The notes below the pieces were generated by a model, which did no database searches, was not told the DNA's origin, and worked only from the letters and a program-made list of their open reading frames with translations. The position numbers were made by a program, and so were the translations under genes. A stretch of 64,000 nucleotides of DNA, taken from Spirochaetia bacterium (GTDB taxonomy: Bacteria > Spirochaetota > Spirochaetia > DSM-2461). The DNA is taken from contig OY764216.1 of assembly GCA_963668315.1 (NCBI GenBank), positions 3,296,001 through 3,360,000 on the forward strand, read 5' to 3'. Positions 1 through 64,000 of this stretch are shown here, piece by piece. Every line of letters starts with the position of its first letter. Within the stretch, counting starts at the first letter, position 1.

Positions 1-19
1 GTATTTATTAGGAATAAAG

Positions 20-1633
20 ATGATTGAATTAGAAAATGTGTTATTCAGAATGGGACTTACAGATTTGGAAGTTTTAGTAAATCCTGTTGTATATGAGCTG
101 ATCAGTTTATATGAAAAAAACCCCAATAAAAAATCTATTATATCAATGATTCTTAAAACAAATGATATGGGGACTTTCCTAATGAACAAAATCTCTAGGA
201 ATCTCATTTTTGATTTTCTTACAGATGACGAGATAAATGATCTAATCAGACAGTTAGGTATTTCTTTAAGTGTATCTTCTAGAACAGATTTACAATATAC
301 AAAATTCTCAAGTAGTAGGATTCAAATCCTAAGTGATTTTTTAGGAATAGAAATCACTTCTTTTATAGAAGAAATTACAGTAAATGAATGTATTCAAAAA
401 GTTATACCAGAATATTCTCTATTCTTTCATCAAGAAGTTGCGGTGATGAATGTTCTCAATGTTCTAGATAAAAAGAATCGAGTTCTTTTACACATGCCAA
501 CTGGATCTGGAAAAACTAGAACAAGTATGAATCTTATATCTCAGTTTTTTAGGCGTGTTATCGCAAAAGGTGGAAAACAAATAGTATTGTGGTTAGCTGA
601 TACTGAGGAATTATGCGATCAAGCTGCTGATGAATTTATAAAGGCTTGGAAGAACTTAGGTTCTTGTCCTTTGAATGTATACCGTTTTTATGGTGATCAT
701 GAGCAAGATTTTGAAAATATTAATACAGGAATTATCATTTCTGGACTTCAAAAGATGCTGTCCTTTTTATCTTGTAATCAAGAGGTTGTTTATAAATTAG
801 CTTCTTCAACAAGTCTTGTCTTTTTTGATGAAGCTCATAAAATAATTGCTCCTACATATAAACATCTTGTAGAGTTATTTACATTGACAGTATCACAAAA
901 AACGAAATTAATTGGTCTTACTGCAACACCAGGGAGATCAATCGTTGATGAAAGTGAAAATGATAGGTTAGCATCTTTTTTTGATTATTCGAAAGTTACA
1001 TTAAGAGTTGAAGGATATGATAATCCAGTTGAATATCTACAAGATGAGGGATATTTAGCTCAAGTCGAATATCATGAAATACCATATTATTCGGAAAATC
1101 TATCGCTTACACAAAGTGAGATAGATCAGATTTCAAGTGGAAATGATATTAGTATACGAATATTAAAAAAACTTGGGCTTGATGCTGTTAGAAACTTAAA
1201 GGTGCTTAATAAAACATTAGATGAAGTTAAGTTAAATAGTCATATTATTATATTTGCTTGTTCTGTTGAAAATGCCATAGCCATAAATTCATTATTACAA
1301 TATAAGGATATAAAAAGCGGGATTGTAATTTCAAAACAGGATAAGACTACACGTCGGCTAACTATTGAGAAGTATAGAACTGGAGAATTGGATGTTATTG
1401 TTAATTATGGTGTATTAACTACAGGTTTTGATGTTCCTAGTACAAATGTGGCGATTATAGCAAGGCCAACAATGTCATTAACTCTTTATAGTCAAATGGT
1501 TGGTCGAGCAATTCGAGGAGAAAAAGCTGGTGGAAATAGTCATAGTAGGATTTATACGGTAGTTGATAATATAATTCCTGGATTTAGAAGTGTTGTTAAG
1601 TCATTTGACCATTGGGATGATGTCTGGAAGTAA
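20..1633 (+). CDS. SF2 DEAD/DEAH-box helicase (possibly SspFGH-type restriction component)
   Basis: Motifs MPTGSGKT, FFDEAH, GLTATP, TTGFDVP, QMVGRAIR; directly upstream of the ssp modification genes. Confidence 0.85.
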   Translation: MIELENVLFRMGLTDLEVLVNPVVYELISLYEKNPNKKSIISMILKTNDMGTFLMNKISRNLIFDFLTDDEINDLIRQLGISLSVSSRTDLQYTKFSSSRIQILSDFLGIEITSFIEEITVNECIQKVIPEYSLFFHQEVAVMNVLNVLDKKNRVLLHMPTGSGKTRTSMNLISQFFRRVIAKGGKQIVLWLADTEELCDQAADEFIKAWKNLGSCPLNVYRFYGDHEQDFENINTGIIISGLQKMLSFLSCNQEVVYKLASSTSLVFFDEAHKIIAPTYKHLVELFTLTVSQKTKLIGLTATPGRSIVDESENDRLASFFDYSKVTLRVEGYDNPVEYLQDEGYLAQVEYHEIPYYSENLSLTQSEIDQISSGNDISIRILKKLGLDAVRNLKVLNKTLDEVKLNSHIIIFACSVENAIAINSLLQYKDIKSGIVISKQDKTTRRLTIEKYRTGELDVIVNYGVLTTGFDVPSTNVAIIARPTMSLTLYSQMVGRAIRGEKAGGNSHSRIYTVVDNIIPGFRSVVKSFDHWDDVWK

Positions 1634-1648
1634 TAGGAGAGATAATAG

Positions 1649-3451
1649 ATGGATTATAGAATATTTCCTACTGAATTAGTAATAGATTCTATGAAGGATA
1701 GTGGTTACAAAGATGCCGCTCATGCTGTTGCCGAATTGATTGATAATAGCATTCAGGCAGGTGAGGAATTAAGTCAAAAAACTGAAGTTGAGTTGATTTG
1801 TATAGAAAAAGATCAATTTTTATCTGAAAGAAGAACATCGCATATAGAGAAAATTGCTGTCTACGATAATGCTTGTGGAATGACAAAAGATATTCTTTCT
1901 TTTGCTTTGGCTTTTGGTCATGGAACTAGAAAAAATGCTTCATCAGGAATGGGGAAATTCGGAATGGGATTACCTAATGCTTCAATTTCTCAATGTGATA
2001 GAGTTGATGTATGGAGTTGGGTTAATAACGAAATCTACCATACTTATTTGGATATAGATGAAATTATAGAACAGAAAAAAGAGATTGTTCCTGAACCCGT
2101 ATTAAAGGAATTCTTACCTGTGGAATGGGTAAAACGAATTTCTTCTGAAATTCGAGAGTCGGGAACTTTAATTGTTTGGAGTAAACTAGAACGGTTAAAA
2201 TGGAAAAGGCATAAAGCATTTTTTTCAAATACAGAATTTATTATTGGACGAATGTATAGATATTTTATTCGTGATAATAAATGCTCTATTCGATTTGCAG
2301 CATATTCAAAAGATAGCACCGTATTAGCAGAAACATACGTTAAACCAAATGATCCATTATATTTAATGACGAATTCGCAGGCCCCTTTTATTAAAGATAT
2401 TAATTGGGATTGTTCATCAGAGTCTGCCTTTTTTAATATAAATCCGACAGATCAAGAACTTAAAGTTAAATATAAAGGTTCTGAATCGTCAATATTTATC
2501 AGAACTACAAAAGCAAGAAAGGAAATAAGAAGACCTCTTGCTGAGTTAGGTAAAAACCCAGGTGATACTGCATTAGGTAAACAATGTGCTAAAAATCAAG
2601 GAATCTCAATTGTTCGATCAGGGAGAGAATTGGAATTAAATCGAAGTTTTGACATTGCATATGATCCTGTCGAGAGATTTTGGGGAATGGAGATCGAATT
2701 TTCTCCCTGTTTGGACGAAGTCTTTGGAGTAACAAATAATAAACAAGCGGCTACAGCTTTTAAACCTTATGATCGAAAAGAATTAGCAGAAGATGAGGGT
2801 TTGTTGCTATTTGAGTTTGAAGAGTATTTGGAGAATGAAGATGAAGCAAGATTCATTCTTCTGCAGGTGTCAAATGCTATAACAAGTCATTTGAAAGCGA
2901 TAAGAGCTGAATTAAAAAGAGATACAGAAGGTGTAAAAAAGAAGAATCAATCTGAAAATATAGATAGATCGGAACAAATTGCATCCGAATATAAATTGAC
3001 TGATGGTGAAACTGGATATAGTGAAACTCATAGTTTAGAACTCTCCGAAGATGATAAGAGACAAGAAATAATTGATGAATTACATTTTGATGGTTTAGAC
3101 CTTGATGATGAATTAATTGAACAAATTGTTCAGAATTGGCTTGATAAGGAAGGCTATATAATCACATCTGCTCCTATTAGAGCAAGTAGAGTTATATTTG
3201 ATGTCTCTTATCCGGCAGGGAAGCTTAAAGTTACTGTGAATGAGAATCATCCCGCGTTCAAACATTTTATTTCAGAACTAGATGAAGATGAGAGCGGAAA
3301 AGATATATTAAGACTTCTCTTTGCATCATGGGCTCGTTTAGAAGATAAGTATAGACTTCAATCAGATAAAGACGCTGAATTATTTGAGCAGATTAGAATG
3401 GAGTGGGGACAGATTGCAGAGAAGATGATTAGCAAATATATAGATTCTTAA
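1649..3451 (+). CDS. GHKL/MORC-type ATPase (possibly SspFGH-type component)
   Basis: AELIDNSIQA, DNACGM, GKFGMGLP, GTLIVW motifs; 15 nt after the helicase. Confidence 0.8.
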   Translation: MDYRIFPTELVIDSMKDSGYKDAAHAVAELIDNSIQAGEELSQKTEVELICIEKDQFLSERRTSHIEKIAVYDNACGMTKDILSFALAFGHGTRKNASSGMGKFGMGLPNASISQCDRVDVWSWVNNEIYHTYLDIDEIIEQKKEIVPEPVLKEFLPVEWVKRISSEIRESGTLIVWSKLERLKWKRHKAFFSNTEFIIGRMYRYFIRDNKCSIRFAAYSKDSTVLAETYVKPNDPLYLMTNSQAPFIKDINWDCSSESAFFNINPTDQELKVKYKGSESSIFIRTTKARKEIRRPLAELGKNPGDTALGKQCAKNQGISIVRSGRELELNRSFDIAYDPVERFWGMEIEFSPCLDEVFGVTNNKQAATAFKPYDRKELAEDEGLLLFEFEEYLENEDEARFILLQVSNAITSHLKAIRAELKRDTEGVKKKNQSENIDRSEQIASEYKLTDGETGYSETHSLELSEDDKRQEIIDELHFDGLDLDDELIEQIVQNWLDKEGYIITSAPIRASRVIFDVSYPAGKLKVTVNENHPAFKHFISELDEDESGKDILRLLFASWARLEDKYRLQSDKDAELFEQIRMEWGQIAEKMISKYIDS

Positions 3452-3551
3452 TGATGCTTCTCTATAATTATACCACTTGAATTAAAATTAACCTTTCTAT
3501 TTTCTCAATAGGAGTATATACTATAAAGTATCTCTGGGGAGGGGTAAAACT

Positions 3552-4730
3552 ATGCTTCCAGAAATGGATTCGAGCATATATTTTGATAATAATGCCACAA
3601 CACGACTAATTCCCGAAGTTATAGAAGAGCTTGAAAAAGTCATAGTAACACCCTACGGAAATCCTTCAAGCGCTCATAGTTTCGGAGATTTTAGTCGTAA
3701 AATAATTCAAAATGCTCGAAATAATGTCTCCTTATTATTAGGTTGTAATGATGATCAGATAATGTTTACATCAGGTGCATCAGAAGCGAATCTAACTGTT
3801 CTTCAAAATGTACTGAATCGTAATGATGTCGCAAAATGCATAATTACATCACCTTCTGAGCATTCCTCAATTAAAGAGAACTGTGCCTTTCTATCATTTA
3901 AAGGTTTTCATGTTATTGAGCTAAGTTTAGATTCAAATGGAATAGTGAATATTGATCAACTGAAGAAGATTGTTGAAGAACATGATATCTCATTAGTCAC
4001 GATCGGGTGGGCTAATAATGAAACCGGTGTGATACAACCGATAGAAGAGATTGCTACAATATGTAAAGAAAGCAATATCCCCTTTCATACAGATGCTTCA
4101 CAATTTTTTGGAAGAGGTAAAATTGACGTTTCAAAGTTGAATATAGATTTTTTATCTTTTACAGGTCATAAATTGCATGCTCCACAAGGTATTGGTGCTT
4201 TATATGTTAAAACACCAAAGATGTTTATCCCTTTGCAACGTGGGGGAGAGCAGGAGCATCATATGAGAGCTGGGACTGAGAATGTTTTAGGGATTGCTGG
4301 ATTAGGCAAGGCAATTGAGTTGAGAATTCGTGATTTTGAAGATTCTCAACAGAGACTTCAATATTTAAGGGATTACTTCGAGAAATCAATCGAAAAGCAA
4401 ATTGATGGTATTAGGATAAATGGGAAAAAAACTCTGCGTACTCCAAATACAAGCAATATTCAATTTTGCGGTATTGATGGTAGAGCCTTAGTTGCTCAAT
4501 TAGATATGGCTGATGTGTATTGTTCTCAAACTTCTGCATGCACAAGTATGATTCCTGAGCCTTCAGCAACATTAAGAGCTATGGGACTATCTGTGGATGA
4601 AGCATTTGCATCAATACGGTTTAGTTTTGCTATAGATAATACATTCGAAGAGATAGATAGAGCGGTAGCTATTATTAAAGAAAAAGTGGAAACGATTAGA
4701 AGGTTTTATAACCTCCGGGGAGCAATATGA
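3552..4730 (+). CDS. sspA: Cysteine desulfurase (SspA/DndA-like)
   Basis: YFDNNATT, GNPSS, GHKLHAPQG (PLP Lys), TSACTS (catalytic Cys); ATGA overlap with next gene. Confidence 0.9.
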   Translation: MLPEMDSSIYFDNNATTRLIPEVIEELEKVIVTPYGNPSSAHSFGDFSRKIIQNARNNVSLLLGCNDDQIMFTSGASEANLTVLQNVLNRNDVAKCIITSPSEHSSIKENCAFLSFKGFHVIELSLDSNGIVNIDQLKKIVEEHDISLVTIGWANNETGVIQPIEEIATICKESNIPFHTDASQFFGRGKIDVSKLNIDFLSFTGHKLHAPQGIGALYVKTPKMFIPLQRGGEQEHHMRAGTENVLGIAGLGKAIELRIRDFEDSQQRLQYLRDYFEKSIEKQIDGIRINGKKTLRTPNTSNIQFCGIDGRALVAQLDMADVYCSQTSACTSMIPEPSATLRAMGLSVDEAFASIRFSFAIDNTFEEIDRAVAIIKEKVETIRRFYNLRGAI

Positions 4731-5647
4731 GATTTGGTGGTCATCAAACATTCTCAATACGAGATGGTTGGTTGTATAAAGGTCTTGAATTACTAATGGA
4801 TACAACAGAAGCCTGGAAGTTAACGGATGATTTTGCCATGGATTATTTGGGTGTTGGTCGAAATATGGCTAAATCTATCAACCACTGGTTGCTTGCGACA
4901 GGTTTAGCAGAGAAAGCAACTGAGACTAATGAAAAGGGCAAGACTATCATAAAAAAGGACTTAATTCCGACTCCTCTTGCTCAAATAATATGGAATAAAG
5001 ATCCCTATTTTCTTGATTTAAATACATGGTGGTTTCTTCATATTAATCTCATTCATAACGAAAGTGACGCAGCTTCATGGAATTGGTTTTTTAATAATTT
5101 CTCTATGGAGAGATTTCAAAAAGAAAAATGTGTTAAGAGTTTGGAGCGATATGAGAAAATCCATTCATCAAGAGTTCCTTCCATTACGACCCTTGATAGG
5201 GATATTAGTTGTTTATTAAGCAGTTATTCTGTAGATATCCCTTCCATGAAGAAAGATCCGGAAGATGAGATTGATTGTCCTTTCCAAGAATTAGGATTAA
5301 TGAAGTCATTTAGACATTCCGGATTTTTTGAATTAAATAGGAACAGTAAGGATATTTGTCCAGAAGTCTTTTTATATGCATTAACATTATCGAATCCATC
5401 AGATAGTGATATTAAGAAAATTGATATTCCTTTCTTTGATATGATCAATAAGCAAAGTAGTCCTAGTAAGGTTTTTCTTCTTGGGAATGAAGGTGTTTTT
5501 GAGCTTTTATTAGCATTGGAAGCAAAATCTTCAGATATATCGATTCATGGTTTAGCGGGAGAGAGACTAATTCAGTACACCAATAATTCCCCTATTCATT
5601 GGATAAAACGTTATTTTGAACAAGACTCAGAGAGAGAAGCTATATGA
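4727..5647 (+). CDS. sspB: DUF4007 family protein SspB
   Basis: N-terminal FGGHQTFSIRDGWLYKG, LGVGRNM, DPYF, CPFQELGL; operon context. Confidence 0.85.
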   Translation: MRFGGHQTFSIRDGWLYKGLELLMDTTEAWKLTDDFAMDYLGVGRNMAKSINHWLLATGLAEKATETNEKGKTIIKKDLIPTPLAQIIWNKDPYFLDLNTWWFLHINLIHNESDAASWNWFFNNFSMERFQKEKCVKSLERYEKIHSSRVPSITTLDRDISCLLSSYSVDIPSMKKDPEDEIDCPFQELGLMKSFRHSGFFELNRNSKDICPEVFLYALTLSNPSDSDIKKIDIPFFDMINKQSSPSKVFLLGNEGVFELLLALEAKSSDISIHGLAGERLIQYTNNSPIHWIKRYFEQDSEREAI

Positions 5648-8600
5648 TTGCAGAAAAAGAAAGTTTAAACATTCAAGATATATTAAGATCTATCAATATT
5701 TTATATGATGCAGAAAACGCACAGCGAATTGCTCATTTTCAACCGACAAGCAAAGCTGTTGTTCTTATAGAGTCATTACTAGGTCTTAGGAAGGACAAAG
5801 CCTTTTTTATATCTGCTCCTTATGGTTCTGGTAAGTCTATTACTAGCACATATTTATTACATAGTATTGAAAACCGAAAAGAGTCATATGATGTTCTAAA
5901 TTCATTACATGATCGCGTTATTAACGTTTCACCGGATGCGGGGACACTATTAAAATCTCGTTTAACACAAGGAAATAAAGGAATTGTGATAGCTCTTCAG
6001 GGTTATCAGGAAAATCTGAATGATGCTATAAAACAAGCGATAATACATAGTCTAGAAAGGCATAAACTAGATTCAAACAAAATCCTAGAAGGATTGAAGT
6101 TCAACAGTCTAAATAATGCTATTCAAAGTATAATAGAGGTTAGATCTAAAGGATTCGATAGTATCTGTATTATTTGGGATGAGTTTGGACGTCATATCGA
6201 GAGTTTGATTGAAGAAGGACAGTCATCTCAGTTAAATCATCTCCAAACCCTTGCTGAGTTTGCTAGCCGTTCGGATGTTCCTTTTACATTGGGACTTCTT
6301 TTGCATCAGAACTTAATGAATTATGCAGGAAAAACTCCTCAGTCAGTTAAACGGGAATGGAAGAAAATAGAAGGACGTTTTGAAACTATCCAATACATTG
6401 ATGATTCTAAGGAAATTTATTCTCTTATTGCTAATGTGATAGAGAATATAAAAGAGGATGATTCAGAAAAATTTATTTCTTTTCCCCAAATTGATGTCTT
6501 CCATCAGAATAAACTTTTCCTTGAATTCTCTAAAGAACAATTATTTGAAATCTTCAAAAAGGCTTTTCCATTATCTCCTGCCGCTCTATTTATATTGCCA
6601 AAATTATCTTCTCGTATTGCCCAGCATGAGAGAACACTCTTTACTTTTCTCAATGCGGTAGATTTTAAGCAGAGAATCCACGTCGGTGTCTTATACGATT
6701 ATTTCTCCGATGCCATGAGTCAAGATACAGCTGTAGGTGGAGTTTACCATCAGTGGTCCGTAACAGAGAGTGCTATTAGTAAGGTTGATGATCCTTTTGA
6801 AATTGAAGTATTGAAAACTCTCAGTTTGTTGAACGTTTCTACGGCAATTGATAAGGGGAGAGTCTCAAAAGATTTATTATCTGAATCATTACAGCAAAAT
6901 GGTTTTGATGATCATGCAATTAGTAGTGTAGTTGATCGTTTACTAGAGAAAAAACTACTTCTTTATAGAAAGAATACTGATTCTATTACAATTTGGCATG
7001 GCACTGAAGTGGATTTATTCAGCCGATTGCGAGATGAGAAGGATCGTTTATCTAGTTCTTTTGATGTAATCGAATATATCGAGACCCATTTTGAGCCAAC
7101 ACACTGGAAACCCGTTGAATATAATAATCAGAATAAGATTCATCGTTATTTTAGAAGCGAGTACATTGGATTTGAAAAATTAAAGATTCTTATTAGCGAA
7201 GGAATTGATAGTCTATTCAAAAATAATTACGACGATGGACGATTGTTTTTTTATATTCCTTCATCAGACGATGAATTAAAGATGGGGAAAAACCTTATTT
7301 TTGAAGAGGGACAGCACAATCAAATCCTATGGGCAATTCCTCATAATAAGTTAGATATATATGATATAGCCCTTGAAGTTGCAAGCTATACAAATATGCT
7401 TGAAGACACATCTTTATTAGAATCTGATCCTTTTATCGAAGATGAAATTAATCAACTATTAGATGATTCAATGGAGTATCTTCAGAAGCTTGTAGATACA
7501 GCAACTAAGCCATCTAAGAAAGGGCCAATTTTTATATACAGTAATGATGCAATTGCGATTTCTTCACCCCGAGAGTTACGTAATTATCTTTCTTATATCA
7601 TGAATGATGTATTTAATCTGACTCCAATTTTAAATAATGAGATGATTGTTAAGCAAAATCTCCGTTCTAATCTTGTTAATGGTAGAAAGAAATTACTCTT
7701 TGCTATTATGGATAATACGGGAGCAAAGGATTTGAATCTTGAAGGATTTACTCCCGATGTTTCTATGTTTAGATCCTTACTCTTAAATTCTGGTTTATAC
7801 AGGCAGGTAGGAACAGGGGAGGGTGTTGATACTTGGGTTTTTGCTAAAACATCAGAAATCAGAGATGAAGGTCTAAAAGCTGTCTGGGAAGAACTACAGA
7901 GATTCTTTACAACACCTGGTGAGAAAAAACAATTTTCTCAATTGCTTGATAATTTAAAAAGACCTCCCTATGGATTAAGAAAAGGCGTTATACCCATTCT
8001 AATTGCCAGTGCCTTAAGAGCCTTTCCGAGTGTCATTTCTATAACACATATGAAAGAAGGATATTTAAGCGATATACTTCCTTCTGATTTGGAGAAAATT
8101 TGCGAGTCTCCAGAAGAGTATCTTTTAGCTGTGGAATCTTTAAATGATACGAGAACTCTTTTATTAACAAAATTATATGAGTTGTTTGCTCCTGAAGGAA
8201 ATATCAGTTCCCGTGAAATGGATTTAATTAGAAAGACATATGACGCTATAGAAATGTGGAAGAGTAACCTTCCTGAAGCCTCTATGACTTCTCGACGAAT
8301 ATCTCAGGATACTAGGATTTTTCAAGAGATTATTCGATCGATAAAAGATCCTCGTAATACTTTCTTTCAAAAGATCCCGAGTAAGTTCAATAGTACTGAT
8401 ATCGATTATCTTTTTTCTGCTGTTAAGAAAAGCAAAGAGGAGTTAGAAGGGATAACTGAAGCTTATTACGACTTAGCAGCAAAAAGTATTCTGAGCACCT
8501 TACAAATGCCTTCTTTGGAAATATCCGGTGTTAGTCATGCTGTAGGGACCTGGGTCACGTATCTACCGGATGAACTCTTCAAACGGTTTAAAGACTCTAT

Positions 8601-8934
8601 TGCTAAAGCCTTATTAGTCCGATTAAGAATGCCCTATGAAGATCATCGATTATTGATAGATTCCGTTGCTGGGTTATTGATCGGAAAACCCGTTAGCAAA
8701 TGGGATGATAGTACATTTACTGTTTTCGAAAGAGAGTTTCAAGAGAACATTCACCGTATAGAAGATTATGTACTGAATCATACTCCCCAGGGGCATAAGG
8801 GTAAGGCACATATGAATCTTGCTAATTTAGCACTAACCAGAATTGATTCCCTTTATAGGAAAGTCTGTGATCTTATCGGAGATGAAGAAGAAGCAAGACG
8901 TCTTATAAATGAGAAGTTAAATGGAGGAATATAA
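5644..8934 (+). CDS. sspC: P-loop ATPase SspC
   Basis: APYGSGKS Walker A, IIWDEFG Walker B, EWKKIEGRF, QHERTLFTFL; lies between sspB and sspD. Confidence 0.85.
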   Translation: MIAEKESLNIQDILRSINILYDAENAQRIAHFQPTSKAVVLIESLLGLRKDKAFFISAPYGSGKSITSTYLLHSIENRKESYDVLNSLHDRVINVSPDAGTLLKSRLTQGNKGIVIALQGYQENLNDAIKQAIIHSLERHKLDSNKILEGLKFNSLNNAIQSIIEVRSKGFDSICIIWDEFGRHIESLIEEGQSSQLNHLQTLAEFASRSDVPFTLGLLLHQNLMNYAGKTPQSVKREWKKIEGRFETIQYIDDSKEIYSLIANVIENIKEDDSEKFISFPQIDVFHQNKLFLEFSKEQLFEIFKKAFPLSPAALFILPKLSSRIAQHERTLFTFLNAVDFKQRIHVGVLYDYFSDAMSQDTAVGGVYHQWSVTESAISKVDDPFEIEVLKTLSLLNVSTAIDKGRVSKDLLSESLQQNGFDDHAISSVVDRLLEKKLLLYRKNTDSITIWHGTEVDLFSRLRDEKDRLSSSFDVIEYIETHFEPTHWKPVEYNNQNKIHRYFRSEYIGFEKLKILISEGIDSLFKNNYDDGRLFFYIPSSDDELKMGKNLIFEEGQHNQILWAIPHNKLDIYDIALEVASYTNMLEDTSLLESDPFIEDEINQLLDDSMEYLQKLVDTATKPSKKGPIFIYSNDAIAISSPRELRNYLSYIMNDVFNLTPILNNEMIVKQNLRSNLVNGRKKLLFAIMDNTGAKDLNLEGFTPDVSMFRSLLLNSGLYRQVGTGEGVDTWVFAKTSEIRDEGLKAVWEELQRFFTTPGEKKQFSQLLDNLKRPPYGLRKGVIPILIASALRAFPSVISITHMKEGYLSDILPSDLEKICESPEEYLLAVESLNDTRTLLLTKLYELFAPEGNISSREMDLIRKTYDAIEMWKSNLPEASMTSRRISQDTRIFQEIIRSIKDPRNTFFQKIPSKFNSTDIDYLFSAVKKSKEELEGITEAYYDLAAKSILSTLQMPSLEISGVSHAVGTWVTYLPDELFKRFKDSIAKALLVRLRMPYEDHRLLIDSVAGLLIGKPVSKWDDSTFTVFEREFQENIHRIEDYVLNHTPQGHKGKAHMNLANLALTRIDSLYRKVCDLIGDEEEARRLINEKLNGGI

Positions 8935-9746
8935 TGGCAACATTAGAAGAAGCATTAGCTACAGTAGACAATAAAGAATATAGACATATCATTCCTGTTT
9001 CTGGAGGAAAAGATTCTGCAGCGTTAGCCATCTATATGAAACAGAAATATCCCCAGATAAATGCAGAGTATGTTTTTACTGACACAGATTGTGAACTCCC
9101 CGAGACTTATGAATATCTAGAGCGATTACAGGGGTTACTAGGAAAAGAAATACATAGAACCAATGCTCTTGATACATTAAATATAGATAGAAAACCAGGG
9201 CGCAAGGCTTTTGAGATTTATCTGAATGAACTCTATGGTGGATACCTTCCTAGTCCAAGATCTCGTTGGTGTACGGGAGTTCTAAAGATTAAACCTTTTG
9301 AACAGTGGGTAGGGAATACCACAGCTTTTAGTTATATCGGTATACGAGGTGATGAAGACAGAGAAGGTTACGTTCCCAAAAAGCCACCGAAACTTTCAGA
9401 GAAAGCCAATATTATTCCTGTTTACCCCTTTAAAGAAGATGGTATCACGCTGAGTGATGTTAAGGAGATCTTGGAAGAAGCGGGAATTGGATTACCGAAG
9501 TATTACGATTGGAGAAGTCGTTCCGGTTGTTATTTTTGCTTTTATCAGCAAATAGGGGAGTGGCAGGGGTTAAAAGAAAATCATCCTGATCTGTTTGAGA
9601 AAGCAAAATCTTTTGAAAAAACACGTGGTGATAAAAAATTTACTTGGGTAGAAGGACGATCTCTGGTCGAATTAGAAAAAATGAAGGAGCGTTTCGCTGT
9701 AGCCGATATGGATGAGACTGAAGGCTGCGCGATTTGCCATTTGTAA
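8934..9746 (+). CDS. sspD: PAPS-reductase family SspD
   Basis: PVSGGKDS PP-loop, RWCT, RSGCYFCFYQ, C-terminal CAICHL. Confidence 0.88.
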   Translation: MATLEEALATVDNKEYRHIIPVSGGKDSAALAIYMKQKYPQINAEYVFTDTDCELPETYEYLERLQGLLGKEIHRTNALDTLNIDRKPGRKAFEIYLNELYGGYLPSPRSRWCTGVLKIKPFEQWVGNTTAFSYIGIRGDEDREGYVPKKPPKLSEKANIIPVYPFKEDGITLSDVKEILEEAGIGLPKYYDWRSRSGCYFCFYQQIGEWQGLKENHPDLFEKAKSFEKTRGDKKFTWVEGRSLVELEKMKERFAVADMDETEGCAICHL

Positions 9747-9958
9747 AATTATTAACGAAACGAACTATATAGAATTAGGATGATTATTAGCATGTCTCTC
9801 CAATTGTGATTCCTGGTGATCTGGCAATATAAAAGTTCCCGATTTGTTAATAAACAAGTCATATAAATGCTAAAATATGATTTATTCAAGTCGATATGTA
9901 AAATATTATTTTATCTATTATTATAAATATTTTTCATAATAGAAATGGAGTTAGTTAA

Positions 9959-11496
9959 ATGAGTCAGCCATTTAAGCATAGTGCGGATAGTCTGCTTAGT
10001 TTTTTTTCACAACCTGGTCGCGGCTTCTACGTCCCTTATTATCAAAGAAATTATTCCTGGGATGAGGATAATGCAAGTAAACTTATATCAGACATTATTG
10101 GAGGGGTTAAGAGAGCTCTGAATAAACCCAACAATAGTATTTTTCTTGGTACAGTTATTCTGCATGATGAAAACAATGTGGAGGTGGGAGTGCATACTGA
10201 CACACCTAATCTCTTAACAAAAGTTTCGAATGTTGTTGATGGTCAACAACGGATTTCCTCTTTAGGAATGCTCGCTTGTACTCTTAGTTATATAATTCAG
10301 GATACGGTTCAAGAATTGAATCAATATATATCTTCTGCATCAGAAATTGCTACTTTAGTGCAGGAACTTCAAAATCAAAAGCTAGATCTGTTTGATTTTT
10401 TCTGTGTCGAGATAAAAAAAGGTGGAGCTCAACCAAATCTCAAACCACTAATTATCAGAGCTGGTGATGTGACATCAAATCCTGTATCTGATCAATGGAC
10501 ATTAGCAGGTAGTGGGAATCATTTTTATCGATCAAATACAGCTAGCTTTTTTTCTGAATTTATCAGTGGGAATCCTTTTCTTAGTATAAATAAAGATTCT
10601 AGAGTTGAGTGCGTAGTAAATACTTATATTGATCAAATTAAAAACGAACTTGGATCGGTTGATTCGGTTTTCGCTCGAAGTTTATTAAGTGCTAATAGTA
10701 CTCAAGGTGGGAGTCTCAATAACTTTATGGATTATCCGCCTAATCTTAGTAATATAAATAATCTGCCAAATAATGAGCAAAAAGTATTTTACAGTGGAAT
10801 GATGCTTCTAGCTATTTGTCATTTCTTAAAAAGTGCTTGTCATTTTGTAGTTATTGAATGTCAGGATGAGGGTATAGCATTTGATATGTTTCAATCTTTA
10901 AATGCAACAGGAACCCCTTTGACCGCATTTGAAGTATTCAGGCCAGTTATAGTAAAGAAATATGGAACAGGTTATGCTAGTACTATCAAGGACGAAGTTG
11001 ATCGAATAGAGAGCGTATTTGAAAAAGAAAGTACAGCTAGTGGTAAAGAGGAATTAACTGATAAAGTGATTGCTTCAGCCGCTCTTGCATATGATGGTTC
11101 AATCATAAGTAATAGATTCAGCGAAGAACGTGATTGGCTTATTGATACATTTCAGCCGCTAAGTGGGCAAAATGCTAAAGATTTTGTATGTTGTATTGCT
11201 AGTCAAGCTGAATATCGAGATAATATTATTCGTCCCAGAAAATCCCCAAAAAACTCTCAAAACATCAAACTTGTTAATCACTTGTTAAGTCTCGGTTTGA
11301 ATCCTCAGCAGGCTGATATGTCTGCATTCTGTATTTTTTATCTTCGAGATGCTGGACATAAATTTGCTCATAGCGTTATCAGTGTTTTTTATGCTAAACT
11401 TCTTTCATCTCAAGGGAACACTACTAAGGTAGCCTCTGCAGCTAATGAGTTTTTATCGATCTGTAAAGCAACAGCAGCCTTTTTTACCCTTTGGAT
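9959..11496 (+). pseudogene. sspE: SspE (DUF262 + HNH/DUF1524) 5' part, interrupted
   Basis: VPYYQRNYSW, VVDGQQR, FQSLNATG; frame joins 20522 as ...FTLW-MGGLQ after removing the insert and one GAT copy (778 aa). Confidence 0.85.
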
Positions 11497-11943
11497 TATG
11501 CTGAGCCCACAGGGTAAACCAGTACTTTAAATATTTAAGTTGGAATTCCCGATTCATGATAATATGAAAAGGGAGAAAATCAATGAAGAGAAAATTCGAT
11601 GAAGAGTTCAAAGCGAAAGTAGCACTGGAAGCGTTAAAGGAAGAAAAAACTCTTCAGGAACTGGCTGAGGAATATGAAGTACATCCGAACCAGATCAGTA
11701 TGTGGAAAAAACAGCTTATGGAAAATGCCAGTTCCCTCTTTGTCCGAAAGAATAAAAAAGACAAAGAACTGGAAGAAATGAAGAAAAAAGAGCAGGAACT
11801 TTTCAAGCAGCTGGGTGAAGCTAATTATGTGAACGAATTTCTAAAAAAAAAGTACAAACAACTATACGGGAAGGATTACAAATGATAGAGCCGGATCATA
11901 GGAAATTGTCTGTCCGGAAGCAATGTAAAATTCTCAATGTCAG
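11497..11943 (+). mobile_element. IS3-family element A, 5' 447 bp only (orfA 11583..11885)
   Basis: Matches 19241..19687; truncated at the IS256 junction. Confidence 0.9.
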
Positions 11944-13291
11944 GATAGTGTCCAGCCATGTTCGCAACTTTCCTTTCAAGAAGCCATCAAAATTCCCCAT
12001 TAGGCAGCCTGACCTAATTTAATTCTTTGTTCATCAATCGATTTCTCACTGATATACCGTTTTCCCGAAGCCCAGTCTTCTGAGTATTCAATCAGGTAAC
12101 AACAGACTAGTCTAAGGTAGGAGTCAATACTGGGAAAGATTCCCACAACACGAGATCGTCTACGGATTTCCCGATTCAATCGTTCCAGTTGATTGGTAGA
12201 AGCAGTTTTCCGGCTGTCTATTTCTGAGAATTCATAATACTGAAGAGAGTCTTCTAATCCGTCTTCAAGACAAGTCATGGACTTCGGAAATTGTTCTTCA
12301 AATTCCTCTATAATTCGGTATGCATATTCACGGGCCGATTGGGAGTTCGGTTGATTCCAAATCTGCTTAATTCTGCCGGCAACAGCTTCTTTATCCCTGG
12401 CAGGAAGATGGGACAGGATGTTCCTCATAAAATGGATTTTACAGCGTTGCCAGGAGCAACCGATGAGTTCCTTTCTTATGGCGGCTTGAAGTCCCAGATG
12501 GGCATCAGAGACACAGAGCCAGGCATTTTTAAATCCTCTTGCTTTAAGAGACCTGAACAGTTCGGTATAAGTGCTTTCTGATTCTTCCTGCATTGGTTCA
12601 ACAGCAAGGATTTCTTTGAATCCTTGTGAATTAACACCAGATACAACCATCACAGCCATATTTCTCACTCTTCCGTTATACCGGATCTTTTCATAGAGGG
12701 CATCAACCCAGATGACAGGATATTCTGAATCAAGAGATCGATAGCGGAATTCATCTACCTGTTCATCAAGTCCCTTATTGATTTCAGAGACCTGGCTGGC
12801 TGAAATATTTTCAATGCCCAGACTCATAGCCAATTTCTCAATCTTTCTGGTTGAAACACCGTTGATAAATGCTTCCTGGACAACCTGAATCAGAGCTTGC
12901 TCGGATCTCTTCTTTTCTGTTACAAAGAAGGGAATATATCCGCCTTTTCTGAGCTTGGGGACAAGGAGATACAGTGTTCCAAGACGAGTATCAAATCGGC
13001 GTGGTCGATATCCAGAAAAATGGGTGGATCTTCCCGTAGAATGAGACCCCTTTTGAGCTCCTACTTTATTCGCCGCTTCTATTTCCATAAGCTTTTCCAG
13101 TAGCCATTTCAATAAGCTGAAAATGGGATCCGGTTCCGAAATGAATTGGAGTAGCATTTTTTCCAGATTACCATTATCATTTTCCTTAGCCATCGTTTTC
13201 TTCCTCCATGGTTTTAGTTGTGCATTACCATTCTGGAGAATTCGATGGCTTCTTTCAATAATTAAAATTGCGAACTTGATTGTACGCTATC
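11944..13291 (-). mobile_element. IS256-family element A copy 1 (transposase 12000..13193)
   Basis: 1348 bp, GATAG...CTATC ends, VDALYEK / SDAHLGL / WQRCKIHF motifs; own flanks differ (AATGTCAG / ACTCCAGA). Confidence 0.95.
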
Positions 13292-14056
13292 ACTCCAGAT
13301 CAAATAGTTCAGTTATATAATGATGATAAAGATCATTTCTTACATATTTTAGATAACTTATTTGTCCCTATTTTAGAAGAACTTGAGTATGAAGTCATAA
13401 AACCAATCGCCGAAGGTTCAGAAATAATTCATACTAGAATTATCAATAATTTGATTGAATCAGATTTAGTTTTTTGTGATATGTCTATTTTAAACCCTAA
13501 TGTTTTTTATGAATTAGGGATAAGAACGGCAATTAATAAAAAGGTATGCATTGTAAAGGATGATAAAACCATCAAAATCCCATTTGATACAAGTTTGATA
13601 AATATTTTTACCTATGATTCAATGTTGTCCCACTGGAAAATGGACGAAATCAAGAAGACTTTAAAAGATCATATAATTGCAACAGAAAAGCATACATCAA
13701 ATGCGTTATGGGATATTTTTGGTTCAAAGACACAGAAATTATTAAATTCTGCAGTAGATAATATAAAAAATAAGAATGAAACAGATCCGAATGATCAAAT
13801 AGATCAAGTTAGAGATGGAAAAGAAAATATAGAAGTTGAAATTAAGAAAGAAAAAACAGAAAAAAGAGCTACAGTTTTCCGGGCAAAAGCTCATAAATGT
13901 ACGAGCTGTGGATATAGCTTCTTACTTGATGATAATGACTTTATAATGGCCTCAGCACTTCGAGTTTCAATTTCTGGATTATATAGTCCTATGACTGATA
14001 TTCCTGAATCCAATGTTGTTCGTTGTCCTAAATGTGACAATATTGATGTACTATAA
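13292..14056 (+). pseudogene. 3' part of a cassette gene (nucleoside 2-deoxyribosyltransferase-like fold + C-terminal Zn ribbon); 5' end at 53984..54030
   Basis: SDLVFCDMSILNPNVFYELGIR, IPFD, CTSC...CPKC; joins MKEKTCFIIMPIT-TPDQ in frame. Confidence 0.8.
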
Positions 14057-14058
14057 CC

Positions 14059-14156
14059 GTATAACAATCGCTTGAAGCAGTCAGCCCTATCGTCATGCTT
14101 TTTGCGAGGCAAAAATCACGCCGATGTACGGTCTGCAGCTTAAGCGGGCGTTATGT
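14059..14156 (+). other. attC site
   Basis: GTATAAC ... GTTATGT cores with an imperfect internal palindrome. Confidence 0.85.
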
Positions 14157-14215
14157 TTACAAGAGAAAAATTTAAGAATATAATATCGGATAGGATGAAA
14201 TAAGGAGTATCCGAT

Positions 14216-15160
14216 ATGAATGAAAAAATACTAAAGAGCATCATCGGAAAGAAAAAAGAACTCGATAAATATCGTCCCTTAAGTCCATCAATCTCAAGAA
14301 AATTAAAAGAAGAACTAGAACTTGAATGGACATATAATTCCAATGCAATAGAAGGAAATACTTTAACTCTCCAGGAAACACAAATTGTACTGAATTACGG
14401 AATGACAATAGGTGGAAAATCCGTAAATGAGCATCTCGAAGCTATTAATCATAAAAAAGGAATAGAATTAATAGAAGAGATAATACAAAAGAAAAAAGAT
14501 CTAGATGAATCATTAATCAAAGAACTACATTATTTAATATTAAAAGGAATTGATGATAGAGAAGCAGGACATTATCGAACGCAAAATGTAAGGATTATGG
14601 GAGCTTATTTATTTCCGCCTCAGGCCATAAAAGTCGAAAAGAAAATGGAAGAATTGATGTCCTGGTATTATGAAAATAAATTTAAGATGGAAATTCCAAT
14701 TTTAGCTGCCGAAATGCATTATCGATTTGTCTGTATTCATCCTTTTATTGATGGAAATGGAAGAGTTTCCCGATTAATCATGAATATGATATTAATGTCA
14801 AACGGATTTCCGCCTGCCATAATATTAAAAGTGGATAGAAGAAAATATTATCGAGTATTGAATGATGCTAATCAAGGAAAAGAAGATTCATTCATTAATT
14901 TCATAGGAAAATCTATAGAAAGAAGTCTTATCATATATTTGAATAGTGTAAAAGAAAATAAATCAGAAAGAGAAGGATTTATCAATTTACGAGAAGCAGC
15001 CAAATATTGTGATTACTCCCAGGAATATTTATCTCTATTAGCAAGAAAAGGAAGAATCTCGGCCATAAAACTTAATAAAGAATGGGTAACAACTCGAGAA
15101 GCCATTGAAGAATATCAAGAGCAGATGAATAAGAAAAACAATAAGAAAATCCAAAAATAA
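14216..15160 (+). CDS. Fic family protein with C-terminal HTH (cassette)
   Basis: HPFIDGNGRVSR, SNAIEGN; C-terminal LREAAKYCDYSQEYLSLLAR. Confidence 0.9.
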   Translation: MNEKILKSIIGKKKELDKYRPLSPSISRKLKEELELEWTYNSNAIEGNTLTLQETQIVLNYGMTIGGKSVNEHLEAINHKKGIELIEEIIQKKKDLDESLIKELHYLILKGIDDREAGHYRTQNVRIMGAYLFPPQAIKVEKKMEELMSWYYENKFKMEIPILAAEMHYRFVCIHPFIDGNGRVSRLIMNMILMSNGFPPAIILKVDRRKYYRVLNDANQGKEDSFINFIGKSIERSLIIYLNSVKENKSEREGFINLREAAKYCDYSQEYLSLLARKGRISAIKLNKEWVTTREAIEEYQEQMNKKNNKKIQK

Positions 15161-15362
15161 AGAAAAAGAGTAAGAATAGAATAACTTCCGAAATGTCCAT
15201 TGAATATACTATAATGAGCACAGAAATTAATGGAAAATACTTGTTGAAAATATATTAAATAATCTATAAATACTTGTTTGATAATAGTATATAATGTATT
15301 CTCTTGTAGATGTTTAATGAATATATATATCATATATAAGAAATATTTAGGATGTAAACTTA

Positions 15363-16148
15363 TTGAAAATTACTAGATATATAACATACTTTATTATATT
15401 TGTTGTTATAACGATTTGTTTTTACTTATATGACTATCATTATTATAATTCATTAGTACAAACACTGAGTAATCACGTGGAATTTTGGGGTGTAATTACA
15501 AACGTTAATAGTGAAGAATCAGATGGAAGGAACAATAAGGTATTAACAACTATATCTTATGAATATAATGGAAAAAATGATTACATCAGTTTTTCATTTA
15601 ATTCTTTTCTAAGTAGATATCATTTATTATATGTTCCTGATTATAAAACTGGTTATAAATTAGTCATATATGAAAATAATGAAATCAATTTTTCAATTCC
15701 AGAACCATTTATTAAGACAAAAAAAATTGAAATTTTACGGAATTATATTAGTATTGTTTTCTTTCTAATGATAATTTCAATGATCATCACAAGAAGGATA
15801 AACTTAGAAATTGATAAGAAAATTCTTGGAGATAGAATTGAGATATATTATCAAACAAAAGCATTTATAATTAAAAAAATAAAAACTATAGACTTAATTT
15901 ACCTTAAGAATGAATTGTATCAAATAGTTGATTTCTCAAAACTCGAATCAAATAATTTTCTCTGTTATGGAATAAGAAATCTTTCTTTGAAGGTTGAACT
16001 ATATAAAGAAAAAGAAAAATACTTGATTTCAAAATCAGATGCAGATGAAGTTATTCAAGAGTACATTATTATTGATTCAAAAGAAAAATACATTGAGATA
16101 TTAATTAATGTTTTTAAAGGGGACTATGTCTTTAATCGTAAAACATAA
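15363..16148 (+). CDS. Hypothetical membrane protein (second ORF of the cassette)
   Basis: Two hydrophobic segments; stop codon lies inside the attC R'' box. Confidence 0.6.
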   Translation: MKITRYITYFIIFVVITICFYLYDYHYYNSLVQTLSNHVEFWGVITNVNSEESDGRNNKVLTTISYEYNGKNDYISFSFNSFLSRYHLLYVPDYKTGYKLVIYENNEINFSIPEPFIKTKKIEILRNYISIVFFLMIISMIITRRINLEIDKKILGDRIEIYYQTKAFIIKKIKTIDLIYLKNELYQIVDFSKLESNNFLCYGIRNLSLKVELYKEKEKYLISKSDADEVIQEYIIIDSKEKYIEILINVFKGDYVFNRKT

Positions 16149-16244
16149 CAAACATTTGAACGTTGACAGCCCTACTGATCACGGTTTCTGCTTACGCACA
16201 AACCGCGCCAGCTTAACGGTCTGCAAGTTAAATGGGCTTTCTAA
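16143..16244 (+). other. attC site with mutated R' (TTTCTAA)
   Basis: ACATAAC complements GTTATGT at 14150; the expected GTT reads TTT. Confidence 0.8.
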
Positions 16245-16280
16245 AGAATAAAGGTAAGAGTTAAAATAAAAGGGGGAAAT

Positions 16281-17969
16281 ATGAGTATAATTCATATAAA
16301 TCAAATAAAATCATATCTGGAAAATAATGTTTTTGATAAAATTGATATCACGGATTTAGGTGAAAATCTTTCCCCAGAAGATAAGAAAAAACAATTACTA
16401 ACAAGAAGTTTGTCAGCGTATTGTATACAGTGCCTTGTTGATGAACCAATTGAAAAAATAACAAAATATGTAATTGATGGTTCAATGGATAATGGGATTG
16501 ATTGTATTTTTTATAGTGATACATCAAATATACTATATATTTCTCAAGCCAAATGGCACGATAGTGGTAATAAGACAATAGATAAAGGCGAAATACAAAA
16601 ATTTATTAAAGGAATTAAAGATCTTCTTAATAGTCGGTACGATAAATTTAATGAGAAATTACAGTCTTTTAAGAAAACAATTGATGCGGCACTTCAACAT
16701 CCTAATACAAATATAAAGCTACTAATTTCATATTCTACTACAAATGATTTACCTGAAGAATTGCATGAGGATATTCAAGACTTTTTAATTGAAATGAATG
16801 ATACATCTGAAGTAATAAGCTATGAGGTTTTAAACCAATCTTTTCTACACCGTTCAATTGTTAGGGGAACAGATACATCTCCAATCAATGAAGAACTAAT
16901 ACTAGAAAATTGGGGATATATCTCAGAACCATATGAAGCTTATTATGGAATTATAAATGCTTCTATTCTATCTCGGATATATGAAAAATATGAAAGAAAA
17001 TTATTTGTACCAAATATTAGATCGTTCCTAACTGATAGCGAAATTAATACAAGTATTGAAGAGACTATAAATTCAAATCCAGAATCATTCTTCTATTTTA
17101 ATAATGGCATCACTTTCACGACTGAAAGTATTACAAAGAAATTAACAAGTGGGACAAATCGAAATACAGGTATTTTTGATTGTATAAATCTTTCAATAAT
17201 TAATGGTGCACAAACTGTTGGTTCAATTGCTAGAGCAGGTAAAAAAGATCCTAGAAATCTTGATAATACAAATGTTTTAGTTAAAATCATATCACTAAAG
17301 GATGCTAAGGATGATTTTCAGTCTAAAGTTACAAAAGCTGCAAATACTCAAAATACAGTAGGAAGTAGAGATTTTATTACTCAAGATCCAGAGCAAGAGA
17401 GATTAAAATTAGAATTACAGATTGAAGGAATTTATTATTCATATAAGAGAGGGGACCTTTTTTCAAGCGAAAGCATTGGGTTTGATTTTGAAGAAGCAAT
17501 TTCAACCCTTTCTAATTATAAAGGTGATATAAAATTAGTAACCCAGGCAAAACGAGAATTAGGAGTTCTGTGGAAAGATGTCACGAAGGCTCCTTATAAA
17601 ATTTTATTCAACCCAACGCTATCAAGTATTGAACTCTGGAATATTGTCCAGATACAAAGAAAGATTGATAAATTATTAGAAGAAAAAAGAAATGATGCTG
17701 TTGAAAAGAATGCTTTATTTCTCATCCATGGAAATAAATTTCTGAGTTTCTTAACTATTGAAAATATAATTTCTGAGAATAATATTAAAAAGGAATTTAT
17801 AGATATTGAAACATTAAATGAAAAAATAATGATAAGTCTTGATGATTCGATTTCCCGATTATATATTTCCGTGGAAAAGATTTATCCAGATGATTATTTA
17901 GGAAATTTATTCAAAACAGTTTCAAAGTGTCAAACTTTATATGAAGATATAAATGAGAAAAATCTTTAG
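16281..17969 (+). CDS. AIPR family protein (cassette)
   Basis: DNGIDC, QAKW, NIRSFL, FFYFNNGIT, IINGAQT, NTQN. Confidence 0.88.
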   Translation: MSIIHINQIKSYLENNVFDKIDITDLGENLSPEDKKKQLLTRSLSAYCIQCLVDEPIEKITKYVIDGSMDNGIDCIFYSDTSNILYISQAKWHDSGNKTIDKGEIQKFIKGIKDLLNSRYDKFNEKLQSFKKTIDAALQHPNTNIKLLISYSTTNDLPEELHEDIQDFLIEMNDTSEVISYEVLNQSFLHRSIVRGTDTSPINEELILENWGYISEPYEAYYGIINASILSRIYEKYERKLFVPNIRSFLTDSEINTSIEETINSNPESFFYFNNGITFTTESITKKLTSGTNRNTGIFDCINLSIINGAQTVGSIARAGKKDPRNLDNTNVLVKIISLKDAKDDFQSKVTKAANTQNTVGSRDFITQDPEQERLKLELQIEGIYYSYKRGDLFSSESIGFDFEEAISTLSNYKGDIKLVTQAKRELGVLWKDVTKAPYKILFNPTLSSIELWNIVQIQRKIDKLLEEKRNDAVEKNALFLIHGNKFLSFLTIENIISENNIKKEFIDIETLNEKIMISLDDSISRLYISVEKIYPDDYLGNLFKTVSKCQTLYEDINEKNL

Positions 17970-18074
17970 AACAATAAAATGCACCTGACAGCCCTACTGT
18001 CACAAATACTGCTTAACGCTTCGCGGCAGTATTTGCGCCAGCTTCACGGTCTGCAGGTGATTTTGGCGTTAGCC
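17966..18074 (+). other. attC site
   Basis: TTAGAAC ... GTTAGCC with palindromic arms. Confidence 0.85.
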
Positions 18075-18125
18075 ATATTCAAGAAAAGGGTTGATGATAC
18101 TATCAAATGATACTATCATGATAAA

Positions 18126-19088
18126 ATGAAACCACCATATGATATTACCCCGACAATACTCGAACTCTATGGAAAAATAACTGAAGCATTAGGAATATGC
18201 CAAAGTTTGATGCTTGTAAAACCAGAAGCAAAATTAAGACGACAAAATAGAATCAAGACCATTCAATCATCCCTTTCCATCGAAGGAAATACTCTCAATA
18301 TAGAAAATGTAACGGCAATTTTAAATAATAAAAGAATAATTGGACCAGAAAAAGATATTCTTGAAGTACATAATGCGATTTCCGCCTATGAATTATTAAC
18401 CAATTTGAATAAAAATAAAGAGAATGATTTTTTAAAGGCTCATAAGTTATTGATGGATAAACTAGTAAAAAATCCAGGACAATATAGAAGAGTACAAGTT
18501 GGAATTATGAGAGGCGAAAATGTCACTCACGTCGCGCCTGGACCAGATATGGTTCCTAGTTTAATGAAAGATCTATTTCAATATTTAAAGAATGATAAGG
18601 ATCTTGAGATCATTAAAAGCTGTGTATTTCATTATGAAATGGAATTTATCCATCCATTTGAAGATGGTAACGGAAGAATGGGAAGATTTTGGCAAACAAG
18701 AATATTAATGAGTGTAAATCCAATCTTTGAATTTGTTCCGATTGAAGAATTAATAAAGAATAATCAAAAAGAATATTATGAAGCATTGTCGCAAAGCGAC
18801 AATACAGGAAAATCGACGATATTCATAGAATTTATGTTAAATGTCATAAATCAATCATTACGTGATACAATAAAAGAATCAAAACCACAAAATCCAAAAT
18901 TTAAAAAAAGATCAGCAATTGCTTTATCAAAATTAGATGATTGGTTTGATAGAAAAGAATATATGGAAATGTGTCATGGGATTTCCACGGCAACAGCAAG
19001 TAGAGATTTAAAACAATTATTAGAAGAAAAAAGAATTGAAGAAAGAGGGAAGGGGAGGATGACCCAGTACCGTAGAAGAAATGGCTAA
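18126..19088 (+). CDS. Fic family protein with C-terminal HTH (cassette)
   Basis: HPFEDGNGRMGR, SLSIEGN, ISTATASRDLKQL. Confidence 0.9.
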   Translation: MKPPYDITPTILELYGKITEALGICQSLMLVKPEAKLRRQNRIKTIQSSLSIEGNTLNIENVTAILNNKRIIGPEKDILEVHNAISAYELLTNLNKNKENDFLKAHKLLMDKLVKNPGQYRRVQVGIMRGENVTHVAPGPDMVPSLMKDLFQYLKNDKDLEIIKSCVFHYEMEFIHPFEDGNGRMGRFWQTRILMSVNPIFEFVPIEELIKNNQKEYYEALSQSDNTGKSTIFIEFMLNVINQSLRDTIKESKPQNPKFKKRSAIALSKLDDWFDRKEYMEMCHGISTATASRDLKQLLEEKRIEERGKGRMTQYRRRNG

Positions 19089-19191
19089 CAAGCATTTGAA
19101 ACTGACAAATCTTTTTGTCATGCAAATTGCGTTTCGCAATTTACACGCCAAACCCTGCGGGACAGATTTGCAGCTTAAATGGGCGTTATCT
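19083..19191 (+). other. attC site
   Basis: GGCTAAC ... GTTATCT; closely similar to attC at 47450 and 48684. Confidence 0.88.
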
Positions 19192-19240
19192 ATACAAAAG
19201 GTAACAACCATAGACCAACCCTACAATTAGAGAAGGACAT

Positions 19241-20518
19241 TATGCTGAGCCCACAGGGTAAACCAGTACTTTAAATATTTAAGTTGGAATTCCCGATTCA
19301 TGATAATATGAAAAGGGAGAAAATCAATGAAGAGAAAATTCGATGAAGAGTTCAAAGCGAAAGTAGCACTGGAAGCGTTAAAGGAAGAAAAAACTCTTCA
19401 GGAACTGGCTGAGGAATATGAAGTACATCCGAACCAGATCAGTATGTGGAAAAAACAGCTTATGGAAAATGCCAGTTCCCTCTTTGTCCGAAAGAATAAA
19501 AAAGACAAAGAACTGGAAGAAATGAAGAAAAAAGAGCAGGAACTTTTCAAGCAGCTGGGTGAAGCTAATTATGTGAACGAATTTCTAAAAAAAAAGTACA
19601 AACAACTATACGGGAAGGATTACAAATGATAGAGCCGGATCATAGGAAATTGTCTGTCCGGAAGCAATGTAAAATTCTCAATGTCAGCAGGACGGCTTAT
19701 TACTATGATCCCAAACCGGAAGATCGGAAAGATATAGAAGAGAAGATTCGCCTTAAAGAACTTTTCATTCAGATCCCATTCTATGGTTATCGAAAAATGG
19801 CTGAGGAATTGAATTCAGAAGGCTATAATACAAGCAGAAAGCGAGTTCGCCGTCTTATGAGAGAATTAGGCTTACGGGCTATTTCTCCCAGAAAATTTAC
19901 CTCTATCCCCAATAAGCAGAATCCCATCTATCCTTATCTTTTAAAGGGAAAAAGAATCCGCTATCCCAATCAGGTTTGGGCCACTGATATCACCTATCTT
20001 AAAATGGATAAGGGATTTGCCTACCTTGTAGCCATAATGGACGTCTGGAGCCGTAAGGTATTAACCTGGAAGATCTCTACTACTTTGGATTCTGAGTTCT
20101 GTATCGCCGCCGTAAAGGAAGCTATGGATAAATATGGAACGCCGGCGATCTTTAATACGGATCAGGGGTGTCAATTTACTTCATATGCTTTTTTGAAACC
20201 GCTCCAGGAAGCGGGAGTCAGAATCAGTATGGATGGTCAGGGAAGCTGGCGTGACAACATCTATGTGGAACGTCTTTGGCGTAGTTTAAAATACGAGGAT
20301 ATCTATCTCCGATCCTATGAGAATGTCCGGGAGTTGAAGAAAGGGATACAGAAATACTTTCGCTTCTACAACGGGAAAAGATTTCATCAGGGGCTTGGTT
20401 ATTTAACTCCTGATGATGTTTATGAGTCCTTCCAGATTGGGAAGGATCAGGCAGCTTGATATCGGAGGATTCCACTTATTAATTTTGAAAAAGTGGTTTG
20501 ACACGAGGGCTCATCATA
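19241..20518 (+). mobile_element. IS3-family element A, complete (orfA 19327..19629, orfB 19626..20459)
   Basis: 1278 bp, IRs TATG(C/A)TGAGCCC, A-run frameshift motif, WATDITY / NTDQG / ERLWRSLKYE. Confidence 0.93.
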
Positions 20519-21320
20519 GATGGGTGGATTGCAAGGACGCTTTCCTGATCAAATATATAGGAAACTATTTCAATCTACATTAAATATATCAGTCTCTAAT
20601 GGAACTACAAACCAAACAGATAACTTTGTAAAGAAAATATTTCGCAATGCACTTCAAGACGAAGGTATTTATGATACTAGAAATACTTCTAATTCATGTA
20701 ATCTATGGGTGAATAAGGCTAAGGCAAATCCATGGTATCTAAAAAAAACAGTTTGTCGATTTGCCTTATTCATTTCATTTAATGATGCAGCACCAGATTT
20801 AACACAAACGAATGAAGGACTTTTTACTAATGGTATGGCTAATTCAGCTAATATGCTCAATTGTCAATCATGGCATTCAAGTGATTTTGAAGTTATTGAG
20901 CATGTAGCAACACGAGATCAACCAAGTGTAACTAAGTTTCCTACTCATTTCGATACTTCTATATATCCAGGAAATACCTCGGTCGTGGATAAAATTGGAA
21001 ATCTCACGTTATTATCTACACCAGTAAACTCTTCTATCTTTTCTGAATGGCCAGATAAGGTCTTTTATTATTGGAGTTTGACTATGCCACAAAATACGGT
21101 AACGGGACCAATCGGTGCTACACTACAGTCCTCATTAGGTATCACAAACCTTCCACCAAGTCTCTCCACTCTTACTGCAGCTTCTAATTATTTACCTCAC
21201 TTGGCTCCTTTAGCTTTTCGGGGAGTAAAAGGGTTGAAATGGGACTCTGCATTTATTGACAGACGTTCTGAGCACTTATGTGAAAGAGTATTTAATGAGA
21301 TGGATAATTGGCTGAAATGA
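20519..21320 (+). pseudogene. sspE: SspE 3' part (HNH/DUF1524-like)
   Basis: IEHV, IGNLTLL..PVNS; in frame with 9959..11496. Confidence 0.82.
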
Positions 21321-21430
21321 GATAGCTGTTGAATAATTATTTACGAGAAAGTTAACTTTGACAGATATGGTATTTCCTGTAGAATTACATAATGTGATAA
21401 TCTAAAGAGGTCATTATGAAAATTATAGTA

Positions 21431-23248
21431 CTATTCATTTTGGTGCTTGAAATACCAGACCCTTTGACTGCTTAGTTCTATCTTAATCCGCCAGAATTCC
21501 CCCGGCTTTAAGTCGGGGGAATCATGAATAAAGAATGTCACTTTTCCAGACAATTTATGGATTTTGATTTCATCAACTTCATTTATATCACCATAAAGCA
21601 AACCGGCCACTCCAACATACATTCGTAATACGGGATCAAGCGAATCTAATTCATCACGTTTTAGATATAATGCCTGATCATCTAGCGTTCCAATCCTTTT
21701 ATCTTGATTAATGACTACACAGCGCTCTTCAATTTCTCTTGAATCGCCTATTTTAAATAGTTCTGTTAATGATTCTTGTTGACCCGCTTTATAGGATCCA
21801 AAAAAGGTTTTCATGTCTTTTTGAAGATTTATGCTTAACTGAGTAAAAGGTACTTTCTTTTTAAAATTGGCTAACCCTAAATAGACAATAAGGTCTTCTC
21901 TTCTATTTATATAAGCTTGCTGTAAGCTTTCCTGGCCATAGCGCTCGATAAACCATTCCTGCAATCTTCGACCATTGAGTTTTATGTTATCTTTGAGATC
22001 TCTACCTTCAGGATATTCCTTATCGCTTGGTTCTCTTCCCAGAAAGAGAAGCTGTTCCCAATAAGCTTCCAAAGATTCTTTAAATTGTTGATACAGAAGA
22101 TCCTTTTTAACTGCATCTCTTGCGTCTTTTGATGGATAAATATGAAGGTTAAGTTGGTTCCAATTTACCTTTCTTCTTTGTCTTGTAGAAAGAAAATCCT
22201 GAGCATCCTGTTCATTGGGAAATAAGAAGAAAATCCCTGGTGATACGGCATGGGCGGAATGATTCAGAACTTCTTCAATAAGATCTTGCACTTCTTCATG
22301 TTTAAAGTATTTTTGGAATGTCCCTCGACTTGTGAGGAAGCCATCACGATAGGGACGGATATCTTTCGCTGTAGGAGCCGTATCTGTAACAACCGCAATG
22401 CATAGGATCTTATTCGTTAATGAGAAGGCTTTTTGAATAGCCTCTATGCGTTCTGAGGGATCTTCAATAACATTTAGTACAAACCCTAGATTAACAACAT
22501 CAGATTTAATGAGAGGCGTTTTTGGGGCATAGACCGGATCCCAACCTATTGCCTGGTATCCATTATAATCTAGGGCTCTTACATCATCTCCAAGACCGCA
22601 GCCGTAATCTAAAAATGATTGATTCTTACAGAGTAGATTGTGTTTTAGGAGTAACTGTAAAGGCCTAGAAAAATCTGATCTTGACATAGCTGTTTTATGT
22701 CTATCAATTATTTCTTTCTGTTTTACTTCTTTTTTGGGGGCTGAAAATCCTTCTATTAGAGTATGTCCCTGATATACTAATCCTTTTTCTGCAAGAAGCT
22801 CATCCCAGAATTTTTTGAAACCAATTTTCTTCGATTGAGCATAACAGTCATATTCCTCTAGTTTTTTTGTAAGTTCTAACCATTCTGAATATTCTGATCT
22901 TGACGGTGAAATCATCGTCTCTTTTCGATGGAGTATAGGTGGGTTTTCCTGTTTAGAGTAATCTATCGTTCGGTTTTTTCCTGTACTTAAATCAATGGTA
23001 TAGGATTTCTTTAGTGAAGGGTGAGGATCGCTAAAAAAATCCGGATAATTTAAGAAGGAGACTTTAAACTGGTCAAAGAAGAATTTTATTAGCGTTGTTT
23101 CATTCGGCTGTCCTATAGGTTCAAGAAGTTGAGTAAGAAGGGGAGACTCATTACAAAGGTCGGGCCATAGGATGTATAGGTTTTTACCGACTTTCTTCCC
23201 GAAGGGGAGAGATTTTACTGCAGAGAGATAATCTTCAAAGGAGAGCAT
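21431..23248 (-). CDS. DNA phosphorothioation-associated putative methyltransferase
   Basis: RHKTAMSR, LDYGCGLGDD, DVVNLGFVLNVIEDP, GTFQKYF, NPPILHRKE; adjacent to the ssp locus. Confidence 0.82.
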   Translation of the reverse strand: MLSFEDYLSAVKSLPFGKKVGKNLYILWPDLCNESPLLTQLLEPIGQPNETTLIKFFFDQFKVSFLNYPDFFSDPHPSLKKSYTIDLSTGKNRTIDYSKQENPPILHRKETMISPSRSEYSEWLELTKKLEEYDCYAQSKKIGFKKFWDELLAEKGLVYQGHTLIEGFSAPKKEVKQKEIIDRHKTAMSRSDFSRPLQLLLKHNLLCKNQSFLDYGCGLGDDVRALDYNGYQAIGWDPVYAPKTPLIKSDVVNLGFVLNVIEDPSERIEAIQKAFSLTNKILCIAVVTDTAPTAKDIRPYRDGFLTSRGTFQKYFKHEEVQDLIEEVLNHSAHAVSPGIFFLFPNEQDAQDFLSTRQRRKVNWNQLNLHIYPSKDARDAVKKDLLYQQFKESLEAYWEQLLFLGREPSDKEYPEGRDLKDNIKLNGRRLQEWFIERYGQESLQQAYINRREDLIVYLGLANFKKKVPFTQLSINLQKDMKTFFGSYKAGQQESLTELFKIGDSREIEERCVVINQDKRIGTLDDQALYLKRDELDSLDPVLRMYVGVAGLLYGDINEVDEIKIHKLSGKVTFFIHDSPDLKPGEFWRIKIELSSQRVWYFKHQNE

Positions 23249-23284
23249 GATTAATTTTATATCTTAGTAGTTGATTTGTGAAGA

Positions 23285-23767
23285 TTAATTATTAATAATT
23301 CTTGGAGGCCAATAAATACCTGAAACATTTAAACTACTCCATATCTCTTGTTTATTATCCCCAGAATAAGAAGGAGAAAAATAGTTATCTATATCTTGTA
23401 TAAATATATCAAAATCTTCTTTTTCCTGATTGTTCCATTCATGTAATTTCTCAATTACAATTTCTAATGTATCATTATCCCCAGATATTTTATAAACAAA
23501 ATGGAATTTGTAATCGATCTGTTCATAGAATCTTCCTTCAAGCTCAATGTTTTGAAAAATATTCTTGCCTAATTTAATTTTTGATTCTTGAATGAAAGTT
23601 GACCAAATACTACTAACATAAAAAGATTCCCATGATTTTAAATTGTGATAAAAATCTTCTTCAAAATCAGTGTAATCGTCATATTTTTTTGAAAATTTAG
23701 TTTCTGCAAGATTCATCATGTTTTCAAATATTTCAGATAATGCTATTACAAAATATGGTTTGTTCAA
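23285..23767 (-). CDS. Hypothetical protein
   Basis: 160-aa ORF, TTG start with GGAG RBS. Confidence 0.55.
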   Translation of the reverse strand: MNKPYFVIALSEIFENMMNLAETKFSKKYDDYTDFEEDFYHNLKSWESFYVSSIWSTFIQESKIKLGKNIFQNIELEGRFYEQIDYKFHFVYKISGDNDTLEIVIEKLHEWNNQEKEDFDIFIQDIDNYFSPSYSGDNKQEIWSSLNVSGIYWPPRIINN

Positions 23768-23811
23768 AATAATTCTCCAAAAAATAAATATAGATATATA
23801 TAACTAAAATT

Positions 23812-24438
23812 CTATAAAGTCAAAATCTTTTCAAAAACAAGTTGATATATTCCTTGAGGCATATCATTAACAATATGATCATATGTTCCAGTACTACTGT
23901 AATAGTAAAAATATAGAAAAAACCATTCAAAGAAATTTACTCCATTATGGTATAATTGATCTAATCGCTCTATTTGATCGGTTGAACTTATATATTCATG
24001 ACTTTGTATATCCAATAAAGATCTTCCATATTTAGTAAAAGTAATACCTTTTTTTTCATATAGAGAAATAAGGGCGTTTCTTTTTCTTCCATCCTTTAGT
24101 TTCAATATATTTTCATATAATTGATTAAGATCATTAATCGTGTCATTTTTATCATTAAAAAGATAAGTTAAATAAAACGCAGCAGAAAATATAAACATTT
24201 CTATAGGAATATATGTTTTAGGTATGAAGCTTATTTTTAATGCAAGAAGAAATCCACTTCTCGAATTTGGGGCAGAGTTTAATTCTGATTTTAACGCATC
24301 GAATTTCTCAAAGGATGTATAATTTTTCCATCCTTCTGAACTTGTATCGAAAATGGATTTCCATCCTAATCTAGTTATTTCTTTATGCTCCTCTAGAACC
24401 TCTTTTAACTCGTTACTTAATTCGTCGGATTTATTCAT
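23812..24438 (-). CDS. Hypothetical protein
   Basis: 208-aa AT-rich ORF with AGGA RBS. Confidence 0.6.
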   Translation of the reverse strand: MNKSDELSNELKEVLEEHKEITRLGWKSIFDTSSEGWKNYTSFEKFDALKSELNSAPNSRSGFLLALKISFIPKTYIPIEMFIFSAAFYLTYLFNDKNDTINDLNQLYENILKLKDGRKRNALISLYEKKGITFTKYGRSLLDIQSHEYISSTDQIERLDQLYHNGVNFFEWFFLYFYYYSSTGTYDHIVNDMPQGIYQLVFEKILTL

Positions 24439-24677
24439 TTATTTTCCTAATTATTTGAATGTTGCACATATAAATTACAGAGAAACAATACCATAAATGA
24501 TGATATGTATAAATCATAATAGTTCTTTTTCTATACTTATCTTCCTCTTTTTTTCATTAATTGATGAATATCGGATTAGTCTTTTTTTGTTCTCTATAAG
24601 AGCGTTCTTTTATCGAACCCCTTAAAATTCCATTTTTACAAATACTCTCGTTATAAACAAGGATATTCTTAAGCCGC

Positions 24678-24703
24678 TGTAATTTCTAACATTATCCTGA
24701 CCA
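24678..24703. repeat. Orphan transposon end similar to the element B terminus
   Basis: TGTAATTTCTAACATTATCCTGACCA, one mismatch to the 24949 end. Confidence 0.7.
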
Positions 24704-24759
24704 CACCCTATGCCCGGAAGATAAAAGAGGCTGATCATGTATTTACGGAAATCCCCTTT

Positions 24760-24948
24760 ATGCTGGAGAGGAAGTATCATGGGCAGATAGATCTGATTCT
24801 TGAAACGGAAGCAGAGCTGCTGATACTGGATTTTAAGAGCGACCTTCTGCGGGAGAGAGCCGATGAAATCAAGGCTCATTACCAGCGGCAGTTAGGTTTG
24901 TATGTCGATGCGCTGGAGGAGCTGGTTGAGAAGCCTGTGAGAGGGTAG
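24760..24948 (+). pseudogene. RecB/AddA-like PD-(D/E)XK nuclease remnant
   Basis: GQIDL...ILDFKSD...YQRQLGLY. Confidence 0.65.
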
Positions 24949-25050
24949 TGTAATTTCTCACATTATCCTGACCAAATCTTTTCACGTCCAGTTAGTCCAT
25001 TTCTCACACCCAAATAAACATCCCCGCCGTCACCAACAGGGATGCTTTTC

Positions 25051-25857
25051 TTAAAGAATCAGTTCTGTAGAAGCCATCCGGACATGCTCCGGAGAGACCG
25101 TGTGCTGCTCGTCCATAACAGCCGCCAGCATGGCCGTTTTTGCAATGAGATTGGCGCGGCGTAATATCCCGCCGGAACTCTGATGTATGGCAAAGACCGT
25201 CTCTGCCGGGAATATATTCTGTTTCAGTCCAGCCAACTCCAGGTGGTGTTTCAGGTATTCCTCCATCACCTCTTTCTTAATTGCTTCCAGATGGTTTCGC
25301 CCCAAGACCCGAGAGGCTAAGGGCCGAGCCGCCGATGTCATCAGATGATCCATGAGCCCCTCCTGGCCGCAGAGAATTACCGGCATAACAGGCCTGGAGT
25401 CATATTCGAATTGGAGAAGCGTATGAAGTTGTGAAAAAACATTGCTCTTGAAGAGATGGGCCTCGTCAATAATAAGAATCGGGGTGACATTGCGGGAGGC
25501 GATTTCACTGATCTGGTCCCGAATCAGTTTGACCATAAAGGCTATCTGATAGGAGGAAAACTCCACTCCGAAAGCCAACAGAAGATGGCGGTAGAGTTCC
25601 ATCAGGCTGTACTGCCCGCCGATCAGGGAGATGATCTGATACTCGCTGGTTCTGAACTGATGGGCCATATATCGCAGAGAGGTCGATTTTCCCGATCCCA
25701 CGTCGCCAGTAATCAGGGAATTGGCTTTCTGTTCCACAGCGAAGGTTACCCGCTGCTTCAGAGGGGCTAAAGCGGGAAGCGGGTAGAGATCCCTGACGGG
25801 AATATCCTGCAGAAAGGGTTCTTTCTTTAATCCGAAAAAATGCCGGATACTTTCCAT
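25051..25857 (-). CDS. ExeA-like AAA+ ATPase of transposon B
   Basis: GDVGSGKS, IIDEAH, ILCGQ. Confidence 0.88.
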   Translation of the reverse strand: MESIRHFFGLKKEPFLQDIPVRDLYPLPALAPLKQRVTFAVEQKANSLITGDVGSGKSTSLRYMAHQFRTSEYQIISLIGGQYSLMELYRHLLLAFGVEFSSYQIAFMVKLIRDQISEIASRNVTPILIIDEAHLFKSNVFSQLHTLLQFEYDSRPVMPVILCGQEGLMDHLMTSAARPLASRVLGRNHLEAIKKEVMEEYLKHHLELAGLKQNIFPAETVFAIHQSSGGILRRANLIAKTAMLAAVMDEQHTVSPEHVRMASTELIL

Positions 25858-27122
25858 CAGAACCCCCCTCTTGTTTTCTCAAAGAGAGATCCACTTTTGG
25901 GCGAGACCGATGTTTGTTCCCGGTGGACACGGCTGTTGCTCTGCTGAGTCAACGTCGAGAGAAATCCCCGGGACTCGTTATCCAGGAAGACTTCTATCCG
26001 ATTATAGTTCTCATACCGGAGAGTCACCTGGAGACCGATCAGCCCCAGGGGGGCTTCAAAAAGATGGCCGTCCAGTTTGACCGTTCTGTCATTATTCACT
26101 TTCCTTACGGCTCTCTTTCGAAAATACCGGGGAAGATTATCCGGAGCTTTCCTGAGGTAACCGGCACCCTTGATATACCGGTTGATCGGTTCCTGCCCTG
26201 TACCACCGTGCTTTCTGTTATGATACTGTTCCAGAAAGGCTATGAAACATTCGTTCAGCACCTCCAGGGTAAGTTCCTCCGGAAGTTCCGACAGAAATTG
26301 GGATCGGACCGTACGGAAGAACCGTTCAATCTTCCCTTTTCCCTGGGGACGATAGGGTTTGGCAAAGGAGAGTCCGATTTCCAGGGAAGAACATCCCAGT
26401 TGAAGCTGATGGGCTTTGAAGGAGGGGCCGTTGTCCACATAGATCTTTCGGGGCAGGCCCCGTTTCCGCATCCCCGTCCAGAGACAATCCAGATAGTTAT
26501 CCAGATTCTCCGCCAGATAGAACTGGCCATGGGGTATGAGCCGTGAATGATCATCTATGATGGCAAAGAGATAGCTTTTTCGGAGGCTGCCCTCATGAAA
26601 AACACGGGGGCCATGCATACAGTCCGATTGCCACAGATCATTGGGCATCTGTACCTCGAACTTTCTCATATCCTCCTTCTTCCGGGATGACTTCATCTTA
26701 TATTTCTTCAGTAGCCGGTAAACCGTAGCCAGGGAAACATCCGACTCCGGAGGAAAAGCTCCTTTCATTCGAGCCATTTCCACCAGACGGGGGACGGATA
26801 CTTTGGGATATTCCTGCCTGAGGCGGAAAAGCGTATCGATAGCTTCATTATCCAGGCTTCGGGTACGGCCCCGGTCTCCCCGGTCCTCCGGATAGAGGGC
26901 TTCGATTTTCCGTCCTCCCTCTTCATAACGGCGCAACCAACCGAGTATTGTGGCCTTGCTGATGTAGGTTCTATCCGAAAAGGGGATTTCCCATTCCCGA
27001 CTGACCAATTCCCGCAAGATCCGGGTTTTCTCTCCCCAGTTTTCCTGCACACGACATTCCACCAGGGGGAAAATCACCCCGAAACGGAAGACGGCTATTT
27101 TCTCTTTCTTTTCCTGATCCAT
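25857..27122 (-). CDS. DDE (rve/Mu-like) transposase of transposon B
   Basis: WQSDCMHGP, IDDHSR, YVDNG, GKGKIERFF. Confidence 0.9.
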   Translation of the reverse strand: MDQEKKEKIAVFRFGVIFPLVECRVQENWGEKTRILRELVSREWEIPFSDRTYISKATILGWLRRYEEGGRKIEALYPEDRGDRGRTRSLDNEAIDTLFRLRQEYPKVSVPRLVEMARMKGAFPPESDVSLATVYRLLKKYKMKSSRKKEDMRKFEVQMPNDLWQSDCMHGPRVFHEGSLRKSYLFAIIDDHSRLIPHGQFYLAENLDNYLDCLWTGMRKRGLPRKIYVDNGPSFKAHQLQLGCSSLEIGLSFAKPYRPQGKGKIERFFRTVRSQFLSELPEELTLEVLNECFIAFLEQYHNRKHGGTGQEPINRYIKGAGYLRKAPDNLPRYFRKRAVRKVNNDRTVKLDGHLFEAPLGLIGLQVTLRYENYNRIEVFLDNESRGFLSTLTQQSNSRVHREQTSVSPKSGSLFEKTRGGF

Positions 27123-27632
27123 TAACGGCTCCTTACAAAATTCTCACTTAAATCTAAATCCGTAAGGGCCGGGTTGTCACCGCAAAAGGCAGGTAGGGAC
27201 TTTGGGGAAGGTAGGTTATATCATGATAATTCAGACGAAATGTCACTTGTTTTTGATTCATGAGCGCTGAGGAAATCTCCGGCCAGTTCTGAGTCCGCTT
27301 ACTCTGGAACCAATAGGCCTTCATCCAATACTGCTGGCATTGTCGGGATAGGGAGAGGTTATAGGTTTCTCCCCGGAGTTTCTGCTCCAGGCAAGAGTGA
27401 ATCGTCTCCCAGGGATATTGAAAGCCGGGAGAATAGCCCGGTGGTCTGACAGTATGGACGGCACCTGTAGAATCCAACATTAATCTATCAGATTATTCTA
27501 TCAATATTCCACAATAAAATATTTTTATACTTCATTTTCACAAAATAAATTATCGATAAAAAAGGGATAGCCTATTGTTCCTGCAAGAACGGCTATCCCA
27601 ACCCATAAATCATAATTTATTTTCGGACGGAT

Positions 27633-28121
27633 TTGGCTGTCCTTAAAGAGAAACATAAGAATTATGTCTGGAGGAAACCAAGAAGATGTCCTTCCTGCCA
27701 AAGTTTCAGGATCTGGGGGCATGGTTATGTACTGCGTTATTTCGACGAATTTCCGGAAGGACTCTACCTCAAAAGATTCCGCTGTCCCGAGTGCGGAGCG
27801 GTACATACGGCCAGGCCTGTTGCATATTTCCCCAGGTTTCAATCAACCGCTACAGAAATTTATCGAAGCCTTTCTCATAAGTTAGAATCCCATACCTGGT
27901 TCACATCCTTCAGCCGTCAAAGGCAGCAATACTGGTATCGGGGACTGATGAAACAAGCTGCTATTCAGGGACTGAATTTTGATCTCTCCCTTTTCCTTTC
28001 AGACAGCGTTCAGAATCGGTTCTGCTTCCCCTCACATTCGATAAATCATGATGTGAAATCGGTAGCTCTCTGCATGACCTACCTTAGCTTTGCAGTGACA
28101 ACTAATAAAATACCGCCTTAA
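27633..28121 (+). CDS. Zn-finger protein (DUF6431-like), orf1 of transposon A
   Basis: CPSC...GHG.V.R...RFRCPECG. Confidence 0.7.
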   Translation: MAVLKEKHKNYVWRKPRRCPSCQSFRIWGHGYVLRYFDEFPEGLYLKRFRCPECGAVHTARPVAYFPRFQSTATEIYRSLSHKLESHTWFTSFSRQRQQYWYRGLMKQAAIQGLNFDLSLFLSDSVQNRFCFPSHSINHDVKSVALCMTYLSFAVTTNKIPP

Positions 28122-28149
28122 ATGGAAATAAAACGTTTTAGGAGGTTTT

Positions 28150-29439
28150 ATGACCAAAGAAGAACGAGAAAAAGTAGCCGCCTTCCGGTTTTCTGTGATC
28201 TATCCTTTACTGGATCTGAGCAGAGAAGATTGGGGTATGCAAAGGGATGTCCTTGATAAATTGACGGCTAGGGAGTGGAATATCCCTTTTTCCACCCGTA
28301 CCTATATCAGCCGCGCGACTATCCTCAGTTGGCTCAGAAAGTATGAATCCAGCGGTCGGCAAATAGAGAGTCTGCATCCCAAAAGCCGGGGGGACCAGGG
28401 CGGATGCCGCATTATGGACAGGGAAACAGAACTGGCCTTCATTAATCTGAGAAAGGATTTTATGAAGGCATCCGTTCCCGTCTTGATGAGGCTGGCCCGG
28501 CAAAGAAATGTACTTCCTCCCGACTTCAACGCCTCCTCCCAATCCATCTATAGAATTCTGAAAAAACATGGACTGGGTAAGGAGAGGAAGCAGAAGGAAG
28601 ATATGTTGAAGTTCGAAGTGGAGTTTCCCAATGACCTCTGGCAATCGGACTGTATGCACGGTCCTTATGTCATTCATGAGGGCCGCCGTAGAAAATCCTA
28701 TATGTTCGCCATCATCGACGATCATTCCCGTCTTATTCCCCATGCCCAGTTCTATCTACGGGAGAATGTGGACAATTTTATCGACTGTATGAAGAAAGCC
28801 CTGGTTAAGCGTGGCCTTCCCCGTAAACTCTACACGGACAACGGCGCTTATTTCAAATCCCATAAGCTTCAATACGGTTGCGCTTCTCTGGGGATTGTTC
28901 TGACGTATGCGAAGCCCTACCGCCCTCAAGGGAAAGGGAAAATCGAAAGATTTAACAGGACGGTCAGGATGGAGGTTCTTCAAGCCCTTCCGGAAGAACT
29001 GACATTGGAGGAATTGAACGGGCATCTCGCTGCTTTCATTGATGAGAATTATCATATTAGGAAACACTCTTCAATCCGGGAGAAACCTCTGGACCGTTAT
29101 TTGAAATCACTAACCCTTCTTCGATCGGCTCCGGAGAATCTGAATGATTATTTTCGTAAGAGACTGCTCAGAACGGTAACCAATGACAGATCGGTCAGTA
29201 TCGAGGGAAAACTATACCAGGCACCCATCGGTCTGGCAGGGCAGAAGGTCTACCTCTCTTACGATGAATCGGATATGAGCCGGGTAGAAATCTTTATTGC
29301 CGATAAATCCAGAGGATTTCTTAAACCTATGGACGTGCATATCAATAGCCAGGTCAAACGTTCAGAGATTCAAGCTGATCTGAATTCCAATCCCTATAGC
29401 GGCGGACAACTATTCTCGGAGGAAGAAAACGATGATTGA
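28150..29439 (+). CDS. DDE transposase/integrase of transposon A
   Basis: WQSDCMHGP, IDDHSR, YTDNG, GKIERFNRT; AGGAGG RBS. Confidence 0.9.
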   Translation: MTKEEREKVAAFRFSVIYPLLDLSREDWGMQRDVLDKLTAREWNIPFSTRTYISRATILSWLRKYESSGRQIESLHPKSRGDQGGCRIMDRETELAFINLRKDFMKASVPVLMRLARQRNVLPPDFNASSQSIYRILKKHGLGKERKQKEDMLKFEVEFPNDLWQSDCMHGPYVIHEGRRRKSYMFAIIDDHSRLIPHAQFYLRENVDNFIDCMKKALVKRGLPRKLYTDNGAYFKSHKLQYGCASLGIVLTYAKPYRPQGKGKIERFNRTVRMEVLQALPEELTLEELNGHLAAFIDENYHIRKHSSIREKPLDRYLKSLTLLRSAPENLNDYFRKRLLRTVTNDRSVSIEGKLYQAPIGLAGQKVYLSYDESDMSRVEIFIADKSRGFLKPMDVHINSQVKRSEIQADLNSNPYSGGQLFSEEENDD

Positions 29440-30235
29440 TATAAAGCATTTTTACGGATTAACACAGGAGCCCTATTCTCAGAAAATCAAATTGGATGAT
29501 CTCTATATGCTGCCTGGACTACCGCCCCTTTTGGACAGATTTGAATACGCCGTAAAGCTGGGAGCTATCTCTCTCATCACTGGGGAAGTAGGATCCGGGA
29601 AATCCACATCTCTGAGATTGGCGTGTAGTAAGTTCCACCCGGGGAAGTACAAGATTATCTCGCTGGTCGCTACATCGGGCAGTATGATGGAGCTTTTACG
29701 GCAGTTTCTTATGGAGTTTGGGGAGGAGTACCGTTCATTTCAGCTGGCTATCGCGATGAAAAATGTCCGGGATATCATAAAAGACATTGCTTCAAAGAAA
29801 AAAGTCCCCATTCTCGTTATAGATGAAGCCCATCTTCTTAAGTCCAAGGTCTTCAACCAGCTTCATACTCTCTGTCAGTTTGATTTTGATTCAAACCCGA
29901 TTATGCCCATAATTCTCTGCGGGCAGGACGGGCTCATAGACAAACTCATGGCTATTTCCGCCAAACCCCTGGCATCGCGTATCGTGGGGCGCTCCCATTT
30001 GGACAGTCTGAATCTGAAGCATATGAAAGGATACCTGGAACATCATCTTCATCTGGCCGGGATGGAGAAGCCCCTATTCGCAGATGAAGCCATTCTTGCT
30101 ATCCATCAAACATCGGGAGGACTTCTAAGACGGGCTAACACCATCGCCAGGGGAGCTATGATGGCGGCGGCGAAAGAAAAAAGTCAGCTCGTTTCCGCGG
30201 AACATGTTCGCATCGCTCAGACCGAAATCATCTAA
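29432..30235 (+). CDS. ExeA-like AAA+ ATPase of transposon A
   Basis: GEVGSGKS, VIDEAH, ILCGQ. Confidence 0.88.
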   Translation: MIDIKHFYGLTQEPYSQKIKLDDLYMLPGLPPLLDRFEYAVKLGAISLITGEVGSGKSTSLRLACSKFHPGKYKIISLVATSGSMMELLRQFLMEFGEEYRSFQLAIAMKNVRDIIKDIASKKKVPILVIDEAHLLKSKVFNQLHTLCQFDFDSNPIMPIILCGQDGLIDKLMAISAKPLASRIVGRSHLDSLNLKHMKGYLEHHLHLAGMEKPLFADEAILAIHQTSGGLLRRANTIARGAMMAAAKEKSQLVSAEHVRIAQTEII

Positions 30236-30249
30236 CAGGAGGAAGCCGT

Positions 30250-30555
30250 ATGGATAATGGGAAAACTTTTTTTCGCTTTACTCCTCCTGAAACTTATCTT
30301 TTCATGGAGAAAACCAGGCAGGTAGCCTATATGTTGTGGGGTAGGTGGTGCCATGAGAAATATGAAGAGGTCAGTCGGTTTTTGGATCTGACGTTTAAGG
30401 TCTCGCCGGTGAGAATGGAGGCAGCCTGTGAGAGAGCTCTCTATTATGGAAAGGTCTCTGTACCGGTAATTGAGGAGATACTTGAGAAGGAGTGGGATGA
30501 ACTTTCTCTTGATCCTGATGCGGATTTTGACGGACAGTTAAGTTTGCCGTTCTAA
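30250..30555 (+). CDS. Small ORF of transposon A resembling the IstA C-terminal helical domain
   Basis: AGGAGG RBS; RMEAACERALYYG..S...IEEILEK. Confidence 0.65.
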   Translation: MDNGKTFFRFTPPETYLFMEKTRQVAYMLWGRWCHEKYEEVSRFLDLTFKVSPVRMEAACERALYYGKVSVPVIEEILEKEWDELSLDPDADFDGQLSLPF

Positions 30556-30563
30556 GATTTATG

Positions 30564-30582
30564 GCTTCCCTTTCGGGGAAGC
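30564..30582 (+). terminator. Terminator-like hairpin in transposon A
   Basis: GCTTCCC-TTTCG-GGGAAGC. Confidence 0.5.
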
Positions 30583-31060
30583 TGTTAAAATAATTTGGAT
30601 TCCAGAATAATCTGGAAGTTTTGGTCAGGATAATGTGTGATTCAACAGCACCGCAATCGGGGCAACGGTAGCGCTTTATCCAGAGGGCCAGAGGGAATCC
30701 ATAGAAATATCTTGGGACAAATCCGTGACCCCAGAGGCGTATCCCCTGGCAGGAGGGACATCGTCCCGGCTTCTTCCAGGGAAATTCTTTACCAAAGGCT
30801 TGAAGTTTTTCCAAATTTATCCGAATAATAAGTAACAGATTTGTCTCCCTTCGCGGGGGGATTTTCAGTAAGGGAGCAAGTGAACATTTGGTCGTGGGCA
30901 CTGCTCCTTTTTTTATGTTCGGATAAAATGAGAAATGTCTGTTATCTGTTGTAAGAAAAAGTTTAACTCAAAGAGAAATATTCATGGATGTCTGAGGCAG
31001 GATAATGTGAGAAATTACAGTAGTGTGTTTATCTGTTTGGAGAAGAGGAGTCAATTCCTG

Positions 31061-33178
31061 CTACTCTTCCATAAGTTCCTTCAGTTCTTCCAGAAGAGGA
31101 TTGCCCGGTTCTTCTTTCATAAACACATTCAAGTGTTCCATGGCTCTTGTTAATGCTACATAAAGCAGATTCCGTGATTGTTTCCGGGCGGTCTCTTCGG
31201 ATAAGCCGGACGTATTAATCGTCAATCGGGGAAGAAAAAGCATGGTAACGGGCAAATCCAGCCCCTTACAGGCATGGATCGTGGAAAGACGAATTCCGGG
31301 AGTCTCATCAAAGGAGAAATTCTTATCACTGATATTGGCCGATTCCCATCCTGCCCCCGTAAGTCTCTCCGCCGTCCGGTCAATCATTTTATTTTCCGGA
31401 ACCAGAATACAGATATTTTCCTTGTCATAGTTCAGCAGGGTAATATAGGCCCGGATCTTATTGATCATTTGCTCATAAAGGTCTTCCGATCTCTCTCCCA
31501 GATACAGTTCAGGATGGGGTCCTTCACGAAAGGCATTGGGGGCAATCTCTCTATCAGGCTTTTCCGCTTCAGAGTTTTTTATCCCTAAGCGCAGTTTTTC
31601 TGCCAGCCTATGGATAGGAAGGGTGTTGCGATAATTATGTTTGAGAATCTTTGTCCGGCCGGATAAGGCCAGCCCGGCCCGGGCATAGGGAGATTGTATC
31701 CCGTAGATAGTCTGGTCCCCATCTCCCGCCATAATCAGACTGATGCGGGCCAGTTGCTTATAGATCCTCAATTCCACAACGGAAAGATCCTGGGATTCAT
31801 CGATAAAAATATAATCGGTTTGAGGTACGGGACAGCTCTCTAGAAGAAGTTTTCGGGATAATCCCTTGGAAACGACGCCTTCATCAAGCATGATATTTTC
31901 CCACTCTTCCTTTATTTCCCAGAGCTCTTCCCGTTCCTTCTGAGTAAGACGTATCTTTAATCCACGTCGGGCTATCATATTCTCTATATACTCTTCCCGG
32001 GTTATTCCCTGTCCGTAGATATATTCTTCAATTTCCCGTTTCAGTTCATTTTTATTAAGTTTGCTGTGGGAGAAATCATCCAAATGGTAAAAGGGTTTAG
32101 TATAATCCATCCGGTAATGTCCCAGCTGATTAAAAAGATTGTTGAGAATGCGGTCGGAAGTCTCTATGGAAATATCGCTTTTCTCCAGAGACATGATATG
32201 GGAAAGATAGCGGTCGTATTTTACAAGGGTACGTGTATAAGTGATAAGAAGGATCTCTTTTTTATCCAGGCCCAGGATATCCCTATTGATTTGCTTCAGA
32301 GCTTCTAAAAGAACCAGGGTCTTACCAGTACCCGCTCCCCCTTTAATCAGAAAGTCATTATTCAAATTGATGCTGTCCAGTACATCCTTCTGTTCCGGAG
32401 TTAACTGTACCAGACTCCGTTCATAATCCAGCCGGGTTGTGGTGAGGAGAGTCATTTTCAGAAGATTGAGATAGTACTCTTTTACATCCTCCAGATCATT
32501 CAGCCTATTTTGAGCTTCCTTCTGCTTAAGCTTCCAGTCATTTCGTTCTTTGCGCAAATCATCGATCTTCTCTTTCCTTTGCTCCGTCTGACTTTTAAGA
32601 AACTCCAATTCCATATCAAGGGCAAGAATTCTCGTACTGTAATGATCGTTCTCCTTATTCAGGGAATCGTATTTTTCAAGGTCAGCCGTTAATTGCTTTC
32701 GTTTTCTATTGGACATGTGAAGCTTAAACTTCGTATCCAACAGTTCCTGAGAAAGTTCAACATGGGATCGTTTATCCTTCCAGTCATCCAAATGTTCGGA
32801 CAGTTCATTTAGATTTTCCGATTCAAGCCCGACGATCTGACAGAATTCAATAAAATTATATGTGGCAATCTGGACTTGCTCCAACCCGGTATCGCCGAAT
32901 TCATGACGAACTTTATTGGTTATGGTACGTTGATCAGAAATACGTTTAAAGGTCTTATTGCTCGAGATCGGTTTATGGAAAGTATCAATAAGATACCGTT
33001 TATAGCCATGCAGATTATCATTAAAAGAGGCACTTAAGTGATTCGCATTAAAATCGGGATAATTTTCATTCAGATATTTTTCTATAAAGGAGTGGGTTGC
33101 CAAAACGAAGAATCCCTTGTCAGAAGCGATCATATTCGTCAGTCTTTTTACATGATTATTCCAGTCTGTATTTTCCAT
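31061..33178 (-). CDS. SF1 (UvrD-like) helicase with N-terminal helical and coiled-coil region
   Basis: GGAGTGKT, FIDESQD, AGDGDQTIY, NYRNT, STIHACKGLD, LYVALTRA. Confidence 0.85.
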   Translation of the reverse strand: MENTDWNNHVKRLTNMIASDKGFFVLATHSFIEKYLNENYPDFNANHLSASFNDNLHGYKRYLIDTFHKPISSNKTFKRISDQRTITNKVRHEFGDTGLEQVQIATYNFIEFCQIVGLESENLNELSEHLDDWKDKRSHVELSQELLDTKFKLHMSNRKRKQLTADLEKYDSLNKENDHYSTRILALDMELEFLKSQTEQRKEKIDDLRKERNDWKLKQKEAQNRLNDLEDVKEYYLNLLKMTLLTTTRLDYERSLVQLTPEQKDVLDSINLNNDFLIKGGAGTGKTLVLLEALKQINRDILGLDKKEILLITYTRTLVKYDRYLSHIMSLEKSDISIETSDRILNNLFNQLGHYRMDYTKPFYHLDDFSHSKLNKNELKREIEEYIYGQGITREEYIENMIARRGLKIRLTQKEREELWEIKEEWENIMLDEGVVSKGLSRKLLLESCPVPQTDYIFIDESQDLSVVELRIYKQLARISLIMAGDGDQTIYGIQSPYARAGLALSGRTKILKHNYRNTLPIHRLAEKLRLGIKNSEAEKPDREIAPNAFREGPHPELYLGERSEDLYEQMINKIRAYITLLNYDKENICILVPENKMIDRTAERLTGAGWESANISDKNFSFDETPGIRLSTIHACKGLDLPVTMLFLPRLTINTSGLSEETARKQSRNLLYVALTRAMEHLNVFMKEEPGNPLLEELKELMEE

Positions 33179-33264
33179 AACGTTATTCTATGGTTTCTTT
33201 GTAAGAATGACAAGGAATGAAAGAAAAAAATCAATAAACTAATGTCTATATTTAAACCAGTTTA

Positions 33265-33552
33265 TTATATCCAGTATAGGTTATATAGCTGAACCGGACG
33301 CCGGTTGAATTCGCGGTTCATCTCCTGTTCGTCCAGGCCGTCTGCCGCATGGCTCATATAACGGAGAATTAGACGGGAATGATTGCTGAATAACAGTGAA
33401 ATCCTGTTATTTTCAATAAGAAAGGAAGTCAGGTCCTTTCCCTGAATATAGTCGATATCGCGCTTGATAGTGGAACGGTCTACGTTGAATCGGCGGACCA
33501 GTTCTGACCAGCTCCATCCTTTGTTATTCTCCAGGAGAATCTCTTCAATCAT
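33265..33552 (-). pseudogene. HTH (WYL/DeoR-type) regulator remnant
   Basis: SELVRRFNVDRSTIKRDI helix-turn-helix; no full effector domain. Confidence 0.55.
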
Positions 33553-34281
33553 ATTTATTCGTTAATCTGATCACTTTGACACCTAGATTTTCTACGTCAT
33601 CCTCTTGTATAAGGAGTTTTATGGGCAAATCCAAACATAGGAGAAAAGCCCTTTCTCTGTAAATATAAACCGATGATAAAAAGTCGATTTTTGTACTTTA
33701 GAAAGAATTTATTATCATTTCTTCTAGATTTATTTTTTTCCCTTCTCTAGGGAAAAGGATTAGCCATCGGATAAATGATCAGTCCTGTTGTAGAAATTTT
33801 CATTTTTAAAAGATCATCTATAAAGAGAAAAACCGAGCCTCCTTCTGTCGTGAAAATGAATTTCAAATTTTAGCAGGGGATTTCGCAGAATCCATTGTCC
33901 CATAATATCATGCTGCATTCCGGACATATTACTCCTAGTCGTATATTTGCTGCGGAATAGACACCGTGTTAATTCAGTTAAATAATATCAATATTCATTT
34001 CCAGAGCGTTTTCCATGAAACTGGCCCTTTTTATTCTTACTATCAGCCAGATGTTTATATTAGTAATAAAACACCACATGACAAAACAATAAAAATTGTT
34101 AGGATTTATTCTAACAACCCGAAGTGCTATGATCAGGAGGTCTTTATGGTATCTATACACATAAATAATGCATCGCCTTTTCTGTTCTCAAAAGCGCAAG
34201 TCGGGACCCATCACCACTTTCCCAACGTAAATAATATTAATTAACAATTATACTAATTCTCTTTTAGTACATCCGCATAAA

Positions 34282-35582
34282 GATAGTGTACAATAGTGTC
34301 TGTAAATTAGAAATAAAGGGGGCTTGAAAAAGTTAGCCAATCAGTCTTCGATTAGTTCGACCAAAAACAAAAGAAGGCATCATGACTAACGAGGATTACT
34401 ATACCGTTTTCGATCAAATGATTGAAGAGCTCCAGGCAGATAATCGAGAAGGATTAACAAAGGTCATAAGTTCAATAATGAATTTATCTATGCGGTTAGA
34501 GCAAGAGAAGGCAATCCAAGCCAGTCATTATGAACGGAATGACGATCGCATTGGCCATAGAAACGGGTACAAAAGCAGGAAGATTCGAACTCGTGTAGGT
34601 GAGATCCCTATCGAGATTCCGCAGGTCCGTGGGATGGAATTCTATCCTGGCAGCATTGAAAAAGGGTGCCGCAGCGAAAGGGCGTTGAAAATGGCAATAG
34701 CTCAGATGTATATCCAGGGGGTATCAACTCGCAGAGTAACCAAAATTGTAGAACAGCTCTGCGGCTTCGAAGTTTCCCAATCCCAGGTTTCTGAAGCAAC
34801 CGCACTGCTGGATGAAGAGATTTCTAAGTGGCGGAATCGCCCTCTGGGAGCTTTTCGCTATCTCATTGTGGATGCGACCTATGAAAAAGCTCGTGTGGAT
34901 AGAGCTGTCGTTTCGGCAGCCGTTCTAATTGCTTATGGAGTTGATAATAAGGGAATGAGAAGGGTTCTTGGGATTTCAACAGAACTCAGCGAGGCTGATG
35001 TTCATTGGAGAAAGTTCCTCGCTGGATTGGTTGACCGAGGTTTACATGGAGTCAGAATGATAACTTCAGATGCCCATAGTGGTCTAAAATCTGCAATAGA
35101 GGCTGTTTTTCCTACGGTTCCCTGGCATCGCTGTCAGTTTCATCTCCAGCAGAATGCTTCTCATCACGTTCCCAAGAAGAGCATGGAGAAGGAGGTAGCA
35201 GAAGACATCAGAACTATTTTTAACGCACCCAATGGAGAAGAAGCGAAACGCTTTCTTTCAATGGCTGTTAAAAAATATGAGGAAACGGCGCCCGATCTGA
35301 GTAGCTGGATGGATGAGAATATCCCCGAGTCCCTTACCGTCTTCTCAATGCCAAAGGCTCATTGGCGACGGCTAAGAACTTCAAATTTGGCAGAGCGGCA
35401 GATGAAAGAAATAAAGAGGCGAACAAGGGTAGCCATGATATTTCCAAATAGGAAGTCCGTTGATCGTCTGATCGCGGCTCTGTTAATGGAAATAGATGAG
35501 CAGTGGTTTACAGGTAAAAGATATTTGAATATGGAGACTGATTAACTTTTTCTAATTTTACAGACAAAAGGGTTGCTTTATC
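34282..35582 (+). mobile_element. IS256-family element B copy 1 (transposase 34382..35545)
   Basis: 1301 bp, 8-bp TSD CGCATAAA. Confidence 0.93.
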
Positions 35583-35639
35583 CGCATAAATGGATGTGTA
35601 GCTATAAATTCAAATCCTGGGAAGGGAATTCTCTATAGG

Positions 35640-38600
35640 CTCTCAGGTTTTAAGGAATATGCTATGAAGTTGTTCTGCTCTTAATTGATAAGGGAGCCGA
35701 CCCGAATTTCTTAGGGCCGAATACTGTTGAATCACACATTATCCTGACCAAAACTTCCAGATTATTCTGGAATCCAAATTATTTTAACAGCTTCCCCGAA
35801 AGGGAAGCCATAAATCTTAGAACGGCAAACTTAACTGTCCGTCAAAATCCGCATCAGGATCAAGAGAAAGTTCATCCCACTCCTTCTCAAGTATCTCCTC
35901 AATTACCGGTACAGAGACCTTTCCATAATAGAGAGCTCTCTCACAGGCTGCCTCCATTCTCACCGGCGAGACCTTAAACGTCAGATCCAAAAACCGACTG
36001 ACCTCTTCATATTTCTCATGGCACCACCTACCCCACAACATATAGGCTACCTGCCTGGTTTTCTCCATGAAAAGATAAGTTTCAGGAGGAGTAAAGCGAA
36101 AAAAAGTTTTCCCATTATCCATACGGCTTCCTCCTGTTAGATGATTTCGGTCTGAGCGATGCGAACATGTTCCGCGGAAACGAGCTGACTTTTTTCTTTC
36201 GCCGCCGCCATCATAGCTCCCCTGGCGATGGTGTTAGCCCGTCTTAGAAGTCCTCCCGATGTTTGATGGATAGCAAGAATGGCTTCATCTGCGAATAGGG
36301 GCTTCTCCATCCCGGCCAGATGAAGATGATGTTCCAGGTATCCTTTCATATGCTTCAGATTCAGACTGTCCAAATGGGAGCGCCCCACGATACGCGATGC
36401 CAGGGGTTTGGCGGAAATAGCCATGAGTTTGTCTATGAGCCCGTCCTGCCCGCAGAGAATTATGGGCATAATCGGGTTTGAATCAAAATCAAACTGACAG
36501 AGAGTATGAAGCTGGTTGAAGACCTTGGACTTAAGAAGATGGGCTTCATCTATAACGAGAATGGGGACTTTTTTCTTTGAAGCAATGTCTTTTATGATAT
36601 CCCGGACATTTTTCATCGCGATAGCCAGCTGAAATGAACGGTACTCCTCCCCAAACTCCATAAGAAACTGCCGTAAAAGCTCCATCATACTGCCCGATGT
36701 AGCGACCAGCGAGATAATCTTGTACTTCCCCGGGTGGAACTTACTACACGCCAATCTCAGAGATGTGGATTTCCCGGATCCTACTTCCCCAGTGATGAGA
36801 GAGATAGCTCCCAGCTTTACGGCGTATTCAAATCTGTCCAAAAGGGGCGGTAGTCCAGGCAGCATATAGAGATCATCCAATTTGATTTTCTGAGAATAGG
36901 GCTCCTGTGTTAATCCGTAAAAATGCTTTATATCAATCATCGTTTTCTTCCTCCGAGAATAGTTGTCCGCCGCTATAGGGATTGGAATTCAGATCAGCTT
37001 GAATCTCTGAACGTTTGACCTGGCTATTGATATGCACGTCCATAGGTTTAAGAAATCCTCTGGATTTATCGGCAATAAAGATTTCTACCCGGCTCATATC
37101 CGATTCATCGTAAGAGAGGTAGACCTTCTGCCCTGCCAGACCGATGGGTGCCTGGTATAGTTTTCCCTCGATACTGACCGATCTGTCATTGGTTACCGTT
37201 CTGAGCAGTCTCTTACGAAAATAATCATTCAGATTCTCCGGAGCCGATCGAAGAAGGGTTAGTGATTTCAAATAACGGTCCAGAGGTTTCTCCCGGATTG
37301 AAGAGTGTTTCCTAATATGATAATTCTCATCAATGAAAGCAGCGAGATGCCCGTTCAATTCCTCCAATGTCAGTTCTTCCGGAAGGGCTTGAAGAACCTC
37401 CATCCTGACCGTCCTGTTAAATCTTTCGATTTTCCCTTTCCCTTGAGGGCGGTAGGGCTTCGCATACGTCAGAACAATCCCCAGAGAAGCGCAACCGTAT
37501 TGAAGCTTATGGGATTTGAAATAAGCGCCGTTGTCCGTGTAGAGTTTACGGGGAAGGCCACGCTTAACCAGGGCTTTCTTCATACAGTCGATAAAATTGT
37601 CCACATTCTCCCGTAGATAGAACTGGGCATGGGGAATAAGACGGGAATGATCGTCGATGATGGCGAACATATAGGATTTTCTACGGCGGCCCTCATGAAT
37701 GACATAAGGACCGTGCATACAGTCCGATTGCCAGAGGTCATTGGGAAACTCCACTTCGAACTTCAACATATCTTCCTTCTGCTTCCTCTCCTTACCCAGT
37801 CCATGTTTTTTCAGAATTCTATAGATGGATTGGGAGGAGGCGTTGAAGTCGGGAGGAAGTACATTTCTTTGCCGGGCCAGCCTCATCAAGACGGGAACGG
37901 ATGCCTTCATAAAATCCTTTCTCAGATTAATGAAGGCCAGTTCTGTTTCCCTGTCCATAATGCGGCATCCGCCCTGGTCCCCCCGGCTTTTGGGATGCAG
38001 ACTCTCTATTTGCCGACCGCTGGATTCATACTTTCTGAGCCAACTGAGGATAGTCGCGCGGCTGATATAGGTACGGGTGGAAAAAGGGATATTCCACTCC
38101 CTAGCCGTCAATTTATCAAGGACATCCCTTTGCATACCCCAATCTTCTCTGCTCAGATCCAGTAAAGGATAGATCACAGAAAACCGGAAGGCGGCTACTT
38201 TTTCTCGTTCTTCTTTGGTCATAAAACCTCCTAAAACGTTTTATTTCCATTTAAGGCGGTATTTTATTAGTTGTCACTGCAAAGCTAAGGTAGGTCATGC
38301 AGAGAGCTACCGATTTCACATCATGATTTATCGAATGTGAGGGGAAGCAGAACCGATTCTGAACGCTGTCTGAAAGGAAAAGGGAGAGATCAAAATTCAG
38401 TCCCTGAATAGCAGCTTGTTTCATCAGTCCCCGATACCAGTATTGCTGCCTTTGACGGCTGAAGGATGTGAACCAGGTATGGGATTCTAACTTATGAGAA
38501 AGGCTTCGATAAATTTCTGTAGCGGTTGATTGAAACCTGGGGAAATATGCAACAGGCCTGGCCGTATGTACCGCTCCGCACTCGGGACAGCGGAATCTTT

Positions 38601-39299
38601 TGAGGTAGAGTCCTTCCGGAAATTCGTCGAAATAACGCAGTACATAACCATGCCCCCAGATCCTGAAACTTTGGCAGGAAGGACATCTTCTTGGTTTCCT
38701 CCAGACATAATTCTTATGTTTCTCTTTAAGGACAGCCAAATCCGTCCGAAAATAAATTATGATTTATGGGTTGGGATAGCCGTTCTTGCAGGAACAATAG
38801 GCTATCCCTTTTTTATCGATAATTTATTTTGTGAAAATGAAGTATAAAAATATTTTATTGTGGAATATTGATAGAATAATCTGATAGATTAATGTTGGAT
38901 TCTACAAATACGACTACCGCTTACTGGGGGCATGGGGAAGATCTTAGAATGATTCAACTACTTCTTGATGGGGGTGGCGAGCCCCATATTATTTATTATA
39001 AGAATAGTCCTGATGATTATCCTGAGACAAAAATAGATCATGTCGAATTTGACAGAACATTATATGGCTGAACTTCGGACATGGAAATGTTATTACGGAG
39101 AAATGGAGCTAAGTACTATTCAGAAATCAAAAGTGGTATTGATTGTCTCCATATATTCATGAAAGAAAATAGGGAACTTTCTATGGAAAGTATTAAGAAT
39201 AATGAGGATTTTGATAATATCAAAGATGATCCCCGTTTTGCCTCCCTTCTCAATGATTTTTTATATAATAAGTTGTTATATGGATTGATTTTTGAATAG
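35640..39299 (+). pseudogene. Degraded ankyrin-repeat gene split by transposon A copy 2
   Basis: Fragments YEVVLLLIDKGADPN, MIQLLLDGGGEP and MEMLLRRNGAK across the insertion. Confidence 0.5.
35725..38906 (-). mobile_element. Four-gene transposon A copy 2 (ORFs 38251..38739, 36933..38222, 36137..36940, 35817..36122)
   Basis: 3182 bp, identical proteins, 5-bp TSD AATAC. Confidence 0.93.
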
Positions 39300-39491
39300 G
39301 ATGGGAAAAAATATATGAAAATAGCTTTGCATAATCATACGAGAGGGCTCCTCATATGGTCCGCATGGGATCGGGAATAATGATGTCCCCTTAGCATTTT
39401 GCTGCGAATATAGGGGCATTTTTCGTAAATGAAGAAGTCTTTGTTGTATTGCTTGAAAGTGACTTCACCAGCAAGCTCTCAGGGCATAAAA

Positions 39492-39534
39492 AAAGTCTTG
39501 CTCTCAAGTGTAAATCACCTGATTACAAGACTTT
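39492..39534 (-). terminator. Hairpin downstream of the tRNA fragment
   Basis: AAAGTCTTG ... CAAGACTTT inverted repeat followed by a T-run on the minus strand. Confidence 0.45.
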
Positions 39535-39539
39535 AAAAG

Positions 39540-39587
39540 TCGGGCTGGCCGGATTTGAACCGGCGACCCCTTGTCCCCCAGACAAGT
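39540..39587 (-). tRNA. 3' half of tRNA-Pro(GGG); partial copy, probable att site
   Basis: Minus strand: anticodon arm CTTGT-CTGGGGG-ACAAG, T arm GCCGG-TTCAAAT-CCGGC, acceptor CAGCCCGA; no D arm or 5' acceptor strand. Confidence 0.85.
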
Positions 39588-39776
39588 ACTCCGAACTTTT
39601 CATATAGCAGTATTTATCAATTCTTGCAAATATAACGATTTACTCAATTTTGTATTGAGTAACTTTAAGCACAATATAGCAGAATATAGCAATAAAATGA
39701 AGGGTTTTTGTTACAATTTAATGTCACAGCATAAAAATTGGTACATGTTATATAATCCCTTATTTATAAGAAAATC

Positions 39777-41124
39777 GATAGCGTACAATCAAGTTCGCAA
39801 TTTTAATTATTGAAAGAAGCCATCGAATTCTCCAGAATGGTAATGCACAACTAAAACCATGGAGGAAGAAAACGATGGCTAAGGAAAATGATAATGGTAA
39901 TCTGGAAAAAATGCTACTCCAATTCATTTCGGAACCGGATCCCATTTTCAGCTTATTGAAATGGCTACTGGAAAAGCTTATGGAAATAGAAGCGGCGAAT
40001 AAAGTAGGAGCTCAAAAGGGGTCTCATTCTACGGGAAGATCCACCCATTTTTCTGGATATCGACCACGCCGATTTGATACTCGTCTTGGAACACTGTATC
40101 TCCTTGTCCCCAAGCTCAGAAAAGGCGGATATATTCCCTTCTTTGTAACAGAAAAGAAGAGATCCGAGCAAGCTCTGATTCAGGTTGTCCAGGAAGCATT
40201 TATCAACGGTGTTTCAACCAGAAAGATTGAGAAATTGGCTATGAGTCTGGGCATTGAAAATATTTCAGCCAGCCAGGTCTCTGAAATCAATAAGGGACTT
40301 GATGAACAGGTAGATGAATTCCGCTATCGATCTCTTGATTCAGAATATCCTGTCATCTGGGTTGATGCCCTCTATGAAAAGATCCGGTATAACGGAAGAG
40401 TGAGAAATATGGCTGTGATGGTTGTATCTGGTGTTAATTCACAAGGATTCAAAGAAATCCTTGCTGTTGAACCAATGCAGGAAGAATCAGAAAGCACTTA
40501 TACCGAACTGTTCAGGTCTCTTAAAGCAAGAGGATTTAAAAATGCCTGGCTCTGTGTCTCTGATGCCCATCTGGGACTTCAAGCCGCCATAAGAAAGGAA
40601 CTCATCGGTTGCTCCTGGCAACGCTGTAAAATCCATTTTATGAGGAACATCCTGTCCCATCTTCCTGCCAGGGATAAAGAAGCTGTTGCCGGCAGAATTA
40701 AGCAGATTTGGAATCAACCGAACTCCCAATCGGCCCGTGAATATGCATACCGAATTATAGAGGAATTTGAAGAACAATTTCCGAAGTCCATGACTTGTCT
40801 TGAAGACGGATTAGAAGACTCTCTTCAGTATTATGAATTCTCAGAAATAGACAGCCGGAAAACTGCTTCTACCAATCAACTGGAACGATTGAATCGGGAA
40901 ATCCGTAGACGATCTCGTGTTGTGGGAATCTTTCCCAGTATTGACTCCTACCTTAGACTAGTCTGTTGTTACCTGATTGAATACTCAGAAGACTGGGCTT
41001 CGGGAAAACGGTATATCAGTGAGAAATCGATTGATGAACAAAGAATTAAATTAGGTCAGGCTGCCTAATGGGGAATTTTGATGGCTTCTTGAAAGGAAAG
41101 TTGCGAACATGGCTGGACACTATC
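39777..41124 (+). mobile_element. IS256-family element A copy 2 (transposase 39875..41068)
   Basis: 1348 bp; flanks AGAAAATC / TTCCCCGA differ (no TSD). Confidence 0.95.
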
Positions 41125-42158
41125 TTCCCCGAACAAAGTACCAGAAGAGATTGTTAAAAGGATTATTGAGATCAGGAAGGAGCATTCCTCGTGGGGAGCG
41201 AAGAAGATTCGCTGGCGTTTGGACCAAGATGGAATTTATAATCGGATTCCCGCTCAATCAACCATTTCCATTATCCTTAAGCGAAATAATCTTATTCCGG
41301 AGAGAAAGCGTCATGTACGTGTAGAGAGGCGCTATCCTAAGTTTATAGCCAATGATTGTAATGAAATCTGGAGTGCTGATTACAAGGGAGAATTCAAAAC
41401 CAAGGATAATAAATATTGCTACCCTTTGACTATCTGCGATACCTTCAGTCGCTACATCATTAAGATAAAAGGCCTCTCCCGGCCCAATTATGAGCAGTCT
41501 CAGCCAGTTTTTGAAACTGTCTTTAAAGAATATGGACTCCCTGAACAGTTGCATACCGACAATGGTTCCCCCTTTGCCAACGTCCGTGCCCTGGGGCGTT
41601 ATACGCAATTCTCAGTCTGGCTGATGGAATTAGGAATCCTTCCCGTGTTCAGTGATCCTGCTTCCCCGCAGCAAAATGGAAAACATGAAAGGATGCACCG
41701 GATATTGAAAGCAGAAGCCTGTAAAGAGCCCGGAATCAGTCTTCGAAGTCAGCAGATAAAGTTTAACAAGTTTGCCAGGGAATACAATACAGAGCGACCT
41801 CATGAGTCTCTGGGGATGGTAACGCCTTCTTCAGTTTATGCGAGGTCCAAACGTCCTTATCCTAAGAAAATAGAGCCTTGGGTCTATCCTGCAGAGTATA
41901 AAGTAAGGAATATCTGCAAGAATGGAATTATTAGGGTAGGTAAGGATGACCGTATCTTTGTGGGTACAGCTTTCAAGGAAAAACAACTTGGTTTTGAAGA
42001 TATTGGAGAAGGGATTTACAGGGTTTGGTTTAGAGAATTTCTGCTTGGCTATTTAAATGAACATGAGCTCAAAATCTATGATATACTAGAATATGATTAC
42101 ATCAAAAGGGTGTAAGTGAAGTGGGTAGATATTTGAACACTATGTGATGTTCAATACA
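41125..42158 (+). mobile_element. IS481-family element, 5' truncated (ORF 41219..42115)
   Basis: WSADYKG, HTDNGSPF, QNGKHERMHR; ends ...ACA. Confidence 0.8.
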
Positions 42159-42390
42159 TCAGGGTACATACGAGATATCTACAAAAATACTTGATTAATA
42201 GTTTTTTAGTACAGTGTAAGATTTTATGTCGATTTAAAAAAATTCACTTAGATGAAAGTACGTAATGTAGATGAAATAGAAAATGAATTCTTTAAAAGAT
42301 AAATTTGCGATGTAATATTTAAAGAAAAATGCTATAATTTCTCTAAAATAAAAATAAGAAGAAATTTGAGTAAGAATATAAGGCAACATT

Positions 42391-43179
42391 TTGAAAAGAA
42401 ATATTATTACAGTCATTAAAATATTATCATTTATTATAGTATGGTCAGTTTTTGTTGTAATTATGCCAGAAATGCCAACAAAAAACTCTGCAATTATAAG
42501 ATTGTGGTATGAAATATTCCCACTTTTTTCGACAATTGTAATTACGGTAATTTTCTTAATAATTATTGAAAGAAATAAGCTACATGTAGTAATTTTTAAT
42601 AATTTTATTAAGAATGTTAGTTTAGGTATAATTGTAGGAATAGTATGGTTAGCAATACCATTTTTTATATTATTAGTCACGAATAATATTAACTATGCTA
42701 GTAAAATAAATATTGATTATTTTGCTATATGGGTTCTTGCATGTTTTATAAATGTTGTAATGCAAGAACTGTTGGTAAGAGGTTATATCTACCAAATATT
42801 AAAAACTCAATATAATTGGATAATTGCTATTATTGTCACAACATTAATATTTACCGCTTTGCATGGAGGAGCAATTAATGCAGGTGTTATACCAATATTA
42901 AATGTTATAACTATGAGTGTGATGGCAACATTGTTGATGGAATTAACCGGTACATTATCAGCAACAATTGTAAGTCATTTTGTTTGGAATTTTATAGGCT
43001 CAATAATTTTAGGACAAGTAAGCTTAGCAGACGATTATCCAAAAATGATAAAATTTACATCAAAAAATAATATTTTGACTGGTTGGGATTATGGGCTAGA
43101 AGGTAGTTTATTAGTGACAATAATGAATGTAATCTTGATTATGATTTTTTCTATGGCTATTTATAAGAAAAACAGATAA
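42391..43179 (+). CDS. CPBP/CAAX (Abi) family membrane protease (cassette)
   Basis: QELLVRG, FTALH, HFVWN, GLEGS; multiple TM segments. Confidence 0.82.
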   Translation: MKRNIITVIKILSFIIVWSVFVVIMPEMPTKNSAIIRLWYEIFPLFSTIVITVIFLIIIERNKLHVVIFNNFIKNVSLGIIVGIVWLAIPFFILLVTNNINYASKINIDYFAIWVLACFINVVMQELLVRGYIYQILKTQYNWIIAIIVTTLIFTALHGGAINAGVIPILNVITMSVMATLLMELTGTLSATIVSHFVWNFIGSIILGQVSLADDYPKMIKFTSKNNILTGWDYGLEGSLLVTIMNVILIMIFSMAIYKKNR

Positions 43180-43312
43180 AACATTAATAGTTAAAGAGAT
43201 AATAGCGATTAATAAAAAAATGAAAGAAAATCCCAATGGAAGTGAAGCTTGAGGTATCGTAACAACAGAAGAAGTCAATAATAGAGGAAATGAAGAATAA
43301 GAAAAGAGTTCT

Positions 43313-43408
43313 TGATAACAAAGTTTTGCAGCAGTCTTGGCTATGTCACGATTTTTGCAAAGCAAAAATAGCGCCAAATACGCCAAGCAGCTGAAAACGG
43401 CGTTATAT
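43313..43408 (+). other. attC site
   Basis: TGATAAC ... GTTATAT. Confidence 0.85.
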
Positions 43409-43456
43409 AGTTAACGGAATGAAAAAGATAATTTTGATCGAGTAAGGAGATGAATA

Positions 43457-44089
43457 ATGGAACTAGAAAGAGATACACTTACTAGACTAATTCAGTACTT
43501 AAAAGATCATGGCTATCCTGAAGATAGTTTTGCTGTAGAGTATCAAGTCGGTCGCTATCGAGCAGATTTGGTTATTATCGATCCAAAAACTAAAATACCT
43601 CTTATAATATTTGAAATTAAATCTCAGAAAAATAAAAACACTATTGATTTCGGAAAGAATCAACTCACAAAGTTGTCCTCAAACATTAAAGGTGATATAC
43701 CACTTTACCTAGTCTTTCCAAAAAATGAAGAACCATACTTTGAAATAGAGAAAATTGTCATTAAAGATGACAATATTGCAATTGAGAAAGATGTCCCAAT
43801 AACATCTCTGCAATATAAATATCAACGTAATTCGAGGATATCTGAAAAAACGAATGAAAAAGAAAATGATAAAGTAGAAGCAATAGATAAATTATCAATA
43901 GTATGTTGGATTCTAGGATCATTTGTTTTAATTCTGGCAATTGTTAATAAATTTACTCAATTCAATCTTGAAGCTACAGACATTAGTTTATTAGGTGTAT
44001 CAATTGGACTTTTCATAATTCCATTTGCCAGCAAGATAAAAATTCTTGGCATGGAGTTTGAAAGGTTAAAAAAGGATAAGAATGAATAA
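43457..44089 (+). CDS. PD-(D/E)XK (HsdR-N-like) domain + 2 C-terminal TM helices
   Basis: GYPEDSFAVEY, RADL, FEIK; hydrophobic C-terminus ending KILGMEFER. Confidence 0.7.
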   Translation: MELERDTLTRLIQYLKDHGYPEDSFAVEYQVGRYRADLVIIDPKTKIPLIIFEIKSQKNKNTIDFGKNQLTKLSSNIKGDIPLYLVFPKNEEPYFEIEKIVIKDDNIAIEKDVPITSLQYKYQRNSRISEKTNEKENDKVEAIDKLSIVCWILGSFVLILAIVNKFTQFNLEATDISLLGVSIGLFIIPFASKIKILGMEFERLKKDKNE

Positions 44090-46419
44090 TGATATTAACA
44101 AAAAATGATTATTATGATTTAGAAAAATTTTTTCTTGAATATAAAAGTAATGAATATTATTACATGGATATAGATCCTATTAACTATTTTGGAGAAAAAC
44201 CATATTTACTTTTCCCAAGTCATTTCTGCGAATGTAGAAAGCTTCTCTTTGACGAATATTTATGGAATATAGAATATGATTGGGAAAAAGATGATGATAA
44301 TACAATTTTTGAAGAGACTAAAACATATAAGAAGATTAAGAAGGCAATTATTGATAGTGTCCAGCCATGTTCGCAACTTTCCTTTCAAGAAGCCATCAAA
44401 ATTCCCCATTAGGCAGCCTGACCTAATTTAATTCTTTGTTCATCAATCGATTTCTCACTGATATACCGTTTTCCCGAAGCCCAGTCTTCTGAGTATTCAA
44501 TCAGGTAACAACAGACTAGTCTAAGGTAGGAGTCAATACTGGGAAAGATTCCCACAACACGAGATCGTCTACGGATTTCCCGATTCAATCGTTCCAGTTG
44601 ATTGGTAGAAGCAGTTTTCCGGCTGTCTATTTCTGAGAATTCATAATACTGAAGAGAGTCTTCTAATCCGTCTTCAAGACAAGTCATGGACTTCGGAAAT
44701 TGTTCTTCAAATTCCTCTATAATTCGGTATGCATATTCACGGGCCGATTGGGAGTTCGGTTGATTCCAAATCTGCTTAATTCTGCCGGCAACAGCTTCTT
44801 TATCCCTGGCAGGAAGATGGGACAGGATGTTCCTCATAAAATGGATTTTACAGCGTTGCCAGGAGCAACCGATGAGTTCCTTTCTTATGGCGGCTTGAAG
44901 TCCCAGATGGGCATCAGAGACACAGAGCCAGGCATTTTTAAATCCTCTTGCTTTAAGAGACCTGAACAGTTCGGTATAAGTGCTTTCTGATTCTTCCTGC
45001 ATTGGTTCAACAGCAAGGATTTCTTTGAATCCTTGTGAATTAACACCAGATACAACCATCACAGCCATATTTCTCACTCTTCCGTTATACCGGATCTTTT
45101 CATAGAGGGCATCAACCCAGATGACAGGATATTCTGAATCAAGAGATCGATAGCGGAATTCATCTACCTGTTCATCAAGTCCCTTATTGATTTCAGAGAC
45201 CTGGCTGGCTGAAATATTTTCAATGCCCAGACTCATAGCCAATTTCTCAATCTTTCTGGTTGAAACACCGTTGATAAATGCTTCCTGGACAACCTGAATC
45301 AGAGCTTGCTCGGATCTCTTCTTTTCTGTTACAAAGAAGGGAATATATCCGCCTTTTCTGAGCTTGGGGACAAGGAGATACAGTGTTCCAAGACGAGTAT
45401 CAAATCGGCGTGGTCGATATCCAGAAAAATGGGTGGATCTTCCCGTAGAATGAGACCCCTTTTGAGCTCCTACTTTATTCGCCGCTTCTATTTCCATAAG
45501 CTTTTCCAGTAGCCATTTCAATAAGCTGAAAATGGGATCCGGTTCCGAAATGAATTGGAGTAGCATTTTTTCCAGATTACCATTATCATTTTCCTTAGCC
45601 ATCGTTTTCTTCCTCCATGGTTTTAGTTGTGCATTACCATTCTGGAGAATTCGATGGCTTCTTTCAATAATTAAAATTGCGAACTTGATTGTACGCTATC
45701 CAATTATTGATACAGATATTTTTATAGAATCAATAGGTGTATCAGAAAAAAAAGATTTTATGAATCGTGATATTGAGTATGCATTCCAAAATTCAAGAAC
45801 CGGTTCATGGTATTGGCTCGATGGTATTCAAAATGATGAATTACTTCTTCATGGATATGATTCTAGAAGAATTGAACTTGAAGAAATTCTATCATCAATA
45901 TCAAAGAATATTAAAAATCCAGATTCTAATGCTAACTCAATTATTTATCCAAGATCTTATATTGATCTAAATTATCGAATTATTAATAATTACAAGGAAT
46001 GTACCGAAAAAACACTTTTAGATCTCCATAACGGAAAGAAATCACTATTAGATCTAAATCCATTTGAGTTTGAAGATATTATCGCAGAACTATTAGAAAA
46101 TATTGGTCTAGAAATTTTCAAAACACCCAAAACAAATGATGGAGGCAGAGATCTAGTAGCTAGAGGAGAAATTGCTCCAGGATTTCCAGTCAATATTGCA
46201 GTTGAAGTGAAAAGAAAACCTATCGTTAATATTGGTGATTTAAGAAGTGCATTATATGCAAATAGAAATTTTCCGAAACTTATGTTTGTAACTGCTGGTC
46301 AATTTTCTGCTGGTATATATAAAAGCAGAGAATTAGAAGAAAATTTTTATAGGTTAGATCTAAGAGATGGAATAGCAATTTCTCAATTAATTAGTGGGTA
46401 CTTTGGAGATAAAAAATAA
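44089..46419 (+). pseudogene. Mrr-like restriction endonuclease interrupted by IS256 (44089..44352 + 45709..46419, 324 aa)
   Basis: PFEFEDIIAELL, NDGGRDL, VEVKR; in frame after removing the IS and one TSD copy. Confidence 0.82.
44353..45700 (-). mobile_element. IS256-family element A copy 3 (transposase 44409..45602)
   Basis: 1348 bp, 8-bp TSD CAATTATT. Confidence 0.95.
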
Positions 46420-46421
46420 CT

Positions 46422-46529
46422 ATATAACAATGAATTGAAGTTGAATTTCCTATGTCATAAATCCTGCTTTTCTGCTGCGCAGGCAGGATTTTCGCCATTT
46501 ACGGAAATCAACTTAATTCGGCGTTCTAA
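46422..46529 (+). other. attC site
   Basis: ATATAAC ... GTTCTAA; TAACTATATAAC complements the cassette start GTTATATAGTTA. Confidence 0.88.
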
Positions 46530-46612
46530 AGACAAAAAATCATTATCGAAGAGATAAAAGAAGTAAGACAGATAGTAGAAATCATTTTGACCTGATCGAA
46601 TGATGATGGAGT

Positions 46613-47395
46613 TTGGAAATGAGTGTCATCGTTGAGAAAGAATATATAAAAGAAATTCCAATTATAAAAGTATTTAATTCACACTCTATTAAACCATTAC
46701 CAGTAATTCTTATGTTACATGGAGCAACCGGGAGAAAAGAGGATAATCTAGATAGAGCAAAGTGGTTTGCGAATGAAGGTTTTTTTATTGTATTGTTCGA
46801 TGCTTATGAGCATGGAGAATTAAAGTCAAATAACAGAAACGAGATTGAAGATATTGAAAAAATATTTAAATTATATTTAGAAACATCTAAATATATAACA
46901 ACTATAATAAATTATTTTATGACACAAAATAGTATTGGTGATTTTAGAAAAGTAGGATTAATTGGTTTTTCAATGGGAGCACATACTGTTTACTATCATA
47001 TTTTAAAAGAACGACATAGTAATATAAAAATTGCTATAGCAGTGATAGGTTCACCGGTATGGCGAAGTTTTGTAAAACGTTTTGTTTCTATGATTATAAA
47101 TCTAAAAACATCTTATAATGATATTATTATCAAAGAAAAAGAAGAAAAAATTTCAGAAATCCAACCAATAAAGTTTATCGATAATATTCAGGAATTACCA
47201 TTAATAATGCTCAATGGTGAGTTAGATGATAAAATACCAATACAAGAAATTGAAGATTCATATAATAAATTGAAACTGAGATATAGAGAAAAAAGTAAAA
47301 TTGAGTATATAAAATATAAAAACACAGGTCATAAAGTTACAGATAATATGATAGAAACTGCATTGAATAGGTTTAAAAAGTATTTATTTATATAG
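46613..47395 (+). CDS. Alpha/beta hydrolase (esterase) cassette
   Basis: LHG, GFSMG nucleophile elbow, GELDDKIP, TGHKV. Confidence 0.85.
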   Translation: MEMSVIVEKEYIKEIPIIKVFNSHSIKPLPVILMLHGATGRKEDNLDRAKWFANEGFFIVLFDAYEHGELKSNNRNEIEDIEKIFKLYLETSKYITTIINYFMTQNSIGDFRKVGLIGFSMGAHTVYYHILKERHSNIKIAIAVIGSPVWRSFVKRFVSMIINLKTSYNDIIIKEKEEKISEIQPIKFIDNIQELPLIMLNGELDDKIPIQEIEDSYNKLKLRYREKSKIEYIKYKNTGHKVTDNMIETALNRFKKYLFI

Positions 47396-47449
47396 TGATA
47401 TTGAATTAAAGATTTACCATAGCTGTGGAGCAATGGCATGATAAATGCT

Positions 47450-47558
47450 TTAGAACAAGCTTTTGAAGTTGTCAAATCTTTTTGTCATGTAAATTGCTTT
47501 TCGCAATTTACACGCCAAACCCTACGGGTCAGCTTTGCAACTTAAAAGGGCGTTAGCC
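47450..47558 (+). other. attC site
   Basis: TTAGAAC ... GTTAGCC. Confidence 0.88.
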
Positions 47559-47575
47559 AGACAGTAAAAGGAAGG

Positions 47576-48673
47576 GTGAAATTAATGATGAATGAGGATA
47601 TAATTCTAATTCCCAATTTTCCATTCTCGAAAAAATATATTGATCAAATTATTTCAATCCTAAATTATCATGATCCATTTGTAATATTAGCAATTGATGA
47701 CGAAGCAAAAAAATACTCTATTTTTCATAACGCCTACACAAAAGATGTATTAGAATATAATTTTATTGCTCATATCGATCGAAATATAATTACCTATGCT
47801 TTTCAATTCATAAAATCTGAAAACAGAACGATCAAACAACAACAACTTGCTCTATCTTGTTTTCTATACTTAAATTTGCTTGAAGCAAAATATGAATTAT
47901 CTCAACCTGTATTAGAATTATTACATAGTACAGAGAATGCTAATAGAACGAAAAATGAAATTATATCATGGAATCAATTTATCGATTTTCTGCACTCGGA
48001 TAATATTAAGTATATTCTTGATTTCATTTTTGAAGGTATAAATAAATTACCTAAATTAAGTGAAATAACAGATAAAGAAAAGCTACAAATTAAGCAATTA
48101 GATATTTCTGATATTGAACCGCCCATAAGTTGGTATTCTGCCTATATTCATTTATTGAAACTATCAATTATTCAAAAAGAGAATAAAGGATCAATCGAAA
48201 GTATAAGTGAATATTTTAATTGGATAATTACAGAATATAAATCTGATGCTTCTTGTATATATTTTTCGTTTATATTCTTCTCGAATAAACATGAATATAA
48301 AAAAATATATAATGAGAAAACTAGAATTATGAATTTGGCTTGGGATCTTTCACACGTTACAAATTGGTTTCGAGATTCTATTAAACATATAAATGATGAA
48401 AAGATTATTGATATTCTTGTTACTCATGATGGAATGTTGAAGGATATTGCAAATCTCTTATCAGAAGAGTGTAAAATATCAGCAAATGCAGGACGAAAGA
48501 AATGTAAATTTTTGGAATTATACTATTCAAGAAATGATGTAGATAGAATAAATGAATTGTATAATTCCTATGTAAATAATTTAAAATCTGACAATCGAAC
48601 CCCAAAAACCATTAATGATATTGAACAAAAGAAAGGTATAATTGCAGATTTAGAATTAGAGTTATTTGGATAA
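47576..48673 (+). CDS. Hypothetical protein (cassette), possible PIN-like fold
   Basis: 365-aa ORF filling the cassette; IDRNII, NLAWDL, LVTHDGML. Confidence 0.65.
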   Translation: MKLMMNEDIILIPNFPFSKKYIDQIISILNYHDPFVILAIDDEAKKYSIFHNAYTKDVLEYNFIAHIDRNIITYAFQFIKSENRTIKQQQLALSCFLYLNLLEAKYELSQPVLELLHSTENANRTKNEIISWNQFIDFLHSDNIKYILDFIFEGINKLPKLSEITDKEKLQIKQLDISDIEPPISWYSAYIHLLKLSIIQKENKGSIESISEYFNWIITEYKSDASCIYFSFIFFSNKHEYKKIYNEKTRIMNLAWDLSHVTNWFRDSIKHINDEKIIDILVTHDGMLKDIANLLSEECKISANAGRKKCKFLELYYSRNDVDRINELYNSYVNNLKSDNRTPKTINDIEQKKGIIADLELELFG

Positions 48674-48683
48674 TTTATTGGCT

Positions 48684-48792
48684 GGCTAACAAGCTTTTGA
48701 AGTTGTCAAATCTTGTTGTCATGTAAATTGCTATTCGCAATTTACACGCCAACCCCTTCGGGACAGCTTTGCAACTTAAAAGGGCGTTATAC
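48684..48792 (+). other. attC site
   Basis: GGCTAAC ... GTTATAC. Confidence 0.88.
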
Positions 48793-48911
48793 GAATTCTT
48801 GAATAATATACGAACATATTCTAATGAAAAAAAGATAAAAAAAATTCCAAGAAAGAAAAATGAAAAAATAAGATAAAAACAAAGAATAGAAGAAAAAAAA
48901 GGCAAGAATCA

Positions 48912-48940
48912 TTGACTTACACAATCCAATGTGTGAAAAT
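48912..48940 (+). promoter_or_regulatory. Putative TA promoter/operator
   Basis: TTGACT-17 nt-GAAAAT with an ACACA...TGTGT inverted repeat in the spacer. Confidence 0.5.
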
Positions 48941-48964
48941 GTAAATATAAAGGAGCAAATATCT

Positions 48965-49165
48965 ATGGCAACGAATTTAGCAATTGAAGATGAGCTTCTA
49001 ATCGAAGCTCAAAAAATAGCAGGATTTAGAACAAAAAAAGAAACTGTAAATTCTGCCCTAAAAGAATTTATTGAAAGAAGAAAACAGATTGAAATAGTCG
49101 ATCTATTTGGATCAATAGACTATGAAGAAGATTATGATTATAAATCTGAACGAAATAGAAAATGA
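48965..49165 (+). CDS. vapB: VapB-type antitoxin
   Basis: MATNLAIEDELL...TKKETVNSALKEFI; AGGAG RBS; overlaps the toxin. Confidence 0.85.
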   Translation: MATNLAIEDELLIEAQKIAGFRTKKETVNSALKEFIERRKQIEIVDLFGSIDYEEDYDYKSERNRK

Positions 49166-49587
49166 ATATATTAGTTGATACTTCAGTTTGGTCCCTTGCA
49201 TTTAGGAAAAAGACTTTAACAAATGAAGAAAATAAAATAGTCAATGAATTAAAAGAATTAATATTTGAGAAAAGAGTTCAAATCATAGGCCCAATTCGTC
49301 AAGAATTATTGTCCGGGATTAAAAATCCTATGACTTTTGAAATATTGAAAAATAAAATGCATGCTTTTGAAGATGAAATCCTAGAATCATATGATTATGA
49401 AAAAGCAGCAGAAATCAATAATTTATGTAGAAGTAAAGGAATTCAAGGTTCTCATATTGATTATTTGATAGCATCAGCAGCGATAAATAGAAATATTGCA
49501 ATATTTACAACAGACAAAGATTTCAATAATTATTCTTCCGTAATAGAAATGAAACTTCATTCAATAAGAAAAGAAATAGAAGAATAA
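49162..49587 (+). CDS. vapC: VapC PIN-domain toxin
   Basis: ILVDTSVW, QELLSG, IDYLIA, TTDKDF. Confidence 0.9.
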   Translation: MNILVDTSVWSLAFRKKTLTNEENKIVNELKELIFEKRVQIIGPIRQELLSGIKNPMTFEILKNKMHAFEDEILESYDYEKAAEINNLCRSKGIQGSHIDYLIASAAINRNIAIFTTDKDFNNYSSVIEMKLHSIRKEIEE

Positions 49588-49619
49588 AGAAAGACCATTT
49601 AAAGAAAAAAAAGAAAATC

Positions 49620-49717
49620 GTATAACAATGAATTGGAGCCGAATTGCCTATGTCACATTTCTTGCTATTCGCAAGAAATCCGCCATGGACGGCAATCAGC
49701 TCAATTCGGCGTTCTAT
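49620..49717 (+). other. attC site
   Basis: GTATAAC ... GTTCTAT. Confidence 0.85.
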
Positions 49718-50150
49718 AGACTAGGGTATGTTCATTTATCATCCTTGTAAAATTGGTCTTTGACATGCATTCAGTTTTCTGCCTCCGGGTGGGAGAATAA
49801 TTTTGGGCTTTAAACCCCAGTGGGAGAATCGCGTTGGAGAACTCAGGGCCCCCCCGGAGGGAGATCCTCTCTGGTTTTTTTTCATAGTATTCTGTGCTGT
49901 CTACGCGACCCTGGGGAAAGAATAGAAATATGGAATTTAACCCCAGGGATGAAGAATGTGGAACGAACCTCCGGTGGAAGATTATTTTTTGGTTTTTTTT
50001 CTTTGTATTTCCTTATACTGGGGGTATGATTAATTGCTTCAGCTGCAGCAAAGGGATGGGCAATAATGGTGTTATATTGAAAACAGTATAATTCTATTAA
50101 AGTTGTAGATTTGCTGTATTCAATACTACATTCGTCTGCTATCCATTTTA

Positions 50151-50675
50151 ATGAAACCATTTTCGGAGATTAATATGAAACGTGTAATTATTATCTTATT
50201 TGTAAGTTTAATCTTATCAAATTTATTCTCAGAAGAAATTGTCACGTTAAATGATGGAAGAAAAATCATTGTCTATGATGATCATACCTGGATTGAATAC
50301 TCAGATAATAATCTATCAATTGAAGATATAGTAAATAAAAATAAACAATATTTACGTTCAGATATTTCTGCTTCACAAGATGAGGTTTCAGTTGCTTGTG
50401 AGATGTATGAGCAAGGATGGACATATACAATGCCAAGACCGAAAAGTGCCAAAGCAGCTTGGGGTGTTTCAGATGGACGAACAACTTGGTATAACGGTTG
50501 GTGGTATAATTCAAAAACAAATTTATACTCGGATTCAACACCAGAAAAATCATCAAGTGGACTTTTCTTAGGAGATGGGCAAAATAGCTCACATACATGG
50601 CGTAATGGGGGGGCACCTAGACGACCAGATATTTTTATGTTCTTGCTCTCTAGCTCAGGTGGTCCACGCTTTTAG
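50151..50675 (+). CDS. Hypothetical secreted protein (cassette)
   Basis: Signal peptide MKRVIIILFVSLILSNLFS; VTLNDGRKIIVYDDHTW. Confidence 0.7.
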   Translation: MKPFSEINMKRVIIILFVSLILSNLFSEEIVTLNDGRKIIVYDDHTWIEYSDNNLSIEDIVNKNKQYLRSDISASQDEVSVACEMYEQGWTYTMPRPKSAKAAWGVSDGRTTWYNGWWYNSKTNLYSDSTPEKSSSGLFLGDGQNSSHTWRNGGAPRRPDIFMFLLSSSGGPRF

Positions 50676-50703
50676 ATAATTATCATAATGTTTGAGGTAA
50701 GCA

Positions 50704-51507
50704 ATGATAACGCGAAAAAGAATCTTTAAGATAATTGAAAAAGCAGAGAATAATGATATCGCAAGCAAGATATTTGATATTTCCATTATCATCTTAATTG
50801 TACTAAATGTTTTTGCAATAATTTTACAATCATTCAAAGATATCGCAGATTCCTATTATGGCTTGTTTAGATTCTTTGAAATATTCTCGGTTATAATTTT
50901 TTCTATAGAAATTTTATTAAGAATAATTACTTGTGACTTAAAGTTCCCGGAAAAAAGATGGTTTCTTTCATTCATTAAATATTCTTTCTCATTCATGGCT
51001 ATAATTGATCTGTTGGCTATTTTACCGTTTTATCTTCCTATCTTAATTCCGATTGATCTAAGGTTTTTAAGAGTATTACGATTAACGAGAATCCTTCGAA
51101 TATTAAAAGTCAATCGATATAGTAAATCCTTAGATTTGATTGGAAAAGTATTATATAAAAAGAAATATGAATTATTAGTCACAATTTTCATAACATCAAT
51201 TCTGTTATTGTTAGCTTCATCGATGATGTATTATTTAGAAAATGATGCCCAGCCTGATTCATTTCCCAATATCATCGCATCATTTTGGTGGGCAATTGCT
51301 ACCCTTACGACTGTAGGATATGGTGATGTTTATCCCATTACTATTCTTGGTAAAATAACTAGCGGTATTATAGCATTGTTAGGAATTGGACTAGTTGCTC
51401 TGCCTACAGGTATAATAAGTTCTGGTTTCATGGAGATAATTTCAGAAGAAAAAGAAAAGGATAATGATTATAAGTATTGTCCTGATTGTGGACGAAGATT
51501 GGATTAA
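50704..51507 (+). CDS. Voltage-gated K+ channel / ion transporter
   Basis: S4 RFLRVLRLTRILRILK, TTVGYGD filter, C-terminal CPDC. Confidence 0.9.
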   Translation: MITRKRIFKIIEKAENNDIASKIFDISIIILIVLNVFAIILQSFKDIADSYYGLFRFFEIFSVIIFSIEILLRIITCDLKFPEKRWFLSFIKYSFSFMAIIDLLAILPFYLPILIPIDLRFLRVLRLTRILRILKVNRYSKSLDLIGKVLYKKKYELLVTIFITSILLLLASSMMYYLENDAQPDSFPNIIASFWWAIATLTTVGYGDVYPITILGKITSGIIALLGIGLVALPTGIISSGFMEIISEEKEKDNDYKYCPDCGRRLD

Positions 51508-51512
51508 TAGCT

Positions 51513-51618
51513 ATAGAACAAAGTTTTGCTACTGTCAATTTTTCTGGCACGTATTTTGTTTTCACAAAATAAGCGCCAGCCCTTCGGGACAAAATTGCAG
51601 CAGAAAACGGCGTTATAT
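51513..51618 (+). other. attC site
   Basis: ATAGAAC ... GTTATAT. Confidence 0.85.
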
Positions 51619-51635
51619 GTATTAAGGAGTTTTAA

Positions 51636-52370
51636 GTGAACCCAATTGCAAGAAATGCGATGAATAAAACACTGTATAAATACTTAAGTGCAGAAAATGC
51701 TCTGAAAACATTAGAAACCCTTAAAATAAAAATAACAAAACCTAAAGAATTAAATGATCCATATGAAATAGTACCATCATTATCAAATGTCTCAGAAAAA
51801 TTAAAAAAAATACTTATAGACCTTACAAGTGAGATGAAAAAAAGGACAGCAATTTACTGCCTGTCTGGAAATGAATTAAATAACTTAATGTGGGCACATT
51901 ATGCGAACAATTATTCAGGTATTTGTATTGGATTTAATTCAAAATTGCTAGAAAAAATTAATTTATATGAAGTGATATATGATGTTAGTCGGCCGACAAT
52001 CGATGAAAAAATCATTCAAAATAGAATAAGAGATGAAGCTATGAAGTACATTTTGAAATTAATGCTTACAAAAAGTTATAAATGGAAAGATGAAAAAGAA
52101 TTTCGTTTTCTTTTTGATTTAGATGAAGAAGAAATCACAAGAACTATTATTTTAGAAAAGATTAATATTATATGTATTAATGAGATTATAATAGGACCTC
52201 GAATTAGTATAGACGATCTTAAAGAATTAAAATCCATATTAGAAAAACCAATTTTTTCCCATATAGAAGTTTATGGGCTAGAATTCTTTGATAATACTTC
52301 ATATGAATTAAAAAAATATCAAATACTCCTAAATGATTTAATTAATTATAAAAATAAACTTGATATATAA
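51636..52370 (+). CDS. DUF2971 family protein (cassette)
   Basis: LYKY, LNDPYE, LMWAHYA...GICIGF, KSYKWKDEKEFR. Confidence 0.8.
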   Translation: MNPIARNAMNKTLYKYLSAENALKTLETLKIKITKPKELNDPYEIVPSLSNVSEKLKKILIDLTSEMKKRTAIYCLSGNELNNLMWAHYANNYSGICIGFNSKLLEKINLYEVIYDVSRPTIDEKIIQNRIRDEAMKYILKLMLTKSYKWKDEKEFRFLFDLDEEEITRTIILEKINIICINEIIIGPRISIDDLKELKSILEKPIFSHIEVYGLEFFDNTSYELKKYQILLNDLINYKNKLDI

Positions 52371-53238
52371 TAAAGAGGTTTTAGATATTATGAATAATCA
52401 AAGAAATACGTTGAAAAATCTTTTTTCTAGTCTAATTGGAGTAATACGCTCTTTATATAAATTGTATCCTTTTTTTGTTTTAACAATTTTAATTATTGGT
52501 TTTTATTTCACTTTAGGAATTTCAAGGACAAATGTATATACAGCATTTTCTATTGTTATCATTCTTTTTGTATCAATATTAATATATGCAAGTTCAAAAA
52601 GGTTCGGAGAAGCTTCATTATCATTAGCAGCTGGTATTTTATCTGTCTTTTCAATTAATTGGAATCCTAAATTATTTATTGCTTTTTCAATCACTTGGCT
52701 TTGCTTTGCATGCTTTTCTATCATGATTGCATCAATTAGGATTGCATCCGAGGTTGAAAATATTATGAGAATGACAGCAATAAAAATTGATTCTAATAAT
52801 TACAAAAAGGTTGAAAAAAAATTAGAACAAATAAGGAAAAATAAAGCAAATTTGCTTGTTAGCCCAATCGAAGCATGCCGAGCTCAATTAATTCTTGCTT
52901 ATAATAATATTCCAATTTCTTCTTTTTCTACAGCAATGAATAGAATTGAACAGCTAAAGGTAATTACAGGATTAGAATATAAAATATGCACAAACTTTGT
53001 AATTGATCTTTTGAATTTATCAAAAGAAATATTGATTTTTAATCAATGTTTTGACAAATTCTTTATTCTCATAAGAGATTCACCATATGTTCCAAATGAA
53101 ATGTTTGTATTTATAAAAAGAACAAAATATTATGTTTTAAGCGGAGATTACACGTTGGATGAATATTTAAAAAAACTAAAAGATAAATTGATAAAAGGTT
53201 TTAATCTTGATGAACTAGAGAGAACATTAATGGATTAA
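52360..53238 (+). CDS. Hypothetical membrane protein (about 4 TM + soluble domain)
   Basis: Hydrophobic N-terminal half; same cassette as DUF2971. Confidence 0.65.
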   Translation: MIYNKEVLDIMNNQRNTLKNLFSSLIGVIRSLYKLYPFFVLTILIIGFYFTLGISRTNVYTAFSIVIILFVSILIYASSKRFGEASLSLAAGILSVFSINWNPKLFIAFSITWLCFACFSIMIASIRIASEVENIMRMTAIKIDSNNYKKVEKKLEQIRKNKANLLVSPIEACRAQLILAYNNIPISSFSTAMNRIEQLKVITGLEYKICTNFVIDLLNLSKEILIFNQCFDKFFILIRDSPYVPNEMFVFIKRTKYYVLSGDYTLDEYLKKLKDKLIKGFNLDELERTLMD

Positions 53239-53245
53239 TGAATAC

Positions 53246-53343
53246 ATATAACAAAGTCTTGAAGCGGAATTAGCCACTTGTCACAGAAACTGCTTGCGCA
53301 TTTTCTGCGCCAATTGTCTAATCAGCTTAAGACGACGTTATAC
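53246..53343 (+). other. attC site
   Basis: ATATAAC ... GTTATAC; AATACATATAAC complements GTTATATGTATT at 51612. Confidence 0.88.
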
Positions 53344-53358
53344 GGATAAGGGGTAAAT

Positions 53359-53982
53359 GTGGAATTAGAAATGGAAACAACAAATAGATTTATCGACTAT
53401 TTAATAATGCATGGATATCCCGAATCAAGTATTGCGGTTGAATATGAAATAGGAAAAAACACTCGTGTAGATATAGCCATATTAGATACAAAGACTAATC
53501 TCCCAATTCAACTTTTTGAGCTAAAGTCGAGAAAAAACCAACAAATGATTGAAATGGGAAAGAGACAAATTTCTAAATATAAACAGTTATTAGGAAATAA
53601 AAATATTCCTACATATCTAGTCTTTCCTGAATCTATAAAGCCATATTTTTCAATTCTAGATATTAGTGATACAGAAAATGAAAATACAATGTCTTCATTA
53701 AATTATAAAGGTCAAAAGAATTCCCGAATTGCTGAAGAAGTAAGAGAGATAAAGCATAAAAAAGAGCGGACTATAGATAATTTTAAAATTATATGTTGGA
53801 TTCTAGCAGTAATTGTTTTATTTATAGCGTTATTAAATAAATATTGTTCTTTTAATATTTCTGCAATTGATTTAACATTGCTTGGTTTAATTATTGGTTT
53901 AGTATTGATTCCCTTTGCAAGTAAACTAAAAATACTGGGAGTTGAATTTGAAAGACTAACTGAAACAGAAATTAAAGGTTAG
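53359..53982 (+). CDS. PD-(D/E)XK (HsdR-N-like) + 2 TM protein, paralog of 43457..44089
   Basis: GYPESSIAVEY, RVDI, FELK, KILGVEFER. Confidence 0.7.
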   Translation: MELEMETTNRFIDYLIMHGYPESSIAVEYEIGKNTRVDIAILDTKTNLPIQLFELKSRKNQQMIEMGKRQISKYKQLLGNKNIPTYLVFPESIKPYFSILDISDTENENTMSSLNYKGQKNSRIAEEVREIKHKKERTIDNFKIICWILAVIVLFIALLNKYCSFNISAIDLTLLGLIIGLVLIPFASKLKILGVEFERLTETEIKG

Positions 53983-53983
53983 A

Positions 53984-54030
53984 ATGAAAGAAAAAACTTG
54001 TTTTATAATAATGCCTATTACAACTCCAGA
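53984..54030 (+). pseudogene. 5' end of the gene whose remainder is at 13300..14056
   Basis: MKEKTCFIIMPITTP; ends in ACTCCAGA. Confidence 0.8.
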
Positions 54031-55378
54031 GATAGTGTCCAGCCATGTTCGCAACTTTCCTTTCAAGAAGCCATCAAAATTCCCCATTAGGCAGCCTGAC
54101 CTAATTTAATTCTTTGTTCATCAATCGATTTCTCACTGATATACCGTTTTCCCGAAGCCCAGTCTTCTGAGTATTCAATCAGGTAACAACAGACTAGTCT
54201 AAGGTAGGAGTCAATACTGGGAAAGATTCCCACAACACGAGATCGTCTACGGATTTCCCGATTCAATCGTTCCAGTTGATTGGTAGAAGCAGTTTTCCGG
54301 CTGTCTATTTCTGAGAATTCATAATACTGAAGAGAGTCTTCTAATCCGTCTTCAAGACAAGTCATGGACTTCGGAAATTGTTCTTCAAATTCCTCTATAA
54401 TTCGGTATGCATATTCACGGGCCGATTGGGAGTTCGGTTGATTCCAAATCTGCTTAATTCTGCCGGCAACAGCTTCTTTATCCCTGGCAGGAAGATGGGA
54501 CAGGATGTTCCTCATAAAATGGATTTTACAGCGTTGCCAGGAGCAACCGATGAGTTCCTTTCTTATGGCGGCTTGAAGTCCCAGATGGGCATCAGAGACA
54601 CAGAGCCAGGCATTTTTAAATCCTCTTGCTTTAAGAGACCTGAACAGTTCGGTATAAGTGCTTTCTGATTCTTCCTGCATTGGTTCAACAGCAAGGATTT
54701 CTTTGAATCCTTGTGAATTAACACCAGATACAACCATCACAGCCATATTTCTCACTCTTCCGTTATACCGGATCTTTTCATAGAGGGCATCAACCCAGAT
54801 GACAGGATATTCTGAATCAAGAGATCGATAGCGGAATTCATCTACCTGTTCATCAAGTCCCTTATTGATTTCAGAGACCTGGCTGGCTGAAATATTTTCA
54901 ATGCCCAGACTCATAGCCAATTTCTCAATCTTTCTGGTTGAAACACCGTTGATAAATGCTTCCTGGACAACCTGAATCAGAGCTTGCTCGGATCTCTTCT
55001 TTTCTGTTACAAAGAAGGGAATATATCCGCCTTTTCTGAGCTTGGGGACAAGGAGATACAGTGTTCCAAGACGAGTATCAAATCGGCGTGGTCGATATCC
55101 AGAAAAATGGGTGGATCTTCCCGTAGAATGAGACCCCTTTTGAGCTCCTACTTTATTCGCCGCTTCTATTTCCATAAGCTTTTCCAGTAGCCATTTCAAT
55201 AAGCTGAAAATGGGATCCGGTTCCGAAATGAATTGGAGTAGCATTTTTTCCAGATTACCATTATCATTTTCCTTAGCCATCGTTTTCTTCCTCCATGGTT
55301 TTAGTTGTGCATTACCATTCTGGAGAATTCGATGGCTTCTTTCAATAATTAAAATTGCGAACTTGATTGTACGCTATC
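54031..55378 (-). mobile_element. IS256-family element A copy 4 (transposase 54087..55280)
   Basis: 1348 bp; left flank ACTCCAGA equals the right flank of copy 1. Confidence 0.95.
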
Positions 55379-55705
55379 CATAAAGAGCCAGAGCATCCTT
55401 CAATGCTTCCATACAGAAATCGGCATCCAGCGTTGTTGAGAGCCTCCAGGAGAGCACTTTACGGCTATACACATCCAGGATAGCAACAAGGTAGGCAAAT
55501 CCCGTTTCCAACTTCAGGTAGGTGATATCGGAAACCCAAACCTGGTTGGGATATCTGATCTTTTTCTTCCGCAGCAAGTAGGGATAGACAGGGTGTTCCT
55601 TGTTGGGGATTGATGTGTATTTCTTAGGGCTTAAGGCTTTTAAACCCAAATCATTCATCAAACGCCTCATCCGTTTCGCCGATGTATTTCTGAAGCCCTC
55701 ATCGT

Positions 55706-58700
55706 TGTTGAATCACACATTATCCTGACCAAAACTTCCAGATTATTCTGGAATCCAAATTATTTTAACAGCTTCCCCGAAAGGGAAGCCATAAATCTTA
55801 GAACGGCAAACTTAACTGTCCGTCAAAATCCGCATCAGGATCAAGAGAAAGTTCATCCCACTCCTTCTCAAGTATCTCCTCAATTACCGGTACAGAGACC
55901 TTTCCATAATAGAGAGCTCTCTCACAGGCTGCCTCCATTCTCACCGGCGAGACCTTAAACGTCAGATCCAAAAACCGACTGACCTCTTCATATTTCTCAT
56001 GGCACCACCTACCCCACAACATATAGGCTACCTGCCTGGTTTTCTCCATGAAAAGATAAGTTTCAGGAGGAGTAAAGCGAAAAAAAGTTTTCCCATTATC
56101 CATACGGCTTCCTCCTGTTAGATGATTTCGGTCTGAGCGATGCGAACATGTTCCGCGGAAACGAGCTGACTTTTTTCTTTCGCCGCCGCCATCATAGCTC
56201 CCCTGGCGATGGTGTTAGCCCGTCTTAGAAGTCCTCCCGATGTTTGATGGATAGCAAGAATGGCTTCATCTGCGAATAGGGGCTTCTCCATCCCGGCCAG
56301 ATGAAGATGATGTTCCAGGTATCCTTTCATATGCTTCAGATTCAGACTGTCCAAATGGGAGCGCCCCACGATACGCGATGCCAGGGGTTTGGCGGAAATA
56401 GCCATGAGTTTGTCTATGAGCCCGTCCTGCCCGCAGAGAATTATGGGCATAATCGGGTTTGAATCAAAATCAAACTGACAGAGAGTATGAAGCTGGTTGA
56501 AGACCTTGGACTTAAGAAGATGGGCTTCATCTATAACGAGAATGGGGACTTTTTTCTTTGAAGCAATGTCTTTTATGATATCCCGGACATTTTTCATCGC
56601 GATAGCCAGCTGAAATGAACGGTACTCCTCCCCAAACTCCATAAGAAACTGCCGTAAAAGCTCCATCATACTGCCCGATGTAGCGACCAGCGAGATAATC
56701 TTGTACTTCCCCGGGTGGAACTTACTACACGCCAATCTCAGAGATGTGGATTTCCCGGATCCTACTTCCCCAGTGATGAGAGAGATAGCTCCCAGCTTTA
56801 CGGCGTATTCAAATCTGTCCAAAAGGGGCGGTAGTCCAGGCAGCATATAGAGATCATCCAATTTGATTTTCTGAGAATAGGGCTCCTGTGTTAATCCGTA
56901 AAAATGCTTTATATCAATCATCGTTTTCTTCCTCCGAGAATAGTTGTCCGCCGCTATAGGGATTGGAATTCAGATCAGCTTGAATCTCTGAACGTTTGAC
57001 CTGGCTATTGATATGCACGTCCATAGGTTTAAGAAATCCTCTGGATTTATCGGCAATAAAGATTTCTACCCGGCTCATATCCGATTCATCGTAAGAGAGG
57101 TAGACCTTCTGCCCTGCCAGACCGATGGGTGCCTGGTATAGTTTTCCCTCGATACTGACCGATCTGTCATTGGTTACCGTTCTGAGCAGTCTCTTACGAA
57201 AATAATCATTCAGATTCTCCGGAGCCGATCGAAGAAGGGTTAGTGATTTCAAATAACGGTCCAGAGGTTTCTCCCGGATTGAAGAGTGTTTCCTAATATG
57301 ATAATTCTCATCAATGAAAGCAGCGAGATGCCCGTTCAATTCCTCCAATGTCAGTTCTTCCGGAAGGGCTTGAAGAACCTCCATCCTGACCGTCCTGTTA
57401 AATCTTTCGATTTTCCCTTTCCCTTGAGGGCGGTAGGGCTTCGCATACGTCAGAACAATCCCCAGAGAAGCGCAACCGTATTGAAGCTTATGGGATTTGA
57501 AATAAGCGCCGTTGTCCGTGTAGAGTTTACGGGGAAGGCCACGCTTAACCAGGGCTTTCTTCATACAGTCGATAAAATTGTCCACATTCTCCCGTAGATA
57601 GAACTGGGCATGGGGAATAAGACGGGAATGATCGTCGATGATGGCGAACATATAGGATTTTCTACGGCGGCCCTCATGAATGACATAAGGACCGTGCATA
57701 CAGTCCGATTGCCAGAGGTCATTGGGAAACTCCACTTCGAACTTCAACATATCTTCCTTCTGCTTCCTCTCCTTACCCAGTCCATGTTTTTTCAGAATTC
57801 TATAGATGGATTGGGAGGAGGCGTTGAAGTCGGGAGGAAGTACATTTCTTTGCCGGGCCAGCCTCATCAAGACGGGAACGGATGCCTTCATAAAATCCTT
57901 TCTCAGATTAATGAAGGCCAGTTCTGTTTCCCTGTCCATAATGCGGCATCCGCCCTGGTCCCCCCGGCTTTTGGGATGCAGACTCTCTATTTGCCGACCG
58001 CTGGATTCATACTTTCTGAGCCAACTGAGGATAGTCGCGCGGCTGATATAGGTACGGGTGGAAAAAGGGATATTCCACTCCCTAGCCGTCAATTTATCAA
58101 GGACATCCCTTTGCATACCCCAATCTTCTCTGCTCAGATCCAGTAAAGGATAGATCACAGAAAACCGGAAGGCGGCTACTTTTTCTCGTTCTTCTTTGGT
58201 CATAAAACCTCCTAAAACGTTTTATTTCCATTTAAGGCGGTATTTTATTAGTTGTCACTGCAAAGCTAAGGTAGGTCATGCAGAGAGCTACCGATTTCAC
58301 ATCATGATTTATCGAATGTGAGGGGAAGCAGAACCGATTCTGAACGCTGTCTGAAAGGAAAAGGGAGAGATCAAAATTCAGTCCCTGAATAGCAGCTTGT
58401 TTCATCAGTCCCCGATACCAGTATTGCTGCCTTTGACGGCTGAAGGATGTGAACCAGGTATGGGATTCTAACTTATGAGAAAGGCTTCGATAAATTTCTG
58501 TAGCGGTTGATTGAAACCTGGGGAAATATGCAACAGGCCTGGCCGTATGTACCGCTCCGCACTCGGGACAGCGGAATCTTTTGAGGTAGAGTCCTTCCGG
58601 AAATTCGTCGAAATAACGCAGTACATAACCATGCCCCCAGATCCTGAAACTTTGGCAGGAAGGACATCTTCTTGGTTTCCTCCAGACATAATTCTTATGT

Positions 58701-58887
58701 TTCTCTTTAAGGACAGCCAAATCCGTCCGAAAATAAATTATGATTTATGGGTTGGGATAGCCGTTCTTGCAGGAACAATAGGCTATCCCTTTTTTATCGA
58801 TAATTTATTTTGTGAAAATGAAGTATAAAAATATTTTATTGTGGAATATTGATAGAATAATCTGATAGATTAATGTTGGATTCTACA
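55706..58887 (-). mobile_element. Four-gene transposon A copy 3 (ORFs 58232..58720, 56914..58203, 56118..56921, 55798..56103)
   Basis: 3182 bp, 5-bp TSD ATCGT. Confidence 0.93.
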
Positions 58888-58990
58888 ATCGTAGAGTTCT
58901 CGCCACATTCTACGGTATCCATAAAAGGGAATCTCAAGAAACTTCTTTTTCAATGCGATCTTTTCTTCAACATCCTCCCTTCTTTCTGGT

Positions 58991-60290
58991 GATAGAGCAA
59001 CCCCTTTGTCTGTAAAATCAAAAAAGTTAATCAGTCTCCATATTTAAATACCGCTTACCTGTGAACCATTGTTCATCTATTTCCATTAACAGAGCGGAAA
59101 CCAATCTATCGACAGATTCCTTATTTGGAAATATCATAGCCACCTTCGTTCTTCTTTTAATTTCCCTCATCTGACGTTCTGCCAGATTTGAAGTCCTTAA
59201 CCTTCTCCAATGTGACTTTGGCATTTTAAAGATCGTGAGTGCTTCAGGAACATTCTGATCCATCCAACTGCTTAGTTCTGGCGCAGTTTTCTCATACTTC
59301 TTCACCGCCATAGAAAGAAAACGGTTAGCCTCCTCTCCATTGGGAGCGTTAAAAATGGTTCTTATATCCTCCGCGACCTCTTTATCCATACTTTTCTTTG
59401 GCACATGATGTCCCGCATTCTGTTGCAGATGGAACTGGCACCGCTGCCAGGGAACTGTTGGAAAAACCGATTCTATTGCTGATCTCAGGCCGCTATGAGC
59501 ATCGGAAGTTATCATCTTCACGCCATGGAGCCCCCGATCTACCAGACCGGAAAGAAAACCTCTCCAGTGTACATCGGCCTCACTGAGTTCTGTAGAAATA
59601 CCCAATACTCGTCTCATCCCATTATTATCAACACCATAGGCAATTAGAACGGCTGCAGAAACAACAGTTCTATTCACTCGAGCCTTCTCATAAGTGGCGT
59701 CAACGACAAGATAAGGAAAAGCTCCCAGAGGACGATTACGCCATTTGGTGATCTCTTCATCAAGGAGAGCTGCCGCTTCTGAAACCTGGGATTGGGAAAC
59801 TTCGAAGCCGCAGAGCTGTTCTACAATTTTGGTTACTCTGCGAGTTGATACCCCCTGGATATACATCTGAGCTATTGCCATTTTCAACGCCCTTTCGCTG
59901 CGGCACCCTTTTTCAATGCTGCCAGGATAGAATTCCATCCCACGGACCTGCGGAATCTCGATAGGGATCTCACCTACACGAGTTCGAATCTTCCTGCTTT
60001 TGTACCCGTTTCTATGGCCAATGCGATCGTCATTCCGTTCATAATGACTGGCTTGGATTGCCTTCTCTTGCTCTAACCGCATAGATAAATTCATTATTGA
60101 ACTTATGACCTTTGTTAATCCTTCTCTATTATCTGCCTGGAGGTCTTCAATCATTTGATCGAAAACGGTATAGTAATCCTCGTTAGTCATGATGCCTTCT
60201 TTTGTTTTTGGTCGAACTAATCGAAGACTGATTGGCTAACTTTTTCAAGCCCCCTTTATTTCTAATTTACAGACACTATTGTACACTATC
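58991..60290 (-). mobile_element. IS256-family element B copy 2 (transposase 59027..60190)
   Basis: 1300 bp; flanks TTTCTGGT / TATCTGGT (7 of 8 match). Confidence 0.92.
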
Positions 60291-60772
60291 TATCTGGTTT
60301 AGGATTATAGTAATAAGAAGATCTGCTGATCTTCAGTAATTGGCATTGCCGAGATAGCGATATTTTCGGCTCATTCGGATCTAGGGTTCGTACTCCTTTC
60401 CATGCAGTTGTTTGTACTTTTTTTTTAACCACTCGTTTTCGTATTTCTCTTTGCCAAGCTGCTTATAGAGCTCCTGTTCCCTTTTCTTCATTTCCTCCAT
60501 CTCTTTATCCTTTTTATTTTTCCGGACGAAGAGAGAACTGGCATTTTCCAGGAGCTGCTTTTTCCAGGCACTGATCTGATTAGGATGAACTTCATATTCT
60601 TCAGCCAGTTCCTGTAAGGTCTTTTCTTCCTTGATCGCTTCCAGAGCTACCTTTGCCTTAAACTCATCATCAAATTTTCTTCTCATGCTATTCCTCGCTT
60701 TCTATGATATCATAAAGCAAGGATTACACCTTAATTTTAAATCAGAATTGTCTGAATCTTGGGCTCATCATA

Positions 60773-61943
60773 CTCAGGGAAGCAAAGCTTCAGTAAGCTC
60801 TGTAGGGATTTCAACATTGCCCGTACCACCGGCTATCATTATGTTGAGAAATACAAGAAATGGGGAATGGAAGGGCTGGCCAATCGCTCTACCAGGCCCC
60901 ATACCTCGCCGACGCAAACTCCCCAGCAAATAGTCGATAGAATCATCCAATTAAGAACAACAGGCCATACGAAAGGCTGGGGAGGGAAGAAGATTCTCTG
61001 GCAGCTTGAGCAGGATGGAGTGTATAAAGATTTGCCTGCCGTTTCTACCATAAATCTCATCCTCCGACGAAACGATCTTATACCGGAAAGGAAAAAAAGA
61101 AGTCGGGTGGAACCACGAAGACCGATCTTCGATCCCCATGAACCTAATGAAGTCTGGAGTGCCGATTTTAAGGGTCAGTTCAGATTGAAGAATGGAGAGG
61201 TCTGTTATCCCTTGACCATATGCGATAGCAAAACACGAATGATACTTGCGATAAAAGGACTCCGTAAACCCGATTTTGAGGGAACTAGAGCTGCTTTCAG
61301 ACGTGTATTCAAAGAGTATGGACTTCCCAAGCAGTTGCATACAGACAATGGAACACCCTTTGGAAACATCAGAGCAATAGGTCGTTTGACCAGGTTTGGA
61401 GTCTGGCTCATGGATCTTGGAATAGAGCCGATTTTCTCTGATCCGGGTCACCCAGAACAGAACGGAAGGCATGAGAGAATGCATCGGGATCTTAAGTCTG
61501 CCGCCTGTCGTAATCCCAGTAAGAACCTTCAATCGCAGCAGGTCCGGTTTAATAACTTCAAGAAGAATTACAACGAGAATCGTCCCCATGAATCCTTGAA
61601 TATGAGCACTCCCGCTCAGGTGTTTAGCAAATCTAAGATAACTTACAAGGATAAAATTGATGAATGGCTTTATGCCAAAACCTATATGGTAAAGTATATT
61701 TGTGGTAACGGAATCATCCGGGTTGGTAAGGATGGAGCTATCTTTGTCAGATCGGCTTTGAAAGGGAAAAAAGTTGGATTGGAACCGCTGGGGAATGAAA
61801 TTTACAGACTCTATTACCGTGATTTTCTTTTGAGATATATAGATTGGAATAATTATAAGGCGTATGATATTAATGACAGAAGCTATGGATCAGAACTGTA
61901 TACCAAGTCCTAATCTATCTGTAGGGGAAGTCTCGTTTGCACA
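60773..61943 (+). mobile_element. IS481-family element, 5' end lost at the IS3 junction (ORF to 61913)
   Basis: WSADFKG, HTDNGTPF, QNGRHERMHR; ends ...ACA. Confidence 0.8.
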
Positions 61944-62231
61944 GGAAGAAAAACTTTAATTAATTCGTATTTTTCATGAAGAAATTATTATAATGGACTA
62001 AGCAGAGATGGACAACAATCAACTTGATTTTTCATACTATAAAAAAAAATGTACGTTGACAAAACAATAAATTTAATTTAAATAGATATTGATATCTATT
62101 GATTTAGAAGTTAATAATATATTCCATGAAAACAATCCTTTATTAATTTCATTTAGACAATCTGAAGATATTTTTATTCTCTAATTAATCAATGAAAAAC
62201 ATTGATAATATAGTTTTAAGGAGCTTTTTCA

Positions 62232-64000
62232 ATGCTTTTAGAAAAGGTGCATGTAATATTGTCTAAATTAAAAAGTTTAAATTTCTTAATAGTTATTCTG
62301 GTTTCATTTTTTATTTTAAATTTCTCAATTTATGGAGATACAAAATTTATTAGAGGATTTAAATTGCTTGGTCCACTGTATGAGGATCAAAATAGTGATA
62401 TAATTTATATATCCGATCAGAAATATGATGATGGTGAAGTTATTAAGGACTCATTTAAATTTTCATATGCTTATCCCGAAGATGATTGGTGGGAGAATTA
62501 TTGTTATTTAGTTTATAAAGATAATGATGAAGATGGAAAATTTAATGGAGTAGTAGACGTATTTGGATTAGTCGGTAATAAACCTTCAATTGTATTGAAA
62601 GATGAAATAGCAAAGAGTCCAGATGAAGTTATCAGTTTAGTTTCTGTTGATGGTAGTATATGGTATAACCGTAAACTACGAAATAGAGGTAGAAATCACT
62701 CTGCTTCATTAAGTTTGGCAGATTTTAATAAGCAGAATAATAAAGATAATATTTCAATTATTTTTGCAACATATAAATGTACTAGGGATAGTGAACTAAA
62801 TTATATTTCTGATTATGGTTTTTGCTATCAAATCCTTTTTGATGGTGAGTCAGAACTTAAACCCATTCCGAAAATGATATACGATTATAAACCTCCAGTT
62901 ATATCAAATGTATCTTTTTATGATCTAGAAGGACATAATGATAATTCAATTGATAGAGTTTATGCCACAAATAAAAACATGAAGTTGCAATGGACTGCTG
63001 AAGATAGTTATGTTCCAGTTGTCGATTTTACGGTTCAATATAAAACCATAGGTTCTACTAATTGGAATTCTCTCAATACCATTGAAGATTTTATAACTGG
63101 ATTATGTAAGGTAACTTGTGGATGTGCAATTAACTTGGATAATTTACCTGATATAGTTGATGCCGGTGGTGCAGAATTTAAGATAACCGCTTTTGATTAT
63201 TTTGGTAATAAATCTTCATCTATAACTGATGTTATGTATATTGATAAGACTTGGCCAATTATAAGTGAAGAAAATCATAATAATAATTATTCAATCTCTG
63301 GTAATCCTCATGACTTACGATTTAAAACGAATCGTTATTTTACCGTTGTCGATAATGAGAGCGGAATTATAAATGTTCAATGCACACTTGATTATGAAGA
63401 TGTACAATTATCAGATGTTGTATATGAACCAACTGAAGTAAACGGGAATAAGTATAAGTTTACTTATGATAATTTAGTTCCTAATAAGACCTTTAAATTG
63501 AAAATTGAGGCAATAGACAATTATGGAAACGATTCCGTTTATATCACAAATGTATTTGGAGTACCGACTGTACCATATATTTCTAGTAGTACATTGTCAT
63601 GGAACGGAGAAAAATTTATTTTGAGTGGAAATATCCTTTCAAGCGATAAAGGAGAAGAATTAATTGACAGGTTGTCACTTCGTTCAAAGAACAGTCAGAA
63701 TATAATTTATACATTTCCTAAGGATGATGATGGGCACTTCACTAATGATAGCTTTTCAATCCCTATTTCTTTTGATATATCATCCTATTTGCATGGTTTT
63801 TTTGAATTTGATTTAGCCACTACAGTGAATTCAATAAATAAAACATTTATCGATTCATATCAAACTGATGGTCCAATTCCCAATCGTACCCCAGATAAGA
63901 ATTCCGATAATATTTCTTCACTCATTTTTAATAATACAGATAAAGATCTGATTTATTATTCTATCGATAATAATCCAGATTTATATAGTACCCGCTGGCA
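62232..64000 (+). CDS. Large secreted/surface protein with Ig/FN3-like modules (runs off the window)
   Basis: AAGGAG RBS, ATG 62232, signal-like N-terminus, DYKPPVI / AFDYFGN / DKTWPII / AIDNYGN; absent from the ORF track, consistent with no stop in the window. Confidence 0.7.
   Translation, partial: MLLEKVHVILSKLKSLNFLIVILVSFFILNFSIYGDTKFIRGFKLLGPLYEDQNSDIIYISDQKYDDGEVIKDSFKFSYAYPEDDWWENYCYLVYKDNDEDGKFNGVVDVFGLVGNKPSIVLKDEIAKSPDEVISLVSVDGSIWYNRKLRNRGRNHSASLSLADFNKQNNKDNISIIFATYKCTRDSELNYISDYGFCYQILFDGESELKPIPKMIYDYKPPVISNVSFYDLEGHNDNSIDRVYATNKNMKLQWTAEDSYVPVVDFTVQYKTIGSTNWNSLNTIEDFITGLCKVTCGCAINLDNLPDIVDAGGAEFKITAFDYFGNKSSSITDVMYIDKTWPIISEENHNNNYSISGNPHDLRFKTNRYFTVVDNESGIINVQCTLDYEDVQLSDVVYEPTEVNGNKYKFTYDNLVPNKTFKLKIEAIDNYGNDSVYITNVFGVPTVPYISSSTLSWNGEKFILSGNILSSDKGEELIDRLSLRSKNSQNIIYTFPKDDDGHFTNDSFSIPISFDISSYLHGFFEFDLATTVNSINKTFIDSYQTDGPIPNRTPDKNSDNISSLIFNNTDKDLIYYSIDNNPDLYSTRW

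Follow-up and report, generated by a model that had tools for sequence, protein, structure and literature searches.

Integron gene cassettes in a broken sspE gene of a Spirochaetia bacterium and their possible transfer by recombination between insertion sequence copies

Results

The sspE locus and its insert

The window, i.e. the whole stretch of 64,000 nucleotides analysed here, contains an SspABCD-SspE phosphorothioation system, for which PADLOC found sspA, sspB, sspC, sspD and sspE co-located. In the assembly, sspE, a phage-defence gene, is interrupted by a block of integron gene cassettes of about 6 kb (13292-19240), which lies between insertion sequences (IS) and about 40 kb away from its parent array. 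The features of this locus are:

3552-9746, + strand: sspA, sspB, sspC and sspD, phosphorothioation modification genes upstream of sspE (PADLOC SspA/B/C/D matches, E <=1e-95)
9959-11496, + strand: sspE 5′ part, 512 codons (PDLC02790 positions 2-512 and frame arithmetic), last bases GAT (11494-11496)
11497-11943, + strand: segment i, the first 447 bp of an IS3-family element, with orfA 11583-11885; identical to 19241-19687
11944-13291, - strand: IS256-family copy 1, transposase 12000-13193, flanks AATGTCAG (left) and ACTCCAGA (right), without a duplication of its own
13292-14155, + strand: split cassette, 3′ half, with the remainder of a 267-aa gene (13300-14056) and attC from 14057
14151-16243, + strand: intact cassette with a Fic gene (14216-15160), a 261-aa gene (15363-16148) and attC
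16236-18071, + strand: cassette with an AIPR-domain gene (16281-17969) and attC, start approximate
18069-19190, + strand: intact cassette with a second Fic gene (18126-19088) and attC
19185-19240, + strand: 56-bp stub, cassette start and left end of an IS481-like element
19241-20518, + strand: full IS3-family element (segments i and j), orfA 19327-19629, orfB 19626-20459, flanks CAT and GAT
20519-21320, + strand: sspE 3′ part, 266 codons, with the second GAT (PDLC02790 positions 511-776)

By frame arithmetic the two sspE parts are in the same frame (512 + 266 aa), and they are separated by an insert of 9,022 bp that carries GAT at both outer ends (11494-11496 and 20519-20521). The insert is built as the initial annotation had described it, namely the first 447 bp of IS3, IS256, the cassettes and a full IS3, with GAT at the outer ends only and CAT to the left of the inner IS3.

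The IS256 assignment rests on the DDE transposase (NF033543, 324 bits at a cut-off of 150; PF00872 match), on imperfect terminal inverted repeats and on exact 8-9-bp duplications in 7 of the 14 copies of the genome. Four of the 14 have no duplication on either side, and one of these four is located within another IS, where about 200 bp have been lost locally. For the IS3-family element, orfB matched NF033516 (274.9 bits, cut-off 160) and orfA HTH_Tnp_1, the two frames being shifted and overlapping at ATGA; target duplications (TGA, AAAA, ATTC, GAT) at four of six left ends fit the length of 3-4 bp. The ends of this family are 5′-TG...CA-3′; here, as set by the duplications, they read TATG...CATA instead.

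Integron cassettes and the donor array

The sequence from which the block appears to derive is found at the other end of the window:

43311-53342, + strand: donor cassette array with 7 attC sites, intI absent nearby
53337-54030, + strand: split cassette, 5′ half, with start GTTATACGG, a 207-aa gene (53359-53982), the first 47 bases of the 267-aa gene and end ACTCCAGA
54031-55378, - strand: IS256-family copy 4, identical to copy 1, flanks ACTCCAGA (left) and CATAAAGA (right)
55379-60772, - strand: second IS3-family element, distinct from the first (about 75% identity); IS256 copy 4 truncates it at the position equivalent to nt 896, and a 3,182-bp element (55706-58887) and a further IS256-family element (58991-60290) interrupt it
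60773-61943, + strand: remainder of an IS481-like element, whose left end is the stub at 19185-19240

Using our own profile, we found four attC sites in the sspE block and seven in the donor array, and seven distinct sites among both passed the folding scan; this is in keeping with the complementary R''/R' cores, folded bottom strand, single site per cassette and uniform orientation of integron arrays. The only intI of the genome is located at G000:C1:3134145-3135380, where the single match out of 18 to pass the TIGR02249 cut-off (G000:C1:3134160-3135089) lies 174 kb off the block; its IntI relatives are distant (30-51%). The donor array, about 204 kb from intI, is itself an orphan, and with intI absent nearby and present elsewhere in the genome the arrangement is that of a CALIN. 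Movement of the block by the integrase was considered and rejected because neither block end coincides with an attC or attI crossover point (G|TT): the left end (13292) falls within a gene and the right end (19240) 56 bp into a cassette, and both abut IS ends.

Three observations connect the block with the array that ends at 54030, and on each of them our reanalysis agrees with the initial annotation. The right flank of IS256 copy 1 (13292-13299) equals the left flank of copy 4 (54023-54030), both reading ACTCCAGA. This is the only left-flank/right-flank match between different copies among the 14, the chance expectation for such matches being about 0.002 over 30 pairings. Furthermore, 53984-54030 and 13300-14056 together form a single open frame of 267 aa. 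The 5′ piece, which reads MKEKTCFIIMPITTP, matches the N-termini of the full-length homologues P0002, P0004, P0006 and P0007, and these N-termini are missing from the 3′ piece, to which P0002 is 52% identical. Among 55 matches of the 251-aa piece there was no identical full-length relative. Finally, the cassette start GTTATACGG (53337) is the reverse complement of CCGTATAAC in the attC at 14057. As a control, we took the eight contiguous cassettes whose start is readable; each of them agrees with its own next attC at 9 of 9 positions. Compared with 11 attC sites, the 53337 start reaches 9/9 only with the 14057 attC (next best 8/9), a match that is not unique in principle, since one control start also fits a second attC; read by eye, the same start/attC pair is used by two other cassettes of the genome. 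Taken together, it is supported that block 13292-19240 belongs to the array ending at 54030 and originates from the array at 43-54 kb.

The right end of the block is less clearly connected. The IS481-like stub (19185-19240) and the sequence at 60773-61943 are two ends of one element type, 105 bp short of an intact copy, and suggest that the block was once placed directly upstream of the right flank of the donor. They do not have a target duplication in common (AAA versus GGA), so this link is suggestive only. The first 99 bases of the remainder equal an intact IS481-like copy, and the rest differs by 9%. In addition, the stub shares 96% identity with the cassette that comes first after the attI-like site of the main integron.

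An IS3 variant at G000:C1:3399047-3400324 was examined as the missing donor end and discarded: it is another allele on the opposite strand with unmatched flanks, and no attC follows it.

The outer ends of the insert are the left and right ends of IS3 with a 3-bp duplication, the length found for the element elsewhere, as expected if an IS3-bounded composite transposon, i.e. the entire 9,022-bp unit, had jumped into intact sspE and created the GAT duplication. The left IS3 copy of this unit is a 447-bp piece, and the unit occurs only once in the genome. However, such a transposition would require a donor with the left IS3 piece preceding IS256, yet at 54031 the cassette 5′ half still abuts an IS256 with the matching 8-mer. 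In addition, the unit would first have to be built by extra events, and we regard this route as highly improbable.

Two equivalent block orders

With i for the first 447 bp of IS3, S for IS256 and B for the cassettes, the order in the window is A-i-S-B-i-j-C-S-D. A block swap across the interleaved repeats gives A-i-j-C-S-B-i-S-D; in this order sspE carries a complete IS3 flanked by GAT, one IS256 regains a duplication of its own and the array becomes contiguous. Both orders have the same k-mers at every k tested up to 450. The initial annotation had named a repeat-induced misassembly as a caveat; this holds and is sharper than it was put, as sequences of 450 bases or less cannot separate the two orders. 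Interleaved IS repeats thus produce gene orders that look alike to short reads, and translocations of the kind seen at sspE require spanning reads. In either order sspE is broken at codon 512/513 according to the PADLOC profile and the order comparison, so its state is unaffected by the cassette move.

An assembly phasing error has to be weighed, in which the cell has A-i-j-C-S-B-i-S-D and the assembler swapped blocks over the repeats of 447 bp and 1,348 bp or took a minority haplotype. Besides being identical in k-mers, the simpler order accounts for all flanks without recombination, and contigs from public runs break at both repeats. Against this stands the assembly itself, a one-contig genome with three rRNA operons and six identical 3,182-bp repeats, five of which keep their own 5-bp duplication. 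IS256 keeps its duplication in 7 of 14 copies, and no other cross-matched pair occurs among separate copies; the pair described here is the only swapped one among the 14 IS256 copies. The duplications kept at the 3,182-bp repeats indicate that the assembly phases repeats longer than those at issue, which would imply reads much longer than these. On balance, a phasing error appears rather unlikely.

Public sequencing runs covering part of 11000-20900 numbered 11, all available as contigs, and four were aligned over 9500-19270. In the two deep runs, which come from one sample that is possibly the source of the assembly and hence do not count as independent evidence, the contig on the sspE side stops at 11524, and a single contig (13263-19124) makes up the block. 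A repeat is spanned by none of the 32 contig pieces listed over 9500-19270. A run from a second sample covered 28 of 30 bins thinly, with neither junction among its listed matches. The two joints that appear among the listed results (side 23-26 letters) probably stem from other copies of IS256. The block is single-copy in the genome, and its depth in the two deep runs was 0.97x and 1.23x of the flanking contig, i.e. near single copy. The value of 1.23x was rejected as proof of a free circle, given 0.97x in the other run and a G+C content of 29% in the block against 47% in the reference contig.

Among 40 related genomes only IS and cassette matches were obtained, and none had a related locus with the arrangement proposed below as precursor. 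For the sspE 3′ part, 37 genomes of the family gave no match; of the 38 genomes covered, 15 did not reach the 90%/5% quality bar. Two scans for exact patterns in JGI metagenome contigs gave no match, and Rfam and tRNA scans of the window likewise gave none. Four of five window proteins looked up were single-member clusters, the fifth being absent from the collection. With no repeat-spanning piece among those listed and no precursor-like locus in the relatives searched, both the present order and this precursor are to be taken as provisional.

Discussion

Recombination between IS copies

What the assembly shows directly is the junctions, a duplication and a gene that are each split, and two orders that are equivalent; from these we infer a precursor, a circle and recombination. 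In the reading that we prefer, with a probability of about 0.5, the block moved into sspE via two homologous recombination events between identical IS copies, the move itself involving neither an integrase nor a transposase step. In the precursor, sspE would have been broken by a whole IS3 (GAT/GAT) and the last array cassette by IS256 (ACTCCAGA/ACTCCAGA), followed downstream by the block, IS3 nt 1-447 and a second IS256 located on a local deletion of about 1.3 kb. In a first step, the direct IS256 copies, 7,744 bp apart, would recombine to a non-replicating circle consisting of IS256, the cassettes and IS3 nt 1-447, and the donor would be left exactly in its observed state, in which the cassette 5′ half is followed by IS256 and then by the second IS3-family element. 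In a second step, the 447-bp IS3 piece of the circle would recombine with the IS3 in sspE, giving the insert exactly as seen. The mirror order, included in the above probability, would yield the same product by a 42,087-bp circle leaving via the IS3 pieces and returning via IS256.

This precursor needs just one IS256 without a duplication on either side. According to PMC11708052, insertion of an IS followed by adjacent deletion accounted for all 14 duplication-less events among 83 in the LTEE, and PMC4894685 reports that circles arise from two direct IS copies by homologous recombination and may re-enter likewise. What speaks against the recombination reading is the landing place: of roughly 19,300 bp of homologous sequence available to the circle, re-entry in sspE would have used 447 bp, about 2%, compared with 17,524 bp in other IS256 copies and 1,794 bp in other IS3 pieces, so that sspE was an unlikely target. 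As all IS copies involved are identical, the crossovers are not mappable.

The initial annotation had already proposed a circle of IS256, cassettes and the IS3 5′ part that entered an IS3 in sspE independently of integrase. The source of the block, the movement without integrase and the ability of this circle to reproduce the insert are supported by our analysis, but its formation by attack of the IS256 transposase on IS3 is not. In that route the transposase would have attacked IS3 at nt 447/448, the circle would have entered the sspE IS3, and a later adjacent deletion would have removed the rest of the IS3 at the donor. It yields the insert exactly and requires no additional IS256 insertion; for IS26, replicative adjacent deletion is a known source of such circles (PMC4894685), and one-sided, duplication-less junctions are common for this IS256. 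However, the predicted donor scar, a junction of IS256 with IS3 nt 440/448 onward, occurs nowhere in the genome, which speaks for recombination and is the reason why the attack route must assume an extra deletion. Furthermore, the circle junctions reported for the IS256 family in PMC7780238 lie 5-19 nt from the other end, compared with 6.4 kb in the attack route, and a rare off-target attack and a rare re-entry would both be required in one cell.

In general, DNA between direct 1.3-kb repeats is excised far more often than a rare off-target attack occurs. A transposase attack is unnecessary, because plain recombination of two direct IS256 copies would give the same circle, from a precursor that fits both target duplications. 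We consider the attack route unlikely, and it is equally doubtful that the transposase of an IS256-family element excised a cargo circle through attack on another IS 6.4 kb away, the captured IS3 piece serving as landing key. If true, this would amount to a translocatable unit that does not belong to the IS6 family, works in relay between two IS families and gives rise to new orphan cassette arrays without integrase, here in a defence island.

The same set of junctions would, by reasoning from the map, also result from two routes without any circle: a tandem duplication by unequal crossover between the two IS3 copies plus two IS256 adjacent deletions, or an independent insertion of IS256 at nt 447 of the IS3 in sspE, after which the block was copied in by gene conversion or a double crossover and the donor copy was lost. 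IS-bounded duplications are frequent according to PMC11708052, and the IS256 copies of this genome often lie within other IS. On the other hand, unique sequence is nowhere left duplicated, consistent with the single-copy block and its depth, and both deletions of the first route would have to end by chance within about 1-2 kb of repeat boundaries. These routes appear less probable still than a transposase attack.

Relation to known systems

The proposed recombination would work like the IS26 translocatable unit, but it is not one. That unit is described by Harmer and Hall (PMC4894685) as a non-replicating circle of one IS and adjacent DNA that is rescued by re-entry at an existing IS and originates from adjacent deletion or from homologous recombination between two direct IS copies. 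In contrast, the IS here belongs to the IS256 family and not to IS6, and re-entry would have occurred via a passenger fragment of a second family and not beside the same IS: the insert in sspE is bounded by IS3 sequence, with a single IS256 inside. A targeted conservative reaction is neither needed nor shown. The circles of IS256-family copy-out/paste-in transposition (ISCth4, PMC7780238; IS256, PMC10266640) share the transposase family and the 8-bp duplications with our case, whereas the descriptions of them in these two sources concern the IS alone with a short spacer and do not extend to kilobases of flanking DNA. Duplication-less IS copies arising from recombination between identical copies or from adjacent deletion are treated by Ngan et al. 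(PMC11708052); the cases given there are single deletions or duplications, while here a block interchange with two crossovers at two repeat families is proposed. A circle released at one IS family and re-entering via another was found in none of the titles and abstracts searched, a weak negative, as most of the subscription literature lies outside this search.

Orphan cassette arrays made by IS are already known, and recombination between IS copies is an ordinary mechanism. Cury et al. (PMC4889954) describe attC clusters away from intI, in intI-bearing genomes and beside IS; they report that 38% of CALINs have an IS next to them and propose that CALINs arise through IS rearrangements. The present case differs from those described there in two respects: donor, split cassette and both target duplications are traceable at base resolution, and the donor array is an orphan in its own right. 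Should long reads bear out the order, this case would represent the base-resolved birth of a CALIN in an integrase-bearing genome, a step that has been proposed from genome statistics and is seldom traceable. It would also mean that an IS fragment carried as cargo can set the landing site of a circle, and that cassettes of Fic and AIPR type were thereby moved into a phosphorothioation defence locus.

Split cassette array

The following segments were distinguished in the window:
up to 11496: segment A, ending within sspE (phosphorothioation defence gene)
11497-11943: segment i, nucleotides 1-447 of IS3
11944-13291: segment S, IS256 copy 1
13292-19240: segment B, the cassette block
19241-20518: complete IS3, i.e. 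segment i and segment j (IS3 nucleotides 448-1278)
20519-54030: segment C, from the sspE 3′ half to the donor cassette array
54031-55378: segment S, IS256 copy 4
from 55379: segment D

One cassette array is split in the assembly. All four observations that the initial annotation had put forward hold; the block and the array that stops at 54030 therefore formed a single array in the past. The 8-mer divided between IS256 copies 1 and 4 is the sole cross-copy flank match among 14 copies (~0.002 expected by chance), the halves of the 267-aa gene joined across 54030/13300 match full-length homologues, the cassette start at 53337 pairs with the attC at 14057 as the own attC does in 8/8 contiguous control cassettes, and sspE is broken in frame with GAT at both sides. 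The proposed independence of the integrase is also supported: no attC crossover point coincides with either block end, thus the integrase did not move the block. The block starts with the remaining 3′ half of the split cassette, followed by three cassettes (one with Fic and a 261-aa gene, one with the AIPR-domain gene, one with a second Fic), and it closes with a 56-bp stub.

Behind the block's second attC, the crossover core (16236-16243) is TTTCTAAAG, whereas GTTCTAAAG would be expected from the matching attC; the site is possibly inactive. In sspE, an in-frame ATG opens the 3′ half (20519-21320) immediately behind IS3, and the 5′ half extends 11 codons into IS3; judged from these reading frames, separate expression of both halves is conceivable. 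The donor array opens with a 5′-truncated IS481-like element (41125-42158), which is cut by IS256 copy 2 and identical to contig positions 3147880-3149190 in the main array.

Two equivalent block orders

The window order is A-i-S-B-i-j-C-S-D, with i and S as interleaved repeats. Rearranged to A-i-j-C-S-B-i-S-D, the sequence keeps its length and its k-mers at 9/9 k values tested up to 450, the first difference appearing at k=451. This simpler order places a whole IS3 in sspE between two GAT and an IS256 in the cassette between two ACTCCAGA, makes the array contiguous, and has only one IS256 without duplication, which would lie on a ~1.3-kb local deletion (831 + 105 + 382 bp). IS256 without duplication is an ordinary state in this genome: 7 of the 14 copies are flanked by an exact duplication of their own and one by a near one (by eye), four have none on either side and two form the swapped pair.

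It is unlikely that the assembler interchanged the blocks over the interleaved repeats. Contigs of public sequencing runs break at both i and S, and a Xanthomonas preprint (10.1101/2025.06.18.660453) voices this doubt too, for an integron flanked by IS. However, the assembly separates three rRNA operons and keeps the own duplications at five of six identical 3,182-bp repeats, and thus resolves repeats that exceed i and S in length. In two deep runs, contig depth relative to single copy was 4.0x and 3.8x over i, versus five assembly copies of most of i, and 12.9x and 13.4x over IS256, versus 14 assembly copies; depth cannot tell the block orders apart because copy numbers are equal in both. The locus was not found in the related genomes and JGI metagenome contigs searched. 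Altogether, we consider the block move real with a probability of about 0.8.

Remnants of an IS481-like element bear on whether B once adjoined D. At its right end, B has a stub with 96% identity to the beginning of the main integron's first cassette; this cassette contains an IS481-like element (NF033577 score 210.7 bits, slightly under the cut-off of 224). The remainder of such an element (60773-61943) follows immediately on the second IS3-family element of D, and 105 bp are absent between stub and remainder; the first 99 bases of the remainder equal the intact copy, and over its full length it differs at 106 of 1,171 positions. Against this link count the lack of a common target duplication and a third fragment at contig positions 3162221-3163847. 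By sequence comparison, the pieces lend moderate independent support to B having been beside D.

The end of the main array holds a sequence (contig positions 3160514-3160920) with 95% identity to the beginning of the block's first Fic cassette (14158-14564). An IS256-family element lacking a duplication truncates this sequence, and a 3′ fragment of the same IS481-like element comes next; the sequence may represent a relative of the block that has undergone deletion.

Mechanism of the probable block move

Most likely, the block moved by ordinary recombination. Starting from the simpler order as precursor, recombination of two direct IS256 copies would free an S-B-i circle (7,744 bp) and leave C-S-D at the donor, as observed. 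The circle would then recombine via i into the IS3 in sspE, yielding the observed A-i-S-B-i-j-C. After the precursor, two crossovers would suffice with no third step, and in mirror order they would give the same result.

The initial annotation had proposed the same circle, which can be retained, but as product of an attack of IS256 on a neighbouring IS3, which we regard as quite improbable. This attack predicts IS256 followed by IS3 nucleotide 440 or 448 at the donor, and neither junction is present in the genome, where CAT follows no right end of IS3 either; the route therefore needs a later deletion. Also, distant attack is not the reaction documented for the IS256 family in the available part of PMC7780238. 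Counted from a state with all insertions present, the number of events differs little (three for recombination versus three or four). Recombination is favoured because its precursor steps can build up over time and fit a pattern that recurs in this genome, and because a distant attack and the re-entry would have to take place in the same cell. How often the two reactions occur relative to each other is judged here from general knowledge. In the LTEE, a pattern matching these precursor steps is likewise common (PMC11708052).

The IS3 in sspE accounts for ~2% of the homology available to the circle, which weakens both circle routes. As a rival, duplication-deletion or gene conversion would produce the same junctions, but the deletions must end near repeat edges because no unique sequence remains in two copies.

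As far as the accessible texts describe them, IS26 translocatable units work similarly, but two of their defining features are lacking here, as the IS family differs and there is no re-entry beside the same IS (PMC4894685); IS256 circles are IS-only (PMC10266640; PMC7780238); deletion by recombining direct IS copies is textbook knowledge (PMC9330008); and splitting of arrays into CALINs (orphan attC clusters without integrase) by IS was proposed from genome statistics (PMC4889954). Within a partial coverage of titles and abstracts, no circle exiting at one IS family and re-entering via another was found.

Genome setting and mobile elements

The genome comprises 5.62 Mb on one contig, with the window at positions 3296001-3360000. 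Three FlaA matches above the Pfam cut-off point to a likely spirochaete, and among full-length 16S matches in the plasmid collection the top one was Treponema, at 81%. The genome is IS-rich: besides the 14 copies of the IS256 at issue, it contains related IS256-family elements, counted by their 16 left ends, a 3,182-bp element in six identical copies, and several copies of IS3 and of IS481-like elements. The single integron integrase (3134145-3135380) has its own array; further attC clusters are dispersed across the chromosome, two of them in the window (four attC at 14.1-19.2 kb and seven at 43.3-53.3 kb).

In the main integron (contig positions 3134145-3164530), intact intI (411 aa) is divergent from an array of ~13 attC strewn with IS3, IS256 and IS481-like copies; two attC are interrupted, at 3143264 by IS3 and at 3150794 by IS256. 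The scattered attC at 3437807, 4547467 and 5021658 differ internally and agree in their flanking sequence to either side: the R'' side ends in CTATACAAC and the start reads GTTGTATAGAAATC. Next to an attC lies a tandem array (5015392-5021600; period ~2.3 kb), in which three 1,580-bp IS110-family elements alternate with a 173-aa gene present twice; two further copies are at 5028931 and 3441054.

The 3,182-bp element (in the window at 27466-30647, 35725-38906 and 55706-58887) encodes an integrase-core/Mu C-terminal transposase, an AAA ATPase and two small genes; its copies come with 5-bp duplications, and the element scored above the cut-off of no NCBIfam IS family. One copy struck a diverged relative at 24.9-27.5 kb. 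At contig positions 4290940-4300536, two IS256-family elements are nested inside IS3 and themselves broken by the IS256 at issue and the 3,182-bp element. Behind the IS481-like remainder, open frames of 2,703 aa and then 1,560 aa extend from 62232 to 70343 (genome-extended window coordinates).

Follow-up and report, generated by a model that had tools for sequence, protein, structure and literature searches.

Two Homologous Genes for Predicted Nucleases with Predicted Membrane Helices

The window analyzed here is a stretch of 64,000 nucleotides from a Spirochaetia bacterium (contig OY764216.1, positions 3,296,001 to 3,360,000). Two homologous genes were located on its plus strand, gene A (43457..44089, 210 aa) and gene B (53359..53982, 207 aa, GTG start), both at the positions given in a preliminary description of this DNA, and their products were identical at 101 of 206 residues (49%, E 5e-60). 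The catalytic D and (D/E)xK residues of PD-(D/E)XK nucleases were present in both proteins. In gene A they correspond to D37, E53 and K55, accompanied by Q69, and the D37, E53 and K55 combination was kept in 119 of 133 homologs. The QxxxY motif of HsdR-type nuclease domains (PMC2475608) was complete in gene B, whereas gene A had the Q without the tyrosine; among the 133 homologs, Q69 was found in 102 and the Tyr in 67, with Phe at the Tyr position in 18. In a set of 7 pairs, dN/dS was 0.08–0.21 for both halves of the protein wherever it could be computed, showing purifying selection on both.

Pfam HSDR_N_2 scores for A and B were 24.6 and 25.2, respectively, compared to a cut-off of 25 bits. 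In the predicted model of residues 1–130, the best fold match was the type IIG enzyme BpuSI (Z 9.6, rmsd 3.1, 119 aligned residues); the HsdR structure 3h1t gave Z 9.0 and rmsd 4.2 over 120 residues, and the best Foldseek E-value was 1.8e-3. The N-terminal half (approximately residues 1–110 in gene A) is thus predicted to adopt the HsdR-type PD-(D/E)XK restriction endonuclease fold. It would share this fold, the D...ExK core and a QxxxY-like helix with the nuclease domains of type I HsdR and type IIG enzymes (HSDR_N_2; PDB 3h1t, 2w00, 3s1s), but A and B differ from these enzymes in having a membrane anchor instead of a helicase motor, methylase and specificity domain. A domain search of the 210-aa gene A protein found no helicase domain, whereas in HsdR an SF2 motor is fused to the nuclease.

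Downstream of the nuclease domain, a helical stalk and two C-terminal membrane helices were predicted, in agreement with the preliminary description of a PD-(D/E)XK protein with two such helices. The hydrophobic segments span residues 146–164 and 176–194 in gene A and 141–159 and 169–187 in gene B, and two helices were predicted in 128 of 136 homologs. An excess of Lys and Arg in the helix flanks over the loop was seen in 124 of 125 two-helix members, and this positive-inside bias suggests a topology in which the nuclease and the C-terminal tail are cytoplasmic and a 9-residue loop is outside. Searches of the atlas with the C-terminal half and of Rfam gave no match, and a promoter scan performed no better than on shuffled sequence.

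Integron Cassettes and Disrupted Partner Genes

Genes A and B each open a true two-gene integron cassette, and they begin 15–48 nt past an attC site. Cassette A is preceded by an attC at 43313..43408 (detected by both scan and profile; bottom-strand hairpin z −5.35 versus shuffles) and closed by one at 46422..46529 (z −4.97), whose inverse core is complementary to the opening bases of cassette A at 43403. Cassette B follows the attC at 53246..53343 (z −6.44), and its closing attC, also on the plus strand like the other three, lies at 14059..14156 (z −5.90), with an inverse core complementary to the first cassette B bases at 53338. Such complementarity between the first bases of a cassette and its own attC was observed in 10 of 10 consecutive cassettes, A and B among them. 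Fusion of separate cassettes through attC loss is unlikely, as the core sites match and the genes overlap or lie almost end to end. A sequencing-run joint between 43407 and 46442 was dismissed as a repeat artifact, being off the attC crossover point and having 22 letters on one side. No integron integrase was found at the arrays of the window, which holds attC clusters; the only IntI above the TIGR02249 cut-off is located 162 kb before the window, at a separate array of its own.

The second gene of each cassette is closely spaced, as had been described, and interrupted by an IS256-type element. Partner A starts with an ATG at 44089, overlapping gene A by 1 nt. Its 5′ part (44089..44352, plus strand, 88 codons, 56% identical to the N-terminus of the intact homolog P0284) is separated by an element of 1348 nt (44353..45700, minus strand, 8-nt target duplication) from its 3′ part (45701..46419, plus strand, 74% identical to P0284), which contains a C-terminal Mrr_cat domain (PF04471, E 6.9e-11). 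Contigs of two sequencing runs reached 27–28 nt into this element from both sides, and reading through it restores a protein of 324 aa with 69% identity to P0284 from end to end.

Partner B begins after a 1-nt gap from gene B, and only 47 nt of it are found next to that gene. Its 5′ part (53984..54030, plus strand, 15 codons and 2 nt, matching the N-terminus of intact P0165) is followed by an IS256 copy at 54031..55378 (minus strand; a run contig extends 29 nt inside). Most of partner B sits 40 kb away, at 13292..14056 (plus strand), directly after another copy (11944..13291, minus strand) whose right flank carries the repeat also seen to the left of the copy at 54031. This displaced part encodes a nucleoside 2-deoxyribosyltransferase-like domain (PF05014, E 5e-4, under the curated cut-off) and ends in a CxxC...CxxC pattern, a predicted zinc ribbon. 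We assign the two parts to one gene because they share the 8-nt duplication (the sole cross-match among 9 copies examined), because the core sites match (53338 and the attC at 14059), and because reading through gives an open frame of 267 aa, 53% identical end to end to P0165.

The disruptions had previously been taken as a hint of a fitness cost. That argument is weak since insertions are common in this genome: this IS256 has 14 copies, some of them inserted in an attC site and in a further cassette gene within the main array, and an IS3 element broke sspE and another attC. Intact homologs of the partners (P0284, P0165 and P0167) matched no PADLOC model at 1e-10. An NDT-like domain, as in partner B, occurs in effectors of type II retrons (PMC7736814), but cassette B has no reverse transcriptase and partner B ends in the predicted zinc ribbon rather than a winged helix. 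Partner A shares its Mrr_cat domain with Mrr-like type IV nucleases.

Probable Separate Origins of the Two Cassettes

Although the two genes had been called paralogous, a local duplication was ruled out: a tree of 30 rows in which A and B were sisters was rejected (AU p = 0.005). A larger tree of 110 rows was built as a quick tree only. The nearest rows to B include two single-gene cassettes (L014 and L026), and the nearest relative of A (L023) is followed after 11 nt by a reading frame that the contig end truncates. It is likely that the two cassettes were acquired separately.

Occurrence and Genomic Context of the Family

Searches recovered 600 representatives at E ≤ 0.001 and at least 131 at E ≤ 1e-30, and among the 150 matches listed nearly all were 200–240 aa long and aligned end to end. 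The distribution is rare and patchy, with the gene in 2 of 401, 1 of 38, 3 of 201 and 1 of 251 genomes (the center genome of each set counted as well), and no member was found on plasmids searched with gene A or in viral contigs. As the preliminary description had suggested, A and B correspond to no named system: neither matched PADLOC-DB 2.0.0 or NCBIfam 20, PADLOC models matched at most 3 of 133 family members, and no description of the family was found in the literature, where supplements of defense-gene catalogs could list it.

We examined gene neighborhoods at 27 distinct loci outside the window. Three loci with C-terminal fragments only and no profile match (L022, L043 and L044) and seven duplicates (L012, L031, L033, L035, L036, L041 and L055) were removed before counting. 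The pairing of a constant membrane nuclease with a swappable effector was the main proposal of the preliminary description; in such a two-gene system, the nuclease would serve as sensor or anchor. The matching core sites and tight spacing of both cassettes speak for it, as do the reading frame behind L023 and a same-strand gene no more than 50 nt downstream in 9 of the 27 loci, several of these genes being of defense type. However, no coupled downstream gene was present in the other 18 loci, and five members (L014, L015, L019, L026 and L027) are each the sole gene of a cassette that is flanked by attC sites and has complementary core sites; a further one (L028) has an attC directly downstream. 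The nine close genes were of eight different kinds, some of which are complete systems by themselves (HamAB, GmrSD). Profiles of partners A and B matched none of the 27 loci, a count that leaves out the neighbors of the partners' closest homologs (P0284 and P0165–P0168). Neither partner family was found in five genomes holding the family gene, in a search run without a positive control, and the family was absent from 84 deoxyribosyltransferase-like loci (0/84), most of them distant and redundant. Two-gene cassettes are common here in any case (6 of 11; 4 of 9 of the window's other cassettes), and an intact nuclease site would not be expected in a pure sensor. The survey removes the idea of a two-gene module as a general rule, which we now regard as improbable, and makes the single gene the relevant unit; the partners, one Mrr-like and one deoxyribosyltransferase-like, are probably independent genes of defense type that were captured in the same cassettes.

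The preliminary description had named singletons with random neighbors as one finding that would count against its module. Most members are indeed uncoupled, but their neighbors lean toward restriction-modification and defense. Eight of the 27 loci place the gene 0–2 genes downstream of hsdS or of a IIG/ISP gene. It immediately follows hsdS in L021, L030, L034, L040 and L054 and comes 1–2 genes behind hsdS in L029 and L039; in L046 it immediately follows the IIG/ISP gene. In the tree these loci occupy about six separate positions, with L030, L040 and L054 forming one clade, and three genomes checked among them had only 1–3 hsdS genes. Other loci abut genes for Hachiman HamAB, PDC-S11, GmrSD or patatin, and a different Mrr_cat gene lies 141 nt downstream in L030. 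The setting in the spirochete genome is rich in defense as well: a complete CBASS is found in its other cassettes, together with SIR2-HerA and a Dsr1-like gene.

One interpretation of the hsdS linkage is that the protein guards the Hsd complex as a back-up layer and is activated when a phage blocks restriction, with cassette copies borrowing the system of the host. PrrC, which is tied to EcoprrI, is the model for such a guard. Besides the position of the gene in these eight loci, its HsdR-like nuclease domain and genome G508, in which it follows the sole hsdS found, fit this scheme. Against it, hsdS had no match in either the genome of the window or G401, both of which carry the family gene, five members are single-gene cassettes, and three of the hsdS-linked loci represent one clade. 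HsdR proteins of three adjoining operons, inspected by eye, were full length and kept their own N-terminal nuclease motif, which rules out a split HsdR with its nuclease in trans and also disfavors the guard. We consider this interpretation quite unlikely.

Somewhat less doubtful, but still unlikely, is a membrane-bound nuclease with a role outside defense, such as trimming or degrading imported DNA or nucleotide salvage, or a mildly selfish mobile gene that gathers in integration hotspots, for instance cassette arrays or restriction-modification operon ends. The rare and patchy spread, the lack of a PADLOC family and plainly housekeeping neighbors at several loci (L011, L013, L025 and L037) agree with this possibility. 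On the other hand, the nuclease is predicted to face the cytoplasm, eight loci adjoin restriction-modification genes and more adjoin defense genes, and housekeeping genes would not usually be so patchy.

A Putative Membrane-Tethered Defense Nuclease

The explanation that we narrowly favor is that the family represents a stand-alone membrane-tethered defense nuclease, predicted to act like SNIPE but unrelated to it. An HsdR-type nuclease, predicted to face the cytoplasm and to be tethered to the inner membrane by the two C-terminal helices, would cleave phage or plasmid DNA entering the cell. As a specificity domain, a motor and a cognate methylase are all lacking, the host may be protected by retention of the nuclease at the membrane, as shown for SNIPE. 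Our guess leans modestly toward cutting at the site of DNA entry over release or activation of the nuclease with destruction of host DNA (abortive infection). No DNA-binding or phage-sensing domain like that of SNIPE was evident in A or B, leaving no visible means of aiming the cuts. The case for a defense role is one of guilt by association, and integron cassettes hold many non-defense genes too; the same arrays also carry genes for a CAAX protease, a hydrolase and an ion channel.

SNIPE was the only characterized membrane-tethered anti-phage nuclease that we found in a literature search. It is a single gene with no methylase, whose nuclease is held at the inner membrane facing the cytoplasm (PMC13190303), features that A and B would share by prediction. 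Loss of the anchor was toxic and the catalytic mutant lost defense in SNIPE, also named PD-lambda-1 (PMC13190303). In SNIPE, a single-pass helix at the N-terminus is combined with DUF4041 and with a GIY-YIG nuclease at the C-terminus (PMC13190303), whereas A and B have the opposite domain order: a PD-(D/E)XK domain comes first and two predicted helices end the protein, all within approximately 210 aa. GIY-YIG and DUF4041 were not among the domain matches of A and B, nor among the domain families listed for the alignment of homologs (25 of 31). No homology between A/B and SNIPE was found, and the likeness is one of analogy only. Defense genes in integron cassettes are also known from BRiCs, phage-resistance integron cassettes of which about a third have membrane helices and which include two-gene cassettes as well as pairs related to each other (10.1101/2024.07.02.601719); a nuclease with two C-terminal helices is not described in the portions of that main text considered here.

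A bolder proposal, which we put forward tentatively, is that these one-gene systems form a new immune family spanning bacteria and methanogenic archaea, in which a free-standing type I nuclease domain on a membrane hairpin cleaves DNA during its passage through the membrane. The family might then be an independent invention of the location-based discrimination of self from non-self seen in SNIPE and, within restriction operons, might act as a motor-free, modification-blind second layer. The design is easily testable because natural single-gene cassettes exist. If true, membrane-tethered nuclease defense would extend to archaea, and a second, unrelated design of 210 residues would show that tethering a nuclease to the membrane has recurred as a means of distinguishing incoming from chromosomal DNA.

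A Predicted Nuclease Family with Two Putative C-Terminal Membrane Helices

Genes A (43457-44089, 210 aa) and B (53359-53982, 207 aa), each the first gene of an integron cassette, encode proteins that are 49% identical over 206 residues, confirming the homology noted in the preliminary description. Both proteins matched Pfam HSDR_N_2 with scores at the cut-off, and neither had a match in PADLOC (2023) or NCBIfam, in keeping with the earlier remark that such a gene with a swappable partner fits no recognized named system. A profile search identified 600 representatives at E<=0.001, of which 131 also passed E<=1e-30; among 150 representatives listed, nearly all were 200-240 aa long and matched from one end to the other. 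No more than 3 of 133 members touched a PADLOC model, and the nearest atlas cluster carried only a generic HsdR N-terminal label. Supplementary domain tables aside, HSDR_N_2 is given solely as a type I endonuclease group (PMC3424549). A search of the literature outside the supplements of recent catalogues, where the family may already be listed, turned up no description of an HsdR-type nuclease carrying a pair of C-terminal membrane helices.

D37, E53 and K55 were all intact in 119 of 133 aligned members, Q69 was present in 102, and the tyrosine of the QxxxY motif, reported for type I HsdR (PMC2475608), in 67. The full QxxxY motif occurred in the gene B protein, and the gene A protein lacked the tyrosine. 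Several longer members (P0082, P0096, P0100, P0110 and P0132) had C-terminal tails of low complexity, and in some of these members the catalytic lysine was altered. In the predicted model (mean pLDDT 80), residues 1-110 form an alpha/beta domain; a long helix follows at 120-167 and another helix at 173-190, and there is also a short beta hairpin. The modeled N-terminal domain was structurally closest to BpuSI (Z 9.6, rmsd 3.1, 119 aligned), with an HsdR subunit at Z 9.0 (rmsd 4.2, 120 aligned). Two hydrophobic segments were detected in 128 of 136 full-length homologs, joined by a loop of median 9 residues. In 124 of 125 members, Lys and Arg were more abundant in the flanking residues than in the loop itself, which predicts that nuclease and C-terminal tail both face the cytoplasm. 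Both halves of the protein are under purifying selection, with dN/dS of 0.08-0.21 where computable (7 pairs). The gene was rare (2/401, 1/38, 3/201 and 1/251 genomes, the center genome counted in each) and was not found in plasmids or viral contigs.

Organization of the Two Cassettes

Cassettes A and B are both true two-gene units, and their second genes are tightly coupled and IS256-disrupted, as previously described. Partner A overlaps gene A by 1 nt and is interrupted by an IS256 of 1348 nt, which is flanked by an 8-nt target duplication. With the element left out, the partner A frame extends to 324 aa and aligns from end to end with the intact homolog P0284 at 69% identity; partner A has a C-terminal Mrr_cat domain, which bears out the proposed Mrr-like nuclease. 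Partner B begins 1 nt past gene B, just 47 nt ahead of an IS256 at 54031, and its remainder lies at 13292-14056. The left flank of this IS256 copy corresponds to the right flank of the copy at 11944, the sole cross-match among 9 copies examined, and the two parts read together form an uninterrupted frame of 267 aa with 53% identity to intact P0165. In addition, the first bases of cassette B are complementary to the inverse core of the attC at 14059, and such complementarity was found in 10/10 consecutive cassettes; since the cassette B heptamer represents 5 of 33 in the genome, this test is modest on its own. Short contigs confirmed the IS boundaries at 44353, 45700 and 54031, with no IS-free allele seen among them, and fit either rearrangement or misassembly as the origin of the displaced part.

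Contig depth over 30906-54059 was uneven across two runs of one sample (X1/X2): 47/143 at 30906-34308, lowest at 42130-44380, which includes gene A (22.7/82.9), and then 54.5/212, 76/277, 84/291 and 88.5/278 towards gene B. Because contig depth does not measure a share of cells, this is no more than a hint that many molecules lack the left part of the array.

Integron Setting and Insertion Sequences

The window belongs to a single-contig genome of 5.62 Mb (G000:C1:3296001-3360000), and genes A and B sit within an AT-rich cassette array. Scan and profile identified 11 attC sites within the window, and the four bounding cassettes A and B had hairpin folding z of -5.0 to -6.4. The sole integron integrase above the family cut-off lies 162 kb before the window, adjoining a separate array; the window arrays are thus attC clusters without an integrase, interrupted by insertion sequences. 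Two genes were present in 6 of 11 window cassettes, and in 4 of 9 when A and B were left out (one with a 202-nt intergenic gap), so partner genes in A and B are unsurprising.

Phage resistance from integron cassettes has been published (10.1101/2024.07.02.601719), and other cassettes of this genome hold a four-gene CBASS, SIR2-HerA and a Dsr1-like gene. The complete CBASS (cyclase, E1-E2, JAB, SAVED-endonuclease effector; C1:4639524-4644201) lies between two attC sites as one cassette of ~4.9 kb, with an OLD-like ATPase gene upstream. The SIR2-HerA pair occupies one cassette (C1:4868491-4871680), and the Dsr1-like gene (1278 aa; C1:3136859-3140695) comes ahead of the main integron's first attC, with a PDC-S34 match noted further along. 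Within the window, cassette genes matched PADLOC PDC-S31 (DUF2971; 51636-52370, followed by a hydrophobic 292-aa protein without known family) and AbiU/AIPR (16281-17969). The start of a Fic cassette (14158-14564) is 95% identical to a partial copy (near C1:3160514) within the main integron's array, which ties the window cassettes to that integron. A non-coding, GC-richer stretch with short inverted repeats (49820-50100) begins the cassette containing 50151-50675; it had no Rfam match, and a similar stretch lies near C1:3153660 in the main array. A phosphorothioation cluster (3552-11530 and 20520-21320) comprises matches to SspB, SspC, SspD and SspE, preceded by a cysteine-desulfurase-like gene, and two IS3 copies that break sspE flank the displaced cassette block 13292-19238.

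This IS256 is present in 14 copies, four of them in the window; further copies have inserted into an attC and into a different cassette gene belonging to the main array, and IS3 disrupts an attC as well as sspE. Against this background broken partners are expected, and the fitness cost hinted at earlier is not supported. Genes A and B themselves are unbroken.

Neighborhoods of Homologous Genes

The preliminary description proposed a two-gene module with a constant nuclease and a swappable partner. Of 37 outside loci searched, 27 remained after removal of 3 with C-terminal fragments only and 7 duplicates, and profiles of both partner families matched at none of these (best E 0.18). An attC lay directly 3' of the nuclease gene in 6 loci, the next frame was on the opposite strand in 9, and a same-strand gene followed at >100 nt in 3 and within 50 nt in 9. 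These nine close genes were of eight kinds, including HamA as part of a complete Hachiman system, PDC-S11 at two related loci, GmrSD and a uracil-glycosylase-like gene. At five loci (L014, L015, L019, L026 and L027) the nuclease gene was the only one in a cassette bounded by attC at either end, and the core sites were complementary; the hairpins of L019 were the weakest (z about -2.3). Conversely, the nuclease family was found at 0 of 84 deoxyribosyltransferase-like loci, a set of mostly distant and redundant loci outside the neighborhoods of the partners' closest homologs. A Mrr_cat gene of different architecture 141 nt downstream at L030, and a frame 11 nt downstream at L023, broken off by the contig end, would fit a two-gene module, which on balance we consider improbable. 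Gene A grouped with L023, its nearest relative (57%), and gene B was placed with rows including single-gene cassettes L014 and L026. The two cassettes had also been called paralogous: the homology stands, but a grouping constrained to make A and B sisters was rejected (p-AU 0.005).

Three loci from Bacillota (L015, L019 and L028; Formimonas warabiya, Alkaliphilus sp.) had attC-type cassette arrays with tyrosine-recombinase-like frames nearby, and the attC sites of L014 (Oscillospiraceae) resembled those of the window.

Restriction-Modification Neighbors and Possible Function

In 8 of the 27 outside loci, the nuclease gene lay 0-2 genes past an hsdS or type IIG/ISP gene; these loci occupied about six places in a quick tree, three forming one clade. 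As the three genomes checked had only 1-3 hsdS genes each, placement beside hsdS appears far above chance. Neighboring HsdR proteins in three operons were full length and retained a nuclease motif of their own, so a split HsdR acting in trans was rejected. PrrC is a precedent for a guard of type I restriction, and the position past hsdS would suit such a role; however, no hsdS match was found in the window's genome or in another genome with the nuclease gene (G401), so the gene can do without hsdS, and we regard a guard as unlikely. A non-defense function or a selfish gene is somewhat less doubtful, though still not probable.

We slightly favor a one-gene, membrane-tethered defense nuclease: the family, its motif, the selection on it and its genomic context are established, its fold and topology are predictions, and both the defense role and the target are inferred. 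Since the protein lacks a motor, a methylase and a specificity domain, it would need other means of sparing the chromosome, and the conserved anchor might serve by holding the nuclease at the membrane, the means shown for SNIPE, in which anchor removal is toxic and the toxicity depends on catalysis (PMC13190303). The family is not a member of SNIPE, from which it differs in nuclease type, lack of DUF4041 and reversed domain order. Since no aiming domain is evident, the protein may alternatively act through abortive killing after activation. The initial observation was right and a two-gene module is unsupported, leaving an uncharacterized single-gene candidate whose testing would be inexpensive.
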